Part shown: positions 1 to 64,000 of the stretch, piece after piece
Position numbering within the stretch: position 1 is the stretch's first letter
Layout of the letters: the number at the start of each line of letters is the position of its first letter
NCBI GenBank assembly: GCA_965223845.1
Contig: CBDCXR010000004.1
Coordinates: 3,136,001 to 3,200,000, forward strand
Source of the DNA: Planctomycetota bacterium
GTDB lineage: Bacteria > Planctomycetota > UBA8108 > SXIK01
DNA length: 64,000 nucleotides
Direction of reading: 5' to 3'
The notes under the pieces: model-generated
What the model was told of the DNA's origin: nothing
What the model saw: only the letters and a program-made list of their open reading frames with translations
Databases searched by the model: none
Translations under genes and position numbers: made by a program

Positions 1-3000
1 AGGTCGATTCCGCCGGTGACCCCGAGCGACAGCACGGGCTCGAAGGTGTACTCGAACTGAAAGTGGGGTTGGTTGCGACTCAGCTGCACGCGGATGTCAT
101 TGAAGAGTGCGGCGCCGAGATTCACGCCGAGCTTCCCCCAGAGCTCGAGGTCGACTCCGAGCACCTTGCCGCTGACGAGAGGACCCTGAAAGAGCGTCCA
201 GTCGAAGTCCTTCTCGAGAATCTTGAAGTTGTTGAGCTCGTAGACGATGTCGAAGTCCGGGCAGAGGAAGAATACCTGTCCCGGAATCTCCGCGTTCGGA
301 TTGATCGACCACTGCTTGTTGACGATGTCGTAGTTGATCAGCTTGAGCGCGAGCACGGCTTTGGCTTCGTCCGCGAACCACTTCTCGTCCTCGAGCCGCA
401 TCCGCGTCGTGGCACGTGCCTCAGCGTGGTTCTCGATGACGAGGTCGGTGACGAGAAGCGGGATCGTGAAGTCGTGCTCCCAGAGAAGCTGTCCCGGGAA
501 GCTGCCTTCAACCGTGTAGCGATGGGACGTCTTGTTGTACGAGATCTCCGTCGTGATCAAAGGAAGGTCGAGGAACGCCGGCTTGGGACAGAAGGAAATC
601 GGCCAGGTTTCCTCCGCTTCCTTGTCGTCCGAGTCTTCCACCCGGATGCGAACGCGCGCCTCGCTGACGTTCGGTACGTCACTCATGTTGAGAGTCGCCT
701 TCCACCACGAGAGTTTCGGGTGGCCGTCGAACATCGTCGCCGATTCGGAGAGGTACACGACGTTGTCGTTCGCGGCGTGAATCACCTCGAATCGCACTTC
801 GGTGATCTCTCCGAAGTTCGACGGCGCGACTTGGGTGTAGAACGTCACGTTGACGTCCGTCGCGATGTTCGGAATGTACTTTTTCTCCGCCGGGATCGGA
901 TCGATTCCGAAGATTCGCGGGGGAACGAGCGCGACGAAGCTGTCGGCGTCGCTCGGCGGAATGCCCGTCCCGAAGGCGCGGAACTCCGTCGAGCTGCCGC
1001 AGGCGTTGTCTTTCACGGTGACGCGCGCCTGAACGAGCTTACCGCGGGGAAACGTGCGGGTGACCTTGTTGCCCGCGGAAACGGCCGGACCGTTGCCGAA
1101 GTCCCAGATGTACTGCGTGATGTGGCCGTCCGAGTCCTCCGCGTCGCAGGCGAACGTCATCGTGATCTCATCATCGTTCGCGCCACCGGCTGCGCCGTCG
1201 CCGCCGATGCCCCCACCACCGCCGTTCGGGAACCCGTTCGCGAGCCAGCCACCGACTCCAGGACCCGTCGTCACTCTTCGAATCTGGTGGATGAGCGGCG
1301 GGATGTTGTCCGAAAGGGGATACACCTGAATGAGCGGATAGGGAGTACAGGGGAACGGGGGCGGCAGCTCCTGGGCGGCGGCGTCCTTCGTGAGGCCGTA
1401 GATCTCGAAGTTGTCACCGCCTCCGTCCACGTAGAAGCCGACCACGTAGTCGCCCTTGACGAGCGGGACGGGAAAGATCGCTTCGGTCCACCGGTTGTGC
1501 GTCGAGACGGGCAGATTGTTGACGTCGATGTTGTCGACGATGATGTCGTACGGCGGCAGGATCGAGCGCAGGCGCGCCTTGAGATCTCCTCCGTACCGGT
1601 AGCGGCTTCCGTGGACGCGGATGCGAACACCGTTTGTCGCGTCTTCGTCGAGCGTGAAGTAGGTCCGGCGCTCGATCGAATCGTCGCCCGTGAGAGGAAG
1701 CAGCTCGTCGGTCGCGATGCCGGTGCCGCCCGTCGGAACGGGCAAGGGACAATCGGTGAATCCGCCGATCGCGCAGCTCACCGAAGGGGCGCGCGCCCCG
1801 AGCGCGTCGACGGCCGGGCCATCGAGCTCGATGGTGAACTCGTGATTCTCGTCTCCACCTCGCGTCAGCTCGTCCCATTCCGACTGGGGAATGATCAGCT
1901 CGCGAGCATCGCCCTCGAGCTCGGCCATCGGCTCGCCGTCGCAGAAGATGCGGACGATGTCCGCGAGGATGACGTGCGACCAGGAGAGCCGAGCGCCGCG
2001 TCCACCCCCGAGGTATTCGCAGTTCACATCCTGAACCGGCGGCAGCTCCGGTGTCACGTAGGTAACGGCCGCTTCCAAAGTCGCCGTCGCATCGCGCGTA
2101 TCCGTGCCGATCGACAGGTCGTACGTGCCCGGATCGCGCGGAGGAAGCGTCACCGTCGCGTGCAGGACTCCGTCCAGTCGGACGCGGTGCGCGCCGGCGA
2201 AGCCGAACACTTCGTACGTACGACTCCGCTCGAGCGGATCCTCGAACACGACGGTCACGCGACCGCCGTCCGTGGGTAGTTCACTCGGGTAAACGTCGAC
2301 GATCTCGATCTCGAGATCGCGGTAGATGATCGCCCCCGGAACTTCGATGAGACTGATCTTGTCGAAATTGAGGCTGAGGGTCGACGTCGGAATCGTACCG
2401 CCGCCCTTGAGCTCCGGCCCGGCGGGAGGGACGCGTCCAACGATCCGGGTCGAATCGATGAACTGCTGGTCCAGGATCGGGCTGTCGCCGAACTTCGCAA
2501 CGAGCTCCGGGGTGAAGTTCTCACCGTCGATGGCGACGAAACTGCCGCCCGACCGCCAGTGCTCGCGCGGATGGACTCGACCGACCTTGACCGCGGGCAG
2601 GTCAGCCACGTACTCGATGGCATCCGGAAGGAACGCCACGCGCGTCAGATCTGCGTAGATGGTGACACCGGCAAGACCGGGCTCGTCTCTGCCCGGCGCG
2701 GTCCCCTCCATGAGGCGCGAGCTCACGACGACGAGATCTTGAATCGGCTGATCGTCCACATGGACGGCCTGACCGTTTTCGAAGCCTTCGCCGACGATTT
2801 GGATGCGGACTCCCCCCGCGAGAGGAACTTGTTCCGGAACGACGTCGACGATCCTGACCCGGGAGCCGGCTCCCACGTACGTCACTCCGTCTTGGAGCGT
2901 GGCGACGAGCCGCTCACCCTCGTAGAGCTCGACGTCGTAATCGCCGGGCTCGTGCGCCGGAACGACGCCCTCGAGCCGCTGACCGGACACGAAGCTCAGC

Positions 3001-3479
3001 TGCGCTACCGGCTCACCACCGATGTGAACCGAGTGATCGGCGATGAATCCATTGCCGAGGATCGCGATCGCCGATCCGCCGGACGCCGAATGTTCGTCGG
3101 GGTCGACGGCCTTGATGACCGCGCTCGACTGCGAGCTGACGTACGTCACCGCATCGCGGATGCGAGCGATGCGCTCGCCGCCGCGGCCGTAGAGCGTGAG
3201 ATCGTAGGTGCCGGGGTCCGCCGCCGGCGCGATGCCGCGGATCGTCGACGCATCGACGACCTTTGCGCTCGTCAGCGGCTGAGCTCCGATCGTTACGTAG
3301 TGGCCGGCGTCGAAGCCCGATCCCGACACCGTCACTTCGGCCCCGCCGGCCGCGTCGAGCTCACTCGGGTCGACCGAGCGAAGGCTCTGCGCCATCGCCG
3401 GACCGGCGTGAGCGAGAACGGCGAGCGTGAGAAGCACGACTCGCCCGCTTGGAAGGAAAGCACGTTCTGGGGTCCCCAT
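1..3479 (-). CDS. Large secreted protein, 3' end outside window: signal peptide, 5 IPT/TIG repeats, Cys-bracketed FN3-like module, PKD domain
   Basis: Absent from the ORF track because the stop lies outside the window. Manual translation from ATG 3479 (AGGAG RBS 8 nt upstream) gives MGTPERAFLPSGRVVLLTLAVLAHAGPAMA, repeats such as SVDPSELDAAGGAEVTVSGSGF, AVDPDEHSASGGSAIAILGNGF and DVVPEQVPLAGGVRIQIVGEGF, and the PKD motif DSDGHITQYIWDFGNG. The + strand ORFs 63..2279 and 2559..3533 are its in-register antisense shadows. Confidence 0.85.
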   Translation of the reverse strand, partial: MGTPERAFLPSGRVVLLTLAVLAHAGPAMAQSLRSVDPSELDAAGGAEVTVSGSGFDAGHYVTIGAQPLTSAKVVDASTIRGIAPAADPGTYDLTLYGRGGERIARIRDAVTYVSSQSSAVIKAVDPDEHSASGGSAIAILGNGFIADHSVHIGGEPVAQLSFVSGQRLEGVVPAHEPGDYDVELYEGERLVATLQDGVTYVGAGSRVRIVDVVPEQVPLAGGVRIQIVGEGFENGQAVHVDDQPIQDLVVVSSRLMEGTAPGRDEPGLAGVTIYADLTRVAFLPDAIEYVADLPAVKVGRVHPREHWRSGGSFVAIDGENFTPELVAKFGDSPILDQQFIDSTRIVGRVPPAGPELKGGGTIPTSTLSLNFDKISLIEVPGAIIYRDLEIEIVDVYPSELPTDGGRVTVVFEDPLERSRTYEVFGFAGAHRVRLDGVLHATVTLPPRDPGTYDLSIGTDTRDATATLEAAVTYVTPELPPVQDVNCEYLGGGRGARLSWSHVILADIVRIFCDGEPMAELEGDARELIIPQSEWDELTRGGDENHEFTIELDGPAVDALGARAPSVSCAIGGFTDCPLPVPTGGTGIATDELLPLTGDDSIERRTYFTLDEDATNGVRIRVHGSRYRYGGDLKARLRSILPPYDIIVDNIDVNNLPVSTHNRWTEAIFPVPLVKGDYVVGFYVDGGGDNFEIYGLTKDAAAQELPPPFPCTPYPLIQVYPLSDNIPPLIHQIRRVTTGPGVGGWLANGFPNGGGGGIGGDGAAGGANDDEITMTFACDAEDSDGHITQYIWDFGNGPAVSAGNKVTRTFPRGKLVQARVTVKDNACGSSTEFRAFGTGIPPSDADSFVALVPPRIFGIDPIPAEKKYIPNIATDVNVTFYTQVAPSNFGEITEVRFEVIHAANDNVVYLSESATMFDGHPKLSWWKATLNMSDVPNVSEARVRIRVEDSDDKEAEETWPISFCPKPAFLDLPLITTEISYNKTSHRYTVEGSFPGQLLWEHDFTIPLLVTDLVIENHAEARATTRMRLEDEKWFADEAKAVLALKLINYDIVNKQWSINPNAEIPGQVFFLCPDFDIVYELNNFKILEKDFDWTLFQGPLVSGKVLGVDLELWGKLGVNLGAALFNDIRVQLSRNQPHFQFEYTFEPVLSLGVTGGID

Positions 3480-3959
3480 AGTTCAACTCCTGTCCCTGAG
3501 GCACGCAGAAAACCTGCCGCTGCGAGCGCCTGAACTCGCTGCCGCTCGGCCCCGGGCCCGCCGAGTTCGCCCTCGGCTCGGGTCCGCGCCAGTCGGGTAC
3601 GCGGAATCGGGGCGGAGAAGTGGATGGGGTTTCTGGAATTTCTCGCCGCGACGGCTTCAGGTGAGGGCGGCGCCGCGATCTCGCCTGAACGCGCGTTCCG
3701 TCGCTTGACTCCTCGGCGCCGGGTCGCTCGCGCGGCGAGCCCAAAGGAATCCGGTGACGACGGCGAGGCGAACGGAGCACACGAGCCACCCGCCCTGAGG
3801 TGCTCCGACCCCGAACGCCGCGAGCAGATCGGGCACCGTCGAGGCCACGCCGAAGTCGACCGCGACGACTAGAGCGGCGAGGAGAAGCGTTCGACGGCGC
3901 GAATCGAACGACAGTTCGGAGGAACGCGTCGGCGCAGCGGGATGCCGTCTAGTTTCGAG

Positions 3960-6900
3960 TCAGAACCCGCATACGGTCGGGCAGTCCTCGATGCGCACGC
4001 AACCCTCCCCCAGTGCCGGCTGCGCGCCATTCGCGAAGAGGTAGTTGAGAAGGGCGACCGCGTCGGCGACGTTCACTCCTTCGTCCCCGTTCACGTCGAG
4101 GAGAAGAGCGCTTCCTCCCGATGCGAGCGGCGCGCCGTCGCAAGGAATCGGTCGCTCCGTCCCGCCGAACAAGTGGAGGAGGAGGGCGAGAGCGTCCGCG
4201 ACATCGAGACGACCGTCCTGATTTCCGTCACCCGGCCGCTGCCAGCCGCTGACTCCGCCGCTGTCTTCCGCCGCTCCCGGCGATCCGCCGATGTCGCCGC
4301 TCGCCGTCCAGCTCGCCGCGTCGGCCCAGCTCGCGGCCGGAGCGGTTTCATCGACGATGACGAGCGAGAACCCCTCTCCGTCCGTCGCCGGTTGCCAAGA
4401 ATCCGCGTATTCGAGCTCGAGGAGGGTCTCGCCGATCGGTCCGACGAGACGGATCGGGTCGGTCCGGTTGCTGAGCTTGCCGTCGTACTCGCCCGCGATC
4501 TGCATCCCGGCGGTGTCGTAGCGCTCCTCGAACGCCGAGAGGTTCCGCACGATGAGCGCGAACTCCCCGGGGCCGAGAAGCGGAACCGCGCTGCCGGCAA
4601 ACGAGAAGCGAACGCCGCCCTCGATGCGGATTCGCGAGAGGTCGAGCGTGTCCGGTCCGACGTTCCGCACCTCGACGAACTCGAAATCGTCGTCCCCGTG
4701 AAGGCTCTCCGGCGGCGGGGCCGGCGGGTGGTACATGAGCTCGGTGATCCGCAGCGGAAACTCGCTCTCGACCACGAAGACCGCTTCGTTGAGCGCACTC
4801 CATTCTCCATCGTCGAGCGTTCGCGCCCGCACTCGCGACGTGTTCGTGAGCGAGATCGGTCCCGTGTAGGTGTCGGCGTCGGGGTCCATCGGATCGCCCC
4901 CGTTCACGGTGTAGACGATGTCCCCCGACGGAACTCCAGTCTCCTCCGTGAGACCGATCAGCTCGGTGATGATCAGCATGTCACTCGACGTCGGACTCGT
5001 GTTGAGTCCGTGGATCGCGAGGAGGTTCTCCCCGACGCGAAGGTGCTCGATCGCGCTGCGCACGTTGTGGTCGACGGGAGACGTCGGGCTCGCCTCGCCA
5101 CCCGTTGTCGAGGCGGAGTTCCAGGCGATCGCGGCTTCGGACGGGGCGTTCGACGACGCGATGCGCTCGCCGTTGAGATAGGCCGCGAAGCCGTCGTCCG
5201 CAACCATGCGGAGAACCAAGTCGTCGAGATTCGCGATCGTCGCTGCGTCGGCGATCGAAAACGGAATCCGAACGTAGACGGACGTGTTGCCGCCACTCAT
5301 CTCGCTCTCGAAATCGATCTCGAGCCAGTTCTCGTAGCCGGAGCCCGTCTCGTAGCCGACTCCGTTTCCGCCGCTCGTCCACGTCTCGCCGCTCGAGCCT
5401 TCGGAGTAGGTTCTCTCACGCCACGCCGTGCCGAGAGAGTCGTCGGCGGGCACGACCGCGCGAATCGCGTCATCTCGCCCGACGAACGTCGTCTCCTCGA
5501 AGCCGAGCACGAGCTCGACCGTCATGGTGAGCGAGTCGCCTTCGTCGACAAAACCGCCGTAGCTTTCATCCCCCTCGAGGTGGAACACCGGGGCGGCGAT
5601 CTCCGGGTAGAGTCCGACGCGACGGAAGCGCTCGAGCGCGATGGGATGGATCCCGTCCCAGTACGTCTCCTGCACGAATTCCTGCTCGGCCAGCCATTCG
5701 ATTTCGCGTTTGTAGGGGACGGATTTCTTCGAATCACCCCACCGCGCGGACTCACCAACGATGGCTCGGTCGATCTCCGTGGCGCGATTCGCCCAGCGCT
5801 CGCGACTCGCTTCGGCGGTCAGCAGCCCATCGCCGAAGAGGTGGCGGTGCACGCGATCACCGAAGTCGCGACGGAAGTTCTCGTTCGCCATGAGGCGGCC
5901 GTAGAGAAACGACGGGGAAGCCGCCGAAATCGGATCTTCGAAGCGCGTTTGAAAGAGCGTGTGCGTCCGGATGAGCGAATCGTTCGAGATCTCTTGGTCC
6001 CAGACGAAAAACTGGTACCCCAGGCTCTCCGGCCCCCGGCGCCGAGCCGCCCACCAGTTGTGATTCGGCCAGTCTTCCGCGCCGGCGTAGATGTGGAGCA
6101 CCATGTAGTCGATGAGGCTGTCGACGTGGAGATAGTTGGGAAAGTCGGGATTCGGAACGCCGTCCGGGTCGTTCCCCTGAATTCTCTGGTAGGCGGAATC
6201 CGGACCGAGCCCTGCGTTCGCGAGCGCGATCATCTCGTCCCACGCCGTTCGCCGCCCCGACTGAAGCTCCGCGAAGTCCTTGATCACGTCGTACTCGTCC
6301 TTGTCACCGCCCAGGTGCTCGGCATTGAACGAGTCGGTCGGGCGCTCGGACGGATTGTAGAGACCCCAGTAGAGTCCGTTGAGAAACAGGTGAACGTAGG
6401 TTCCATGACCAGAGGGACGCCCCATCGCGATCTGCGCATCGCGCATCCACTGATCGCGCATGTAGGTCGCGTGTCGCGCCGCCCAGCGCTGTACACCGAG
6501 AACGGAACCGCCGTCGACCACCGGCCACGAGTCCGTCGACGCACCGCGGAGTAGGATCTGATCGAATCGATCGACGCGCGAGCCATCGAAAAGCGGATAA
6601 CGCAGCTTCGACGGCCCGTAGCGGCTCTTGAAGAGAACGCGGATCGGATGCTTCGGCGTGAAGCCGTGATTGCGACTCGAGTTCCCGTGCATGCGGATTC
6701 CGGCGTTCACTTGAAATCCGTCGCGACCATCGGGCCCATCCTGCCCGGGCGGATAGAAGAGCTCGATCGATGCGAGCCGCTCCCACGCCGGGCCGCGGTT
6801 ACGGGAGTTCGCGTAGATCCCCGTTGAGCCTTCAAAGAGATTCGCGGGATCTGTCGTGACGCTCATCGTCGGAATCGCGAGCAGGGCCTCTTCGAAGCTG

Positions 6901-9545
6901 TACCCGGGGAGAGTCGAGTTCACGACGTCAGGATCCACGCCGTAGTCCGCCGGAAAGCCGGCCCACGAACTCGGAAGACCCGGCGGGTTCGCCGGCTGGC
7001 GGGCGACGTCGCTCAAGAAGATGTACGTGTGCGTGTCGACATTCGTCGGGAGAAACCCGTCCTTGAACGCCGCGGCGCGCAGGTTCGTCGTCGTCGTGAT
7101 CTCGATCGGGCCATCGTAGAGAAGCGCCGTCGGCGCCTCGGGATGCGGCTCCCGCCCGTCGAGCGTGTAGTAGATGTCCGCGCCCGGTGTTTCCGTCGTG
7201 ATCTCGACGAAGAACGGGGCGGAATAGTGCCCACGATCGACGCTGAAGCTCGTGTCGGCGACGAAGTCGATCGCTCCGCTCGTATTCGCCAACCCGGGAG
7301 TCGGTGGCGAGAGGTATCGGTCGACGCCCGAGCTCACGCGAAAGAGCTCGGCGCTGAAGAGGAACTCGCCGTTCGACGGATGGTCGTTGAGCGCCTGAAC
7401 CGCGAAGACGTTGTCGCCGTCCGCGAGACTTCCCGCGTGCGCGGTGAGATCGATCTCCTCCCACCGAAGCGCCGCGCTCACCGAACGATCAATGGTGGAG
7501 CGAGAGTCGAAGTCGAGCGCGGCGGGCGCGTTCCGGCGGGCGACCTCGATGCCGTTTAAATACGCCGCGAAGCCGTCGTCGTAACGAACGCGCAGCTTGA
7601 GCGCATCGAACTCGAAGGGCGGCGTAAGAGCGAACGGGATTCGGACGTACGCCGAGGCGTTCACGCCGCGCATTTCATTCTCGATGTTCGTCGACACGAA
7701 GGGACTGAGCCCTTCCGGCGCGAGCGGAGAGCCGCCGGCGAAGAGCGCAGCGATCTCGTCCTCGTTCAGCACGTCGCTCCAAATCGCGACTTCGTCGATC
7801 CATCCGTGAAAATGATCGGACGCGGCGTCGTTCGAAAAGCCGATATTGACCGCCTGCTGCCAGTCGAAGTCGCTCGAAGACTTGCTGCCCGTCGCGACGA
7901 GCTCCCCGTCGACGTAGATCCGCTGGCCGCCGATCTCCGCACCGACGACGTGGACTAGGTGGTGCCACCGCCCGTCGGCGAAGCTCCGCCCGGAGCTCGA
8001 GATCGTCTCGTTGTTCCAGACCCGCGACGCGATATTGCTCCCGTTCAGGTAGATATGGCGGTCGTGGCCGCCGCCCCCGAGGTCGTTGTCGACGACGGTG
8101 AAGATCCCGCGTCCGGACGACTCCGCTCGAAACCAGAGTGCCATGGAGTAACTCGTCTCCGACACGTCGATGAGCGCGCTCACGTAGGCGCCGTTCCCGT
8201 CGAAGCGAAGCGACTGCCCCCCACCGACGGCGCTCGGGACGACTTCGGCGTACGTCGCACCGCGGAGATCCGCCGAGTGACCCCGCCCGGAGGCGTCGAC
8301 CGTCGTCCGATCGAAGGTCCAGTACGCGAGAAGCTCCGGCCCCCCGTCCCCGACACCCCCGGCACCACCCGCGGCCGGAACGGCCGTCGCCTCGACGGAG
8401 TACGTTCTCTCGAGCACGGATCCCGCGCCGACGTCGAGCCCCGCGGAGAGATTCGGGTACTGACCGAACCAGAGAACGTTCTCTCCGTTGTCTTGGGTGT
8501 ACGCGGGGACGCCCGCGTTGTTCAAACCGTCGCCGCCGTCCTTCCACCCGAAGAAATAGCCGGGTCCGACCGACGCACTGCCCGCCTCGAGCTCGAACGG
8601 AAACCGCTGCGCTCCGCCGCCATCGACACTCGTTCGCGTTCGGCCGACGCCGGAGATCGAATACGTGGCGCCGTTTTCCTCGAAGATAAGCGGCGTGATC
8701 GCGCGGTCGGTGTCGCTGAAGAACGCCCACTCATCGAGCTCGCCCGACCGTGTAAAGGGATGGTCGAGGAGAAGAAAAACGGTTCCACTCGAAGACGTCG
8801 TTCGCGCGCGGGCAACGAGCGGATTTCCGATGATCTCGGGATCTCCCCCGCCTGGGTCTCCCCCGCCGTCCGAACCGAACCCGATCCCGAGCGTCGCGGC
8901 GAACCAACCGGCGCCGGCCGAGTCGTCGAAGGGTTCGTCGCCGCCGAGCCACATCGCTCCGAGCGCACCGTCCGTGGGAATATGAACGCGGACCGCGTCG
9001 CCCTCGGAAAAGAGCGGATCTCCGACGACCTGCTGGCCGATTCCGAACGAGACGTCCGGGCGTTGCGACGGATAGGTAGGCGCGAACTCAGACGCGATCG
9101 TCACACCGTCCGGCTCGACGAGCGCCAGGTAGTCGCCGTCGGCATCGAGACGAAAATTCGTGTGGAGCTCTTCGCCCGTCCGGTCCTTGCCGGAAGCGAA
9201 GACGACCAAGTACGCGCCGGCCTCGAGGACTCGTGAAGGAAACCGCCAGCGGGTGAGGTCCCCCGCCGCGTCGGTGAGATACCAACCGTCGAGGTCGACA
9301 GCGTTCGCACTGACGTTGACGCACTCGATCCAGTCCGACGAGTCGCCGTTTTCGTCGACGATGCCGGTCCCGTTCGAAGCGAGGAACTCGCTGATGATGA
9401 CGTCCTGCGCGACGGTCCACGGGGAGGCGATCAACGTCGCGAAGAACGCGATGATGGCGAATCGGGGGCGCGACCGGGAATCCGCGACCGGACCGGGAGC
9501 CGCCCGCGTCCGCGCCCGGCGATCCATGAAGGCAATGTGAAGCAT
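3960..9545 (-). CDS. Secreted LTD / LamG / chitobiase-FN3-associated / CotH-family kinase / LTD / dockerin-like protein (1861 aa)
   Basis: Signal peptide; LTD VIISEFLASN...DWIE; LamG LLAYWTFD...DGRWHHL...IDEVAIW; IYYTLDGREP; CotH motifs GIRMHGNSS, HLFLNGLYWGLYNPSERP, DWPNHNW, FFVWDQE; second LTD LRITELMYHP; C-terminal PGDGNQDGRLDVAD...DVNGDEGVNVAD. Confidence 0.9.
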   Translation of the reverse strand: MLHIAFMDRRARTRAAPGPVADSRSRPRFAIIAFFATLIASPWTVAQDVIISEFLASNGTGIVDENGDSSDWIECVNVSANAVDLDGWYLTDAAGDLTRWRFPSRVLEAGAYLVVFASGKDRTGEELHTNFRLDADGDYLALVEPDGVTIASEFAPTYPSQRPDVSFGIGQQVVGDPLFSEGDAVRVHIPTDGALGAMWLGGDEPFDDSAGAGWFAATLGIGFGSDGGGDPGGGDPEIIGNPLVARARTTSSSGTVFLLLDHPFTRSGELDEWAFFSDTDRAITPLIFEENGATYSISGVGRTRTSVDGGGAQRFPFELEAGSASVGPGYFFGWKDGGDGLNNAGVPAYTQDNGENVLWFGQYPNLSAGLDVGAGSVLERTYSVEATAVPAAGGAGGVGDGGPELLAYWTFDRTTVDASGRGHSADLRGATYAEVVPSAVGGGQSLRFDGNGAYVSALIDVSETSYSMALWFRAESSGRGIFTVVDNDLGGGGHDRHIYLNGSNIASRVWNNETISSSGRSFADGRWHHLVHVVGAEIGGQRIYVDGELVATGSKSSSDFDWQQAVNIGFSNDAASDHFHGWIDEVAIWSDVLNEDEIAALFAGGSPLAPEGLSPFVSTNIENEMRGVNASAYVRIPFALTPPFEFDALKLRVRYDDGFAAYLNGIEVARRNAPAALDFDSRSTIDRSVSAALRWEEIDLTAHAGSLADGDNVFAVQALNDHPSNGEFLFSAELFRVSSGVDRYLSPPTPGLANTSGAIDFVADTSFSVDRGHYSAPFFVEITTETPGADIYYTLDGREPHPEAPTALLYDGPIEITTTTNLRAAAFKDGFLPTNVDTHTYIFLSDVARQPANPPGLPSSWAGFPADYGVDPDVVNSTLPGYSFEEALLAIPTMSVTTDPANLFEGSTGIYANSRNRGPAWERLASIELFYPPGQDGPDGRDGFQVNAGIRMHGNSSRNHGFTPKHPIRVLFKSRYGPSKLRYPLFDGSRVDRFDQILLRGASTDSWPVVDGGSVLGVQRWAARHATYMRDQWMRDAQIAMGRPSGHGTYVHLFLNGLYWGLYNPSERPTDSFNAEHLGGDKDEYDVIKDFAELQSGRRTAWDEMIALANAGLGPDSAYQRIQGNDPDGVPNPDFPNYLHVDSLIDYMVLHIYAGAEDWPNHNWWAARRRGPESLGYQFFVWDQEISNDSLIRTHTLFQTRFEDPISAASPSFLYGRLMANENFRRDFGDRVHRHLFGDGLLTAEASRERWANRATEIDRAIVGESARWGDSKKSVPYKREIEWLAEQEFVQETYWDGIHPIALERFRRVGLYPEIAAPVFHLEGDESYGGFVDEGDSLTMTVELVLGFEETTFVGRDDAIRAVVPADDSLGTAWRERTYSEGSSGETWTSGGNGVGYETGSGYENWLEIDFESEMSGGNTSVYVRIPFSIADAATIANLDDLVLRMVADDGFAAYLNGERIASSNAPSEAAIAWNSASTTGGEASPTSPVDHNVRSAIEHLRVGENLLAIHGLNTSPTSSDMLIITELIGLTEETGVPSGDIVYTVNGGDPMDPDADTYTGPISLTNTSRVRARTLDDGEWSALNEAVFVVESEFPLRITELMYHPPAPPPESLHGDDDFEFVEVRNVGPDTLDLSRIRIEGGVRFSFAGSAVPLLGPGEFALIVRNLSAFEERYDTAGMQIAGEYDGKLSNRTDPIRLVGPIGETLLELEYADSWQPATDGEGFSLVIVDETAPAASWADAASWTASGDIGGSPGAAEDSGGVSGWQRPGDGNQDGRLDVADALALLLHLFGGTERPIPCDGAPLASGGSALLLDVNGDEGVNVADAVALLNYLFANGAQPALGEGCVRIEDCPTVCGF

Positions 9546-9552
9546 GGATCAG

Positions 9553-9558
9553 AGTTTA
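9553..9558 (-). promoter_or_regulatory. Putative sigma70 -10 element (TAAACT) 7 nt upstream of the ATG at 9545; possibly a leaderless transcript
   Basis: Minus strand reads CGCCGTAAACTCTGATCCATG; no Shine-Dalgarno sequence is visible before the ATG. Confidence 0.3.
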
Positions 9559-9682
9559 CGGCGAACGCGGAACGAGCGGAAGGACGCGACTGCCCGCTTA
9601 AGGGACGGCTCGACCAGAGTCGACCCGACTCCCTCGGCGCGGCCGAACGTACTCCCGGCGTGTACGGGTCCGGTTCAGGTGC

Positions 9683-12600
9683 TCACTCACACGGCGGAAA
9701 CCGATCGCACCCGATCGGTTCCGCGCGAGTTTCGACGCCGCAGACCGCGACCGGGTCCTCGGGCGGGCGTCCCGTCCCGAAGAGGAAGTTGAGAAGCGCG
9801 ATCGCGTCGGTAATCGTCAAGCCGCCGTCGCCGTCGACATCGCCGCTCGCCGCGCAGAGGAGCGGATCTCCGTCGGCGAAGAGAAACTCGAGGACGTACA
9901 CCGCGTCCGCGACGTTCGCGCCGCCGTCGGCGTTCGCGTCGCCGCGCCGGAACTGCACCCGCGGATCGTCGCCGACGACGACGTCCACCGTCGCGCGTGT
10001 CGACGCGCCGAACTCGTCGGTGACGTCGAGAATCACCGCGTGCGTTCCGGGAGTGTTGAACGTCGTGAGCACGAGTCCCCGGCTGTCGGATTCCCCCCCG
10101 ATCGTCCAGCGGTATTCGAGCGCGTCGCCCTCGGCGTCGCTCGACCCCGTCGCGTCGAAGAGCACCGTGAGCGGCGGGGCTCCGCGCAGGGTAGAAGCAG
10201 TGATGCGCGCAACGGGCGACGCGTTCGCATCCGCGGCGACGCCCGGCGACCAACCGGCGCGCCAGCTCGTCGCCTCGTCATTGTCGACATCGAGCCCGAC
10301 GCGCTCTAGGCTCGCGCCTTCGCCATCCGCCGCGTCGGGCCAGTCGCCGTCGTCGAGATAGACGACGCTGTCGATGAGCTCGGGAAAGTACTTTCCGCCC
10401 TCTCCGTCGTCGCGGAGTCGGACGATCTCGCCTCCGTTCGAGAGTCGACCCGAATAGGGGCCGAAGGTTTTCGTTTCGGCTGGGGCGATCTTGGCGACCT
10501 CGCCCGGGTCTCGCGCGACGAGAAACACTTCCCCTGCGGTTGCAACGGCTCCCGGCGGAAACGTGAACTCGATGGCCGGAATCGTCCAACCTGCGAGGTC
10601 GACGTCGGCTTCGTGTCGATTCACGATCTCGAGGAACTCCGTCACGTCTTCGCCGTCGGGGTTGTAGTGAATCTCCGTAATCTCGAGCCGAGGTGCAGGC
10701 TCGTACTCGAATCGCCGCCCCTGCGTCGTCGGCGACAGGCGCGTGAGAAAGCCGCGGAGAAACGTGGTTCGGCGCGAGACGTAGAGTCGGAAATCATCCC
10801 GCCAAAACTCGGAGTCGGTGCTCCGACTGCCCCACCGCCGCCAGCGCGCGAGATCGCGACGCGCGAGGTCCGCCGTCGCGGTGTCGTAGGCGTCGATCTT
10901 GGGGCCGAGCACACTCGGCTGGAACTTCTCTTCGACGAGGTGCCAGATGCGCCCGTAGAACGCCTTGATGTAGTAGTCGTCGGGCGCACGCTGAAGAAGC
11001 GCGTTCAGGATCCCGTGGTAGCCCTGGTCGTGAAACGGATAGGTCTGAGTCTGAAACAGCGGGTGCTCGTTGTAGACGCGAACATCGGTCGTGAGAAGCA
11101 TCTGACCGAACGTGAGGTCGACGTCCCAGGGAAAGCACGTCACCAGGAACGGACCGTCGCCGGCGAGGTCTTGCCGACCGTAGTAGAGGAGCCAGTTCTT
11201 CACGACCGAATCGCCGTCCGTGATGATCGCCTGGACCGCCTGGTAATCGATCACCCCTTCGACGTGGAGCCGCGAGTTCAGAAACTCGATCAGCTCCGTG
11301 CCCCGCAGTCGATTGAGATCCCCCGCGAAGCTCCCGATCTCCGGGAGTAGATCGGGCGCCGCATCGTTCCGCGGCTCGTAGCCTCCGGTCGATGAGGAGA
11401 GCATCGGGTTTCGCGCCTTGTAGAGTCCACCGCTCGGATCGAGTCGATTCCGCCGCAGATAGTCCTCCCGCGGATCTTCGATCGTGAAGAACGCGCCGTG
11501 GAATCGGCCGCCGTTCGAGCGCACCTCGGCCATGTGCGTCTCCGAATACGCAACCCCCGCGTCACGGAAGAGATCGAACGCGAACTGCTCGCGCAGCATC
11601 GACTTGTCGTTCCACCCCGCGTTGAAGTTGAGTCGCGACTGCCCTTCGAACTGGTCGCCCTTGTTGAAGCGAACGCGAAGCGGCTTCTTCGGGTAGCTGC
11701 ACGCGGTTTCGCCGCGAAACTTGACGCCGACGCTCCGGTACGCCCGTCCATCCGGGTCGACGAGTACACCGGATCGGTAGGTTCCAGGGTTGCACGAGAG
11801 ATCGCTCAGCGCTCCCGGCGTGAAGATGTGAAAGAGGCGAATCGGCGGCGCAGGCTCCGGCCAGTGATCGGAGACGTAGTAGCCACGGGTCGAAATCGGA
11901 TTCTTCGTCCGGGGCCACTTCGTCGCCGCGCCACCGCTCGTCGAAGCTTCGAACGAGTACCACACTAGCGAGTCGTCGGGCGCGGGAGGGATCGCCGCGC
12001 TCCAGAGTCCGTCGCCCGCGTGCGCATCCGGCAACTCACCGTCGTCGCGCAGCGGCAGGGTTTCGATCTCCGCCCCGGAGACCTGGTACTGGACCGCTGC
12101 CGAAGCGATGTCCTTGCCCTCGATTCTCACTACGAGTGTCACGTCGTCTTCGGGGGCCGCCCAGAGCGGCGAGCGCTCGACGAACCGAATCGTCGGCGGC
12201 ACCTCGTTCGGGGGGAGCTCGGCCGCGCCGACCTCGTTCGACGCGAGCGGCGTACCCGCTACCCCGCGCGCGCCGGTTACGGCGTCGCCCTCGAGCTGGA
12301 GAAGGCCCGAGTCTTCGCGCGTCACGGATGACCGAGCGATGAACGCGCTCGTGCCGGAGAGGTGCTTCATCCGGAAGCGAAGGACGAGCGGCGTCTCCGC
12401 CGGAGGACGCTCGGGAAAGGTCACGCGCAGAGCGTTTTGAAAGCCGTCGCCGTTTCCGGTCGAGCGGATGCGCGCACAGGGTCCGTCGTCGCCGAATCCG
12501 CCGGCCTCCTCGGCGACGCTCGTCTCGTGATTCCCGGTTCCGCGCCAGCGTCCGAGCCCGGCGTCGAACTCGTGATCGGGGAAATAGTTCAGCTCACCGC

Positions 12601-13777
12601 CGTCCTTTTCGAAGAGCTCGACGGCGTCGAGGAGGACTTCACCTTCGCCCAGAAGATAAAAATAGAATCTCGGCCCTTCGTGAAGGCCGACGAGTTCGAA
12701 GGTGAGCCATTCGCCGCCGCCCGGCGAACTCGCCTCGACCGGCGCGACCCGCCAGTTGCCCGGAGCGTCCGACGGACCGAGCGGCTGAACGCGCTGGAGG
12801 GTCCCGCCGAGACCATCGGCGAGCGCGGGCCACGCGCCGGCGTCGTTGTACGAAACCTCATCCCGTACGGAACCGAGCGCGTCGACGAGCCGCACCGTCT
12901 CCCCTCCGTCGGAGAGCGTCGAACCGTCGGCGAAGGGGCCGTGGACGAGGTCCGCAATGAGCCCGAATCGAGTAACGAGCTCGGGCGGATCCTGCGCCAC
13001 CAACACGAATTCTCCCGGCGGAATGACCGTCCCCGCCGCGAAGACGAAGGAGACGCCGCGGTCGAGCGACCATCCGCCGATGTCTTGCGGGACATCCGTG
13101 CGATTGACGAACTCGATGTACTCGAGCGGGACGTCGATCTCGGGATGGTAATTGATCTCGTTGATGACGACCGGCGAGCGCGCGAGATCCTCGGGAATCG
13201 GCGCGAGGGCGCAGTCGTCGAGGCTCCCGGTCACGCCGGGCGTCGGAGCTGACGCCGACCAGTTGAAGGGAGCCTCGCCCGGGAGCGCCTCGCAGCGCAG
13301 GTGAAGCGATTCGCCGGCGCCGTCGGCGGCGGTGGGAAACGGGTACCCGTCGCGAAACCTCACCTCGTCGATGAGCAGGCCGAATCCGTCGACGAGTCGC
13401 AGCCGCTCGCCGTCGTTGTCGAGCGCGCCCGAGAACGGGAAGACGGAAACTCCGGCCGGGACGCTCCACCTGGCGCGCAGCGCCTCGGGATCGCGCGCGA
13501 AGACGACCGTCCCTCCCGAAGGGATTTCCAGCGATCCCGGCGCGCCCGCGCGGATCCCGCTCGTGAACGACCAGCCGCGAATGTCGACGGCGCCCGGAGA
13601 GACATTCGCGAGCTCGACGTACTCGAGCGCGGCGTCGTCCTTCGGGTGGTAGTGGATCTCGGTGATGCGAAGCGGCGCCGCGGAGATCACGACGGGAGCA
13701 GCGGCGAAGAGCAGCGCGCACGCGAAGCCGCCGAATCGCCGGCTTCCTAGAAAGGTCCGATCAGCAGTCGAGGTCAT
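9683..13777 (-). CDS. Secreted 2xLTD / CBM4_9-like / Ig-like / CotH-family kinase / LTD / PKD / dockerin-like protein (~1364 aa)
   Basis: Start revised from 14101 to ATG 13777 (or 13789), which overlaps the upstream stop and precedes the signal peptide FACALLFAAAPVVISA. LTDs LRITEIHYHP, VVINEINYHP, LEITEIHYNP; CotH GVKFRG...KKPLRVRFN...MLREQFAF...DSVVKNWLLY...PWDVDLTF; PKD FDATGSSDAEGDALEYRW; FRRGDANADGGANVAD. Confidence 0.88.
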   Translation of the reverse strand: MTSTADRTFLGSRRFGGFACALLFAAAPVVISAAPLRITEIHYHPKDDAALEYVELANVSPGAVDIRGWSFTSGIRAGAPGSLEIPSGGTVVFARDPEALRARWSVPAGVSVFPFSGALDNDGERLRLVDGFGLLIDEVRFRDGYPFPTAADGAGESLHLRCEALPGEAPFNWSASAPTPGVTGSLDDCALAPIPEDLARSPVVINEINYHPEIDVPLEYIEFVNRTDVPQDIGGWSLDRGVSFVFAAGTVIPPGEFVLVAQDPPELVTRFGLIADLVHGPFADGSTLSDGGETVRLVDALGSVRDEVSYNDAGAWPALADGLGGTLQRVQPLGPSDAPGNWRVAPVEASSPGGGEWLTFELVGLHEGPRFYFYLLGEGEVLLDAVELFEKDGGELNYFPDHEFDAGLGRWRGTGNHETSVAEEAGGFGDDGPCARIRSTGNGDGFQNALRVTFPERPPAETPLVLRFRMKHLSGTSAFIARSSVTREDSGLLQLEGDAVTGARGVAGTPLASNEVGAAELPPNEVPPTIRFVERSPLWAAPEDDVTLVVRIEGKDIASAAVQYQVSGAEIETLPLRDDGELPDAHAGDGLWSAAIPPAPDDSLVWYSFEASTSGGAATKWPRTKNPISTRGYYVSDHWPEPAPPIRLFHIFTPGALSDLSCNPGTYRSGVLVDPDGRAYRSVGVKFRGETACSYPKKPLRVRFNKGDQFEGQSRLNFNAGWNDKSMLREQFAFDLFRDAGVAYSETHMAEVRSNGGRFHGAFFTIEDPREDYLRRNRLDPSGGLYKARNPMLSSSTGGYEPRNDAAPDLLPEIGSFAGDLNRLRGTELIEFLNSRLHVEGVIDYQAVQAIITDGDSVVKNWLLYYGRQDLAGDGPFLVTCFPWDVDLTFGQMLLTTDVRVYNEHPLFQTQTYPFHDQGYHGILNALLQRAPDDYYIKAFYGRIWHLVEEKFQPSVLGPKIDAYDTATADLARRDLARWRRWGSRSTDSEFWRDDFRLYVSRRTTFLRGFLTRLSPTTQGRRFEYEPAPRLEITEIHYNPDGEDVTEFLEIVNRHEADVDLAGWTIPAIEFTFPPGAVATAGEVFLVARDPGEVAKIAPAETKTFGPYSGRLSNGGEIVRLRDDGEGGKYFPELIDSVVYLDDGDWPDAADGEGASLERVGLDVDNDEATSWRAGWSPGVAADANASPVARITASTLRGAPPLTVLFDATGSSDAEGDALEYRWTIGGESDSRGLVLTTFNTPGTHAVILDVTDEFGASTRATVDVVVGDDPRVQFRRGDANADGGANVADAVYVLEFLFADGDPLLCAASGDVDGDGGLTITDAIALLNFLFGTGRPPEDPVAVCGVETRAEPIGCDRFPPCE

Positions 13778-16700
13778 CGGGCGTGACATCCGCTCCAGGA
13801 TGGGGGAACGGCGCGGCGGGCGGGTCGCCGGTTCCAAAGAGGTAATTGAGCGAACGAATCGGATCGGAGATGTCGATCCCGCCGTCGTCGTCCGTGTCTG
13901 CGGCATCCTCGCAAACGATGCTTCCGTCGGCAAAGAGATAGAACAGCGTCGCGATTGGATCGCCGATGTTGAGTCCGCCGTCTCGATTCGCGTCGCCGCG
14001 GATGAAGAGCACTCGCTCGTACGTGAATCCCCCGAACGCGACGACGCTCGCTTCTTCGACTGCGAGGCGAAGATCGACGCGCCCGTTCTCGGGGAGATCA
14101 TCCGGAGCCGGTGGGCTCACCGCGACCGCGAGCTCGGGCGAGCGGACATCGATCGAGGTCGCCTCCACTCCCCCAAAACGAATCGACAGATTCTCGCCGA
14201 ACCCGGTCCCGACGAACGTGACTTCCGTACCGCCCTCGGCGGGGCCGGAGTCGGGGCTCCAAGTCTCGAGCGTCGGCGGATCGGGGACACGTGACGAGCG
14301 GACGGTGAGCGACAGCTCGCCGACGAACTCGCCGTAGCCGTCGAAGCCGAAGAAGCGGAGCTCGTGGAGCTCCCGGGTTGTCGGAAACTCGAAAGACCAG
14401 CGCGTGACCGACGACCAAACGGGCGAAATGAGCTCCGTGTCGCCACCGTCGACCTCGACGTAGATCTGCTCGACGCGAAGCGGCGCCTCACCCTCGATCT
14501 CGACGTCGCGCTCCTCGGTTACGAGCGTTTCCCCGTCGCCCGATCGGATGCGAAAGGACGCCGTCGCGGAAGAGCGAACGAGCGACTCGACGCGCGACTT
14601 GACGGTGTTGATGTAGCCCTTGAAGCTCGAGGCGTTCACGCCGGTCGATCGCGTCACGGCGTCCATCCAAGGTCCGGCCGCGTCGACCGACCAGTAGCCG
14701 TCCGTGTATTGCTCGAGCGCCCGAAAGTACACGCGGCGCGGTTCGGGTCGGCTGAGGAGGCGCGCTGCGTGCACGTCGCCGGTGGGGAAAAAGCCCGCGT
14801 TCGGGTTCCCCATCGAGTTGTCCATGTCGAAGGGAAGGAGCTCCCACTTGCCGTCGGTCGGATCGTAAACGCAGTAGCCGTTGTGACCGTTTCCTACGAA
14901 GACCGCGTCCCAGTCGGAGGTCAGGATGCGGACGGCGAGCATGCGGAGATAGGCGTCGAGGTCGAGGACATCGCCCACGCGCGCGTCAAACTCGGCGTCG
15001 CGAGTCACGCGCCGGTCCATCACGCGCGTGAGCTCGATCCACTCGTCCCAACGATCCCGCGACTTGTGGATCGTGTGAGTCCAGTACCCGCGGTAGTTCT
15101 CCGCCTCCTCGTCCATATGCCAAAACGACGCCCCATCCCAATGCGATCTCGCGCACACGTCATTGAACGCGAGTCGCCCCACCGCTTTGATCACGATGGC
15201 TTCGTCGACTGCCTCGTCGCCGTACCATTTCTCGATGTAGTCGCCGTCGACCGGCTGGATCATCGCGTGGGTGCCGAGCGAGTTGCCGTTGAAGTGCGTG
15301 CGGATGTAGTGGTAGTCGGCGGTCGGCGCCGGCGCGTGCGGCCCGTTCGCTCTTCCGGCGAGAAAGTAGGCGACCCCTTCGCGCGCGTTCGCGCCGCGAC
15401 TCGAGAGGTTGATCGCCTTTCGGCCGCGATGGAAGCGATCGTCGTCGGGAAAACGAACGCGGAAATTCGTACGTCCGGGACGCCCCCACGGACTACCGCG
15501 ATAGCGGAGACCAATGTTGTACGTCGCCTCTTCGTCGTCGAAGACGAACGCCCCGTCGACGAGGTCGTTCGAATGGAGCGGACGCGTTCGGAGCTCGGTG
15601 TCGCTCGTGGCGTCGAGAATCACTCGGTAGACGTCGAGGCGGTCGGTCTCGGGCCCGGCCGCTTGGAAGAGACAAACTCGCTCGGGCGCATCGACGGGAA
15701 AGCGGCGCAAGGCACCGCTGGAGTCGACCGCTTCAACGTAGTAAACGACGCGGCGATTGCGATCGAATCCGGGAAGAGAGCCGCCGAAGACGCCATCGCC
15801 CGCGGCACCATCGCCGCGGACCCCGTCGTCGCGCAGATCGATGGACTCGGAGAACGTCCCCGCGCGATCATTCTCCCGGTAGTAGACCTTGACCGACTCG
15901 ATGCCGTCGGCGTCCGAGACGCGCGCGGTCACGATCGTCGGGACACCGGCCGCGGGCGAGACCGGAGCATGCGAGACATCCGAAATCACCGGGCCGAGAT
16001 TCGCCGCCCCGCTTTCCTCGCGCAGCCGGCGCGTCACGCTGTTTTCGCTTCCCGGCGTGCCGAGATTCCACGGGACGGTGAGGCGCAGCCGCGCCGCGAG
16101 GGTGTTTCCGGACAAGTTTTCGGCGGGCGCGGGGCGTCCGGGCCACGGCCCCGGCGTGAACTCGCCGTGCGCGATGAGGAGGCTGCTCCCGCGGATCCAG
16201 CGCGCCCAAAGCGAAACGTCGTAAGCGCCGCGCGCGAGTCTCGGCCGCGTGTCCGTCTCGATGCGATTGCAGAGAGAATCCCCCTTCGCCGAGGCGTCGA
16301 TTCGGAGACACGCGTTTCCGGAGTGGCTGTCGTCCGTGACGCGCCGGCTCCGCACGTGCGTCCCCTGGATCACCCACGGAGTAGTCGAGCTCTCGAATCC
16401 GGGATTCGGAATGCGGTTCTCCCCGCCGCCGTCCGGAGTGATCGAGACATCATCGATGTGACAGGTTCCGCGCTCCGAGAGGAAAAGATGGAGTTCCGTA
16501 TCCGCGGTCGGGGCGTAATTCGAGACGAAGAACTCGAGTTTCTCCCAATCGGCTTTCTCGCTCTCGTCGCTCGCGTCCCAGGCCGACGCGACATCGTTGT
16601 CCTGCCTCGGGTCGATGAGCTCGAGCGAGGCGCCCCGGCCGTCCGCCCACTCGGACCAGCGCCCGCCGTCGAAGTAGCGCACCTCATCGACGAGGTTCCC

Positions 16701-18500
16701 GCTCCGATCGACGAGACGAACGTTCTCGCCGCCGTCGGCGAGTGAGCCTTCGTAGGGACCGTAGGCTCCTTGGTACCCGTAGCGGTCGGCGAGAATCTGC
16801 GGATCTTCGGCGACGACGATATAGCCGCCCGCGGGCAGGGTCGTCCCGTCGGCGAAGGTGAGTTCGATCCCCTTCGAAAAGCGAAAGCCGCTGAGGTCGA
16901 TCGCCACCGAGCCGCGATTGTAGAGCTCGAGAAACTCCCCGTTGCGGTCGTCGGGCGGGTGGTAATAGATCTCGTTGATCACGACATCCGTCGTCCGCTC
17001 GACGACGTTCGGCGCCCCGGGTGTCGGTGTGAGGGTCACCCAGCGCGGACGATCGTCCGGATCGAGACGCGCTTCGGAATACTCTCCGATCGCGCCGCCG
17101 AAGGGAGGTGCGCGCTCGAAGATGGTCGCGGCGACGACGACTCCGCTCGGGTTGAAAAGAAAGAGCTTCACCTCGGCAGCCGAGAGGGCGAGCCCCGACG
17201 TCGCCTCCTCGACGACGAAAAACTCCCCCGGGGCGAGCGTCACCGCGGGAAGCACGAACGGATCGGCGCCGGACGACGGCTCCTCGATCCGGAACTCCCC
17301 GAGCGAGACGGCAGCTCGTCCGGTGTTCTCGATCTCGACCCAGCCGTCGCCGTTCGAGCCGCGAAAAAGCTCGCTGAAGAGGATGGAACCCAGGGGCGCA
17401 CTCGGTCCCCCGATCGGCCGCCGCTCGACGACGCGCGGGATCAGGCTGAAGTCGCCGCTCCCGATACTGAAGTTGAACGCGACGATCGCGAGGACGTTTG
17501 TGCCGTCGCGGACGAGTTCGCTGGACAGCGGAAAAAACTCTTCTTCGCCCGCTTCGCGCGAACCCGAAGCCGTCTCGTTCCATGCGACGGCATCCGGGCA
17601 GTTTCTGCGCGCGACCTCGACGCCGTTCAGATACGCGCAAAACCCGTCGTCGTAGTCGACGCCGAGAAAGAGGTCACCGGCTCCGGCTTCCGGAGGAAGG
17701 ACGAAGTCCACCCGGCACGCGATCGACGTGTAGTTCTCCCGCATGTCGTCCAAAACCGTCGCGTCGTCGTCATCGCCGTAGCCGATACCCGTCACCGCCG
17801 GTTCCCAAGCGGCATCGTCGAACTCGGGCTCCGTCCACTCAGTGGGAGGATCCGAGAACGCCGAGTCCCCGCGGCGCAGCCGCCACTCGGCGCCGACGGG
17901 GACGATGTCGACATCCTCGAACTGGATCTCGTCGGGCGGAAGAAAATTGACCGTGCCCGGCGTCCCACCGAGCTCGTCGCTCTGCACCCAGCTCTCCGGC
18001 TCGCTCGTATCGAGATGGACGTTTCGAAGCGCGAGCGTGTGACCCGAGCCGTCGGGACCGGTCGGCCACTTGTCGCGGTCCTTGAAGCGGAGACTTTGAA
18101 CGACGACGCCCGCGTGATTGACGAGCGTCAGCCGATCTCCGCCGGAATCCAGCCGTCCCTCGAAGTTGCCGACCGCGTTTTCGATGTCGTAGCGTTCGAC
18201 GAGCGCATCGACATCAGCACAGACGACGATGTGTGCGCGCGCGTCGAGAATGGTCCCCGGCGGAAAGACGAAACGGATCCCCTCGACGAAGGCGTAGCCG
18301 GAGAGGTCTTGGGGCGTCGACGTGTCGTTCGCGAGCTCGACAAACTCGAGGGAGTCGTTCCCCGGAGCCGGATTGTAGTGGATCTCGGAGACCACGACCG
18401 CGCGGACGGAGGTCGGCGAGACGGCCGAAGCGACGACCAGACCGAACAGAACTCGACCACGAAGCCAACGAGTGAACGACCGACTCCTACCACGTCCCAA
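13761..18500 (-). CDS. Secreted multi-LTD / jelly-roll / CBM4_9-like / CotH-family kinase / IPT / dockerin-like protein (1579 aa)
   Basis: Signal peptide ending SVRA; LTDs VVVSEIHYNP and VVINEIYYHP; YDDGFCAYLNG jelly-roll; CotH-like GLRYRGSPW...SDWD...HNGY...LPFDMDN; IPT WSPDSGPAEGGTEVTFVGTGF; FIRGDANRDGGLNIGD. The TTG start is uncertain. Confidence 0.88.
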   Translation of the reverse strand: MGRGRSRSFTRWLRGRVLFGLVVASAVSPTSVRAVVVSEIHYNPAPGNDSLEFVELANDTSTPQDLSGYAFVEGIRFVFPPGTILDARAHIVVCADVDALVERYDIENAVGNFEGRLDSGGDRLTLVNHAGVVVQSLRFKDRDKWPTGPDGSGHTLALRNVHLDTSEPESWVQSDELGGTPGTVNFLPPDEIQFEDVDIVPVGAEWRLRRGDSAFSDPPTEWTEPEFDDAAWEPAVTGIGYGDDDDATVLDDMRENYTSIACRVDFVLPPEAGAGDLFLGVDYDDGFCAYLNGVEVARRNCPDAVAWNETASGSREAGEEEFFPLSSELVRDGTNVLAIVAFNFSIGSGDFSLIPRVVERRPIGGPSAPLGSILFSELFRGSNGDGWVEIENTGRAAVSLGEFRIEEPSSGADPFVLPAVTLAPGEFFVVEEATSGLALSAAEVKLFLFNPSGVVVAATIFERAPPFGGAIGEYSEARLDPDDRPRWVTLTPTPGAPNVVERTTDVVINEIYYHPPDDRNGEFLELYNRGSVAIDLSGFRFSKGIELTFADGTTLPAGGYIVVAEDPQILADRYGYQGAYGPYEGSLADGGENVRLVDRSGNLVDEVRYFDGGRWSEWADGRGASLELIDPRQDNDVASAWDASDESEKADWEKLEFFVSNYAPTADTELHLFLSERGTCHIDDVSITPDGGGENRIPNPGFESSTTPWVIQGTHVRSRRVTDDSHSGNACLRIDASAKGDSLCNRIETDTRPRLARGAYDVSLWARWIRGSSLLIAHGEFTPGPWPGRPAPAENLSGNTLAARLRLTVPWNLGTPGSENSVTRRLREESGAANLGPVISDVSHAPVSPAAGVPTIVTARVSDADGIESVKVYYRENDRAGTFSESIDLRDDGVRGDGAAGDGVFGGSLPGFDRNRRVVYYVEAVDSSGALRRFPVDAPERVCLFQAAGPETDRLDVYRVILDATSDTELRTRPLHSNDLVDGAFVFDDEEATYNIGLRYRGSPWGRPGRTNFRVRFPDDDRFHRGRKAINLSSRGANAREGVAYFLAGRANGPHAPAPTADYHYIRTHFNGNSLGTHAMIQPVDGDYIEKWYGDEAVDEAIVIKAVGRLAFNDVCARSHWDGASFWHMDEEAENYRGYWTHTIHKSRDRWDEWIELTRVMDRRVTRDAEFDARVGDVLDLDAYLRMLAVRILTSDWDAVFVGNGHNGYCVYDPTDGKWELLPFDMDNSMGNPNAGFFPTGDVHAARLLSRPEPRRVYFRALEQYTDGYWSVDAAGPWMDAVTRSTGVNASSFKGYINTVKSRVESLVRSSATASFRIRSGDGETLVTEERDVEIEGEAPLRVEQIYVEVDGGDTELISPVWSSVTRWSFEFPTTRELHELRFFGFDGYGEFVGELSLTVRSSRVPDPPTLETWSPDSGPAEGGTEVTFVGTGFGENLSIRFGGVEATSIDVRSPELAVAVSPPAPDDLPENGRVDLRLAVEEASVVAFGGFTYERVLFIRGDANRDGGLNIGDPIATLFYLFADGSIVCEDAADTDDDGGIDISDPIRSLNYLFGTGDPPAAPFPHPGADVTPDDLDC

Positions 18501-18757
18501 TGTTTCGGCTCCCTCCGAGATTTCGACGGCCCCGTCCGGTTACCTGCGCGGCGGCGGCCCGCCCCTCACTATCCCTCACGGTCGCGCGCGGAGCGAGTTT
18601 TAAAGTGTATCGAGCGACCCCGGAGAGATAGACTCGGGGCGTTAGGGTCGATCTCGACTTCACGAGGATCGTCGAAGCGCCTCCGCCGTTGCGGGACGTC
18701 TTCGAGGTGTAGGCGCCGACTTTGCGTCGGCGTTTGGAGGGATACAAAGGAGGTGTG

Positions 18758-21439
18758 ATGCGCGCGCTCTACCTGGGTTCTGCCGTTCTGCTTGTCTCGC
18801 TCGCTTTGACGCCGGTCGTCCGAGCCCTCGACGCTCCGGTTTACATCAACTTCGGTGGTCCAGAGGTGGTCGACTCGTTCGGCCGCACGTGGCTCGGTGA
18901 TCAGGGTGCGGGGGCCGACGTGCTCGATATCCGGCCCGACGACGCGGGCGGATTCAATACGATAGAAGGCTGGTGCAATCCGTCGGCTGCGTCCGTCTCC
19001 GCACTCGTCGCGGATTCGTCTCTCGGTGTCAACTTCAACGGTTCGCACCCGGGAGACGTGAACCTCTTCCGCAGCATCCGCTGGGACCTCGGCGGGGAAG
19101 CTCCCGACTACGTGGTCGAGATTCCGATCGCGCCCGGTTCCTATCGCGTCGCCGCGTACTTCTGCGAGAGCTGCTGCCCCAATCGCCACTCGAAGGTCCT
19201 CATTCAGGGTGAAGTCGCGTTTCCGGATGTGAGTGTGGCCTCCTACGCCGGCGGCGCGACCCACACGCCCGGTGTGCACGAGCAGGCGGACGTCATGGTC
19301 GGCGAGGACGGAATCCTCAACCTCACGCTCCTCGGCTGTCTCGATCCGGAGTGTCCCGGAGGTGGCGACGGCAATCCGACGCTCACCGCGCTCGCCGTTG
19401 TCCCGTCGGATTTCGACCCTTGCTCCGATCCGGGCTTCCGCGCTTGCCCCGGTGGACTCGGTTCGTCCGTCGACGGCGACGGCAACGTCTCGCTTTCCTG
19501 GAACGCCCCGGTCTGCATCGCGCCGACGGGCTACGAAGTCAGCCGCGACGGAGAGGTCATCGCGAACATCGCAGGCGATTCGCTGTCCTTCGACGACTCG
19601 ACCGCTAGTCGCCTCACCAACTACTCGATCCAGGCGCAGTTCGACGACGACACCGTCTGCCCGCCGATGGAGATCACCGTCCTCCGCGAGGAAGTGGCGT
19701 TCGACGTCCCCGTTCGCATCAACATGGGTGGTGTACGGACCACCGACAGCCTCGGCCGAGAGTGGCTCGGTGACGGACCCGGCGGCGGCGATCCCCTCGC
19801 GATCCGCCCGAACGACCTCGGCGGAGCGAACACGATCGAGTTCTGGTGTGCGCTCAACACGGCGCTCGAGCCGGACGCCCTGCAGGCTCTCGGCCTCGAC
19901 CCCTACAACTCGAGCGATGTCTACGTCTTCAACACGATCCGCTGGGACAACGGAGGCGATGCCGAGGACTACGCGCTCGAGCTTCCGATTGCCGATGGCG
20001 ACTACATCGTGAACCTCTACTTTAACGAGTGCGGGGGCGGTACGAACCGCCACTTCAAAATTGAAATGGAGGGTGCGAGTGTCGACAACGATGTCAATTC
20101 CGGGAGGTATTCCGCGGTCGCGGCGTCCGGTCGAACGGGGATTCTGTCCTATGACGCGACCGTCGCCGACGGCGCGCTCAGCATCTCGCTCCTCCCCTGT
20201 GGCGAGTGCCTCGGCGCGACCGACACGAATCCGATTCTGAACGCAGTCGAGGTCGTCCCGGCCGGAACGGTGACCCCCGTTTGCGCGCGCCAGCTGAGAG
20301 CGACAGCAAACGAGGCAGGAGACATGGTCGACCTCGCGTGGATGGCGCCGATCGACGCCGGCCAGACCGGTTACGACGTCCTCCGAAACGGCGCGAGCAT
20401 CGGCATGGCCGCCGCCGACGCGACCACGTTCACCGACGACTCGCCGCCGTGTAACCGCACGGTTCTCTACGAGCTCGTTCCGCTCTTCGAGGGGGACTCA
20501 CCGTGTCCGGGCATCGAGCTCCGGGCGGTGGTTACGCTTCCCGATTGTCCCTTCGCAGCGCCGATTCGCGTCAACATGGGTGGACGTACGGCGAGCGATT
20601 CGAGCGGCAATCTCTGGGTCGGAGATCCGGGCGCCGGAGCGGACGTGCTCGGGATGCGACCGAATGACGATGGCGGAACGAATGCGATCGAGAACTGGTC
20701 GGCCGGGATCCTCGACGCCGACTCGTTCACGAAGCTCGGGCTCGATCCGACGCACCCCGGCGACGTTCACGTCTTCACATCGATCCGCTGGGATCCGGCG
20801 AACGACGCGGCGAACTTCATCATGGATCTCCCGCTCGCCGAGCCGGGCACCTACACAGTGAACATGTACTTCAACGAGGCGTGCTGCGTCGGCCGGAACT
20901 TCAAGATTCAGGTCCACGGTGCGATCCTCGACGACAACGTGAGCTACCTCGACTACGACGCCGAGCCGGCGCTCGGGAAGTCGGGTGTCCTCAGCTTCGA
21001 AGGAGTCCTCGCGCTCGACAATATCCTCATCGGACTTCTGCCGTGTCCCGAGTGCCCGCGCCCAGCGGGAGTCGGAGCGGACAACAACGCGATCATCGAT
21101 GCCCTTGAGATCATTCGCACCGGCGACGTCCCCGATGGGACCACCATCCAGATAGCCGGCGATTGCAACCAAGACGGCGGACTCGACATCTCCGATCTCA
21201 TGTGCTCGATTCGCACGCTGTTCCCGGGATTCCTGCTCCTAGGCTCGAGTCCGAGTCCCTGCGGAACGCCCGAGGGTGACGCGGCGCTCCTCGATTTCGA
21301 CGGGAGTGGCGGCTTCAGCACCGTCGACGTCGTCGGGTTCGCGCAGTACCTCTTCGGCGGCGGGCAAGGACCGGCGCTCGGCACCGGTTGCGGGCCCATC
21401 ACCGTTCCGGGCTGTAACGCGAGCGCGAGCTGCCCGTAA
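18758..21439 (+). CDS. Secreted protein with 3 malectin-like domains, 2 Cys-bracketed FN3-like spacers and a C-terminal dockerin-like module (893 aa)
   Basis: AAGGAGGT RBS directly before ATG 18758; signal peptide; repeats INFGG/INMGG...DSxGRxWLGD...IRWD...YxVxxYFxE...RxFKI; C-terminal AGDCNQDGGLDISD...LLDFDGSGG. Confidence 0.88.
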   Translation: MRALYLGSAVLLVSLALTPVVRALDAPVYINFGGPEVVDSFGRTWLGDQGAGADVLDIRPDDAGGFNTIEGWCNPSAASVSALVADSSLGVNFNGSHPGDVNLFRSIRWDLGGEAPDYVVEIPIAPGSYRVAAYFCESCCPNRHSKVLIQGEVAFPDVSVASYAGGATHTPGVHEQADVMVGEDGILNLTLLGCLDPECPGGGDGNPTLTALAVVPSDFDPCSDPGFRACPGGLGSSVDGDGNVSLSWNAPVCIAPTGYEVSRDGEVIANIAGDSLSFDDSTASRLTNYSIQAQFDDDTVCPPMEITVLREEVAFDVPVRINMGGVRTTDSLGREWLGDGPGGGDPLAIRPNDLGGANTIEFWCALNTALEPDALQALGLDPYNSSDVYVFNTIRWDNGGDAEDYALELPIADGDYIVNLYFNECGGGTNRHFKIEMEGASVDNDVNSGRYSAVAASGRTGILSYDATVADGALSISLLPCGECLGATDTNPILNAVEVVPAGTVTPVCARQLRATANEAGDMVDLAWMAPIDAGQTGYDVLRNGASIGMAAADATTFTDDSPPCNRTVLYELVPLFEGDSPCPGIELRAVVTLPDCPFAAPIRVNMGGRTASDSSGNLWVGDPGAGADVLGMRPNDDGGTNAIENWSAGILDADSFTKLGLDPTHPGDVHVFTSIRWDPANDAANFIMDLPLAEPGTYTVNMYFNEACCVGRNFKIQVHGAILDDNVSYLDYDAEPALGKSGVLSFEGVLALDNILIGLLPCPECPRPAGVGADNNAIIDALEIIRTGDVPDGTTIQIAGDCNQDGGLDISDLMCSIRTLFPGFLLLGSSPSPCGTPEGDAALLDFDGSGGFSTVDVVGFAQYLFGGGQGPALGTGCGPITVPGCNASASCP

Positions 21440-21483
21440 CGCGACTCGTCATTGTTTCGATTTCAACCGATCGTTGGGGAAGG

Positions 21484-21523
21484 GTGGGTCGAGTCCGGGA
21501 CAAGCGTCCCGGGCTCGACCCAC
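21484..21523 (+). other. Intercistronic 18-bp stem-loop without a U-tract
   Basis: GTGGGTCGAGTCCGGGAC-AAGC-GTCCCGGGCTCGACCCAC with one G-U pair, just upstream of the RBS of the 21553 gene. Confidence 0.75.
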
Positions 21524-21552
21524 GGTTATCCATCTCAGGAGGGGGTCCCATC

Positions 21553-24500
21553 ATGCGTCCCATTCATCGCGTGGTCTGTTCAGCAGGGTTCGCGCTTCTC
21601 CTCGCCGCGCCGGCTGCGGCACAAGAACTGTTCAATGTGCCGGTGCGCATCAACATGGGAGGTCCGGAACTCACCGACTCGTACGAGCGGGTGTGGTTGT
21701 CCGATCGAGATGACTGCGGGGGCGCACAGAACGTCGATCCGCTGAACATTCGCCCCGACGACCAAGGCGGCGAGAACGCGATCTGCGATTGGGCGATGGG
21801 GAACTTCCAGCCGGATTCCCTCGACAATCTCGGATTCGATTCCTTCGATCCGAACGACGTGTCGATCTTCAACACGATCCGCTGGGACAACGGCGGAAAC
21901 GCGATCGACTTCTTCATGGAGATCCCGATTCCGGCCGGGTTCTACCACGTGAACATGTACTTCACCGAAGGGTGCTGCACGGGGCGGCACTTCAAGATCG
22001 AGCTCCAAGGGGAGATCGTCGACGACGACGTGAGCTACCTCGACTACGACGAGGAAGCTCCGGCTCTCGGGCGAACCGGCGTCCTCGGGTTCAGCGACAT
22101 CGAGGTCGGCGACGACCAGATCCTCCGCATCGGGCTCCTGCCGTGCCCGGAATGTCCGCGCGAGGCCGGAGAGGGTATCGACAACAACGCGATCATCGAC
22201 GCGCTCGAGATCATCTCGGACGCAAACTGTGATCACCTGGGAATGGATTTCAACAGCGAGTTCGACACCGAAACGGGCCGCGTGTTCGGCTCCTGGAACG
22301 GTGTTGCCGGGGCGGAAGCGTACCGAATCCTCCGCAACGGGGATCCTCTGGGCGATGACTTGGCCTCGAACGCGCGCAGCTTCGTGGACGCCAACCCCGG
22401 AGACGCTGGCACCGCCGGCGTCCGCTACACCGTCCAGGCTCTCGATGGCGGAGTGCCGATCAGCGAGTGCTCGAGCTTTGTGAAGACCTTCGCCTGTCCC
22501 TCCGACCTCGTCTGCGAAGTGACGGCGGGAGAGGCCGAGGTCGCGCTCTCCTGGAACCCGGGGGCTGGGCTCGACGTTTCGGGCTTCGAGATCCGCGCGA
22601 ACGGCGAGCTCATCGATACGCTCGGGCCGGACGCGAGCGTGTACGAGCACGAGCCGACGGAGAGAAACATCGCCTACACCGTAACTCCCATCACGGACCC
22701 GCCCGGCGGCTGTTCCGAGATGACCTGCACGGTCTGTGTCGACGGCGCTGCCTTCGAGACTCCGCTGCGCATCAATCTCGGCGGCCCCGAGCTCGTGGAT
22801 TCGCTCGGCCGCGTCTGGCTCTCGGACAATCTCGGTACCCAGGACGAGCTCTGCATTCGTCCCGACGACGGCGGCGGGTTCAACAACATCGTAAATTGGT
22901 GCCCGCAGACTCCCGAGTCCGTCGAGGCCCTCGGATTCGATCCGACCAATCCCAACGACACCTCGATCCTCGGTACGATTCGGTGGGACGTCGGCGGTGA
23001 CGGGGTCGACTGGATGCTCGAGCTTCCGCTCGCGGACGACGGGGAAGACTCGTACACCGTGACGATGTACTTCAACGAGTGCTGCTGTCCGGGACGACAC
23101 TTCCAGATCGCGATCGAGGAGGAGCTCGTCGAGGAGGACGTCGCGGCATCCGATTTTTTCCAGGCGGGTAGCCTCGCGAACGTCGGCGCACGCGTCTACG
23201 AAGACATCATCGTCGACGACGGCGCGCTCACGGTGCATTTCATTCCGTGCCCCGACCCGGACTGCCCGGGAGCGAACGACATCAACGCGATCTGCAGTGC
23301 GATCGAAGTCGTGCCGAGCACATTCGACCCGTGCAGCAATCCCGACTTTACGCAGTGTCCGCAGGGCCTCACCTGTGTCGTCGGTGCGAACGGCGCGGTC
23401 TCCGGCGAATGGGAAGGACCGCTTTGCTTCGACGTGCAGGGTTACGAAGTTCGGCGAGATGGAGACCTGATCGACACGCTCGCAGCGGATGCGACTTCGT
23501 TTACGGACACTCTCGAAGCACGCATTGGAAACTACACCGTCACGCCGCTCGTCGGCGAGGGCGATCGCGCCTGTAGCGCGATGAGCTGCAGCGTCGTCCG
23601 GCCCGAGATCCCGTTCGCCGTGCCGCTCTATATCAACATGGGCGGACCCGCTACGGTCGACAGCCGCGGTCGCCAGTGGCTCGGCGATGAGGGCAACACG
23701 GATCCGCTCGGCATCCGTCCGGATACCGCGGGCGGACCGAACTCGATCGTCAACTGGTGCCCACGGACGGCGGTCTCAGAAAACGACTCGTACGAGTCGC
23801 TCGGGTTCGATCCGAACGCCGAGAGCGATCGTTTGATCCTCAACTCGATCCGATGGGACGTCGGGGACGACGACCAAGACTTCCAGATTGGTAACGATCT
23901 CGACCCCGACGACATCGACTTCCGGCTCGAGATTCCGGTTCCGAACGGGGACTACCTCGTCAGTGCGTACTTCGCCGAGTGCGGCGGCCCCGGCGCCCGT
24001 CACTTCTCCGTTGAGGTCCAAGGCGATCTCGTCGCGGAGGATGTGAGCACGCTCGAATACTCGGACATCGCGCGACCCGGCCGGCTCGGTCGACTCGACT
24101 TCGACGACATCTCCGTGACGGACGGGATTCTTCGCGTCGGATTCCTCCCCTGCCCGGACTGCGTCGACGCGATCGATTTCAATCCGATTGTGAACGCCCT
24201 CGCGATTCAGGCGGCCGGTTCGGCGGAGCCCATTTGCGCGCGCGATCTCATTTGCGAAGTCGACGGCGGCTCGGTCACGGGCTCGTGGGTTCCGGGTATC
24301 GGTGTCGAGGTGACCGGATACGAAGTGCTTCGAAACGGTCAGCTCATCGATACGCTCGGTGCGGACGCGACTTCGTTCGACGACGACGTGCCTTGTTCGC
24401 GTGTCACGACGTACGAAGTCCGTCCGATGACGGACGGCGATTCTCCCTGCCCGAACCTGGCGATGCGCTGCACGATCACGGATCTGACCTGTCCGTTCGA

Positions 24501-25374
24501 GGCTCCGGTCCGCCTCAATATGGGCGGCGCGACGACCCCGGACTCGAAGGGGAACATCTGGGTCGGAGACGGCCCGGGCGCCGGCGATCCGCTCGACATC
24601 CGCCCCGAGGACGGCGGCGGAACGAACACGATCGAAAACTGGAGCGCCGGACTGCTCGCCGACGACACGTTCGAGAAGCTCGGCCTCGACCCGACGCATC
24701 CGGGCGACGTCTACATCTTCAACACGATCCGCTGGGACAACGCGGCGGACGGACCGGATTTCGATTTCCGCATGGAGATCCCGATCGACGACGGCGACTA
24801 CGACGTCCACTTCTACTTCAACGAAGCGTGCTGTCGCGGGCGTCACTTCCAGATCGAGCTGGAAGGTGAGGTGCTCAACGACGACGTGAGCTACACCGAT
24901 TACGACGAGACGCCGGACCTCGGCCGAGCGGGACGCCTCAGCTTCCCCGAGATCGCGGTCACCGGCGACATCCTCGAGATCGGCCTCCTTCCCTGCCCGC
25001 TCTGCGAGCGCGAGGCGGGCGCCGGCGTCGACAACAACGCGATCATCGACGCGATCGAGATCGTTCGTTCCGGCGACATGCCGCGCGACGAGTTCAAGCG
25101 CGGCGACGCCAACACCGACGGCTCGGTCAACATCGCCGACATGATCTTCATGCTGAACCGCCTCTTCGGCGACGGCGGCCTTCCGACCTGCCTCGAGACC
25201 GCGGATCTGAACGGCGATGCGAACTTCAACATCGCCGACGCAATCTTCGGTCTCAACCGGCTCTTCGGTGACGGTCCGCCGCCGATCGACGGTCACGGAC
25301 CGGACGGGGACGAGTGCGGTGAAGACCCGAACCCGGGGAACTCGCTCGGGTGCGAGTTCTACGACAAGTGCTGA
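21553..25374 (+). CDS. Secreted protein with 4 malectin-like domains, ~4 Cys-bracketed FN3-like spacers and a C-terminal dockerin-like module (1273 aa); paralog of the 18758 gene
   Basis: AGGAGG RBS, ATG 21553, signal peptide ending APAAA; four INMGG/INLGG/LNMGG...W...IRWD repeats; EFKRGDANTDGSVNIAD...ADLNGDANFNIAD. Confidence 0.88.
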   Translation: MRPIHRVVCSAGFALLLAAPAAAQELFNVPVRINMGGPELTDSYERVWLSDRDDCGGAQNVDPLNIRPDDQGGENAICDWAMGNFQPDSLDNLGFDSFDPNDVSIFNTIRWDNGGNAIDFFMEIPIPAGFYHVNMYFTEGCCTGRHFKIELQGEIVDDDVSYLDYDEEAPALGRTGVLGFSDIEVGDDQILRIGLLPCPECPREAGEGIDNNAIIDALEIISDANCDHLGMDFNSEFDTETGRVFGSWNGVAGAEAYRILRNGDPLGDDLASNARSFVDANPGDAGTAGVRYTVQALDGGVPISECSSFVKTFACPSDLVCEVTAGEAEVALSWNPGAGLDVSGFEIRANGELIDTLGPDASVYEHEPTERNIAYTVTPITDPPGGCSEMTCTVCVDGAAFETPLRINLGGPELVDSLGRVWLSDNLGTQDELCIRPDDGGGFNNIVNWCPQTPESVEALGFDPTNPNDTSILGTIRWDVGGDGVDWMLELPLADDGEDSYTVTMYFNECCCPGRHFQIAIEEELVEEDVAASDFFQAGSLANVGARVYEDIIVDDGALTVHFIPCPDPDCPGANDINAICSAIEVVPSTFDPCSNPDFTQCPQGLTCVVGANGAVSGEWEGPLCFDVQGYEVRRDGDLIDTLAADATSFTDTLEARIGNYTVTPLVGEGDRACSAMSCSVVRPEIPFAVPLYINMGGPATVDSRGRQWLGDEGNTDPLGIRPDTAGGPNSIVNWCPRTAVSENDSYESLGFDPNAESDRLILNSIRWDVGDDDQDFQIGNDLDPDDIDFRLEIPVPNGDYLVSAYFAECGGPGARHFSVEVQGDLVAEDVSTLEYSDIARPGRLGRLDFDDISVTDGILRVGFLPCPDCVDAIDFNPIVNALAIQAAGSAEPICARDLICEVDGGSVTGSWVPGIGVEVTGYEVLRNGQLIDTLGADATSFDDDVPCSRVTTYEVRPMTDGDSPCPNLAMRCTITDLTCPFEAPVRLNMGGATTPDSKGNIWVGDGPGAGDPLDIRPEDGGGTNTIENWSAGLLADDTFEKLGLDPTHPGDVYIFNTIRWDNAADGPDFDFRMEIPIDDGDYDVHFYFNEACCRGRHFQIELEGEVLNDDVSYTDYDETPDLGRAGRLSFPEIAVTGDILEIGLLPCPLCEREAGAGVDNNAIIDAIEIVRSGDMPRDEFKRGDANTDGSVNIADMIFMLNRLFGDGGLPTCLETADLNGDANFNIADAIFGLNRLFGDGPPPIDGHGPDGDECGEDPNPGNSLGCEFYDKC

Positions 25375-25418
25375 GTCGGGCTCGGCGGACCTCGGTTCGC
25401 TAATTCCCGAAACGGCTG

Positions 25419-25463
25419 AGCTCGGCGGCCTCGCCCCCCACGCGAGGCCGCCGAGCTTTTTTT
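25419..25463 (+). terminator. Rho-independent terminator
   Basis: 16-bp perfect stem AGCTCGGCGGCCTCGC / GCGAGGCCGCCGAGCT running into a T-tract, downstream of the 25374 stop. Confidence 0.85.
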
Positions 25464-25492
25464 CGTTTCGCTTGGCGCGCTCGCCGCAAATC

Positions 25493-27172
25493 CTACTTCT
25501 CGCCCGCTCGCACCTCCGCGATGTTGAGAAGGTGCTCCTTGATCTTCCGGTAGGAGTGGAGCGCGTCGGAGTACGTCGTACTCACGAGCGGAGTCGACTC
25601 CTCGTGAGCGAGTCGATCCCAGTGGCGGGAGCGAAGCGAGCGGACGTGGTCGTTGATCCGCTCGCCCTCCGCTTCGGATCGTTCGAGGACTTGCTTCTCG
25701 TCGCCGGTTCCGGTGACGAGATCGAAGTACTTTTCGACCCGCTCGTGGAGCCCCGAAAGCTCGGCATTCTGCTCTTCGCTGTAGTCGAGCTCGCCCTCGC
25801 GAATGCGGAGCCGGAGCTTGAGGACCTGCGTGATGTAGTCGCTCACCGACTCGTACTCGTCGCAGATCCGGATCTGGTCCTTGGCCTCTTCGGTGAGGTC
25901 GTGACTGAGCTGACCGCTGAGCGCGTCCGTCAGGAACACCGTAATTTCCTTCTGCACGGTGTCGAGTGTTTCTTCGCGTTGGAACACGCGAGTCGAGAGG
26001 TCTTGGCGGTCCGTTGGATCCGCGAGAAACTCCTTCAACTCGTCGAGCATCGCTCGTGTGCTTTGCTTCATCTTGACGAGCTCGGCTCGCCCTTGCTCGA
26101 TCGCCGCGAAGGGAGAATCGTACATTTGAAAGTCGAGGTTCGTGAGGTAGCGCTTTTCCTTTTTCGGCTTGTCGGAAACGCGGCGCTCCAGCAGCCGGGC
26201 GAAGAAACCGATGAGGGGCAGAAAGAGTAAGACGTTTGCGACGTTGAATACCGTGTGGACGGTCGCGATTCCCGCCGTAGTGTGCGGGAAACTCTCGGCA
26301 CCGCTTTCGTCGACGACCGGAGCGTTGAGATCGTCGATTCCAAAGAAGGTGCTCACGACGGCTCGGATGAGCGGGAGATAGAGCCGGAAGATGGCCGTGA
26401 TCCAGAGGACGCCGATGAGATTGAACACCACGTGGAAATACGCCGCGCGGCGGGCGTTGGCATTCGCGCCGATCGACGCAAGAAAAGCCGTGATTGTCGT
26501 TCCGATGTTCTCCCCGAGCACGAGGGCCGCGGCCGTCTCGAACGTGAGGGCGCCGTTCAGTGCGAGTGCGATCGTAATCGCGAGCGTCGCCGAGGACGAT
26601 TGGACGATGACGGTGAGCACACAGCCAACGAAGGCGCATCTGAGGACGCCAAAGTAGCTGTCCGCGCTGAACTCCCTAAACCACGCTTCGAATGCGGGCA
26701 TGGTTCGAATCGGCTTGAAGCCGTTCTTCATCAACTCGAGGCCGAAGAACACCATGCCGATTCCCATGACCGCCATCGCGATGTACCGGACCCGCTCGCG
26801 CTTCGAGAAGAGGAGGAAGAAGGCGCCGACGCCGAGAATCGGGAGTCCGTACTTGCCGACCTTTAAGACGAGAACCCAACCGGTGATCGTCGTCCCGATG
26901 TTGGCGCCCATGACGACACCGATCGCCTGATTGAGCGCCATCAACCCGCTGTTCACGAATCCGACGACCATAACGGTCGTAATCGAGCTCGACTGAACGA
27001 GACACGTCACTAGAGTTCCGACGCCGACCGCGAGAAACCGGTTGTCGGTCACCATTCCGATCATCCGTCGGAGCGAAGGACCGGCGATCGCCTGCAACCC
27101 ATCGGACATGTTCCGCATGCCGAGGAGAAAGATGCCGAGTCCACCCACTACGGTAAAAATGAGTTCGCCCAT
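25493..27172 (-). CDS. Na+/phosphate cotransporter family protein with C-terminal PhoU-like helical domain
   Basis: GGLGIFLLGM N-terminus, two QSSS motifs, GANIGTTIT and GENIGTTIT repeats, soluble helical C-terminus. Confidence 0.92.
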   Translation of the reverse strand: MGELIFTVVGGLGIFLLGMRNMSDGLQAIAGPSLRRMIGMVTDNRFLAVGVGTLVTCLVQSSSITTVMVVGFVNSGLMALNQAIGVVMGANIGTTITGWVLVLKVGKYGLPILGVGAFFLLFSKRERVRYIAMAVMGIGMVFFGLELMKNGFKPIRTMPAFEAWFREFSADSYFGVLRCAFVGCVLTVIVQSSSATLAITIALALNGALTFETAAALVLGENIGTTITAFLASIGANANARRAAYFHVVFNLIGVLWITAIFRLYLPLIRAVVSTFFGIDDLNAPVVDESGAESFPHTTAGIATVHTVFNVANVLLFLPLIGFFARLLERRVSDKPKKEKRYLTNLDFQMYDSPFAAIEQGRAELVKMKQSTRAMLDELKEFLADPTDRQDLSTRVFQREETLDTVQKEITVFLTDALSGQLSHDLTEEAKDQIRICDEYESVSDYITQVLKLRLRIREGELDYSEEQNAELSGLHERVEKYFDLVTGTGDEKQVLERSEAEGERINDHVRSLRSRHWDRLAHEESTPLVSTTYSDALHSYRKIKEHLLNIAEVRAGEK

Positions 27173-27255
27173 GAGATCGTTCTCGGAGAGGGGGCCGGAG
27201 GTGTCGACGCGCGCCGTCGGGCCCGCGAAGCCGGGCGCGAATCGTGCTAGAGTTT

Positions 27256-27282
27256 TATGAAGATTGTGTGAAAATCTTCATA
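27256..27282. promoter_or_regulatory. AT-rich operator-like site upstream of the Na+/Pi transporter: 10-bp perfect inverted repeat overlapping a Pho-box-like 11-bp-spaced direct repeat
   Basis: TATGAAGATT-N7-AATCTTCATA; the minus strand reads TTCAC-ACAATC-TTCAT. Confidence 0.55.
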
Positions 27283-27433
27283 TTTGACGGGGTGCCACTG
27301 GGCAGGATGGCACACAAAGGCTTTCAAAATAATAGCTTGCAACATTACCCAGGCCTTCACATTCGCCTCCGAAGCCCGGCGCTGACCCGAGTTTTTTCGG
27401 GGGGTTCTATCCCCGACCGGAGCTGGTATTCGC

Positions 27434-29194
27434 TCACGGCGCGCGGAGCTGCACTGTGAACGTGCTCCCCGCGTCGAGTGCGCTCTCGAGCGAAACGCGC
27501 CCGCCGAATGAGAGCACGATGTGCTTTACGATCGCGAGTCCGAGCCCCGTCCCTCCGACCTCGCGAGACCGCGCCTTGTCCACGCGGTAAAACCGCTCGA
27601 AGACTCGCTCTTGGTCTTCCGGGCGGATTCCGATCCCGCTGTCGCGGACCTCGATCGTCACCCACGTTTCGTCTTCCTCGACCGAGACCACGACCCGCCC
27701 GCCGTTGGGGGTGTACTTGATCGCATTGTCGAGCAGGTTGTTCAGCACTTGGTGAAGTCCGTCGACGTCGCCGATCGCCTTGATCGCACGATCGAAGTGG
27801 TGCATTGCCACGGTCACTGACTTTTCGCTCGCGACCTCGACGAGCGAATGCACGACTTCCTCGACGACGCTCGTCACATCGATGGGCTCACTCTCCACGG
27901 CCGTTGGGACCGCCTCGATCCGGGCGAGGGTGAGAAGGTCCTTCACGAGCGCACCGAGTCGCTGGCACTGCGCCAAGATCTTTTCGAGAAACCGCCGCCG
28001 GATCTCAGGCTCCATCCCCTCGTCGTCGACGATCGTTTCCGTCATCGCGCGAATGGATGCGACTGGCGTTTGAAGCTCGTGCGACACGTTCGCGACGAAA
28101 TCTTGTCGAACCCGTTCGAGTCGGCGGACTCGGGACATGTCGTGAAGAACGAGAACCGCGCCGATCACGCGCGACTCGGCGTCTCGTATCGGTGCTGCGT
28201 TGACTTCGACGAAGAGGCCGCGCGCCAAGATCTCAAGCTCGACTCTACTCTCCCGGCCCTGCTGCACCGCGGACCCCGTCGCAGCGATCAATTCGCGGAT
28301 GTCGGTCACCTCCCAGACCCACTTCTGCGCGCCGCTGTCGCTCATCCCGAGGATGCTCCGCGCGGCTTCATTTGAGTGCACGACGCGCTCGTTGCGATCG
28401 ACGACGATGACCCCCTCGACCATGCTCGAGATCACGGTCATGAGACGGAGCCGCCCGAGCGCGCGAGTGCCCTCCTCATCCGCGAGTCGCGCGGCGATGC
28501 GCTGGATCGCGCCAAAGACTCTTCCAACGTCGCCGGACATCGGCGCGTGCGCGGGCCGGTCGAGCTCTCCACGAGCGAGTGCCTCGGTCGACTCCGCCAT
28601 TTCTGCGAGAAGTCGGCTCGATCTCCGGGCGAGAAGAAGGGCCACGGCGGCGCCGACGAGCGCGGCGACGACGGCGGCGAAGAGGAGTCGCGCATCCGTG
28701 GCCGAAAGGCGCGATTCCACGTCACGGAGGGGGACTGATGCACGCAGGAACCCGAGCGAACGTCCGTCGTTTTCGACGTGGAGAGCCACATTTACCATCG
28801 TCTGCTGAAGAACCGCGCTCGTGCGCGTCTCGCGGCCGACCCCGCGAGAGCGAGCTTGGTCGAGCTCACGCCGCACGATCCCTTCAGGCAGGCTCGCGAG
28901 ATCCGCCTCCGAGTCGGCGATCACCGTTTCGTCATCCGCGAATACCGTGATCCGGATTCCCAGCTCGTCGCCGAGGTCCCGGAGGGTCTCATGGAACTCC
29001 GGCTCCGGGGCGGATTCGAACGCGGCCATCGCCAGCTCGCGAATGGCGATGGCCTGCGCCTCGAGATCGTGAAGGGCGTCCTCTCGCATTCGCGACGCCA
29101 TCCACCCGCCGACGAGCGTCGCGAGTGCGCCCACGACACAGCCGATGACGAGGAGGTATTCGGCGAAAATCGTCCGGAAGCTTTTCGAGCGCAT
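27434..29194 (-). CDS. phoR: PhoR-like sensor histidine kinase (2 TM, HAMP, PAS, HisKA, HATPase_c)
   Basis: RRLERVRQDFVANVSHELQTP H-box, NLLDNAIKY, DSGIGI, RVFERFYRVDKARSREVGGTGLGLAIVKH; neighbours a Pi transporter and PhoD. Start is ATG 29194 or 29206. Confidence 0.8.
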   Translation of the reverse strand: MRSKSFRTIFAEYLLVIGCVVGALATLVGGWMASRMREDALHDLEAQAIAIRELAMAAFESAPEPEFHETLRDLGDELGIRITVFADDETVIADSEADLASLPEGIVRRELDQARSRGVGRETRTSAVLQQTMVNVALHVENDGRSLGFLRASVPLRDVESRLSATDARLLFAAVVAALVGAAVALLLARRSSRLLAEMAESTEALARGELDRPAHAPMSGDVGRVFGAIQRIAARLADEEGTRALGRLRLMTVISSMVEGVIVVDRNERVVHSNEAARSILGMSDSGAQKWVWEVTDIRELIAATGSAVQQGRESRVELEILARGLFVEVNAAPIRDAESRVIGAVLVLHDMSRVRRLERVRQDFVANVSHELQTPVASIRAMTETIVDDEGMEPEIRRRFLEKILAQCQRLGALVKDLLTLARIEAVPTAVESEPIDVTSVVEEVVHSLVEVASEKSVTVAMHHFDRAIKAIGDVDGLHQVLNNLLDNAIKYTPNGGRVVVSVEEDETWVTIEVRDSGIGIRPEDQERVFERFYRVDKARSREVGGTGLGLAIVKHIVLSFGGRVSLESALDAGSTFTVQLRAP

Positions 29195-29352
29195 CGTCCC
29201 TTCCATCGACAACTAGACGCGCCCGGCCGAACTCCGAGTGCGGAGAGGCCATTCTGTGCCGTGTCCGAAGTGTTGTCGAGCGCACGCGAGCAGATCGGGT
29301 ACGATCGAGGCGTCGATGGAAAGGGGCGAGAACCACCGTGCGGGCATGAAGA

Positions 29353-30537
29353 ATGCGTCAGGATTTCGTGAAGCCTTCGCTCTGTCTCCCGCTTGCGGGA
29401 TGGATTCTCGGCGGACTCCTCGGGACCGCGGTCGCGGGCGGAGACGGCCCGCCCGAGATCGTCGAGCGCCTCGATCGACACGATCTTCTGCTCTACCGCG
29501 CTCCCGACGGAAGACTCGCTCGCGCGGCCGAGCGCACGGGCTGGGAACGTCGTCGCGCCGAGATCGTCGCAGGAATGAGGGCCGTCATGGGCTCGCTCCC
29601 CGGCGACGAGCGACGTGTTCCGCTCGACGTACGCGTCGAGGAAGAGGTCGACCTCGGCACCTACATCCGGCGCCGCATCTCGTATCGATCCGAACCCGAC
29701 GCTCGGACGCCCGCGTATCTGTGCCTACCGAAGTCCGTCTTGGGCGGCGAGCAGCGCGCCCCCGCGGTACTCTGCCTCCACCCCACGGACAACAAGGTCG
29801 GACACCAAAACGTAGTTGGCATCGCCGGGCGACCGGGAAGACAGTACGCGGCCGAGCTCGCCGAGCGCGGCTACGTCACTCTTGCACCGTCGTATCCGCA
29901 TCTCGCGAAGTACTGGCCGAACCTCGGGAAGCTCGGCTATGAAAGCGGGACGATGAAGGCGATCTGGGACAACATCCGCGGACTCGACCTGCTCGAGACC
30001 CATCGGGGTGTCGACGCATCGCGAGGATTCGGCGTGATCGGACACTCGCTCGGCGGGCACAATGCGATCTTTACCGCAGTGTTCGACGCGCGAATCTCCG
30101 TCCTCGCGACGAGCTGCGGATTCGATAGCTTTCTCGACTACTACGACGGTCGCAAGGAGCTCTGGGAGTTCGGTCGCGGCTGGTGCCAAATCCGCTACAT
30201 GCCGAAGCTCTCGAATTACCGCGGGCGATTGTCCGAAATCCCGTTCGACTTTCCGGAGCTCCTCGGTGCGCTCGCTCCGCGTCCGGTGTTCGTCAGCGCG
30301 CCGCAGCGCGACTCGAACTTTCGGTGGCGAAGCGTCGAGCGATGCGTCTCGGCGGCGCGACCGGTTTACCGGCTGCTCGGAGCGGAGGGAGCGCTGCGCG
30401 CGACCTACCCGGACGTCGAGCACGATTTCCCGGAACCTCAACGACAAGCAGCCTACCGAGTCATCGACTCCGTTCTTCGGCGAGCTGAGTCGACGGGCGA
30501 CCCAATTCACTCGAACACGGAAGCAGCCCGCGACTGA
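29353..30537 (+). CDS. Secreted alpha/beta-fold hydrolase (esterase / dienelactone-hydrolase-like)
   Basis: PAYLCLP...PAVLCLH, nucleophile elbow GHSLGG, LAPRP, C-terminal HDFP; N-terminal hydrophobic signal. Confidence 0.85.
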   Translation: MRQDFVKPSLCLPLAGWILGGLLGTAVAGGDGPPEIVERLDRHDLLLYRAPDGRLARAAERTGWERRRAEIVAGMRAVMGSLPGDERRVPLDVRVEEEVDLGTYIRRRISYRSEPDARTPAYLCLPKSVLGGEQRAPAVLCLHPTDNKVGHQNVVGIAGRPGRQYAAELAERGYVTLAPSYPHLAKYWPNLGKLGYESGTMKAIWDNIRGLDLLETHRGVDASRGFGVIGHSLGGHNAIFTAVFDARISVLATSCGFDSFLDYYDGRKELWEFGRGWCQIRYMPKLSNYRGRLSEIPFDFPELLGALAPRPVFVSAPQRDSNFRWRSVERCVSAARPVYRLLGAEGALRATYPDVEHDFPEPQRQAAYRVIDSVLRRAESTGDPIHSNTEAARD

Positions 30538-30639
30538 CGCGTCCGCGCGATGTCCTCAATCGCACTGTACGTCATCGCCGAGGAGGACGATGGGCGCATG
30601 TCTCCATTTCCCCCTTCAAACGAGTAGAGAACCCCATCT

Positions 30640-31962
30640 ATGTGTCGCACTCCGCATCGCCCTCGGTCCGCGTTCGTCGTCGGCGCTCTCGCGTTGATGA
30701 TCGGCGCCAACTTACTCGCCCAGGAGAAGCAGCCGGAAGAGACAAAGAAGCCGGCCGATCCGAAAGCCCCCGACGAAAAGAAGGAACCACCTCCCCCGCA
30801 GTGGGCCGGACCGCTCGTCGGTCACGTCACGCCGACGACCGTGAGTCTCTGGATGTACGCCCCGGTCGAATCGGAGTGCGTCGTCGCGTTTCGCGAGGCG
30901 GACGCGCCCGGCGACGAACGGCGAGCATTCTTCGCGTTGATCCCTGACCCGGTCGTCGATGGACCCAGTCGTCCTCGGCGCGCCACGCTCACCGCGCTGT
31001 CACCGGAGACACGCTACGAGTTCCGTGTCCTCGTCGGCGGGAAATCGAGCCCCGAGTGGAACGGGGCCTTCGCCACCCCGCCCGAGCACCGTAAGCCGAG
31101 TCGCTTTCGCGTCGCCCTTACATCCTGCATGAAGGTCGGCCAGCCGCAGGCGTCGTGGTACCTCCTTCTCGCGCAGCAGCCCGATCTCCACCTGACGGTC
31201 GGAGACACGCACTATGCCGACACGACCGACGGCGCGATTCAGTGGAAGCATCATGTCGTCTACCGACGCGTCCCTCACTTTGCGACCGTGATCCGCCACG
31301 TCCCCACCCTCGCGATCTGGGACGATCACGACTACGGGCCGAACAACTCGGATGGAACGGCCAAGGGAAAGGAAGGATCGCTCCGCGCTTGGAACCAGTT
31401 TTGGGCGAACCCGGCCGCCGGCGCGGAAGGGATCCCCGGAGCGTTTTTCCGTTCCTCGTGGGGTGAAGTCGACTTCTTCGTCGTCGACGGGCGCTACCAC
31501 CGCTCGCCGGACGAAGCAAAGGACGACGAAAAGAAGACGATGCTCGGCGCGGCGCAGTTCGATTGGCTCGTCGACGGACTGAGGACCTCGCGCGCGAAAT
31601 TCAAGGTGATCGTCACCGGGAGCACGCTCCACCACAGCACGAACGACGGCTGGCGCATCTACACGCACGAGCGGCGGCGGCTCTTCGATACGATCCGTAC
31701 GGCGAAGATCTCTGGCGTGCTCTTCATGTCCGGGGACATCCATCGCTCGCTCGTGTGGGAGCACCACGAGTCGGCGCGCGTCGGGTATCCGTTCGTCGAG
31801 GTGATCTCGTCGGGCGTCGCGAACAGTAAGACGCTCAGCTTTGCGACGATCGACTTTGACACGACGCTCGCCGATCCCACTCTTCGCGTTCGGATCGTTC
31901 ACGGCGACGGGACGGTGCGGGACGATCGAACATGGAAACTTTCGGCGCTCGGGGGCTTCTGA
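30640..31962 (+). CDS. phoD: PhoD-family alkaline phosphatase / phosphodiesterase
   Basis: GDTHYAD, IWDDHDYGPNN, DGRYHR, MLGAAQFDWL, SGDIH; N-terminal FN3-like domain and signal peptide. Confidence 0.85.
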   Translation: MCRTPHRPRSAFVVGALALMIGANLLAQEKQPEETKKPADPKAPDEKKEPPPPQWAGPLVGHVTPTTVSLWMYAPVESECVVAFREADAPGDERRAFFALIPDPVVDGPSRPRRATLTALSPETRYEFRVLVGGKSSPEWNGAFATPPEHRKPSRFRVALTSCMKVGQPQASWYLLLAQQPDLHLTVGDTHYADTTDGAIQWKHHVVYRRVPHFATVIRHVPTLAIWDDHDYGPNNSDGTAKGKEGSLRAWNQFWANPAAGAEGIPGAFFRSSWGEVDFFVVDGRYHRSPDEAKDDEKKTMLGAAQFDWLVDGLRTSRAKFKVIVTGSTLHHSTNDGWRIYTHERRRLFDTIRTAKISGVLFMSGDIHRSLVWEHHESARVGYPFVEVISSGVANSKTLSFATIDFDTTLADPTLRVRIVHGDGTVRDDRTWKLSALGGF

Positions 31963-31964
31963 AC

Positions 31965-32170
31965 GGAGTGTTCACACGAAGAGCGCGAAGGACCGCGAAG
32001 GAAGACGAAGAGAAGAGGAAAAGTAAAGAGAACCACCAGCGAGAGCGATAGGTGAAGCCTCTTTCAGATCGTGACTCGTTCAGGTGTTTCAGGTTGCCGA
32101 TCTCGCTCTATCTAAAACCATCTCTCCTCCGTCTTCCTTCGCGGACCTTCGCGCTCTTCGTGTAAACTCC
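31965..32170. repeat. Paired ~47-bp inverted-repeat element (REP/MITE-like) between convergent genes
   Basis: Left arm GTTCACACGAAGAGCGCGAAGGACCGCGAAGGAAGACG from 31970; reverse complement of the right arm (ending 32167) GTTTACACGAAGAGCGCGAAGGTCCGCGAAGGAAGACG. Confidence 0.85.
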
Positions 32171-32173
32171 CCC

Positions 32174-33667
32174 TCACCGCCGATTCGACTCGGGGATCTC
32201 GTTCACCGTGTAGTACGCGTTTGCGTGAACGAGCCGTGAGCCGTCCGCCGCACGTAGTTCCGGGAGGTCGAATTCGTAGACGTGCCCCTCGCTCAGCGCA
32301 TCGAGGCGGAGGATCACCGTTCTTCCGTCCGGGGACACCGTCGCCGCGATCACCTCCGCGGTGCCTCGATCGACCTCGGGGCTCCCGTAAAACTTGTGAT
32401 AGATGTGTGTGAAGTGGCTCAGCCGATACGCGTCCGTCCGTAGCGCTCCCTCTCGCGCTACCGGCTTGGTGAACCGCAGCGTGAATCCGTCCGGTCGGAT
32501 CGTGATGCGCTCGATGTCGAACGGCGTCTTGCCGGTCCATTCGAGGCGCTCGAGCGCGTACTCGCGACTTCCCCGCACGGGCCATCCACGGTTCGTTCCG
32601 CCCGTGACGAGGTAGCCTTTCGGGGAAAACTGAACGGCGAGGATTCCGGTGCTGAGGCCTTCACGGAAGGGGTAGCACGCTCCCTGCCACACACCGTTCA
32701 CCTTCTCCGTCGTCGCGCGCATCACACAGCTCAAGCTGTAGTCGCCGACGAAAATCTGACCCGCGAACGGGCCGAACTTTCCGCCCGTCGTGTCGACCCG
32801 GAATCCGGAGATCGACTGTCCCATCTTGCGATAGGGGAAGATGACTGCGTACGGAACGAGCTCTTTGACGCGCTTCTTTTCGATGTGAATCCGCGAGCCG
32901 CTCTTCGGCTCGGGCGGCCGTGGCCCCATGTTCGGGGCGAGGTCGTACGCCGGAAAACTGATCGGATGCCCCATGAATCCGCCGGGTTTCAATTGCTTCA
33001 GCGAACAGGAGCCGTTCCACGGCCCTTGGCTCTCCGTGTAGAACATCACGCCGTGCTCGTTCGGTCCGACGCCGCCGGCGCTCCGGATTCCGCTCGCGAT
33101 CGGGATCGTCTCCCCCGCCGCCGTCACCTTGAGACACCAGCCGCGAAACGGAGCCTTGTAGTTGTAGGATTCGGAAAGACCGAGCACGACCCAGACATCG
33201 CCGTTTCCGTCCGGCCGCGAGCCCCACGAGAACTCGTGATAGTAGTCGAAGCCCCAGTCGTCGCTGAGTGTCTCGAAGAGGTCCGCGCGCCCGTCCCCGT
33301 CGCGATCGGTGATGCGCGTCACCTCCGTTTGCTGCGTGACGTAGAGCGAGCCATCTCGGTACCCGACTCCGAATACCTCGTCGAGTCCGCTCGCGAAGCG
33401 ATGAAAACGAGGCTCGGGCCGCTCATCGAACGCGCCGCTCACGAAGAAGAGATCGCCGCGTCGAGTTCCGATCACCAGCCGGCCGTCCGGCAGACGCTCT
33501 AAGCTTCCGGATTCGATCGCGAGCTCCGCCGGAAGCGGGAGATCGACGATGCGGTAGAACTCGGCCTCCGCTTCGGCCGTGCCCCACATTCCCCCGAGCG
33601 GCTGCGCAGGGAGCGTCGTCGCCGCGATCGACGAGAGGAGTGCCGCTACGAACCAACAACGCATCAT
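32174..33667 (-). CDS. Secreted beta-propeller protein (glucose/sorbosone-dehydrogenase-like, planctomycete type)
   Basis: Signal peptide; LPDGRLVIGTRRGDL, DRDGDGRADLFE, IASGIRS, GKFGPFAGQIFVGD. Overlaps the cytochrome stop (ATGA), suggesting translational coupling. Confidence 0.75.
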   Translation of the reverse strand: MMRCWFVAALLSSIAATTLPAQPLGGMWGTAEAEAEFYRIVDLPLPAELAIESGSLERLPDGRLVIGTRRGDLFFVSGAFDERPEPRFHRFASGLDEVFGVGYRDGSLYVTQQTEVTRITDRDGDGRADLFETLSDDWGFDYYHEFSWGSRPDGNGDVWVVLGLSESYNYKAPFRGWCLKVTAAGETIPIASGIRSAGGVGPNEHGVMFYTESQGPWNGSCSLKQLKPGGFMGHPISFPAYDLAPNMGPRPPEPKSGSRIHIEKKRVKELVPYAVIFPYRKMGQSISGFRVDTTGGKFGPFAGQIFVGDYSLSCVMRATTEKVNGVWQGACYPFREGLSTGILAVQFSPKGYLVTGGTNRGWPVRGSREYALERLEWTGKTPFDIERITIRPDGFTLRFTKPVAREGALRTDAYRLSHFTHIYHKFYGSPEVDRGTAEVIAATVSPDGRTVILRLDALSEGHVYEFDLPELRAADGSRLVHANAYYTVNEIPESNRR

Positions 33668-36411
33668 CGTTCGGCCTCCAGCCAGACGTAGTCGAGGACG
33701 AGAGTCGCCGAACCCGCACGGATCTCGATCGGGACGATCGCCTCGGCGCCACGAGACGATGATCGGACGAGGATCGACACGAGCTCCGGAGAGTCCGCGC
33801 CGGAGCCTTGTTTCGCGACCACACCGAGGATGCCGTCGATCTCGATCGTCCCGTCGTCTCGCCGGACGATTTTCTCGTGAACAGCGAGGCGGAAGTGGAC
33901 CGTCCGCTCTTCCTCCCCGTACAGCGACAACGTGCGCCGGAGAAACGCGCGCCCTCCGGGTCCGTCGGCGATATCGACGGTCGAGTCGGAAATCGAGATG
34001 GTGCCGAATCGATAGAGAAAGCTAGGCCGCTGCCTCGCGCCGAGCTCGTATCCGCGAAACCGAATGTTACGTTCGCGGCTCGTCCCGCTCGGCCACGGGT
34101 CGTTTTCGTCGGCGAGCTCGGCCCACGCCGAGCCGCGCCCGAGCTCGACGCGATCGCGCGAGAGAACGCGTGCAGAACCGCTCCCCTGGCCGCGCCAGAC
34201 GCCGCTGGGATCGACGAACTTCCCGCGCCAAACTTGCTGCACGCTCGGACTCTCGGCGTCAAAGATCAAGTTGAGTCCAAGCGGATACCCGACGCTGATC
34301 GCACGCTTCCCGGCCCCTTGCGCCTTTCGGCGCAGCATCACCGCTTCGTCGCCGACGACGATCTCCATGGGCGGCCGACGAAGCCCACGCGGCGCGCGAG
34401 TGTTTCGTCCCTCGGCGAGGTACTCCCACATCGCGTGCAGCTGACGCTTCGGATCGCCGTCCGCGATGTCCGGAAACACCGACTCCCCCCCCGCGAAATA
34501 CTGCGGCATGATCGTGATCGAACGGAATCGCGGCGGGTCTAGCATGTAGTGGTAGAACCAATCTTTCCGAAGGCGCTGCGTCGTCGTTTCGACGAGATCG
34601 ATCGCGGCCATCGAGCCGCTCTGGATTCCGCGGAAGGTGTGACACGTGATGCAGCTCATCGCCTGCTCGCCGACAAGCTTGTGTCCGATGTCGGTGATGG
34701 CTCGCGCGCGCTTGCGATCCTTCGGTAGCGGCTCGAACTCGACCGCGGGCACGCGATCGAGCTCGGCGAAGAGATCCGCCAGCCCGTGAGTGTTCTCGGC
34801 CCCGAACGCAGGCATCCGCGTTCTCACGTAGGGGCGGAGCGTCTGACCGTGAGCGATCGTCTTGCGCAGCCACTCCTTTTCGAGCTTCGCGCCGACTCCC
34901 GTGAGCGGCGGCGGAACGCGGCCCGTCTCGCCGAGGTTCTCGTCTTCACTCGTGAAGAAATCGTTCCGTTCGGGCGAGATCCCGCCCCACTCGCCGCGCT
35001 CGTGGCACGCGATGCAGTTGAAGATCGCGAGCGTCGTTCGAGCCCGCTCTTCCGCGCTCGGTGGCGGAGATGTCCCCGCTAGGGCCGCGCGGAGATCGCC
35101 CACCTGCCGTTCGCTCAATGCGTAATCGGGCCAGCGCCCGAACTCTTGCGAGAGACATCCGCGCCCCGGGTCGAGCTCCGCGAGCGAACGTTCGTTCGGG
35201 CGCGCGTCGCCGAGCGCGTGGCACCGAGCACAACCGAGATCGCGATAGAGCGCGCCACCCGCTTTCGCCTTTGCGGAATCGACGACGAAGGGGACGGGCG
35301 ACGGCGCGAGTGTCGCCTCCGACCGCAGCATGGTCGCGGGGATCGGTCCTCGCTCGAGCCCCGGACCCGCGGCGCTCAGAGCGAGCCGCGGTGCGCCGCG
35401 GCGATGGAGAAAGAGAAGCTCCACCGGGTGAAGCCCCGCAGCGAGCTCAATCGTTGCCGAGCTCCTGCCGCCGCCTTCGACCTCGGCGACACGAGTCGAA
35501 TCGATCACGAAACGCGCGACCGCGCTACTCTCGAGCACGAACTCGTACTCCCCGTCGCGCTCGAGCTGAACGAAGCCATCGAATCGAACCGCGAAGTCAT
35601 CGCGATACGTCGAAAACTCAGCGAGGTCAAACCCTTGGGCGACTCCGGCCCGCGCTTCTCGGCCCTCGAGCGCGTCCAGGCCACCTTCGACGCCGAAGTA
35701 AAGCGTGTAGGCGAGGGGCGCGACCACACGCGACCGCGCGGTCAGATAGTGCGCGATGTCGTAGGCTTCGTTCGGTGTCAATCCTAGGTCGGGCATTCGG
35801 CTCGCGGGACGCGCGCGACGCGGCTCGGCAAGAAACGCCGTGAGGGTCGCCGGAGTGTACTTTTCTTCGAGTCGCCCGAGCGGCGCCGAGTCGGGAATAG
35901 AAACCTCCTCGCCGTCCTCGCTACGCGGATCGTGGCACGCGACGCAGCCGACAGAATGATAGAGAGCTCGCCCTCGCTCCGCGGCTACGTGATCGGGTGC
36001 GCCGGGACTCACCGGTGCCGGCACGAGCGACACGAGATAATGCGTGAGCGCCTCGGCGATCCGATCGCGTTCTTCCGGTGTCGACGCGCCCGGAGTTCCT
36101 TCTCCGAGCACGTTCGGCATCGTCGTCCCCGGCTTCGTCCGCTGCGGATTCGCGATGTACCCGCGAAGGTACTCGGGACGGAGCCGCGCTCCTACCGACG
36201 CGAGATCGAGGGCCTTCTTCCTCGGGGGAAACACGCCGCGCGGCCCCGGCGGATGACAGGACGTACAGCGGAGCTCTCCGAGGAGAACTGTCCCGCGGAG
36301 GCGTTCGTTGAGACCATCGCGCTCGAGTGCGGGGATGATCGGGTGGTCGGGAGCGGCAGTGAGAATACGAGTAGCGAGCAGGGTCGCAGCGAGGAAAAGA
36401 AGTCGGTGCAT
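33664..36411 (-). CDS. Periplasmic multiheme c-type cytochrome with PA14 domain (5 CxxCH)
   Basis: CTSCH, CVACH, CARCH, CIACH, CITCH; MP motifs (TTMP, SRMP, TRMP, TIMP) typical of distal Met ligands; PA14 DDFAVRFDGFVQLERDGEYEF. Start revised to ATG 36411, before the signal peptide MHRLLFLAATLLA. Confidence 0.85.
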   Translation of the reverse strand: MHRLLFLAATLLATRILTAAPDHPIIPALERDGLNERLRGTVLLGELRCTSCHPPGPRGVFPPRKKALDLASVGARLRPEYLRGYIANPQRTKPGTTMPNVLGEGTPGASTPEERDRIAEALTHYLVSLVPAPVSPGAPDHVAAERGRALYHSVGCVACHDPRSEDGEEVSIPDSAPLGRLEEKYTPATLTAFLAEPRRARPASRMPDLGLTPNEAYDIAHYLTARSRVVAPLAYTLYFGVEGGLDALEGREARAGVAQGFDLAEFSTYRDDFAVRFDGFVQLERDGEYEFVLESSAVARFVIDSTRVAEVEGGGRSSATIELAAGLHPVELLFLHRRGAPRLALSAAGPGLERGPIPATMLRSEATLAPSPVPFVVDSAKAKAGGALYRDLGCARCHALGDARPNERSLAELDPGRGCLSQEFGRWPDYALSERQVGDLRAALAGTSPPPSAEERARTTLAIFNCIACHERGEWGGISPERNDFFTSEDENLGETGRVPPPLTGVGAKLEKEWLRKTIAHGQTLRPYVRTRMPAFGAENTHGLADLFAELDRVPAVEFEPLPKDRKRARAITDIGHKLVGEQAMSCITCHTFRGIQSGSMAAIDLVETTTQRLRKDWFYHYMLDPPRFRSITIMPQYFAGGESVFPDIADGDPKRQLHAMWEYLAEGRNTRAPRGLRRPPMEIVVGDEAVMLRRKAQGAGKRAISVGYPLGLNLIFDAESPSVQQVWRGKFVDPSGVWRGQGSGSARVLSRDRVELGRGSAWAELADENDPWPSGTSRERNIRFRGYELGARQRPSFLYRFGTISISDSTVDIADGPGGRAFLRRTLSLYGEEERTVHFRLAVHEKIVRRDDGTIEIDGILGVVAKQGSGADSPELVSILVRSSSRGAEAIVPIEIRAGSATLVLDYVWLEAER

Positions 36412-36698
36412 GAAGAGTTGGCGCAGTGACGGTCTCGTAGTTGCGGGATCTAAGTCTCCCCACATGGTGTCCCAACCGACTCGGGTGAACACGAAAAAAT
36501 GCCTGATCCACGATGGCGGAACTCCGCCTCCCGGCAGACGCGAGCTTGTGGTTTCTGCCCGTCGGCGTACGATGCCCGTCGTCGGTCGCCGAGGAGGTGT
36601 GTTCTCGAATCCCCTCGCCGGCCCGGCGATTCCCCGCCGGATTCATCTGGGCGGGTTCGCCTTCGGCACGATTCCACCTGTTCTCGACGGAGCACGCC

Positions 36699-38030
36699 AT
36701 GAACCGCCGCCAGTTCCTGAAGTCCGCAGCCGCTGCCGGAGCCGGTCTCACCATCCTTCCGAGCGGCGTTCTCTCCGGCGCGAACGCCCCGAGCAACAAG
36801 CTAAACGTCGCATTGATCGGCGTCTGGGGCCGTGGACGCGCGCACCGGCGAGCGATCTCGGGCGAAAACGTCGTCGCGCTCTGCGACATCAACGAGAAGC
36901 ATCTCGGTGACGCGAAAGAACACTTTCCGGGCGCGAAAACGTACGTCGATTGGCGGAAGTGTCTCGAGCAGAAAGACCTCGACGCGGTCGTTTGCTGCAC
37001 CACCGATCACACGCACGCGTTCGTCGCGAACTGGGCGATGCTCCGCGGCCTCCACGTCTACTGCGAAAAGCCGCTCGCGAACACCGTCGAGGAAGCACGC
37101 GTCGTCCGCGCGACCTACCTGAAGAACAGGAAGAAGCTCGCAACTCAGGTCGGCACGCAGCGGCACGCGCACGTCAACTTCAATCGCGTACGCGAACTCG
37201 TCCGCGACGGAGCGATCGGAGAGCTGAAGCGCGTGAGTGCGTGGGGAAACCGGAAGCTCCCGAAACCCGGCTACCTCCCGGCGATTTCCGGGAAGCCGCC
37301 GAAGCACCTCCACTACGACCTCTGGCTCGGGCCGGCGCCGTTCCATCCCTACAACCCGGGGTACTTCTCGGGCGGGCCCGGGGCGAATTGCCTCAACTGG
37401 AACATGTACTGGGACTTCGGGACCGGCCAAGTCGGAGACATGGGTAGTCACACCATGGATCTCGCGTGGAACGCGATCGATGCGCATCTCCCGACGTCGG
37501 CTGAGGCGACCGGAGACGAGTTCAATCCGGACGTCACTCCGGTGAAGCTCGAGGCGCACTTCGACCATCCCGCAAACGACTGGCGACCCGCGATTCGCGT
37601 GAGCTGGTACCAGGGCGGCGCCATGCCGAAGTCGCCGCGGAAGTACGTCGACCTGAATCGCATCGGGCACGGAGCTCTCTTCGAAGGATCGAGGGGCGCG
37701 CTCGTCGCGGACTTCCACTCGCGCATCCTGCTTCCGTCCGGAGACGACGCCGACATGCGCTACTACAAGAAGCGCCCCGACGACGAGCTCCTCGAGCCGA
37801 TCGGACCGTTCATGAAGGAATGGATCGACGCGGCCAAGGGCGACCTCCAGACGTCGTGCAACTTCGACTACGGCGGCGAGATGATCGAGCAGCTTCTCCT
37901 CGGTCTCGTCGCGTACCGAGTGGGCTCGAAGATCCAGTACGACGGCGAAAGCGGGCGTGTGACGAACAGCAGCGAAGGAAACGCTCTCCTCGCGCGCGAG
38001 TACCGAGAAGGCTGGAGTCTCGTCGGCTGA
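36699..38030 (+). CDS. Tat-exported Gfo/Idh/MocA family oxidoreductase
   Basis: Twin-arginine signal MNRRQFLK after a GGAG RBS; IGVWGRG, TTDHTH, VYCEKP, QVGTQ, GDMGSH. Confidence 0.92.
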   Translation: MNRRQFLKSAAAAGAGLTILPSGVLSGANAPSNKLNVALIGVWGRGRAHRRAISGENVVALCDINEKHLGDAKEHFPGAKTYVDWRKCLEQKDLDAVVCCTTDHTHAFVANWAMLRGLHVYCEKPLANTVEEARVVRATYLKNRKKLATQVGTQRHAHVNFNRVRELVRDGAIGELKRVSAWGNRKLPKPGYLPAISGKPPKHLHYDLWLGPAPFHPYNPGYFSGGPGANCLNWNMYWDFGTGQVGDMGSHTMDLAWNAIDAHLPTSAEATGDEFNPDVTPVKLEAHFDHPANDWRPAIRVSWYQGGAMPKSPRKYVDLNRIGHGALFEGSRGALVADFHSRILLPSGDDADMRYYKKRPDDELLEPIGPFMKEWIDAAKGDLQTSCNFDYGGEMIEQLLLGLVAYRVGSKIQYDGESGRVTNSSEGNALLAREYREGWSLVG

Positions 38031-38144
38031 GTCATCGCGACCGTAACAATGCGGCGAACGCTTTGGCGAAACTGTGCCCGCACCGATTTCCTCCCGGTCG
38101 GTGCGGCGAGTAGGTGGTGCGGACCGTGACCGTCGAACCGGATT

Positions 38145-39746
38145 CTACGGACGCGCCGATACTCTCTCCCACAGCCGTCGACCCGCGACGTCGGGAGAGA
38201 GCCCGTCGACTTCGACCCACCGGTTCGCTTCGCGCATGGTGCGGGCGTCGATCCGATTCACGAGCTCGAGGAGCGCATTGACGAGCGCGACGTTCCCCGC
38301 CGCCCGCGGCGAAACGAGAACGATCGCGTCATACGGCGGGAAGATCCCGCGCGGATCCTCGAGAACGACGAAGTCGTACGCGTCGATGCGTCCGTCCGTC
38401 GAATACGCGGTGGCGACGTCGACCTGCCGATCGCGCACGGCGTCGTAGAGGAAGACTGCCTGCATCCCGACGGTTCCGATCCTCTCGAGGCCGTACGCGT
38501 CGCGGACGCGAGTCCACTCGGGTCGGCCGAACACTTCTGGATCTCCGCCGACCTTCAGCTCCGCCGCGTGAGGCGCGAGCTCCGCGATCGTCCTCACTCC
38601 GAGCTCCGCCGCTCGATCGCGGCGCATGACGAGGCTGTAGGCATTCTCGAAGCCGAGCGAGCCGACGCAGAGGACTCCGTGGGTCTCACGGAGGTACTTC
38701 GCGACCTCGATCTGAACGTCGAGACGCGACGCGGCGTCCTCGCGCTTCATGAGGGTCGCCCAAATCGTCCCCGAGTAGTCGACGTAGACGTCCACGGTGC
38801 TCTGCGCGAGCGCGTCGAAGAGAATCGTCGAACCCATGTTCGGACGGTTGTCCACCTCGGCACCGCGGGACTCGAGATGCGCTTCGAGCAGCTCGGCGAG
38901 GAGGTAACTCTCGGCGAAGGGCTTCGAACCCGTAACGATCCGAGTTCCCGCGAGTGTCTTCTCGGCGGAGACGGTATCGGAATCATCTCGAGCGGCGCGG
39001 TCGGCGACTCGCCCGTCGGGCGATCGCGCGGCGCCGAACGACGCGAGGCTCGGCCAGACGCCGATCACGAGGAGGACGCCGATCGCGACGAGAGCCGTCG
39101 ACACCAAACTCCGCCGTCGCGTTTCGAGTCCGCGCTCGAGCAGACGAATGAGTCCATCGAGGATCACCGCGAGGAGTGCGGCGCAGACGCACCCGAAGGT
39201 CGTCGCGACGTGGTTGCGCGTCTGCAGCCCGAGAAAAATGTACGTCCCGAGACCCTGCGCCCCGACGGCGGTCGCGAGCGTCGTCATGCCGACCACCCAC
39301 ACCGCCGCCGTGCGCACTCCCGCGACGATCACGGGCGCGGCGAGTGGCAATCGCACCTTGAGAAGTACTTGGCGCTCGGTCATTCCGAGTCCGCGCGCCG
39401 CCTCGACGAGCGTCGGATCCGTGCCGCTCACACCGGCGACGGTGTTTCGCAGCATCGGCAGAACGCTGTAGAGAACGAGAGCCACGAACGCGGGAAAGAA
39501 CCCGATCGTTCCACCGAGGATCGGCACCATGAGTGCGAGGAGCGCGAGGCTCGGGATCGTCTGGAGAATGCCCGCGATCGAGAGAGCGATGACGCGCCAG
39601 CGCGCGGAGCGAGCGCAAACGACACCGAGCGGGAGACTGATGCTCGCCCCCACTCCGAGCGAGCACACCGAGAGGAGGAGGTGGCCGCTGAGGAGCACGG
39701 GGAGCTCGTCGAACTGCTCGAGCACTCTCTGCACGATCTCGTTCAC
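38145..39746 (-). CDS. ABC transporter permease fused to a quaternary-amine substrate-binding domain (OpuCB/EgtU-like)
   Basis: QTIPSLALL and EAARGLGM (EAA motif); binding domain GSKPFAES, YVDYSGT, FENAYSL, AYSTDGRI, FPPYDA. Confidence 0.9.
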   Translation of the reverse strand: MNEIVQRVLEQFDELPVLLSGHLLLSVCSLGVGASISLPLGVVCARSARWRVIALSIAGILQTIPSLALLALMVPILGGTIGFFPAFVALVLYSVLPMLRNTVAGVSGTDPTLVEAARGLGMTERQVLLKVRLPLAAPVIVAGVRTAAVWVVGMTTLATAVGAQGLGTYIFLGLQTRNHVATTFGCVCAALLAVILDGLIRLLERGLETRRRSLVSTALVAIGVLLVIGVWPSLASFGAARSPDGRVADRAARDDSDTVSAEKTLAGTRIVTGSKPFAESYLLAELLEAHLESRGAEVDNRPNMGSTILFDALAQSTVDVYVDYSGTIWATLMKREDAASRLDVQIEVAKYLRETHGVLCVGSLGFENAYSLVMRRDRAAELGVRTIAELAPHAAELKVGGDPEVFGRPEWTRVRDAYGLERIGTVGMQAVFLYDAVRDRQVDVATAYSTDGRIDAYDFVVLEDPRGIFPPYDAIVLVSPRAAGNVALVNALLELVNRIDARTMREANRWVEVDGLSPDVAGRRLWERVSARP

Positions 39747-40540
39747 GCGTTTTCGCTGCCTCCGCCGGACGCGGATTCCGACAATCGATCGACGTCGCGA
39801 GCCTGCCGCTTCGGTGTCGCGAGAAGGCGCTCCACGTACGCCTCGGCCGGTCGGTGAAGAATCTCCCGGGGAGTTCCGGTTTGCAGGAGACGGCCCGCGC
39901 GCATCACCGCGATGCGATCGGCGAGGAGGAGCGCCTCCGTCATGTCGTGAGTCACGAGCACGGCGGTGAGGGACAGTCGACTCTGGAGCGCCTTGAACTC
40001 CTGCTGGAGCTCGTCCCGCGTCACCGGGTCGAGCGCGCCGAACGGCTCATCGAGAAGGACGACGCTGGGACTTCCCGCGAGCGCGCGGGCGAATCCGACT
40101 CGCTGCTTCTCGCCGCCGGAGAGTTCTCTCACGCTGCGCGCGCCGTACTTCGCTGGATCGAGCTTCACGAGCTCGAGGAGCTCGCGGACGCGATCCTCGG
40201 CCTGGGCGCTCGTCCAGCGCTTGAGATCCGGAACGATGCGAACATTCTCGCGGACGGTGAGATGGGGGAACAAGCCCGCGCCCTGAATCACCCAACCGAT
40301 CGAGCGCCGGAGCTCGACGGCGTCGCGCTCGCACACGTTCGCGCCGGCCACGCGCACCACGCCTCGGTCCGGCTCGACGAGCCGGTTGATCATTTTGAGA
40401 ATGGTCGTCTTTCCCGAGCCGGACTCCCCGAGAATCGCGACGAGCTCACCGCGCTGGACGCTCAAGCTGACATCGTCCACCGCGAAGGAACGACCGCCGT
40501 CGAAGGACTTCGTCACTCGTTCGACGGTGATCTCGGCCAT
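39743..40540 (-). CDS. ABC transporter ATP-binding protein (OpuCA/EgtV-like, no CBS domains)
   Basis: GESGSGKT, LKMINRL, LSGGEKQR, LLDEPFGALDP, VTHD. Confidence 0.92.
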   Translation of the reverse strand: MAEITVERVTKSFDGGRSFAVDDVSLSVQRGELVAILGESGSGKTTILKMINRLVEPDRGVVRVAGANVCERDAVELRRSIGWVIQGAGLFPHLTVRENVRIVPDLKRWTSAQAEDRVRELLELVKLDPAKYGARSVRELSGGEKQRVGFARALAGSPSVVLLDEPFGALDPVTRDELQQEFKALQSRLSLTAVLVTHDMTEALLLADRIAVMRAGRLLQTGTPREILHRPAEAYVERLLATPKRQARDVDRLSESASGGGSENA

Positions 40541-40552
40541 CGGCCCTCTAGC

Positions 40553-41836
40553 TCAGACGTCTCGCGCGAGACGGATCCCGCTGAATTGCCACCGCGCGGC
40601 GGCCGGGAAAAAATTGCGATACGTGGCGCGGAGATGAGATTGCGGCGATCCGCACGAACCGCCGCGAAGGACGAACTGATTGCACATGAACTTGCCGTTG
40701 TACTCGCCGAGCGCTCCCTCGGCGGGAGCGTATCCGGGATAAGCCGTATACGGACTCCCAGTCCATTCCCACAGATCGCCGAAGAGCGAGCTCGGGCGGG
40801 AGGGATCGCGCTTCGGGCTCGCCGGAAGCGGATGGAGCGCGCGCGACTCGAGAAAGTTCCCGTCGACCGGCACCGGAGCCGCGACGATCTCCCACTCGTC
40901 CTCCCGCGGAAGGCGGGCTCCCGCCCACCGCGCGTACGCGTCGGCTTCGTAGAAGCTGACATGGCAGACCGGCTCATCGCATCGGAGCGGTCGCTCTCCC
41001 GCGAGCGTGAAAACGTGCCAGCCGCCGATCGCATCGCGATTCCAGTAGAGCGGATGGCGCCACCCTTCCGACTGCACCGTCGCCCACCCGTCCGAGAGCC
41101 AGTGTCGAGCGTCTTCGTAACCACCGGCTTCGACGAACTCGAGGTACTCGCCGCACGTCACGAGTCGATCGGCCATGCGGAAGGGGTGGACGTGCCGGCG
41201 ATGCCGCGGCGACTCGTTGTCGTAGCCGAAGCCGTCTCCGTCGTCGCGGCCGATCTCCGCGTTTCCGCCGGGATGCTCGAGCCACCGGATCCCCCCGACG
41301 GGGGCCGCGACATCACCGGCTCGATCTTCGCGATACGCAGGCCGGAGCGGATTCAGCGACAAGAGATGCTTCACGTCGGTGAGGATCAGCTCCTGGTGCT
41401 GCTGCTCGTGGTGAAAACCGAGCTCGACGCGGGCGGCGACGTCACTCGCTCGCTCGTGGTCGGGCAAGCGTTCGAAGAACTGGAGGAGAGCGCGATCGAC
41501 GTGATGACGATAGTCGAGTACCTCCGCGAGCGACGGCCGTGTCATGAGGCCGCGCTGAGGTCGAGGAATCCGCTCTCCGACCGTTTCGTAGTACGAATTA
41601 AAAAGGAGATCGGTGCTCGCGTCCCAGCGCTCATAGCCATCGCAGAGCTCGAGCAGCACGAACGTCTCGAAGAACCACGTCGTGTGCGCGAGATGCCACT
41701 TCACCGGACTCGCGCACTCCATCGACTGCGCTTGGCAGTCTTCGGGACCGAGCGGCGACGCGAGCGCCTCCGTCTCCTCGCGTACGTGACGGTACGCGCT
41801 CTCGACCGAGGTGGTGACCGCCGAAGAAACGATCAT
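40553..41836 (-). CDS. egtB: Ergothioneine biosynthesis sulfoxide synthase EgtB (DinB + FGE-like domains)
   Basis: WHLAHTTWFFETF, FNSYY, RPQR, HHEQQHQELILTD, HVSFYEADAYARWAG, EYNGKFM, YRNFF...RWQFSG. Confidence 0.95.
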   Translation of the reverse strand: MIVSSAVTTSVESAYRHVREETEALASPLGPEDCQAQSMECASPVKWHLAHTTWFFETFVLLELCDGYERWDASTDLLFNSYYETVGERIPRPQRGLMTRPSLAEVLDYRHHVDRALLQFFERLPDHERASDVAARVELGFHHEQQHQELILTDVKHLLSLNPLRPAYREDRAGDVAAPVGGIRWLEHPGGNAEIGRDDGDGFGYDNESPRHRRHVHPFRMADRLVTCGEYLEFVEAGGYEDARHWLSDGWATVQSEGWRHPLYWNRDAIGGWHVFTLAGERPLRCDEPVCHVSFYEADAYARWAGARLPREDEWEIVAAPVPVDGNFLESRALHPLPASPKRDPSRPSSLFGDLWEWTGSPYTAYPGYAPAEGALGEYNGKFMCNQFVLRGGSCGSPQSHLRATYRNFFPAAARWQFSGIRLARDV

Positions 41837-42834
41837 CCCGTGCTCTCCGCAGCTCCGTCGACCTCGAAATAACGGACGCTGAATAGGTCATCCTCGTCGC
41901 ACCACGTCTCCACTTCGCGGAGTCCGGCCCGCGCCGCGAGCTTTGCGAACCTCCGGTGCGAGTACTTGTGAGAGTATTCCGTGATCACGTATTCCCCCCG
42001 CTCGATCGAAAAGTCTTCCTTCGCGACCCGGATCGACTGATCGCAGCGACTGACGAGACGCATCTCGATGCGCTCTGCCTCGTGGTCGTACACCGCGCGG
42101 TGCTCGAAGCGATCTTCGTCGATGTCGGCGCCGAGCTCGCGATTGAGGACTCGCAGGATGTTCTTATTGAATCGAGCCGTGACTCCGGCAGAGTCATTGT
42201 AGGCGGCCGAGATCACGTCCGGGCATTTGACGAGATCGACGCCGACGAGAACACCGCCGTCATCGCCCGCGACGTCCGCCAGATTTCGGAGAATCTGCTC
42301 GGCTTCTTCTTCTTCGAAGTTGCCGATGGTCGATCCGGGAAAGAACGCGACCCGGCGGCGCGTTTCCGGGGGAAGTTCCGGGATGTCGATCGCGCCGGTG
42401 AAATCGCCTTCCACGGGAACGACTTCGAGCTCGGGATAGCTCTCCTGAAGATCGCTTGCAGCACTTTCGAGGTGAGTTCCCGAGACGTCGATCGGCACAA
42501 AGCAAGCGACTTCGTCGAGAGCGTCGAGGAGGTAGCGCACCTTGACGCAGGAGCCCGCCCCCGGCTCGATCAGCGCCGCTCCCGGTCCGATGCGGTCCGC
42601 AATCTCTCCGGCGTTCGTGCGCAGGATCTCCGATTCGGCATCGGGGATGTAGTACTCGGGGAGATCGCAGATCTCGTCGAACAGCTTCGAACCGGTTTCG
42701 TCATAGAAGAGCTTCGACGGGAGTCGCTTCGGTTCGGAAGAGAGACCGTCCATCACTTCTTGAGCCGTTTCACGACAATCCCTGTCCGACTCGCCTAGGT
42801 CGAGTTCGACTCCATCGCTTCGCTTACTACGCAT
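41833..42834 (-). CDS. egtD: L-histidine N-alpha-trimethyltransferase EgtD
   Basis: KRLPSKLFYDETGSKLFDEICDLPEYY, FPGSTIGNF, AYNDSAGVTARFN, EYSHKY. Confidence 0.95.
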   Translation of the reverse strand: MRSKRSDGVELDLGESDRDCRETAQEVMDGLSSEPKRLPSKLFYDETGSKLFDEICDLPEYYIPDAESEILRTNAGEIADRIGPGAALIEPGAGSCVKVRYLLDALDEVACFVPIDVSGTHLESAASDLQESYPELEVVPVEGDFTGAIDIPELPPETRRRVAFFPGSTIGNFEEEEAEQILRNLADVAGDDGGVLVGVDLVKCPDVISAAYNDSAGVTARFNKNILRVLNRELGADIDEDRFEHRAVYDHEAERIEMRLVSRCDQSIRVAKEDFSIERGEYVITEYSHKYSHRRFAKLAARAGLREVETWCDEDDLFSVRYFEVDGAAESTG

Positions 42835-42929
42835 CGATCCGGCCTTCCTGGAAAGAAATGTAAACTGAGTCCAACACTGCCCCTCGGTACCTCGAGTTCA
42901 AACGGCGTCGCAGCGGTAGCACGGGACCG

Positions 42930-44036
42930 TCAGAACGAAATGGATTCCTCGAACCTGACGAGTGCCTCGGGGAAGCCGTAGTGCCCGAACCCGATCCGGA
43001 CGTGGTCGTCCGGCGCCTCGAAAAGCGGCGACGGCAGCGCCATGACGCCCGACCGGGCGAGCGCGCGGTCGCAGAGCGCGCTCGCGCTCTCCCCGAGAAC
43101 TCGGGCGAAGCCGACGGTCCCCGCCGCGGGTGCAGTCCACGAAAACTGGGTGGAGCGTCGCGACAGGAACGCCTCGAACCTCTCGACATTTTTCCCGACG
43201 AGCTCGCGGCGCTCGGGGAGGATCGCGCCGTGAGCTCGGAGCGCGATCGCGCCGAGGAGCTCACAGACCGGCGACGACACCGCGGACGTCGCGCAGCGGA
43301 GACGACGGACTCTCTGAACGAACTCGCGATCGCGCGACACGATCCAACCGAGTCGAATTCCAGCGAGACCGAACGTCTTCGATAGGCTAGAGACGACGAC
43401 CCCGCGTTCGTCGGCGTCGACCACCGACGGCAGCCGCGGACATCCCGCGGGCTCGATTCCACGAAACACCTCGTCGCAAAAGACGCGCACACGACGAGCT
43501 CTCGCCGCGTCGAGGATCGCCGCGAACTCGTCCTCGGACGGCACCCAGCCCGTCGGGTTGTGTGGAATGTTGAGAATGAGGAGGCGAGTTTCGTGACGAA
43601 ACAACGGTTCGAGGCCCCCCGCCGTCCAGCTCCACTCCACCCCGCCGTCGGGCATCCATTCGGAAACTTCGCACCCGATCGCCGACGCCCACGCGCTCAG
43701 CGGCGCGTACCGAGGGGTCGAGACGATCGCGTGGTCGCCGGGCCGAACCGCGGCCAGATTCGCGAGCATCAGCGCTTCGCTTCCCGGAACGACGACCACA
43801 TCGTTCTCGCTCACCGAGTCGTAGAGCGCCGCGACTTCCGCGCGCAGCTCCTCACCGCCGCGCGCGTCGCCGTATCCGAGCGACAAGGACGCGAATCGCT
43901 CCCGATCGTCCGGTGTCCCGAGCGCTAGCAACGCTTCGAGACCCAGCGATTCACACTCCGAACTCGAGATCGAGTGGGAGAATTCCGTGCCTTCGTCGAA
44001 GAAGCGTTCAGCGATGTGGTGCCGCGGAAGATCCAT
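42930..44036 (-). CDS. PLP-dependent class I/II aminotransferase-fold enzyme
   Basis: PHNPTG, DEVF, SLSKTFGLAGIRLGW (PLP Lys), VRIGFG. Start revised to ATG 44036 to avoid overlap with the divergent SRPBCC gene. Confidence 0.85.
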   Translation of the reverse strand: MDLPRHHIAERFFDEGTEFSHSISSSECESLGLEALLALGTPDDRERFASLSLGYGDARGGEELRAEVAALYDSVSENDVVVVPGSEALMLANLAAVRPGDHAIVSTPRYAPLSAWASAIGCEVSEWMPDGGVEWSWTAGGLEPLFRHETRLLILNIPHNPTGWVPSEDEFAAILDAARARRVRVFCDEVFRGIEPAGCPRLPSVVDADERGVVVSSLSKTFGLAGIRLGWIVSRDREFVQRVRRLRCATSAVSSPVCELLGAIALRAHGAILPERRELVGKNVERFEAFLSRRSTQFSWTAPAAGTVGFARVLGESASALCDRALARSGVMALPSPLFEAPDDHVRIGFGHYGFPEALVRFEESISF

Positions 44037-44297
44037 GAGGCCCGTCGATCGAAACGAAGTCGGACGTCGCAGCGCGATCGCCGAAACGCGCAGCCACGCC
44101 GACGTGGATCCGCCTCTTGTACGCGGTTTCGCCCTACGATTCCACCCGCGAAGCAGATCGCCGGGAGAACTCCCGCTTGCGGCCGTCCGCGGACAATCGA
44201 GACGCTCATTGAAATCCCGCCGGATCGTGAGCACCATGGCAGTCTCGCGTACGTAGACCTCGATTCCTGACCAGCGGATGCCGATGGAGGGTAGGCG

Positions 44298-44756
44298 ATG
44301 CGGAACGAAGGCAGCATCGAGATCGACCGTCCGATCGCGGAAGTGTTCGAGTACACGAACCACAACGTCGCCGACTGGAGCCTCGTCGTCGTCGAAGACG
44401 AGGGAGTCAAGCAGACACCCGAGGGCGTCGGTTCGACCTTCCGCATTGTCACCGAGGACCGCGGACGGAGGATGGAGTTCGAGGGCGTCGTAACGAAGTG
44501 GGATCCCCCGCGTGCCTCGACGGTTTTGATGCGAAACGCGCAGTTCGACATAGAAGCGGCTTACCGGTTCGAGGAGCTCTCACGAGACCAAACGCGCGTC
44601 ACGCAGACCGCGAACGTCACGGCGAAAGGCTTCATGAAGATCATGATGTTCTGCCTCGGTTGGCTCGGGAAGAAGTCGAGCTGCCGCGCGCAGGAGAACG
44701 AGCTCGCGAATCTGAAGCGTCTCCTCGAAGAGAGGGCGAGCGCGACGGCGGAGTGA
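44298..44756 (+). CDS. SRPBCC (START-like) family protein
   Basis: GGAGG RBS; SIEIDRPIAEVFEY...W N-terminus, GVGSTF, C-terminal helix ELANLKRLLE. Confidence 0.85.
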   Translation: MRNEGSIEIDRPIAEVFEYTNHNVADWSLVVVEDEGVKQTPEGVGSTFRIVTEDRGRRMEFEGVVTKWDPPRASTVLMRNAQFDIEAAYRFEELSRDQTRVTQTANVTAKGFMKIMMFCLGWLGKKSSCRAQENELANLKRLLEERASATAE

Positions 44757-44828
44757 CCGGATCGTCGGCCCGACGTCGACGAACGCGCCACCGAAGCCGC
44801 GTCTGAAAGGATCAACGAGATACCGCGG

Positions 44829-45746
44829 ATGTCGAGCGCCGAATCGTCCCGGGAGTTTTCGCTCCGCGGCATCGTCCCCCCTCTCGTCACGCCGCTCGCC
44901 GAACGCGATCGCATCGACGAGCCCGGCGCCACTCGACTCCTCGAGCACGTCATCGCGGGCGGTGTCACGGGAGTTTTCGTGCTCGGGACGACCGGTGAGG
45001 CGCCGAGCCTCAGCTACCGGCTGAGGCGCGAGTTCATCGAGCTCGTTTGCGCGACCGTCGGCGGACGGATCCCCGTCGTCGTCGGGGTGACGGACACCGC
45101 GTTTGTGGAGTCGATTCGGCTCGCGGGAATCGCGCACGACGCCGGAGCGAGCGCCGTCGTCCTCTCGACGCCCTACTATTTCCCCGCCGGCCAAACAGAG
45201 CTCCTTCACTACGTAAACCGCATCGCGGCCGAGCTACCGCTTCCACTCATCCTCTACAACATGCCGAGCCTCACGAAGGTGTGGTTCGAGATCGACTCGC
45301 TGCGCGAGCTCGCCGCGCTCGATTCGATCGTCGGCATCAAAGACAGCAGCGGCGATCTCGCGTACTTCGAGAGGCTCACCGCGCTCAAAGAGCTCCGGCC
45401 GGATTGGGAGATCCTCATCGGGCCCGAGCACCTCCTCGTCGAGTCGCTCTCTCTCGAGGGTGACGGCGGCGTTCACGGTGGAGCGAACATCTTCCCCGAG
45501 CTCTTCGTCGAGCTCTACCGCGCGGCAGTCGACGGCGACGCGTCGCGCTGTCGCGAGCTACAGGGAAAAGTCGGAGAACTGCAAGCGATCTACTCGATCG
45601 GCAAGTACGCGAGCCGCTTCATCAAGGCGACGAAGTGTGCGCTTTCGCTCAAGGGTATTTGCAGCGACCACATGGCGGAGCCGTTCGATCACTTTCTGCC
45701 GCCGGAGCGAGCGCGGGTGGCGACGATTCTCGAGCGACTTGCTTAA
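44829..45746 (+). CDS. Dihydrodipicolinate synthase / class I aldolase family protein
   Basis: [30 protein letters not shown] (Schiff-base Lys). Confidence 0.9.
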
Positions 45747-45748
45747 GA

Positions 45749-46050
45749 AGAAGTTTCACACGAAGGACGCGAAGAGCCGCGAAGGCAGACGAAGGGGGGA
45801 GAGGATTTGAGTGTGCGGGCTACGCATGTGGAAGGTTCAGAGTGTCTCGCTCGCTCACCGCGGAACAGTACGAAGTAGAGTCTTGGGATTCCGTCCACCC
45901 GCTTCATCCGTCCTGATGCGAGATCGGCGCGGGTGATGCACCGGGATCCGGTCACGCCACGGACGACCTCACGCCGCGACCGCTGTTCACCAAGAATCTC
46001 TCCTCTTCGTCTGCCTTCGCGGCTCTTCGCGTCCTTCGTGTGAAACTTCT
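45749..46050. repeat. Paired 46-bp perfect inverted-repeat element (REP/MITE-like) between convergent genes
   Basis: AGAAGTTTCACACGAAGGACGCGAAGAGCCGCGAAGGCAGACGAAG at 45749-45794 and its exact reverse complement at 46005-46050. Confidence 0.9.
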
Positions 46051-46064
46051 CCTCTGGGAGCCTT

Positions 46065-47537
46065 CTAACGCCGCGGCCTCACCGCCGGAGGATGCGCCGC
46101 GAGCTTCGCGCGCAGCTCCGCCATCACCTCAGGCCGTACGCCGGCGAGGTTCTTCGTCTCGAGCGGATCGTCCTCGTAGTCGTAGAGTTCGTATTCGATT
46201 TCGGCGCTTCCGTCCCACGTCTTCCACTCGACGAGTCGATAGCGCTGCGTTCGGATCGCGCGGCCGAGCCGATTCCTTCCGCGCGGATAGCAGTGGTAGA
46301 CGTGATCGCGTACGCTCTGGGTAGGATCCTTCAGGATCGAGACCAGGCTTCGGCCATCGATGGGCTGCGTACCTTTCGGCACTGGCAGTCCCGCGAGCCC
46401 CGCGAGCGTCGGATACAGGTCGACCGACTCGACGAGTGCGCGAGTGCTCGTCCCGGCCTTCGTGACGCCGGGAGCGACGACGAGGATCGGGATGCGATTC
46501 GCCTCCTCGTAGTTCGTGTGCTTCGTCCAGGCGCCGTGGTCGCCGAGGTGATAGCCATGATCGCCCCAGAGAACGACGACGGTGTTCTCTGTGAGCTCGA
46601 GGCGGTCGAGAGCATCGAGCACGCGACCGACCTGAGCGTCCATGTAGCTGAGCGACGCGTAATACCCATGAATCAGCGTCCGCGTGAGCTCCTCAGTGAG
46701 CGGAGGTCTCGCGGGCACCGGTTTGTATTGGTTGAGCTCGCCGAGTGTCTTCCCCGCGTAGGGCGGTGCACCCTGGGGTGGACGCGTGAACTTCGCGAGC
46801 GGCAGCGACTCCGGCGAGTAGAGCTTCCAGTACTTTTCCGGCGCACAGAATGGAAGGTGCGGCTTCGTGAATCCCAGCGCGAGAAAGAACCGCGTCCCCG
46901 ACTGTTTGTATTTCTCAAGCCGGCGGATTCCCTCCGACGCGATGCGTCCGTCGGCGTACGCGTCATCGGAGACGCCGGCGCGTTCCCACGCCGCTCCGCG
47001 GGGGAGTCCTCGCGCCGGCCGATTGCTGAAGAGGGCTTCTTCGCGCGTCAGCTCTCCGTCCGTGCTCTCGGGGAGGACGTAGTCGATCACCTTGTCCGGC
47101 TGAAACGGGACGCTCCACGAATGTTCGTCGTTCACGTTCCCGTGCCCGATGTGAAACACCTTGCCGATTCCGGCGGCGTGGTAGCCGTGCCTCTTGAAGA
47201 GCTGAGGCAGCGTAACCGTATCCGGCACGGCTCGACGGAAGTGGTAGCCGAGGCTGTACACCCCGGTCGAGGTCGACCGCGAGGACGTCAAAAGATGATT
47301 CCGCGACGGCGCGCACACCGCTTGGTTGCAGTAAGCGGCATCGAAGCGCAGCCCGCGGGCGGCGAGACGATCGAGGTTCGGCGAGTGCACCCACGCCTCA
47401 CCGTACGCTCCGAACGACGGTTTCAGATCGTCGACGAGGAGGAGAAGGACGTTCGGACGCGCGCTTTCCGATGCCGGAGCCGCAGTGCACGTTCCGACGA
47501 CGAGCAGGAATACGATCAGAAGCTTCATTCCAGCCAT
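46065..47537 (-). CDS. Sulfatase (iduronate-2-sulfatase-like, Cys-type)
   Basis: RPNVLLLLVDDL, CAPSR, GKVFH, KPHLPF, WGDHGYHLG. Start revised to ATG 47537 (or 47528) before the signal peptide. Confidence 0.92.
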   Translation of the reverse strand: MAGMKLLIVFLLVVGTCTAAPASESARPNVLLLLVDDLKPSFGAYGEAWVHSPNLDRLAARGLRFDAAYCNQAVCAPSRNHLLTSSRSTSTGVYSLGYHFRRAVPDTVTLPQLFKRHGYHAAGIGKVFHIGHGNVNDEHSWSVPFQPDKVIDYVLPESTDGELTREEALFSNRPARGLPRGAAWERAGVSDDAYADGRIASEGIRRLEKYKQSGTRFFLALGFTKPHLPFCAPEKYWKLYSPESLPLAKFTRPPQGAPPYAGKTLGELNQYKPVPARPPLTEELTRTLIHGYYASLSYMDAQVGRVLDALDRLELTENTVVVLWGDHGYHLGDHGAWTKHTNYEEANRIPILVVAPGVTKAGTSTRALVESVDLYPTLAGLAGLPVPKGTQPIDGRSLVSILKDPTQSVRDHVYHCYPRGRNRLGRAIRTQRYRLVEWKTWDGSAEIEYELYDYEDDPLETKNLAGVRPEVMAELRAKLAAHPPAVRPRR

Positions 47538-47739
47538 TCGCGTTCCTTCAACGGATCGACAGTATTCTCGCGACCGAGTTTGGACGAGCGAGACAAATCT
47601 CGGCGCCGGCTTCCCCCGATCCGCGGCCAAAGCGGCTATCATGGGCGGCCGTGTCGACCGGTACGATGTCAGGACGCCGCCGCGGCTCCGTGTTCCATCG
47701 AGTCGACGCCACTCCTTTCGCTCTCGCTGGACCGCTACC

Positions 47740-49317
47740 ATGAGAATAACGACCTTCTTAGCCGTTTTCGCCGCGACCCTAGGCGGCGCGCCCGTCTCCG
47801 CTCAGACCGAACGCGGTCCGGATGCCGCCGGCAGTCGACCGAACATCGTCTTCATGCTCTCCGACGACATGGGCTGGGCGCAGCCGGGATTCAACGGCGG
47901 AAACAAAGAGCTGACGCCGAACATCGATCGACTCGCGACCGAAGGACTGCGTCTCACTCAGTTCTACACCCACTCGGTGTGCGCGCCGACGCGCGGGGCG
48001 TTTCTCACCGGGCGCTACGCGTTCCGCAACTGGATGGACTGGCGCTCCGAGGACTTCGGAAAGCCGAGCTATCTGAACGCACTCGGTCTCACGCTCGCGA
48101 TCAACGACGACGGCGTCCCCACGCGGCGCATCCACGCGCTCGACACGAGCGAGCGCACGATCGCCGAGGCGCTGAGCGAAGCCGGATACTTCACCGCGAT
48201 CGTCGGGAAGTGGCACTGCGGCGAGTGGCTCCCGGAGCACCTCCCGATGGCGCAGGGCTTTCAACACCAGTACGGCCACTACGCCTGGGGGATCGACTAC
48301 TACAACTTCACGATTCCCCACAACGCCCCGGCGCGGTTTGCCGTCTACGATTGGCATCGGAACCAGAAACCGCTCCAGGAAGACGGATACGCGACGGATC
48401 TTTTCGCCGCCGAAGCGGAACGGGTGATCGCGCGACAATCGAAGGAGCGCCCCTTCTTCCTCTACGTACCCTTCAACGCGGTTCACGGCCCGATCAACAA
48501 GGTGCCGCGCTACACGGACAAGTACGACGCGCGGAGCGCCGCGCTCAAGTGCCTCGACGATGCCGTCGGACGGATCCTCGGCGCGATCGACGAGCACGGC
48601 TTCCGCGACTCGACGCTCGTCGTCTTTACGAACGACAACGGCGGTCTCTTCGAGGAGATGAGCCGGCCCTACCGCGGGACGAAGAACACCACCTTCGAAG
48701 GCGGCGTGCGCGTCCCCTGCATCCTCCGGTGGCCCGGCCGCACGAAGCCCGGAAGCGTAAACGACGGGATGATGTTCATTGCGGACTTCTTCTCGACGTT
48801 GATTACGCTCGCCGGCGGCAAGCACGAACAGAAGCTCCCGGTCGACGCGCTCGACATGACGGGGCTGCTCTTTGGCGGGAAGGCGACGCCGCGCACGGAG
48901 ATCGTCTTCGAAGTCGCGGGAAGCGTCCGCCTCCCGACGATCCGGAGCGGCGACTACAAGCTCATGGGCGACATGCTCTTCAACGTGAGAGAGGATCCCA
49001 GCGAGCGAACCGACCTCGCCGCGCAGAGACCCGATGTCGTGAAGCGACTCCGCGCGCGTCTCGACGCCGTGGGAAAGGAGCGCCCGCCGCTCGGGGACAA
49101 GCCGCTCCTCATGGACCCGCCACTCCCCTACATCTACGGGCTCGAGGAGAACAAGAACGTGCCCGCGTGGCTGAAAACCGCGGTCGAAAAGGTCCGCGCG
49201 ACTCAGCCTAAGTCATGGCCGCCCGGAGAAACGCCGTGGCCCCAGGCCCCGAAGGGGGCGTTCGCATCGAAGCAGCCGAAGTCCGAGCTGCCTCCCGATC
49301 GCGGAAAGAGCGAGTAG
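47740..49317 (+). CDS. Arylsulfatase (Cys-type)
   Basis: RPNIVFMLSDDMG, CAPTRGAFLTGRY, GKWH, NDNGG, EGGVRVP; start ATG 47740 with signal peptide. Confidence 0.92.
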   Translation: MRITTFLAVFAATLGGAPVSAQTERGPDAAGSRPNIVFMLSDDMGWAQPGFNGGNKELTPNIDRLATEGLRLTQFYTHSVCAPTRGAFLTGRYAFRNWMDWRSEDFGKPSYLNALGLTLAINDDGVPTRRIHALDTSERTIAEALSEAGYFTAIVGKWHCGEWLPEHLPMAQGFQHQYGHYAWGIDYYNFTIPHNAPARFAVYDWHRNQKPLQEDGYATDLFAAEAERVIARQSKERPFFLYVPFNAVHGPINKVPRYTDKYDARSAALKCLDDAVGRILGAIDEHGFRDSTLVVFTNDNGGLFEEMSRPYRGTKNTTFEGGVRVPCILRWPGRTKPGSVNDGMMFIADFFSTLITLAGGKHEQKLPVDALDMTGLLFGGKATPRTEIVFEVAGSVRLPTIRSGDYKLMGDMLFNVREDPSERTDLAAQRPDVVKRLRARLDAVGKERPPLGDKPLLMDPPLPYIYGLEENKNVPAWLKTAVEKVRATQPKSWPPGETPWPQAPKGAFASKQPKSELPPDRGKSE

Positions 49318-49359
49318 CCGCGGAGTCGCGCCAGATTCGAGGATCGAATCGATCCGCTC

Positions 49360-49398
49360 GCTTCCTCTCCCTTTACGCTCTCTTCGTGCGAAGCTCTT
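49360..49398 (-). repeat. Degenerate solo arm of the CACGAAG repeat family
   Basis: Minus strand TTCGCACGAAGAGAGCGTAAAGGGAGAGG resembles TTCACACGAAGAGCGCGAAGG; lies between convergent sulfatase genes. Confidence 0.4.
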
Positions 49399-49416
49399 CT
49401 CTCAAGGACGAAATCA

Positions 49417-50976
49417 CTAGCTACCGAAGCGCGGCGCCGAATGCCCCTGCTCCCGAATCCGTTCGAGGAGCGCGCGCATTTCCGCAACTCGCTTCGGATG
49501 TTCGGCGGCCACGTTCTTCCGCTGCGCGATGTCCTCGGCGAGGTTGTAGAGCTCAACCGGCGCGTCGTCATCGGGTGCGTACTCCCGTTTCGCCTCCCAC
49601 GCCTTGTCGCGCGCGGACACGTAACCGTTCTTCGCGAGGATCAAGAGCCAGTCGCCGCTTCGCACCGCGAAGTTCTTATTGTGCGCGCAGTGGATGTAGT
49701 TCGTCCTCGCGCCTTTTTCCTCGCCCTTCAAGATCGAGAGAACGCTGTGCGAATCCTCGGCCGCGTCTCGCGGGAGCTCGAAGCCGAGCACCTCGGCGAA
49801 TGTCGCCATGAGATCGATCTGCGAGACGAGCGCGCTCGAGGTCGAACCGGGCTTGACGACGCCCGGCCACCTGACGATGAAGGGGACGTGATGCCCGCCC
49901 TCGTAGAGATCGCGCTTCAGCCCGCGAAACGGAGCGGCCGACCAATGGTCGAAGTTCCTGTCACGCGGGTAGGCGTACCGCTCGGGACCGTTGTCGGCCG
50001 TGAAGACGACGATCGTGTTCTTCGCCTGGCCGGTCTCCTCAAGCGCGTCGAGGATCCGGCCCGAGGCGTGGTCGGTTTCGTAGACGAAGTCACCGTAAGC
50101 CCCCGCCTTCGACTTTCCGTCGAACTCGTCGTTGGGGATGATCGGTGCGTGCGGTGAGGGAAAAGCGAAGTAGAGAAAGAACGGACTCTTCGTATCTTTC
50201 TGCGCTCGAATGTACTCGACCGCGCGCTTCGTCGTTGTCGGGATGTTCTCGTAGGGATCCCAATCCGAGATCATCGGCCCGGGGCGACACTCCCAGTTTC
50301 CCTCCTTGATCTTCTTCCACTTCGAAGTGTCCATGAGCGTGTCCGGCGCCTTCACCACGCGGTCGTTCTCGATCCAACAGTAGGGCGGAAAGTTGATCAC
50401 GGTGTCGCCAAAGTAGTGGTCGAAGCCGTGCGCGAGCGGGCCGTCGGGGATCGACTTCGACCAATCGAACGCCTCGGGGCCGAACGATCGGCGCCGTCCC
50501 TTCGAAATCGGCTTCGCGTCGGGCTTCTTGATCGCGTCCCAGTTCCACCCGAGGTGCCACTTCCCGATCGCAGCGGTCGCATAGCCGCGCTCCTTCAGCA
50601 TTTCGGGAAGCGTGAGGCGCTCGGGAGCGAACACCGACTTTCCGAAGACACCGACGATTCCGTGAAAGTCGCGCCAGTGGTGGCGCCCGGTGAGGAGCGC
50701 GTAGCGACTCGGGCTACAGATGCTCGCCGACGAGTGACCGTCGGTGAAGCGCAGCCCTTCGCTCGCGAGTCGATCGATGCGAGGAGTCGAAATCTTCGAC
50801 TTCGGATTCTGGCTGCTCAGATCGCCGTAGCCGAGGTCGTCGGCGTAGAGGATGAGGATATTGGGGGGAGTTCGGTTCCCCGGTCGAGGCTCCTCGACGG
50901 CGCTGACTTTCGTCTCCGCGAAGACGACACCCGAGAGGACGACGAGAAAGAGGTAACTCGATGGGAGCATTCGCAT
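49417..50976 (-). CDS. Arylsulfatase (Cys-type)
   Basis: [45 protein letters not shown]. Confidence 0.93.
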
Positions 50977-51041
50977 CGCTATGTCTTCCTGCAGTGCAAA
51001 GTGAGTCGAGAGCTCGACCTGCGTTTCGAACGATCGGAAAG

Positions 51042-51587
51042 TTACGAATCGGCGGACGGGCCCCGCTGAGCTGCAGCACGAATGTCCCGTTCGCGAATTC
51101 GCCCGCTTCGCCCCGTCCCTTCGACCTGTAGCCAGTCGACGCCGAGCGAACGCGCGAGGCGCGCGGCGCGAGGCGTCATCGTCGGCCCCGATTCGCTCTC
51201 GCCGAGGCGCAGCTCCTCGGCAGGGGCGTCCGAGTCCGGTTCCGGTCTCGAGTTCGGTGGAGCGCCGTCCGCCGCTCGAGTTTCGCTCGCCACGAGGAGC
51301 GAAGACGCGTCCTCGAGCTCCTCCGGCATATCCTCGCCCTCGGCGACGATGAAGCCGAGCACCTGCCCCACGCGGACGGAATCTCCTTCGCGCGGAGCGG
51401 CGTCAGGGACGCGAAGAATGCCGCCGTCGAGACTCTCGACTTCGGCCGTCGCCTTCTCGTTTTCGACGAGGAAGAGCGGATCACCGGGATGAACGCGTTC
51501 GCCGTCGCGTTTCAGCCATCCGGCGAAGACGCCTTCGTCCATGCTCCAGCCGAGACGGGGAACGACGATGCGCTGGGCCACGGTCAC
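51042..51587 (-). CDS. Stand-alone lipoyl domain + peripheral subunit-binding domain protein (E2-like, no acyltransferase domain)
   Basis: [10 protein letters not shown]...[12 protein letters not shown] (lipoyl Lys), acidic linker, TPRAARLA...[13 protein letters not shown], then a stop; overlaps the E1 stop codon. Confidence 0.85.
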
Positions 51588-53587
51588 TCCTCCATCAATC
51601 GTTCGATCGCAGCGACGATCGCGGGGACGTCCGGTACGACCGCCGCCTCGAGCTCAGGACTGTACGGCGTCGGCGCCTGTGCGCCGTTCAGCCGGTGAAT
51701 CGGCGCGTCGAGATGGTCGAATCCTTCCGCGACGAGCCGCGCGGCGATCTCCGCCCCCACACCGAACGGCGCAAAGGCCTCGTCGACGACGAGAATCCGC
51801 CCTGTCTTCTCGAGCGACGCGAGGATCGTCGTCGTGTCGAGCGGCGCCACGCACCGCGGATCGATCACTTCGACATCGATCCTCCGCTCCGCGAGTTGCC
51901 GCGCGGCATCGAGTGCGAGATGCGCCATTCGCGCGAGTGCGACGACGGTGAGATCGCGCCCAGCACGAAGGACACGTGCGCGGCCGAATTCGATCTCGTA
52001 GTCCTCCTCGGGCACCGGTCCCTTGCTCACGAGGATTTCGCGGTGCTCGAGAAAGATCACCGGATCGTCCGACCGGAGCGCTCGGAGAAAGAGCCCCTTC
52101 GCGTCGTACGGCGTCGATGGGACGACGACCCGAAGACCGGGAACGTGGGCGAAAAGCGAGTAATAGCTTCCGGAGTGATGCGTCGCCGCCGAGTGCCCGA
52201 TTCCGATCGCACCGCGAAGGAGGATCGGCATCGCGAGCCGTCCGCTCGACATGTACTGGATCTTCGCGGCCTGCTGGAGGAGCTCGCCGACGGCGTCGAG
52301 GACGAAATCCGCGAACATGAAATCGATGACGGGTCGCGATCCCGTCATCGCCGCGCCGATCCCGAGCCCGACGAACCCGCGCTCCGAGATCGGCGTGTCG
52401 CGGAGCCGCTGCTCGCCGTACTTGTCGTAGAGTCCAAGCGTCGACGCGAAGTTCCCGCCGCGCTTTCCGATGCCCTCGCCGAGGACGAAGATCCGCGGAT
52501 CGCGCGCCATCTCGCGATCGAGCGCTTCGTGCGTCGCCTGCATGAATGTGAGCTCGCGGCCCGCCGCCGGAACCGCCGGGGGAGCGGCGGAGACGCGCGC
52601 CCCCGGCGCGAAGACGAACGTCGACGCCGCGCCCGCGTCCGGCCACGGACTCCCCTCCGCGAATGCGATCGCGCCGCGAACTTCTGCCTCGATCTCGGCG
52701 TCGATCGACTCGAGAGCAGAGTTCGCCGCTTCGTCCTCCGCCGCGATGGCACTCCTCAGTCGCTCGATCGGATCGCGCGCCCTCCAGGCAGCGACCTCCT
52801 CGCGCGTTCGGTAACCGTAGTCAGCCATTCCCTCAGCGTGGGGACGGGTCCGATAGGTCTTACACTCGACGAGCGTCGGCCCCTCGCCCGCTCGAGCACG
52901 CCGCACAGCTTCCGCTGTCGCGCTCGACACCGCGAGGACATCGTTCCCATCCACCTCGACGCCCGGCAGACCGTACACTTCACCGCGCGCCGCGACGCTC
53001 GGATTCCCGCTCGCGTAGGAGAACGGAACTTCGGTGGCGTACTCGTTGTTCTCGCACACGAACACGACCGGAAGCGACCAGATGCTCGCGAGGTTGAGCC
53101 CCTCGTGAAACGCGCCGTTGTTCACCGCGCCGTCACCGAAGAACGCGACTCCGACTCCGCCCGTCTCGAGTAGCTGAAAGGTGTAGCCCGCGCCCGCCGC
53201 TTGCAGAATCGAGGGCCCGACGATCCCGCTCGTCCCCATGAGTCCGACGCTCGGCGCGAAGAGGTGCATGCTGCCTCCGCGCCCGGCTGAGATGCCCGTT
53301 GCCCGTCCGAACAACTCGGCGATGAGCTCAGCCGGGCTGACGCCGAGCGCGAGCGCGTGCCCGTGGCCGCGGTGCGTGCTGAACACGGCGTCCGCCCCGC
53401 CCAGGTGCGCACAGACTCCGGCCGCAACCGCTTCTTGACCGATGTAGGTGTGGCACGCGCCGTGAACGAGCCCCGCTCGATGTGCGCGCACGAGTGCCTC
53501 CTCGGTCTTTCGAATGCGAAGCATGCACCGAAAGAGCTCGGAGAGATCGATCGCCGGTTCGGGTCGGGTGGTGATGGGATCGCTCAC
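51584..53587 (-). CDS. Fused E1 alpha-beta ThDP-dependent 2-oxoacid/acetoin dehydrogenase
   Basis: HTYIGQEA, STHRGHGH, GRGGSMH, ThDP motif GDGA...ENN, then beta part DTPISERGF, HHS, DVEVIDPR. Confidence 0.93.
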   Translation of the reverse strand: MSDPITTRPEPAIDLSELFRCMLRIRKTEEALVRAHRAGLVHGACHTYIGQEAVAAGVCAHLGGADAVFSTHRGHGHALALGVSPAELIAELFGRATGISAGRGGSMHLFAPSVGLMGTSGIVGPSILQAAGAGYTFQLLETGGVGVAFFGDGAVNNGAFHEGLNLASIWSLPVVFVCENNEYATEVPFSYASGNPSVAARGEVYGLPGVEVDGNDVLAVSSATAEAVRRARAGEGPTLVECKTYRTRPHAEGMADYGYRTREEVAAWRARDPIERLRSAIAAEDEAANSALESIDAEIEAEVRGAIAFAEGSPWPDAGAASTFVFAPGARVSAAPPAVPAAGRELTFMQATHEALDREMARDPRIFVLGEGIGKRGGNFASTLGLYDKYGEQRLRDTPISERGFVGLGIGAAMTGSRPVIDFMFADFVLDAVGELLQQAAKIQYMSSGRLAMPILLRGAIGIGHSAATHHSGSYYSLFAHVPGLRVVVPSTPYDAKGLFLRALRSDDPVIFLEHREILVSKGPVPEEDYEIEFGRARVLRAGRDLTVVALARMAHLALDAARQLAERRIDVEVIDPRCVAPLDTTTILASLEKTGRILVVDEAFAPFGVGAEIAARLVAEGFDHLDAPIHRLNGAQAPTPYSPELEAAVVPDVPAIVAAIERLMEE

Positions 53588-53731
53588 ATGCGGACGCGCT
53601 TCGACGGGCGCAATTCATTCGCGAGCGCTCGGAGCCGCCGCGAGGGTGAATTTCGCAAAAGTGGCATCGTAAGATAGCCGCCCCAGCGCGTCCACGGCGC
53701 CCGCAGAGAATCACCTCACGGGAGTTTCCAC

Positions 53732-55390
53732 GTGAACGACGAATCGTCGACCGGAGAACAGCGCGGAGCTTCCGCTCCGGGCGACGCGTATCGACCGCGG
53801 ACCTGCCTCCCGGAGTGGGGCGTCGACGAACTCCCCGAACCGAAGCCGCTTCGCTGGCGGAATTGGACCGCGTTCGTCGGGCCGGGGATCATCATGATGG
53901 GCGCACAGATCGCGGGTGGGGAGTGGCTCATGGGGCCGGAGGTCACTGCTCGCTACGGCGGGAGCATGATGTGGATCGCGACTCTCGCGATCTTCGCGCA
54001 AGTCTTCTACAACCTCGAATGCGGCCGCTACGCGCTCTACTCGGGCGAACCGATCTTCACTGCGTTCATGCGGACGAGGCCGGGCCCTCTCTTTTGGAGC
54101 TCGGCGTTCATCCTCCTCAGTCTCGGTGCGATCATCCCCGGAATGGCGTACCACGCGGCGGCCGTTCTCGCGTCGTTCTTCCTCGATCGCGCGCCGGACG
54201 AAGCCGACCGCGGATTCGTCCTCGGGCTAGGCTACGTTTGCCTCACTCTGTCCGTCGTCCCCGTCTTCTTCGGCGGCAAGATCTACAACATGATTCAGAC
54301 GGTGATGGCCGTGAAGGTCATCGTGGTTCTCGTGTTTTGCGGGATCGCCGGCGCGCTCCTCGTGAGCTGGGGGAGTTGGGCGAGCGTCTTCGGAGGTTTC
54401 TTCGCGTTTGGGTCCGTGCCCGTGAACGATCCGGAAACGGGAGGCGAGACGGTCGTGAACGCGTTTTCGTACCGGCTCGAACACGGCGTCTGGCCGATTG
54501 TGTCGATGGCGAACATCGCAGTCCTCGGCGGGTTCGCGGGCTACGCGGGAGGAGGCGGTCTCGGAAACTCTCTCTATTCGAACTACGTGCGCGACAAGGG
54601 CTGGGGAATGGGAAGCCGCGTCGGCGCGATCCCGAGCGCGGTCGGTGGGAAAGAGATCAAGCTCAGCCACCTCGGAAAAGTGTTTCCCGTCACGGCGGAG
54701 AATCTTCGGCGCTGGCGCGGTTGGTGGCGCTACGTCCTCACCGACCAAATCCTGATCTGGGCGCCGGGGTGCTTCGTAGGCATGGCGCTTCCCGCACTTC
54801 TCTCGCTCGAGTTTGCGCCCCATTCGAGCCTCTACGATCAGCCCGAACGCTTCGGGTGGGCGCAGGCGATGATCACCGCCGACGGGATGCGGAGCGCGCC
54901 CGAGCTCTCGTCCGGCACCCGACAATTCCTCTGGCTCGCGATGCTCTTCGTCGGGTTCATGGTGCTCGTGCCGAGCCAGATGTCGGTCGTCGAAGACATC
55001 AGCCGGCGCTGGACGGACGTCATCTGGTCGTCGAACCGCCGCGTGCGCGAAGGGATGCGCCCCGGCCAAGTGAACCGCATTTACTACACGATCCTCGGCG
55101 TGTACGTCCTCTGGTGTATCTCGACGCTCTACTACTTCGGGACGCGCAGCACACCGAAGATCATGACGCTCATCATCGCGAATCTCGGCAATCTCGCGAT
55201 CGGCCTCACGGCGATTTTTCTTCTTTGGGTGAACATTCGTTATTTGCCGAAGGCGATTCGCCCCCGGCTCCACCACCGCCTGGGACTCCTTCTCTGTGCG
55301 GTCTTTTACCTCGGCCTCGCACTCCTCGTGTTCCTCCACAAGCAGGTGCCGATGATCCGCGAGCTGTTCGGAGGAGGTTCGGCGGGATGA
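53732..55390 (+). CDS. Nramp/APC-superfamily-like membrane transporter, substrate unknown
   Basis: About 11-12 hydrophobic segments; VGPGIIMMGAQIAGGEWLMGP, RYALYSGE, YSNYVRDKGWGM. Confidence 0.75.
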   Translation: MNDESSTGEQRGASAPGDAYRPRTCLPEWGVDELPEPKPLRWRNWTAFVGPGIIMMGAQIAGGEWLMGPEVTARYGGSMMWIATLAIFAQVFYNLECGRYALYSGEPIFTAFMRTRPGPLFWSSAFILLSLGAIIPGMAYHAAAVLASFFLDRAPDEADRGFVLGLGYVCLTLSVVPVFFGGKIYNMIQTVMAVKVIVVLVFCGIAGALLVSWGSWASVFGGFFAFGSVPVNDPETGGETVVNAFSYRLEHGVWPIVSMANIAVLGGFAGYAGGGGLGNSLYSNYVRDKGWGMGSRVGAIPSAVGGKEIKLSHLGKVFPVTAENLRRWRGWWRYVLTDQILIWAPGCFVGMALPALLSLEFAPHSSLYDQPERFGWAQAMITADGMRSAPELSSGTRQFLWLAMLFVGFMVLVPSQMSVVEDISRRWTDVIWSSNRRVREGMRPGQVNRIYYTILGVYVLWCISTLYYFGTRSTPKIMTLIIANLGNLAIGLTAIFLLWVNIRYLPKAIRPRLHHRLGLLLCAVFYLGLALLVFLHKQVPMIRELFGGGSAG

Positions 55391-56169
55391 AATGCGATCT
55401 CGATGGGCAGGTGAGCGTCGTCACCGGCGCTGCCGGAGGAATCGGCAGCGCGATCGGAAAGCGACTCGAGGCGAACGGCGCGATCGTCTACTACACGGAT
55501 CTCGATCTCGACGGTGCCGTCGAGCAGGCCGGAGGCCGTAGACTCGCTCACGCGCTGCGTCTCGATGTGACCGACGAATCGAGCGTTGAATCCGCGATCG
55601 ACGAAGTCGTCTCGCGCTCGGGGCAGCTCGACATTCTCGTCAACAATGCGGGCGTCAACACGCTCGCCCACCGCGTATCCATCGACGAGTTCCCGCCGGA
55701 CGAGTGGGATCGCATCGTCGACGTCGATCTCCGTGGTCTCTATCTCACGAGTCGCGCGGCGGCCCGCGTGATGCGCGGACAAGGATCGGGACGGATCGTC
55801 AACATCGCGTCGATCGCGGGTCTCGTCCCGCTTCGCCTTCAGTGCGCGTTCGTCGCGGCGAAAGCCGGCGTCGTGAATCTCACGAAGGCGATGGCGCTCG
55901 AGCTCGCGCCGGCCGGCATTCTCGTAAACGGCGTGGCGCCGGGGTCGACGCTAACCGAAGGGACGCGGAAGCTCTTCTACGGGGAGGACGGGCGATTCCG
56001 CGATTCAGTTCAGCGGATGCTCGATCATGTTCCGCTCGGGCGTCCGGGGACGACGGACGAGATTGCGGTGGCGGTTTTGTTTCTTGTGGATCCCGAGAAC
56101 AGTTATACGACCGGGTGTGTGGTTACGGTCGATGGGGGTTGGGTTTGTGGGTTTGCTCGTGATTTCTAG
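55387..56169 (+). CDS. Short-chain dehydrogenase/reductase with FxxxK in place of YxxxK
   Basis: ATG overlaps the transporter TGA; TGAAGGIG, LVNNAG, VNIAS, AFVAAK, VNGVAPG, VDGG. Confidence 0.9.
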   Translation: MKCDLDGQVSVVTGAAGGIGSAIGKRLEANGAIVYYTDLDLDGAVEQAGGRRLAHALRLDVTDESSVESAIDEVVSRSGQLDILVNNAGVNTLAHRVSIDEFPPDEWDRIVDVDLRGLYLTSRAAARVMRGQGSGRIVNIASIAGLVPLRLQCAFVAAKAGVVNLTKAMALELAPAGILVNGVAPGSTLTEGTRKLFYGEDGRFRDSVQRMLDHVPLGRPGTTDEIAVAVLFLVDPENSYTTGCVVTVDGGWVCGFARDF

Positions 56170-56203
56170 GCTAGGCTAGTGCGCATGGACTTCTCGAACG
56201 CGG

Positions 56204-56250
56204 GTTTTACACGAAGGGCACGAAGGGCCACAAAGGAAGAGGGGAGGATC
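56204..56250 (+). repeat. Solo arm of the CACGAAG repeat family
   Basis: GTTTTACACGAAGGGCACGAAGGGCCACAAAGGAAGAGGGGAGGA aligns with the arms at 31970 and 45749. Confidence 0.7.
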
Positions 56251-56396
56251 GGGTCCTCGTCTCGTCGAGTCGAGCTGACGTCTGGGTACGATAGCGGACT
56301 CGAGGTCACCGAGGCTTAGTGTGGAAGTTGAGGCGCGGGCCTCTGTGCCGTTCGCGCGTAGTGGAAAGAGTTTCGAAGACGGAGCAGAGGTTCGGG

Positions 56397-58112
56397 ATGA
56401 GACCGACGCCTTTCGCCTACACCTATGCGGCGCTCGGGTTTGCGGCGCTGGTCTTGGCCTCGTGTCTTTCCCCTTCGGTGCGGGAGGTTTCCTTTCCTGC
56501 TGCGATTCCCGTTCACGCTACGGAGGAGTCGCAGGCATTTCCGCTGTCGGGGCGACTGAACGGAGTCCTCTACGGTCGAGGGCGTCGAACGCAGGGAGGC
56601 TGGCAGGATTGGGAAGTTCGACGAGTCGACGTTCTCGAAGATGGGCGCGTGCGACTGCCTCTGTTGTCGGACGAGTCTGACGAATTCGGCGTACGAACGA
56701 CCGGTTCGTTCGAGTACCGAATCTATCTCGCTTTGGAATCCCACGCGGCGCAGCTCTTTCTCTCCGAGAACGAGCAGCTCCCGTCGAGACTCGAGCTGAG
56801 GCCGACGGTTTCGGTTCGCCTGCAACTTGATGGGGAGGCCCCGCCTGGTGAACCCGTTGTCGTTCCCGCAGCCGAGTCGGTTGACGCGCTCTACGGGAAA
56901 CCCGCGTCCGGACGCTACTTCGACCTTCGATCCGGCGATCGAGAATCTGAGTGGACCGTATCGCTCCTAGAAGGGGAACGTTACGTCATCGGTTGGCCCT
57001 CTGAGGAAGTCTTCGGTTACCTTTCCGAGCCGTTCGAGGCCCGGCGCGAGGTCGCCATCACGTTCTCTCCCGGCCCACCATCAGCTGTTCACTACGACCT
57101 CTCTCTCGCGCCAAGCGGAGTCGAAGTGTTTCCCGCGAACGTATTCTTGCTCAAAAAGATTCTTAGTCGAGGCAGAGCGACTCATCTGAGTTGGGGAGCG
57201 AACGAAACTCGGGTCGACAGCGGCATCGTTCAATTCCCTGCGATCGCGGGTGGGAACTACCGATTGAAAGCGGTGACACCAGGATCGAAGACCCCACGGC
57301 TTTACGACGTGCGAGATATCGTCGTTGAATCCGGGAAAATTCACCGAGTCCTGCCAGTCTATCCACGGGTGGACACGACTGAAGACGACGGAGACATGTC
57401 GATTCGCGGCCGAGTTGTGAACGTCGCCTCAGGGAGAGGTGTACCCGAGCAGACTGTCTCCATTCGCCCGCTCAAGAAGGACTATTCACTCGTGGTGGCC
57501 GTGTCGTATCCGAGCACTCTCACAAACGATGAAGGAGAGTTCGAATTCCGTGGTGTCGACCCGCGCTACATCTACGAGGTCACCACGACCGCGACAAACG
57601 AGACCGAGACATCGGTGCTTCTGCCCTACAGCACTGAAAACCGCGGCAAGGTATGGTCGGTCTCCCTCACGACCGGGTATTCCCCCGTACCCGAAACGAC
57701 CGGCGCCGTCGTTCCCGACTTGACCCTAGAGCTACAAGACGGTTCGCGACGGAGACTCTCGGAACTCCAAGCTCGGATGCTTGTGATCGACGTGTGGGCG
57801 AGTTGGTGTGCGCCGTGCAGACGGGCGTTGCCGGTTCAAGATTCCCTTGCACGAGAACTCGGGAGCGACCAAATCGTATTCCTTGCCCTCAGCATAGACG
57901 AATCAAAGGAGAACTGGACGAAATCGGTCGCCAGGATGCAGCTTCGAAATCTGGAGCATGCGTGGCTCGCGCCCAGCAACGCTGCGAGGTTCAGCAAGCC
58001 GATACCTTATTATCTGGTACTGGACTCGGCTCGCCGCATTCTTGCCTCCGGGAACGACCTCGATGTGAGGTCGGTTGTCGAAGGGGCGTTCTCCGGGGGC
58101 GGAGGTCGCTGA
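56397..58112 (+). CDS. Putative lipoprotein with carboxypeptidase-regulatory-like beta domain and C-terminal TlpA/thioredoxin domain
   Basis: Lipobox LASC; SIRGRVV...TNDEGEFEFRGV; VIDVWASWCAPCR, LSIDE. Codon usage looks less C/G-ending than in neighbouring genes. Confidence 0.8.
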   Translation: MRPTPFAYTYAALGFAALVLASCLSPSVREVSFPAAIPVHATEESQAFPLSGRLNGVLYGRGRRTQGGWQDWEVRRVDVLEDGRVRLPLLSDESDEFGVRTTGSFEYRIYLALESHAAQLFLSENEQLPSRLELRPTVSVRLQLDGEAPPGEPVVVPAAESVDALYGKPASGRYFDLRSGDRESEWTVSLLEGERYVIGWPSEEVFGYLSEPFEARREVAITFSPGPPSAVHYDLSLAPSGVEVFPANVFLLKKILSRGRATHLSWGANETRVDSGIVQFPAIAGGNYRLKAVTPGSKTPRLYDVRDIVVESGKIHRVLPVYPRVDTTEDDGDMSIRGRVVNVASGRGVPEQTVSIRPLKKDYSLVVAVSYPSTLTNDEGEFEFRGVDPRYIYEVTTTATNETETSVLLPYSTENRGKVWSVSLTTGYSPVPETTGAVVPDLTLELQDGSRRRLSELQARMLVIDVWASWCAPCRRALPVQDSLARELGSDQIVFLALSIDESKENWTKSVARMQLRNLEHAWLAPSNAARFSKPIPYYLVLDSARRILASGNDLDVRSVVEGAFSGGGGR

Positions 58113-58118
58113 GCGAAC

Positions 58119-59033
58119 TCAGCGTTCTTTCGATTCCGGTTGCCGCTTCACGCGAATGTGGACTTCTTCGTGTTCGGCCGCTCGCACTTCGGCGTCTGTG
58201 AGCTGTGTGGCCGGTGATCCCGGGGTTTTCCACTGAGCGATTTTTCGGAGTCCGGCGAGGCGGCGCTGCGCCGTTCCCCGTACTTCTTCGCTTGGGTCGT
58301 CTCGGCTCGCGCGGAGGATCGCGTTTTGCACCTCGATGTCGCCCGCGTGTCCCATCAGGTTGCGCACGGCTTGTTGGCGGAGTCTCGCTGAGCCGTCAGT
58401 GGCGAGGAGGTCGACCAGCGGTTGACGCAGTTCGTCGACCTTGTACTCGTCGATCTCCGCGAGGAGTCGGGTCCGAACGCCCTCGTCGAGACTTTGGTCG
58501 CGCGCAAGCTCCATGACCGGGAGTACCGCGTCGCCCTCGTCGAGCCCGCTCTCCTCGAGGAGCGGCTCAATGCGTCCCCGGTTCTGCCAAAACTCCTTGA
58601 GACGCGCCGTTCGTTCGTCCGCGGATAGGTCCTCTTCGAAGAGATGCGCGAGAGTCGAGAGGGCGTTCTTCGTCCGGAGCTTCCGCCGGCCAGACTGCGC
58701 GAGCTGGGCGATGTGCTCTGCGTCTTCGAGAGTCGCGAGACGGGCTTCCAACGCGGCGAGTGACCTCGATTCGGCCTTCGAGTCGTCGAGTTTTTCGTCG
58801 GCATTCGGTGGCGGCGAGGACGCGATCACGCCCCCGTCCGCGACGGAGTTTCCCGGCGCCGCTTCGAGTGCCGCGATGCGCTCTTCCATCGCTTCCATCG
58901 CCGCGACGAGACTATCGAGTGTCTCGGGCGCGGACGACGGCGCGAACGTGGAGTCCCCGCCCCTCGACATCACGGCGAGAAGAATCGCGAGCAACGAGAG
59001 GCTGATGCAGGCAGCGCTCAGGACGGGTCTCAT
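58119..59033 (-). CDS. Membrane-anchored coiled-coil + HEAT-repeat-like protein
   Basis: N-terminal TM; MEERIAALE and LEARLATLE coils; repeats LARDQSLDEGVRT, LATDGSARLRQQA, SRDDPSEEVRGTA. Confidence 0.7.
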   Translation of the reverse strand: MRPVLSAACISLSLLAILLAVMSRGGDSTFAPSSAPETLDSLVAAMEAMEERIAALEAAPGNSVADGGVIASSPPPNADEKLDDSKAESRSLAALEARLATLEDAEHIAQLAQSGRRKLRTKNALSTLAHLFEEDLSADERTARLKEFWQNRGRIEPLLEESGLDEGDAVLPVMELARDQSLDEGVRTRLLAEIDEYKVDELRQPLVDLLATDGSARLRQQAVRNLMGHAGDIEVQNAILRASRDDPSEEVRGTAQRRLAGLRKIAQWKTPGSPATQLTDAEVRAAEHEEVHIRVKRQPESKER

Positions 59034-59048
59034 GATTCGCCTTTCCTC

Positions 59049-61640
59049 CTAGCGCTCCACTTCGAGGAGCGCGCTCCATTCTCCCTCAAATCGCGTCCGC
59101 GCGCACAGTCGTGTCGTCGACGCCACGTGGATCGGTCCGTCGTATTTGACGGCCGCGTTGGAAACCGCGCCCCCGACTTCGCGAGGATCCGTTCCGTCGA
59201 CCGTGTAATAGATCTCGCCTCGAGACGACTCGAGGACGACGGCGTCGTCCGGCCCCTCGGACTCGGGCGAGTCAGATCGTACGATTTCCGGTCGCCCGAC
59301 CTCCGGGATCAGTCCCTGTTCCCAGAGCTGTTGTCGAACGATGTCTCCCCGCCGCGGGATGTACTCTGCGAGCACTCGCTCGACTTCCGCTCGCCACGCC
59401 TCGTCGCGCGTCAGCGGCCGAGATCCGTTGCGCTCGGGATTGGTGTCGCCCCACCGCGCCGACTCCGCGATCACTGCATCTTCGATCTGCCGCACCCGTG
59501 CCTCGAATCGCCCGCGCACTGCGTTCGTGGCGAGTGCGCCCGCGAAGTGCCGTTCGATGCGGTCGCCCACTCGCACCCGGAATTCCGCGTTCTCGAGGCA
59601 CTGCTGCCATAGCCACTGCGGATTGCTCATGCTCGGCCTCGAGCTCGCGGGAAACGGGCCGAGTCGATTCTGTTCGACGTCGAGAAGCGTGTGCTCGGCA
59701 TCCCAGACAAAGAAGCGGAATCCGTGGTCTCCGCTGCGACTGCGCATGCCGTACCAGTTGTTCGGATAGCGGTTGCCGGCGAACGCCGTGACGGGTGCGT
59801 CGAGGTTTCCGGCCCAGAAGATCACCAGCATGTAGTCGATCAGATTGTCGACGTCGAGGAGTCGTTCGTACTCGGCGTTTCTAGTTCCGTCCGCGTTGTT
59901 CCCCTGAATTCGTTCGTACGCGGCGCGCTCTTCGAGGCCGGGACGAGCGAGGTCGAGGAGTTTCGACCAGGCGTCCATATTGCCGTCGGTCGCGATGACG
60001 CCTTCGCCCTGCTTCGTCTTGACGACGTCGTAGTCTTCCTTCGCCCCACCGAGGTACGTTTCGCCGAACGAGGCTTCCACCCGCTCGCACGAGTTGTAGA
60101 GCCCCCAGTACTGGCCGTTCAGGTAGAGGTGGTAGTACTCGCCACGCGCGGCCGGGTGTCCCATCGCGAGCTGCGTATCGCGACTGAACTGGTCACGAAC
60201 GAAGAGCCCGCGTGGGTCGCCGCCGAGATTCCACGAGTAGTTCTGCGAGCAGCGGAGGTCGAGGTTGTCGAACTCTTCCGCACCGTCGCGCCCGAAGAGC
60301 GGGTAGCGGAGCTTCCCCGGCCCGTATTCCTTCCGAAAGAACAACCGGAAGCCGTGCTTCGGGTTCCCCGAGGTCCGGCTGAATCCACCGCGGATGCGGA
60401 CCCCGCAGTTCTCCCGGATGCCGGGACGATGATCGGGAAAGAACATCTCGAATGATCCGGGGCGCTCGGCTTCGCGGCCCTTCATTCGCGCATACGCGTA
60501 GATGCCTCGACCACCGAAGAGATCGTCGGGATCGAGAACGAGCGAGATCGACGGGAGCGATTCGAGCGACCGCAGGATGGCGTCCCGATAGCGAGGGTTG
60601 TCGACGATTTCGGGATCCATACCGTAATCGACGATGTTCCGCCCCCAGCGGTACGGCGCGTCCGGCGGAGGCAGACCGTCGCGCGATTGGCGGATGACGT
60701 CGCGGAGAAAGACGAACGTCGACGTCTTCGGCCGTCTCGGTGCGAGCCCATCGTAGAACGCGGCCGCGCGGACCACGGTCGTCTTCGCGATGCGCAAAGG
60801 CTCACGATAGATCTCGCCGGTTGTCTCCGTCGGCTCCGTGCAGTCGAGCGTGTAACGGATCTCCGCCGACGGCGTACGCGAGGAGAGGACGAGCGAGATC
60901 GGCTCTTCGTAGATCCCGCCGCGGTGACTGAACGAGAGCTTGCCGACGCGCTCGCGCTTTTCTTCGTCTTTCCTCTCCTCGATCCGAATCGCCGAGGGGC
61001 GAACGGATCCCGAGGGGCGCTCCGACGGCGGCCGACGAGACGGAGAGACTTCGACGGGTGCTCCGTCCGCCTTCTCGAGCGCGCGCCGCACCGTCGCGAG
61101 CTCCGCAGCACTCAGCCGGCCGTCGTCGTTCTCGTCGAACGACTCCCAGCTCCGGAGCTCCGGTTCGCGCCTCGCGCGGCGTCCTCGCCGCTTAAACCGA
61201 TCGCGGATAAAGAACGGAACATCCTTCGTCTTTCCCGCGATCGTGTCGTCTCCGAGAGCTTGAAACTCCCTCTCGTCCAGCCGGCCGTCGCCATTCGCGT
61301 CGTACTCACGCTGGAGCTCCTCCCAGCGTCGGCGGAGCTCCCTTCCCGCGGCTTCACTCTCCGCTTCGTCGAGCTCGCCGTCGCCGTCGACATCGAATCG
61401 CTTCACGACCTCGGGCGGCCAGCGAAAACCGCTGCGGCCGCGGCCGAGCGTTCCGAAAGGCTCGACTTGAGCCCTCCGCATAGCATCGCGCTCGCCGGCG
61501 CTCAGCCAGCCATCCCCGTTTTCGTCGAATCGCTCTCGCAGCTCTGCCCGTCGGGCTGCGATATCGTCATCCCCGTAAAGACCCGCCGAAACTCCCGCCA
61601 CGAACGCGACGAGGAGAACACTCTGTTTCGATCGATCCAC
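59049..61640 (-). CDS. Secreted 4xEF-hand / chitobiase-FN3-associated / CotH-family kinase protein
   Basis: EF loops DENGDGWLSAGE, DVDGDGELDEAE, DANGDGRLDERE, DENDDGRLSAAE; IRYTLDCTEP; GVRIRGGFSR...KHGFRLFF, HLYLNGQYWGLYNSCER, NNWY, FFVWDAE. Confidence 0.88.
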   Translation of the reverse strand: MDRSKQSVLLVAFVAGVSAGLYGDDDIAARRAELRERFDENGDGWLSAGERDAMRRAQVEPFGTLGRGRSGFRWPPEVVKRFDVDGDGELDEAESEAAGRELRRRWEELQREYDANGDGRLDEREFQALGDDTIAGKTKDVPFFIRDRFKRRGRRARREPELRSWESFDENDDGRLSAAELATVRRALEKADGAPVEVSPSRRPPSERPSGSVRPSAIRIEERKDEEKRERVGKLSFSHRGGIYEEPISLVLSSRTPSAEIRYTLDCTEPTETTGEIYREPLRIAKTTVVRAAAFYDGLAPRRPKTSTFVFLRDVIRQSRDGLPPPDAPYRWGRNIVDYGMDPEIVDNPRYRDAILRSLESLPSISLVLDPDDLFGGRGIYAYARMKGREAERPGSFEMFFPDHRPGIRENCGVRIRGGFSRTSGNPKHGFRLFFRKEYGPGKLRYPLFGRDGAEEFDNLDLRCSQNYSWNLGGDPRGLFVRDQFSRDTQLAMGHPAARGEYYHLYLNGQYWGLYNSCERVEASFGETYLGGAKEDYDVVKTKQGEGVIATDGNMDAWSKLLDLARPGLEERAAYERIQGNNADGTRNAEYERLLDVDNLIDYMLVIFWAGNLDAPVTAFAGNRYPNNWYGMRSRSGDHGFRFFVWDAEHTLLDVEQNRLGPFPASSRPSMSNPQWLWQQCLENAEFRVRVGDRIERHFAGALATNAVRGRFEARVRQIEDAVIAESARWGDTNPERNGSRPLTRDEAWRAEVERVLAEYIPRRGDIVRQQLWEQGLIPEVGRPEIVRSDSPESEGPDDAVVLESSRGEIYYTVDGTDPREVGGAVSNAAVKYDGPIHVASTTRLCARTRFEGEWSALLEVER

Positions 61641-61641
61641 C

Positions 61642-64000
61642 TTATCGTCGCTCCTGGTCTCGCCCGCGCCTGACGCTCACAGAATGAAAAACCGCCGGTC
61701 GCGACGCGGTTGAAACCGCGACCGCGCCGAGGCGGTGGCCCCCGTCTTCGATCGAAACCGTCGGCTCGGTCGGACGCGCTTCCGTTCGACGCCACGCGCG
61801 AAGCTCAATCCGATCTCCGACGGATCGGAGCTCAACGGAAACGTCGTTTCCGATTCCCGCGACGACTCGCGTTCGGTGGAGCGCCCTCCGCCCGTGCTCC
61901 CACTTTCCGATGTGACACGAGCCGTCCTGTTCGACGCCCCCGTAGTAGAGAGTCGTCGTCCCGAGATCCACGTGCACATTTCCGTAGACGCTTTTGTCTC
62001 CCAGGTTCGCGGAGAGCTCGAGGGTCACGTCGCCGGAGAAGACTTCGTCCGACACGAGCCACGCGTGCTGGCCGCGCTCAGGATCTCGGGTGGCTACACT
62101 GAGACCCGAGGGAGTCTCGACCACGTCGCCGGGACAACACTGTTCGACGATTCGCCACCGCAGCGGTGAAGTGTCGTTGCCCTCGCCGTGTTCGGCGAAG
62201 TCGTATTGAACGGCGCCCCGGTCACCGGCGGACGGCAGTTCGAGACCGGCCGCCGTCGCGGCTTCGGTGAGAATCGTCCTCGCTTCGCTCGCCGCTCCAC
62301 TGTCCTCAGCCCCCTCGAGCAAACGGGCTTCGACGGCTTCCCAACCCGCGCGAAGCAGAAAACGCGACCGATGATGGGCCGGCTCGCGAGCGAGCGCGTC
62401 GCGGACGGCGCGGGCGAGATCGAGCCAGTCGTCGGGATCATTTCGATCGGAATAGAGCGCGCGTTTGATCGTCGCCGCCGCGAGGAGCTGCCGCGGAACC
62501 AGGGCTTCCGGGTCGGCGACCATCGCCCGCGTTCCGGCCGCGACCGCGTCGTCCCAGCGCGAGAGGCGAAGAAAGAGGTACGTAGCGAGTCGCTCGCGGA
62601 GCGCCGGGTCGGGCACTCTCTTCGCCCAGCGGATCCCCTCGGAAGCGTCGCTTTTCGTGACGTCCAGATACACGGAGACCACCCAGAACGGGAGAAGCTC
62701 GGGAGTGCCGTCCCGAGACGCGAGCCGCTCGAAGGTCCGGCGGGCGAGATCCGGTTTTCCCGCAAGGAGATAGATCCGTCCGAGGAAGAGGTCCGATACG
62801 AGTGACGCCGGGTGGTGCGCGCGAGCGCGAACGCAGTCCTCTTCGGCGAGGTCGTACTCTTCGAGGGCGAGACGTGCCGACGCGCGCTTCAAATAGCACT
62901 CGGTGAGAAAACCGGTGTACGGCGGATCACGATCGGTGTAGCGGTGGATCAGCTCCGTAAAGAGCGCCTCCGCGCCCCGGGGGTCGCCCTTCCATCGCAA
63001 GATGTCGGCTCGCTTACGAAGCTCGGTCCAGTGGCGCTCGTCCGGCGTTCCGCTCGAAGTCTTCGCGGTGTCTCCATCGTCATCCTCGACGAGCTTCGCG
63101 CGAAGGTACTCGGACGCCTTGAAGTTGGGGTCGACGTCGAGCGCGCGATTGAGCTCCGAGAGCGCGCGCGTCGGATCTCCGAGCACTCGGTACGCGCGAG
63201 CGAGATGGTAGTAGGCCTCGGGCTCATCGGGACACCGCTCCGTGAGCTCATGTAGCTTCTCGACCGCCCGGTGAACCGTGTTCTCGCCGCCGAGAGCCAC
63301 CACGTCCCGAAAGTCCGCCGGTTCGAACACCTGGAACCCGATTCCCGAGGCCCGGAGCGGGAGTGCGCCCTTCTGGAGGATCCACGCCCCCGAATCGAGC
63401 TCGCCCACGGCGTCGCGAAGTAGACCCGGATAGACGGCTCGTTCGCGCGCGATCTCCGCTTTCGAGCGCTGATTGGCGAGCCAACCGACGAGGGTGGCGG
63501 CGATGACGATCCCGCCGACGGCGAGGACGCGCGCGCGATTGCGCCGGAGCTTGCGGACGAGGGGCGGCCAAGTGCCCTCCGGGCGCGCTTCGATCGGCTC
63601 TCCCTTGGCGAAGCGCGCGAGGTCTTGCGCGAGTGCCTGCGCCGTGTTGTACCGGCTTTCGGGCCGCTTGCGCATGCACTTGAGCACGATGGTCTCGAGC
63701 GCGTCCGGCACGAGCGGATCGTGCGTGCGAAGAGGCGGCGGGTCTAGCTCCATCACTTGCCGGAGCGTGTCGAAGCGATCGCTTCCTCGAAACGGCGGAG
63801 AGAGCGTGAGCACCTCGTAGAGAGTCGCTCCGAGGGAATAAACGTCCGTGCGATGATCGACGGGAATCGTTTCACGCCGCGCCTGCTCGGGACTCATGTA
63901 GACCGGTGTCCCGACAACCTCGCCGGTGAGGGTGAGAGTGTTCAGGTCATCGAAGTACGCGAGACCGAAGTCGAGGATGCGGAGCCGTCCATTCGCCTCG
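61642..64000 (-). CDS. Hanks-type Ser/Thr protein kinase with TM segment, TPR repeats and C-terminal beta domain; 5' end outside window
   Basis: The frame stays open to the window edge: RLRILDFGLA...VVGTPVYMSPEQ, DVYSLGATLYEVLT, KCMRKRPESRY; TM VLAVGGIVIAATLVGWLA; TPRs AYYHLARAY...ALDVDP. Confidence 0.92.
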   Translation of the reverse strand, partial: EANGRLRILDFGLAYFDDLNTLTLTGEVVGTPVYMSPEQARRETIPVDHRTDVYSLGATLYEVLTLSPPFRGSDRFDTLRQVMELDPPPLRTHDPLVPDALETIVLKCMRKRPESRYNTAQALAQDLARFAKGEPIEARPEGTWPPLVRKLRRNRARVLAVGGIVIAATLVGWLANQRSKAEIARERAVYPGLLRDAVGELDSGAWILQKGALPLRASGIGFQVFEPADFRDVVALGGENTVHRAVEKLHELTERCPDEPEAYYHLARAYRVLGDPTRALSELNRALDVDPNFKASEYLRAKLVEDDDGDTAKTSSGTPDERHWTELRKRADILRWKGDPRGAEALFTELIHRYTDRDPPYTGFLTECYLKRASARLALEEYDLAEEDCVRARAHHPASLVSDLFLGRIYLLAGKPDLARRTFERLASRDGTPELLPFWVVSVYLDVTKSDASEGIRWAKRVPDPALRERLATYLFLRLSRWDDAVAAGTRAMVADPEALVPRQLLAAATIKRALYSDRNDPDDWLDLARAVRDALAREPAHHRSRFLLRAGWEAVEARLLEGAEDSGAASEARTILTEAATAAGLELPSAGDRGAVQYDFAEHGEGNDTSPLRWRIVEQCCPGDVVETPSGLSVATRDPERGQHAWLVSDEVFSGDVTLELSANLGDKSVYGNVHVDLGTTTLYYGGVEQDGSCHIGKWEHGRRALHRTRVVAGIGNDVSVELRSVGDRIELRAWRRTEARPTEPTVSIEDGGHRLGAVAVSTASRPAVFHSVSVRRGRDQERR

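Follow-up and report, generated by a model that had tools for sequence, protein, structure and literature searches.

A six-gene cluster of dockerin-like-tagged CotH and malectin-repeat proteins as part of a genome- and order-wide class of exported proteins in Planctomycetota

The window analyzed here, a stretch of 64,000 nucleotides from a Planctomycetota genome (G000), opens with six adjacent open-reading frames (ORF), p1 to p6, whose products are exported multidomain proteins (Table 1). Pfam scans assign LTD and CotH domains to three of them (p2, p3 and p4), malectin repeats to two (p5 and p6) and TIG/PKD domains to the remaining one (p1), confirming the domain makeup described in an earlier note on this DNA; the signal peptides were read by eye only. 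The part of p1 contained in the window corresponds to the first 1159 residues of a 1994-residue exported protein with four TIG/IPT domains and a PKD domain. The earlier note had recognized a dockerin-like tag on the five complete proteins; all five carry it and, because the complete p1 ORF also ends in the tag, the observation extends to all six. The longer ORF of p3 overlaps p4, so its true start is likely to be M105 or M109 (~13789). In the divergent arrangement of p4 and p5, the p5 ATG at 18758 is preceded by a Shine-Dalgarno-like AAGGAGG, and no sigma-70-like site was found in the intergenic region between the two genes. The p6 protein is a paralogue of p5 (45% identity over p5 residues 23-885) and has an additional malectin-like unit at its N terminus. 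As stated in the earlier note, neither a glycoside-hydrolase catalytic family nor a cohesin was detected in p1 to p6, the former with Pfam and the latter with both Pfam and a cohesin profile of our own. Several stretches of p2, p3 and p4 have no Pfam match, a weak CBM_4_9 match occurs among the cluster proteins, and the same window contains sulfatases and a glucuronyl-esterase-like gene.

Table 1. Genes and features of the cluster. Positions are in window nucleotides unless a contig is named; domain limits are in residues unless marked nt.
Feature	Position	Strand	Length (aa)	Domains and remarks
p1	3..3479	-		ORF; extends past window edge
p1, whole ORF	G000:C4:3133501-3139482		1994	Tag at its end, outside window
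p2	3960..9545	-	1861	Signal peptide; LTD 46-152; Laminin_G_3 450-599; CHB_HEX_C 771-836; CotH ~1026-1287 (nt ~5688-6470); CHB_HEX_C ~1536-1580; weak LTD ~1598-1713; tag
p2 dockerin-like tag	4017..4235	-		72 bits with own tag profile
p3, longer ORF	9683..14101	-
p3, from likely true start	9683..13789	-	~1368	From M105 of longer ORF; signal peptide; LTD x2; CotH 689-987 (nt ~10829-11725); LTD ~1032-1130; PKD 1189-1272; tag nt 9761-9946
p4	13761..18500	-	1579	Signal peptide; LTD 30-138, 367-457, 503-609; beta-sandwich domains; CotH 998-1269 (nt ~14694-15509); TIG 1409-1481; tag nt 13818-14000
p4/p5 divergent intergenic region	18501..18757
p5	18758..21439 (ORF start 18722/18758)	+	893	Signal peptide; predicted malectin-like beta-sandwiches ~24-216, 315-501, 600-789 with Fn3-like sandwiches between; tag nt 21158-21373
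p6	21553..25374 (ORF start 21484/21553)	+	1273	Tag nt 25099-25284

In all six C-termini, two DxNxDG....D loops lead into hydrophobic helices and a Cys/Pro tail is present, each of the duplicated DxNxDGxxxxxD loops preceding a hydrophobic L..LF segment. In the AlphaFold model of p5 the helices of the tag are predicted at 811-821, 838-845 and 855-867 with moderate pLDDT (62-85). The dockerin-like tag described previously is thereby borne out in sequence, and our own tag profile, seeded with the p2 to p6 tags, matches all six proteins with E-values of 2e-11 to 2e-25. The cut-off of Pfam Dockerin_1 (PF00404; 22.9 bits), in contrast, is reached only by p6 (24.9/27.0 bits) and by p2 as a piece (23.7 bits, against 19.1 bits for the whole protein and 22.9 bits in the genome scan); p3 scores 18.6 bits, and p4 and p5 have no match at E<=0.01 in the Pfam scan.

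Genome-wide, Dockerin_1 returned 145 matches at E<=0.01 among 150 candidates scored, of 421 first-look candidates, and our tag profile converged on 315 ORFs harboring 334 domains, with 0 matches in reversed ORFs. The tag ends at most 60 residues from the stop in 283 of the 315 ORFs, leaving a short tail (median 26 aa), and a conserved Cys and a Pro-rich stretch follow its second loop. It is N-terminal or internal in about 32 ORFs and present in more than one copy in 13, and therefore fits a module rather than a terminal signal. Grouping the tagged ORFs by similarity yields 175 clusters, of which 142 are singletons. A Pfam scan of 38 of the 315 (p1, 20 singletons picked at random and 17 representatives of clusters) identified FG-GAP, beta-helix, LamG, PKD, F5/8C and LTD domains together with five peptidases (three S8, one C25 and one M10), with 0 glycoside-hydrolase catalytic families and no Pfam match at all in 10 proteins. 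Judged by its sequence, the tag is probably a Planctomycetota-type dockerin module with two EF-hand-like calcium loops and a Cys/Pro tail, for which calcium and cohesin binding are putative functions.

With hundreds of tagged proteins in the genome, the cluster makes up only a part of a system that extends genome-wide. The shared tag and the domain makeup invoked by the earlier note in favor of a cellulosome-like assembly do stand, but the tag is not a hallmark of the cluster, whose six proteins lack any cohesin-like module, and the cluster is therefore not a self-contained assembly. It exceeds chance as a six-gene tagged cluster: its six adjacent tagged ORFs tie for the longest run among 225 such runs in the genome, and no other run has three consecutive CotH genes.

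Candidate partners for the tag lie elsewhere in the genome. Among 16 proteins proposed as cohesin candidates through Pfam, 15 are tagged and nine match Cohesin at E<=0.01; the Pfam cut-off is exceeded in two of the 16 by hmmscan and at four places in the genome scan. Our own cohesin profile retrieved 27 ORFs at iteration 1, all tagged, and 49 at iteration 5, of which 48 are tagged, but it did not converge and may by drift have come to include beta-sandwiches of a generic kind. The cohesin-like set includes a tandem array at C4:1046648-1070661 and proteins of [Doc-Coh]n-Doc layout, in which tags alternate with cohesin-like modules in a single chain. With 36-79 modules against 334 tags, detectable cohesin-like modules are far rarer than tags; no ORF in the genome has more than three of them by our profile, and no multi-cohesin scaffoldin was found. 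The cluster itself offers no receptor candidate: p1, considered earlier for that role, is itself tagged and yields no cohesin-like module with the same profile. The earlier note had also set against its own reading the prospect of a tag spread over hundreds of unrelated secreted proteins and devoid of a binding partner; the spread is what we observe, and for the partner the genome offers these candidate modules.

The distribution of the tag also bears on the most serious alternative, according to which it acts as a general signal for sorting or anchoring rather than as a cohesin-binding dockerin, for example a cysteine tail for attachment to a Cys/Pro-rich proteinaceous envelope or a mark for a dedicated export route, and the cluster is a plain set of envelope proteins. 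Such a signal would suit the wide and unrelated cargo, the prevalent C-terminal position with a short tail, the conserved Cys and Pro-rich stretch and the small number of detectable cohesin-like modules relative to tags. We nonetheless consider it unlikely, given the N-terminal, internal and multiple copies, the alternation of tags and cohesin-like modules within single proteins, the near confinement of these modules to tagged proteins and the number of tags that match Pfam Dockerin_1.

The CotH (PF08757) matches score 68.4 bits for p2 (E = 1e-18), 130 bits for p3 (1.9e-37) and 60.8 bits for p4 (2e-16) against a cut-off of 23.8 bits, and the three domains represent three different CotH subfamilies. 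The genome holds 70 Pfam CotH matches, and our own profile finds 61 CotH ORFs, 50 of them tagged; CotH is the largest cargo family of the tag in this genome. The catalytic columns retain D/[NS]/D in 52 of the 61 paralogues, and a catalytic-column residue is lost in the other nine. The catalytic-loop columns read DNWDE in p2, DNWDD in p3 and DNFDD in p4, and the p4 residues D1198, N1207 (catalytic) and D1225 (metal) are invariant in 49 p4-family members of ~39-62% identity. Both p3 and p4 align to Bacillus cereus CotH (5JD9) across the motifs, with p3 keeping 'D....N' and 'WDvD'; a phmmer search of the PDB with p2 returned no match. The motif residues of p3 and p4 correspond to D228/D251 of B. 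subtilis CotH under our own conversion from 5JD9 to B. subtilis numbering (constant offset of 4), and mutation of these residues is reported to inactivate the B. subtilis enzyme in the accessible text of the source (PMC7821199). The model of p4 residues 600-1300 (pLDDT 88.9) has 5JD9 as its top PDB match (E 7e-17, TM 0.72 on target, 383 columns), so that the p4 CotH domain is predicted to adopt the atypical kinase fold of B. cereus CotH. On these alignments the catalytic Asp/Asn and the metal-binding Asp of p2, p3 and p4 are intact, and the three proteins may transfer phosphate to substrates.

Alternatively, the CotH domains could be non-kinase structural or adhesive modules in proteins that serve as adhesins or matrix components through their Ig-like, LTD and lectin domains, much as the CotH invasins of Mucorales have been described. 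Beta-sandwich modules (LTD, TIG, PKD, LamG, CHB_HEX_C) do make up most of these proteins, extracytoplasmic kinases need ATP, which is scarce outside the cytoplasm, and nine paralogues lack one of the residues of the catalytic columns. A review, in the part accessible, moreover calls it unclear what cellulosomal CotH proteins do (PMC12484212). The invariance of the three p4 residues, the retention of catalytic residues in most paralogues and the predicted match of p4 to the B. cereus kinase fold argue the other way, and render this reading improbable beside that of CotH domains as kinases.

The malectin-repeat proteins score well above the Malectin (PF11721) cut-off of 23 bits as wholes (56.1 bits for p5, 75 bits for p6), with single modules at 20-28 bits. 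The AlphaFold model of p5 (pLDDT 86.9) finds its top fold matches among plant malectin-like receptor-kinase ectodomains (E ~5e-15) and superposes on human malectin 9ikp with a TM of 0.66 and an rmsd of 4.9; in this model, the repeats that the earlier note called FN3-like appear as beta-sandwiches between the malectin modules. Proteins of the p5/p6 type share a conserved cysteine pattern (CC..RHF and LLPC..CP). Both are best described as lectin-like proteins of malectin-type beta-sandwiches, predicted from the model in the case of p5, and as putative glycan binders. That the cluster belongs to a true polysaccharide-degrading, cellulosome-like machine with unrecognized hydrolases is very improbable: the Malectin, LamG, CHB_HEX_C and weak CBM_4_9 matches suggest carbohydrate binding, the neighboring sulfatase and esterase-like genes would fit and the unmatched stretches of p2 to p4 leave room, but no glycoside-hydrolase family occurs in the six proteins or the 38 sampled ones, the part of p4 lacking a Pfam assignment is modeled as beta-sandwiches and not as a hydrolase barrel, and our profile finds no multi-cohesin scaffoldin in the genome.

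The host, which the earlier note had judged probably non-sporulating, belongs to the Planctomycetota, a non-sporulating phylum, and the nearest homologues are named Planctomycetes or Planctomycetota. Synteny extends to relatives for the central part of the cluster. Of the 20 further genomes in the order, 11 have a gene resembling p4 (47-55% identity) in divergent orientation next to one or more malectin genes of the same contig (G002, G004, G005, G008, G009, G010, G011, G014, G015, G018 and G019). These 11 span three families, although they are not 11 independent events because the genomes are kin. Best-match checks against all tagged or CotH ORFs of G000 point to p4 in G002, G005, G008 and G009; in G012 the best matches of the genes adjoining the malectin pair are p2 and p3, with the p4-like gene on another contig. 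No malectin gene was found in G001 and G003 with the query used. The genes p1, p2 and p3 are inconstant neighbors, and p1 has no match in the loci of eight relatives. First-look searches, whose counts are unvalidated as copy numbers, give 12-88 CotH and 94-598 dockerin candidates in each of the 21 genomes of the order, and a 121-genome sample of the phylum yields 70 CotH candidates in G000, 62 in G005 and at most 10 elsewhere among the genomes listed. The cluster is best read as a local, partly syntenic piece of a genome- and order-wide class of exported tagged planctomycete proteins.

Taken as a whole, we consider it fairly likely that these proteins form a tagged planctomycete network of the 'planctosome' type with CotH kinase cargo and a specific partnership between p4-type kinases and lectins. 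The cluster proteins would leave the cytoplasm via Sec and dock by their tags, with calcium, onto cohesin-like modules of other tagged proteins, some 27-49 in number, whose genes lie elsewhere in the genome, resulting in an envelope-associated protein network instead of a scaffoldin-based cellulosome. Nothing ties this proposed network to the cell. Within the network, the substrates of the CotH domains would be proteins of the envelope or matrix, or else glycoconjugates. The conserved divergent pairing of p4-type kinase and malectin genes points to a specific partnership, in which the malectin-repeat lectin may be the targeting subunit or the substrate of the kinase.

Prior knowledge already covers much of the idea of dockerin-borne CotH proteins and of cohesin-dockerin systems in planctomycetes; new here are the order-wide CotH expansion, the retention of active-site residues in p2 to p4 and in most CotH paralogues of this genome, and the p4-type kinase/malectin pair across three families. 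A cellulosome proper was rejected as a description of the system, as no multi-cohesin scaffoldin was found and the dockerin cargo scanned (38 of the 315 tagged ORFs plus the six cluster proteins) contained no glycoside-hydrolase catalytic family. The earlier idea of kinases in place of hydrolases on a cellulosome-like assembly has a precedent in the dockerin-bearing CotH proteins of Clostridium (Acetivibrio) thermocellum, CseP/Cthe_0044 (CotH) and Cthe_0239 (LTD, LTD, Fn3, CotH), as far as the accessible parts of two sources describe them (PMC6083626; PMC12484212). The likeness comprises LTD repeats, an Ig/Fn3-like spacer and CotH on a protein tabulated as cellulosomal, in a table whose column gives the domains of Cthe_0239 without the dockerin itself (PMC6083626, in the part accessible). 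In C. thermocellum, however, scaffoldins with multiple cohesins carry one or two CotH proteins together with dozens of glycoside hydrolases, whereas here, in a different phylum with a Gram-negative-type envelope, we find 50 tagged CotH paralogues, no tagged glycoside hydrolase in the sample, at most three cohesin-like modules per protein and a Planctomycetota-type dockerin variant with a Cys/Pro tail.

A parallel from planctomycetes is the 'planctosome', a non-cellulolytic cohesin-dockerin machine hypothesized for the Nemodlikiaceae (Planctomycetes) by Andrei et al. 2019 in ISME J (PMC6461901). As outlined in the accessible text, it likewise features planctomycete cohesins and dockerins with no link to cellulose, LTD proteins and dockerin-borne peptidases, all of which have counterparts in this genome (cohesin- and dockerin-like modules, LTD, and tagged S8, C25 and M10 peptidases). 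The match is a likeness to a hypothesis and not membership of an established family, the published system being only a model. That model, in the same text, is a small peptide-degrading complex with an LTD 'anchor', described without CotH kinases or malectin proteins, whereas here hundreds of proteins are tagged and CotH is their largest family.

Bacillus CotH (5JD9/5JDA; D228/D251 in B. subtilis) shares with the proteins described here the Pfam family, the predicted fold, the catalytic Asp/Asn and the metal-binding Asp, but it is a 40-kDa single-domain protein acting on the spore coat in the mother cell, and not an exported multidomain protein of 1400-1900 residues from a non-sporulating phylum. 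In Bacillus, cotH presumably adjoins divergently the gene of its partner and substrate, cotG, an arrangement resembling the pair found here. Malectin and the ectodomains of plant CrRLK1L receptors (FERONIA and ANXUR; 6a5b, 6fig, 5y96; human malectin 9ikp) share the Pfam Malectin assignment and the beta-sandwich predicted for the p5 modules. The malectin-repeat proteins of the cluster differ from them in their low identity (9-18% in structural alignments), in having no kinase on the same chain, in their three to four modules split by Fn3-like domains and in their CC..RHF and LLPC..CP cysteines.

Within the window, six long open reading frames (p1 to p6) occupy the initial 25.4 kb, at ~65% G+C, and Pfam searches with the whole proteins and with 300-residue pieces yielded the domain content summarized in the table. 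By eye, the N-termini of p1 to p6 combine a basic stretch with a hydrophobic segment and an AxA-like end, and are predicted to be leaders. In its long form, extending to 14101, the p3 frame shares 340 bp with p4; its start is likely an internal Met (residue 105/109), with a hydrophobic leader after it. Since p4 lies on the minus and p5 on the plus strand, the two constitute a divergent pair with a 257-bp spacer. Neither a glycoside-hydrolase catalytic family nor a Cohesin domain was matched in p1-p6 by Pfam, whole or in pieces, and the CHB_HEX_C, Laminin_G_3 and RGI_lyase beta-sheet matches correspond to accessory, non-catalytic beta-sandwich families. Promoter and terminator scans of window positions 1-20000 returned no excess over shuffled sequences, and Rfam and tRNA scans across the window returned no match.

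Coordinates of the genes discussed in the text, given as window positions or, where prefixed by G000:C4, as positions on contig 4 of the source genome.
Feature	Position	Strand	Content
p1	3-3479	-	Extends beyond window edge (full ORF G000:C4:3133501-3139482, 1994 aa); TIG x4, PKD (Pfam)
p2	3960-9545	-	LTD, Laminin_G_3, CHB_HEX_C, CotH, CHB_HEX_C, weak LTD (Pfam)
p3	9683-~13789	-	LTD x2, CotH, LTD, PKD (Pfam)
p4	13761-18500	-	LTD x3, CotH, TIG (Pfam)
p5	18758-21439	+	Repeated Malectin matches (Pfam)
p6	21553-25374	+	Repeated Malectin matches (Pfam)
Na+/Pi cotransporter	25496-27277	-	PhoU domain; directly after p6
PAS histidine kinase	27437-29212	-	
Glucuronyl-esterase-like gene	29350-30534	+	
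PhoD-like phosphatase	30628-31959	+	
EgtB-like and EgtD-like pair	40556-42897	-	DinB_2 + FGE-sulfatase; Methyltransf_33
Sulfatase genes	46068-51402	alternating	Three consecutive genes
Fourth CotH protein	59052-61676	-	875 aa; N-terminal EF-hand/dockerin-like repeats, CHB_HEX_C
Hanks-type Ser/Thr kinase	61645-63999	-	TPR repeats; cut by window end
p4 paralogue	G000:C4:3033551-3038089		
p4 paralogue	G000:C4:2364107-2368702		
Cohesin-like tandem array	G000:C4:1046648-1070661		Ten adjacent genes
L027	G000:C4:5666063-5668639		Doc-Coh-Doc-Coh-Doc
L029	G000:C4:4771455-4773458		Doc-Coh-Doc-Coh-Doc
L030	G000:C4:5490329-5492431		Doc-Coh-Doc-Coh-Doc

The last ~100 residues of p2-p6 follow a common pattern (F.RGD.N.DG.....D....L..LF, Cys, D.N.DG.....D....L..LF, a Pro-rich stretch and a terminal Cys), which we refer to as the tag. 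Pfam Dockerin_1 reaches its cut-off on p6 and, as a piece, on p2, stays slightly under it on p3 and does not list p4 or p5. The complete p1 ORF carries the tag at its C-terminus, which brings the tagged genes to six; the earlier note, for which the end of p1 lay off the window, could see five. Genome-wide, Dockerin_1 provided 145 matches at E<=0.01 (150 of 421 candidates scored). Iterating a tag profile to convergence over all stop-to-stop ORFs >=80 aa of the source genome gave 334 domains in 315 ORFs, and 0 matches in reversed ORFs. In 283 of the 315 ORFs, no more than 60 residues (median 26) separate the end of the tag from the stop; in ~32 the tag is internal or behind the leader, and 13 contain multiple copies.

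Similarity clustering of the 315 ORFs with the tag masked gave 175 clusters, of which 142 are singletons and the largest, with 65 members, includes all 50 tagged CotH proteins; p5 and p6 form a separate cluster. Pfam searches covered 54 of the 315 tagged ORFs plus the six. Among these, a sample of 38 (p1, 20 singletons drawn at random and a representative from each of 17 clusters) revealed FG-GAP, beta-helix, LamG, PKD, F5/8 type C, LTD, NHL and FGE-sulfatase-like domains and five peptidases, with no glycoside-hydrolase catalytic family detected by Pfam and 10/38 proteins lacking any match. Grouping tagged ORFs <600 bp apart produced 175 singles, 29 pairs, 11 triples, 4 fours, 4 fives and 2 sixes, making the six-gene run of the window joint longest and the sole run with three consecutive CotH genes. 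The tag is generic across this genome: the tagged secretome is genome-wide, and the cluster is its densest local stretch. What the earlier note had observed (six ORFs, their domain content and C-terminal tags) is confirmed, and its interpretation is supported in part: with the tag present on 315 ORFs in 175 clusters, this is not a private cellulosome-like machine.

Candidate receptors for the tag were sought as cohesin-like modules. Pfam Cohesin yields 16 weak matches in the source genome, 4 above cut-off, and 15 of these 16 ORFs are themselves tagged; hmmscan of the same ORFs returns Cohesin at E<=0.01 in 9, past cut-off in 2. One of these proteins has a matrixin peptidase domain together with TIG, cohesin and dockerin modules. 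A cohesin-like profile seeded by six modules identified 27 ORFs in its first round, all of them tagged, and 49 in its fifth (48 tagged), the five rounds not reaching convergence. Several proteins alternate the tag with the cohesin-like module; three of them (L027, L029 and L030) could in principle polymerize head to tail. Beyond the window lies the genome's best scaffold-like candidate, an array of tandem genes each encoding one to three cohesin-like modules plus tag. This profile assigns at most three cohesin-like modules to any protein of the genome, and none to p1-p6. From module counts and tags we conclude that the genome encodes components for a cohesin-dockerin-like network and lacks a classical scaffoldin, and that the window cluster contributes cargo only. 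The IPT protein p1, put forward earlier as a candidate receptor, is rejected in that role, being tagged itself, devoid of cohesin-like modules by our profile and unmatched in the loci of relatives. Complex prediction for a cohesin-like module (alignment of 23 rows) and the p4 tag (56 rows) scored 0.00, which counts neither way.

The CotH family has undergone a large expansion in the source genome, where 71 first-look candidates led to 70 Pfam matches and our own profile identified 61 ORFs, 50 of them tagged. The three CotH proteins p2, p3 and p4 share 27-37% identity over short parts only and each has closer paralogues elsewhere, indicating that they are not recent duplicates. In Bacillus subtilis CotH, the D228Q or D251A substitution renders the kinase inactive (PMC7821199). 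Aligned to the B. cereus CotH structure 5JD9, p3 and p4 retain the D....N and (W/F)DxD motifs; p2 had no PDB match by phmmer, and reads DWPNHN ... WDQE in the family alignment. A MAFFT alignment of the 61 CotH domains keeps the Asp, Asn/Ser and Asp columns in 52, and the catalytic trio is invariant across 49 p4-family sequences from the database (39-62% identity to p4). A model of p4 residues 600-1300 (pLDDT 88.9, pTM 0.86), in which beta-sandwich domains precede the kinase fold, has the B. cereus kinase as its top PDB match (E 7e-17, TM 0.72 on target). Taken together, active-site residues and predicted fold make the CotH domains of p2-p4 look like working kinases.

The closest p4 paralogues in the genome (47-50% identity) have FDFN and FDMG instead of FDMD in the metal-binding columns, and may be pseudokinase copies. 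Near the other end of the window, a fourth CotH protein reads DNWDE in the catalytic columns and is not matched by our tag profile; a Hanks-type kinase gene lies directly upstream of it.

The malectin-repeat proteins p5 and p6 are both composed of internal repeats, with p5 the counterpart of p6 residues 400-1262 (45% identity). Their family is small: a collection of 5.8 billion proteins contains 53 matches at E<=1e-10, all from Planctomycetes/Planctomycetota and either unnamed or labeled 'hypothetical' or 'malectin domain-containing carbohydrate-binding protein'. In named genomes, searching with p5 retrieved only two weak matches, both in Planctomycetota MAGs and limited to the tag or a short stretch. 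The p5 model (pLDDT 86.9) predicts three malectin-type sandwiches with Fn3-like sandwiches between them and a helical tag last. Compared with the PDB, the model most closely resembles FERONIA and ANXUR, plant receptor kinases, in their tandem malectin-like ectodomains (E ~5e-15), and human malectin superimposes on one p5 module with a TM of 0.66. Aligning p5 and p6 with 33 homologues outlines a Cys pattern conserved in each malectin-like module (YF.E.CC..RHF ... LLPC..CP) that, to our knowledge, does not feature in descriptions of malectin, and that may reflect disulfides or a metal site.

Searches for p5 and p4 in the 20 other genomes of the order revealed a near full-length p4-like gene (47-55% identity) divergent from, and adjoining, the malectin gene or genes on the same contig in 11. 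These comprise one genome of family f1 (G002), eight of f2 (G004, G008, G010, G011, G014, G015, G018 and G019) and two of f3 (G005 and G009), and best-hit comparisons with the full set of tagged or CotH ORFs from the source genome pointed to p4 for the neighbor in G002, G005, G008 and G009. Because the genomes are relatives, the 11 represent retention by descent over three families and not independent events. In G012, p2- and p3-like kinases adjoin the malectin pair and the p4-like gene is on another contig, while G006, G007 and G016 hold both genes on short contigs ending at the junction. No strong p4 match was obtained in G013, G017 or G020 (55-80% complete). With p5 as query, G001 and G003 lack a malectin match; a close relative of p4 is absent from G001 and only partial in G003. 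Within the cluster, the p4/malectin pair is syntenic; p1, with no match in the loci of 8 relatives, is not a constant neighbor. A putative functional partnership between p4-type CotH kinases and malectin-repeat proteins is our best-supported specific claim.

The genes following p6 include several that are phosphate-related, a suggestive location beside kinases. Their adjacency was treated as unconserved because tblastn found none of these genes in the 8 relatives' loci, and a link to them was rejected. Further along, an EgtB-like/EgtD-like pair, adjoined by an OpuAC/permease fusion, looks like ergothioneine synthesis from its domains. The window also contains three consecutive sulfatase genes; runs of such genes are typical of Planctomycetota.

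Across the phylum, CotH is present in 28 of 121 sampled genomes, with 70 first-look candidates in the source genome, 62 in G005 of the same order and <=10 elsewhere among the rows listed. The order's 21 genomes have 12-88 CotH and 94-598 dockerin first-look candidates each, which are not validated copies. The most ambitious reading of these data, to which we assign a low probability, is an order-wide docked extracytoplasmic CotH 'kinome', with dozens of catalytically intact members per genome (four in five dockerin-bearing in the source genome), whose p4 branch would be co-inherited with malectin lectins as a divergent pair. Assembled on a shared cohesin-like network, lectin and kinase would then act as the equivalent of a plant malectin-like receptor kinase split into two parts held together non-covalently, and the lectin would direct phosphorylation to particular glycans or glycoproteins of the envelope or of prey or host polymers; docking, location, kinase activity and substrates are what we infer here.

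For work on the role of cellulosomal and other secreted CotH kinases, this lineage offers many natural variants. No cargo family of its cohesin-dockerin-like system is larger than CotH, and the reliable pairing of a p4-type kinase with a lectin-like protein provides a concrete candidate partner pair. If active outside the cytoplasm, these kinases would make up a large bacterial extracytoplasmic phosphorylation system; if inactive, they would be ordinary though numerous envelope proteins. Our results also broaden the view of cohesin-dockerin assemblies in Planctomycetota that have no cellulolytic role.

An LTD-LTD-Fn3-CotH protein with dockerin is listed, alongside CseP, among the cellulosomal proteins of C. 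thermocellum (PMC6083626), the only system for which the literature searched joins 'CotH' and 'lamin tail', and a 2025 review places CotH-like proteins in some cellulosomes with an unclear role (PMC12484212). For Nemodlikiaceae, Andrei et al. put forward the 'planctosome', in which cohesins and dockerins would join LTD proteins and peptidases into a non-cellulolytic complex (PMC6461901). In the portions of the literature retrieved, no report tying CotH to Planctomycetota was found, and one co-mention of 'CotH' and 'Planctomycetes' concerns a viral DGR target. Both the building blocks and the concept of a docked assembly that is non-cellulolytic are therefore already known; what is new is the scale of the CotH cargo, the finding that its active sites are intact and the conservation of the kinase-malectin pair.
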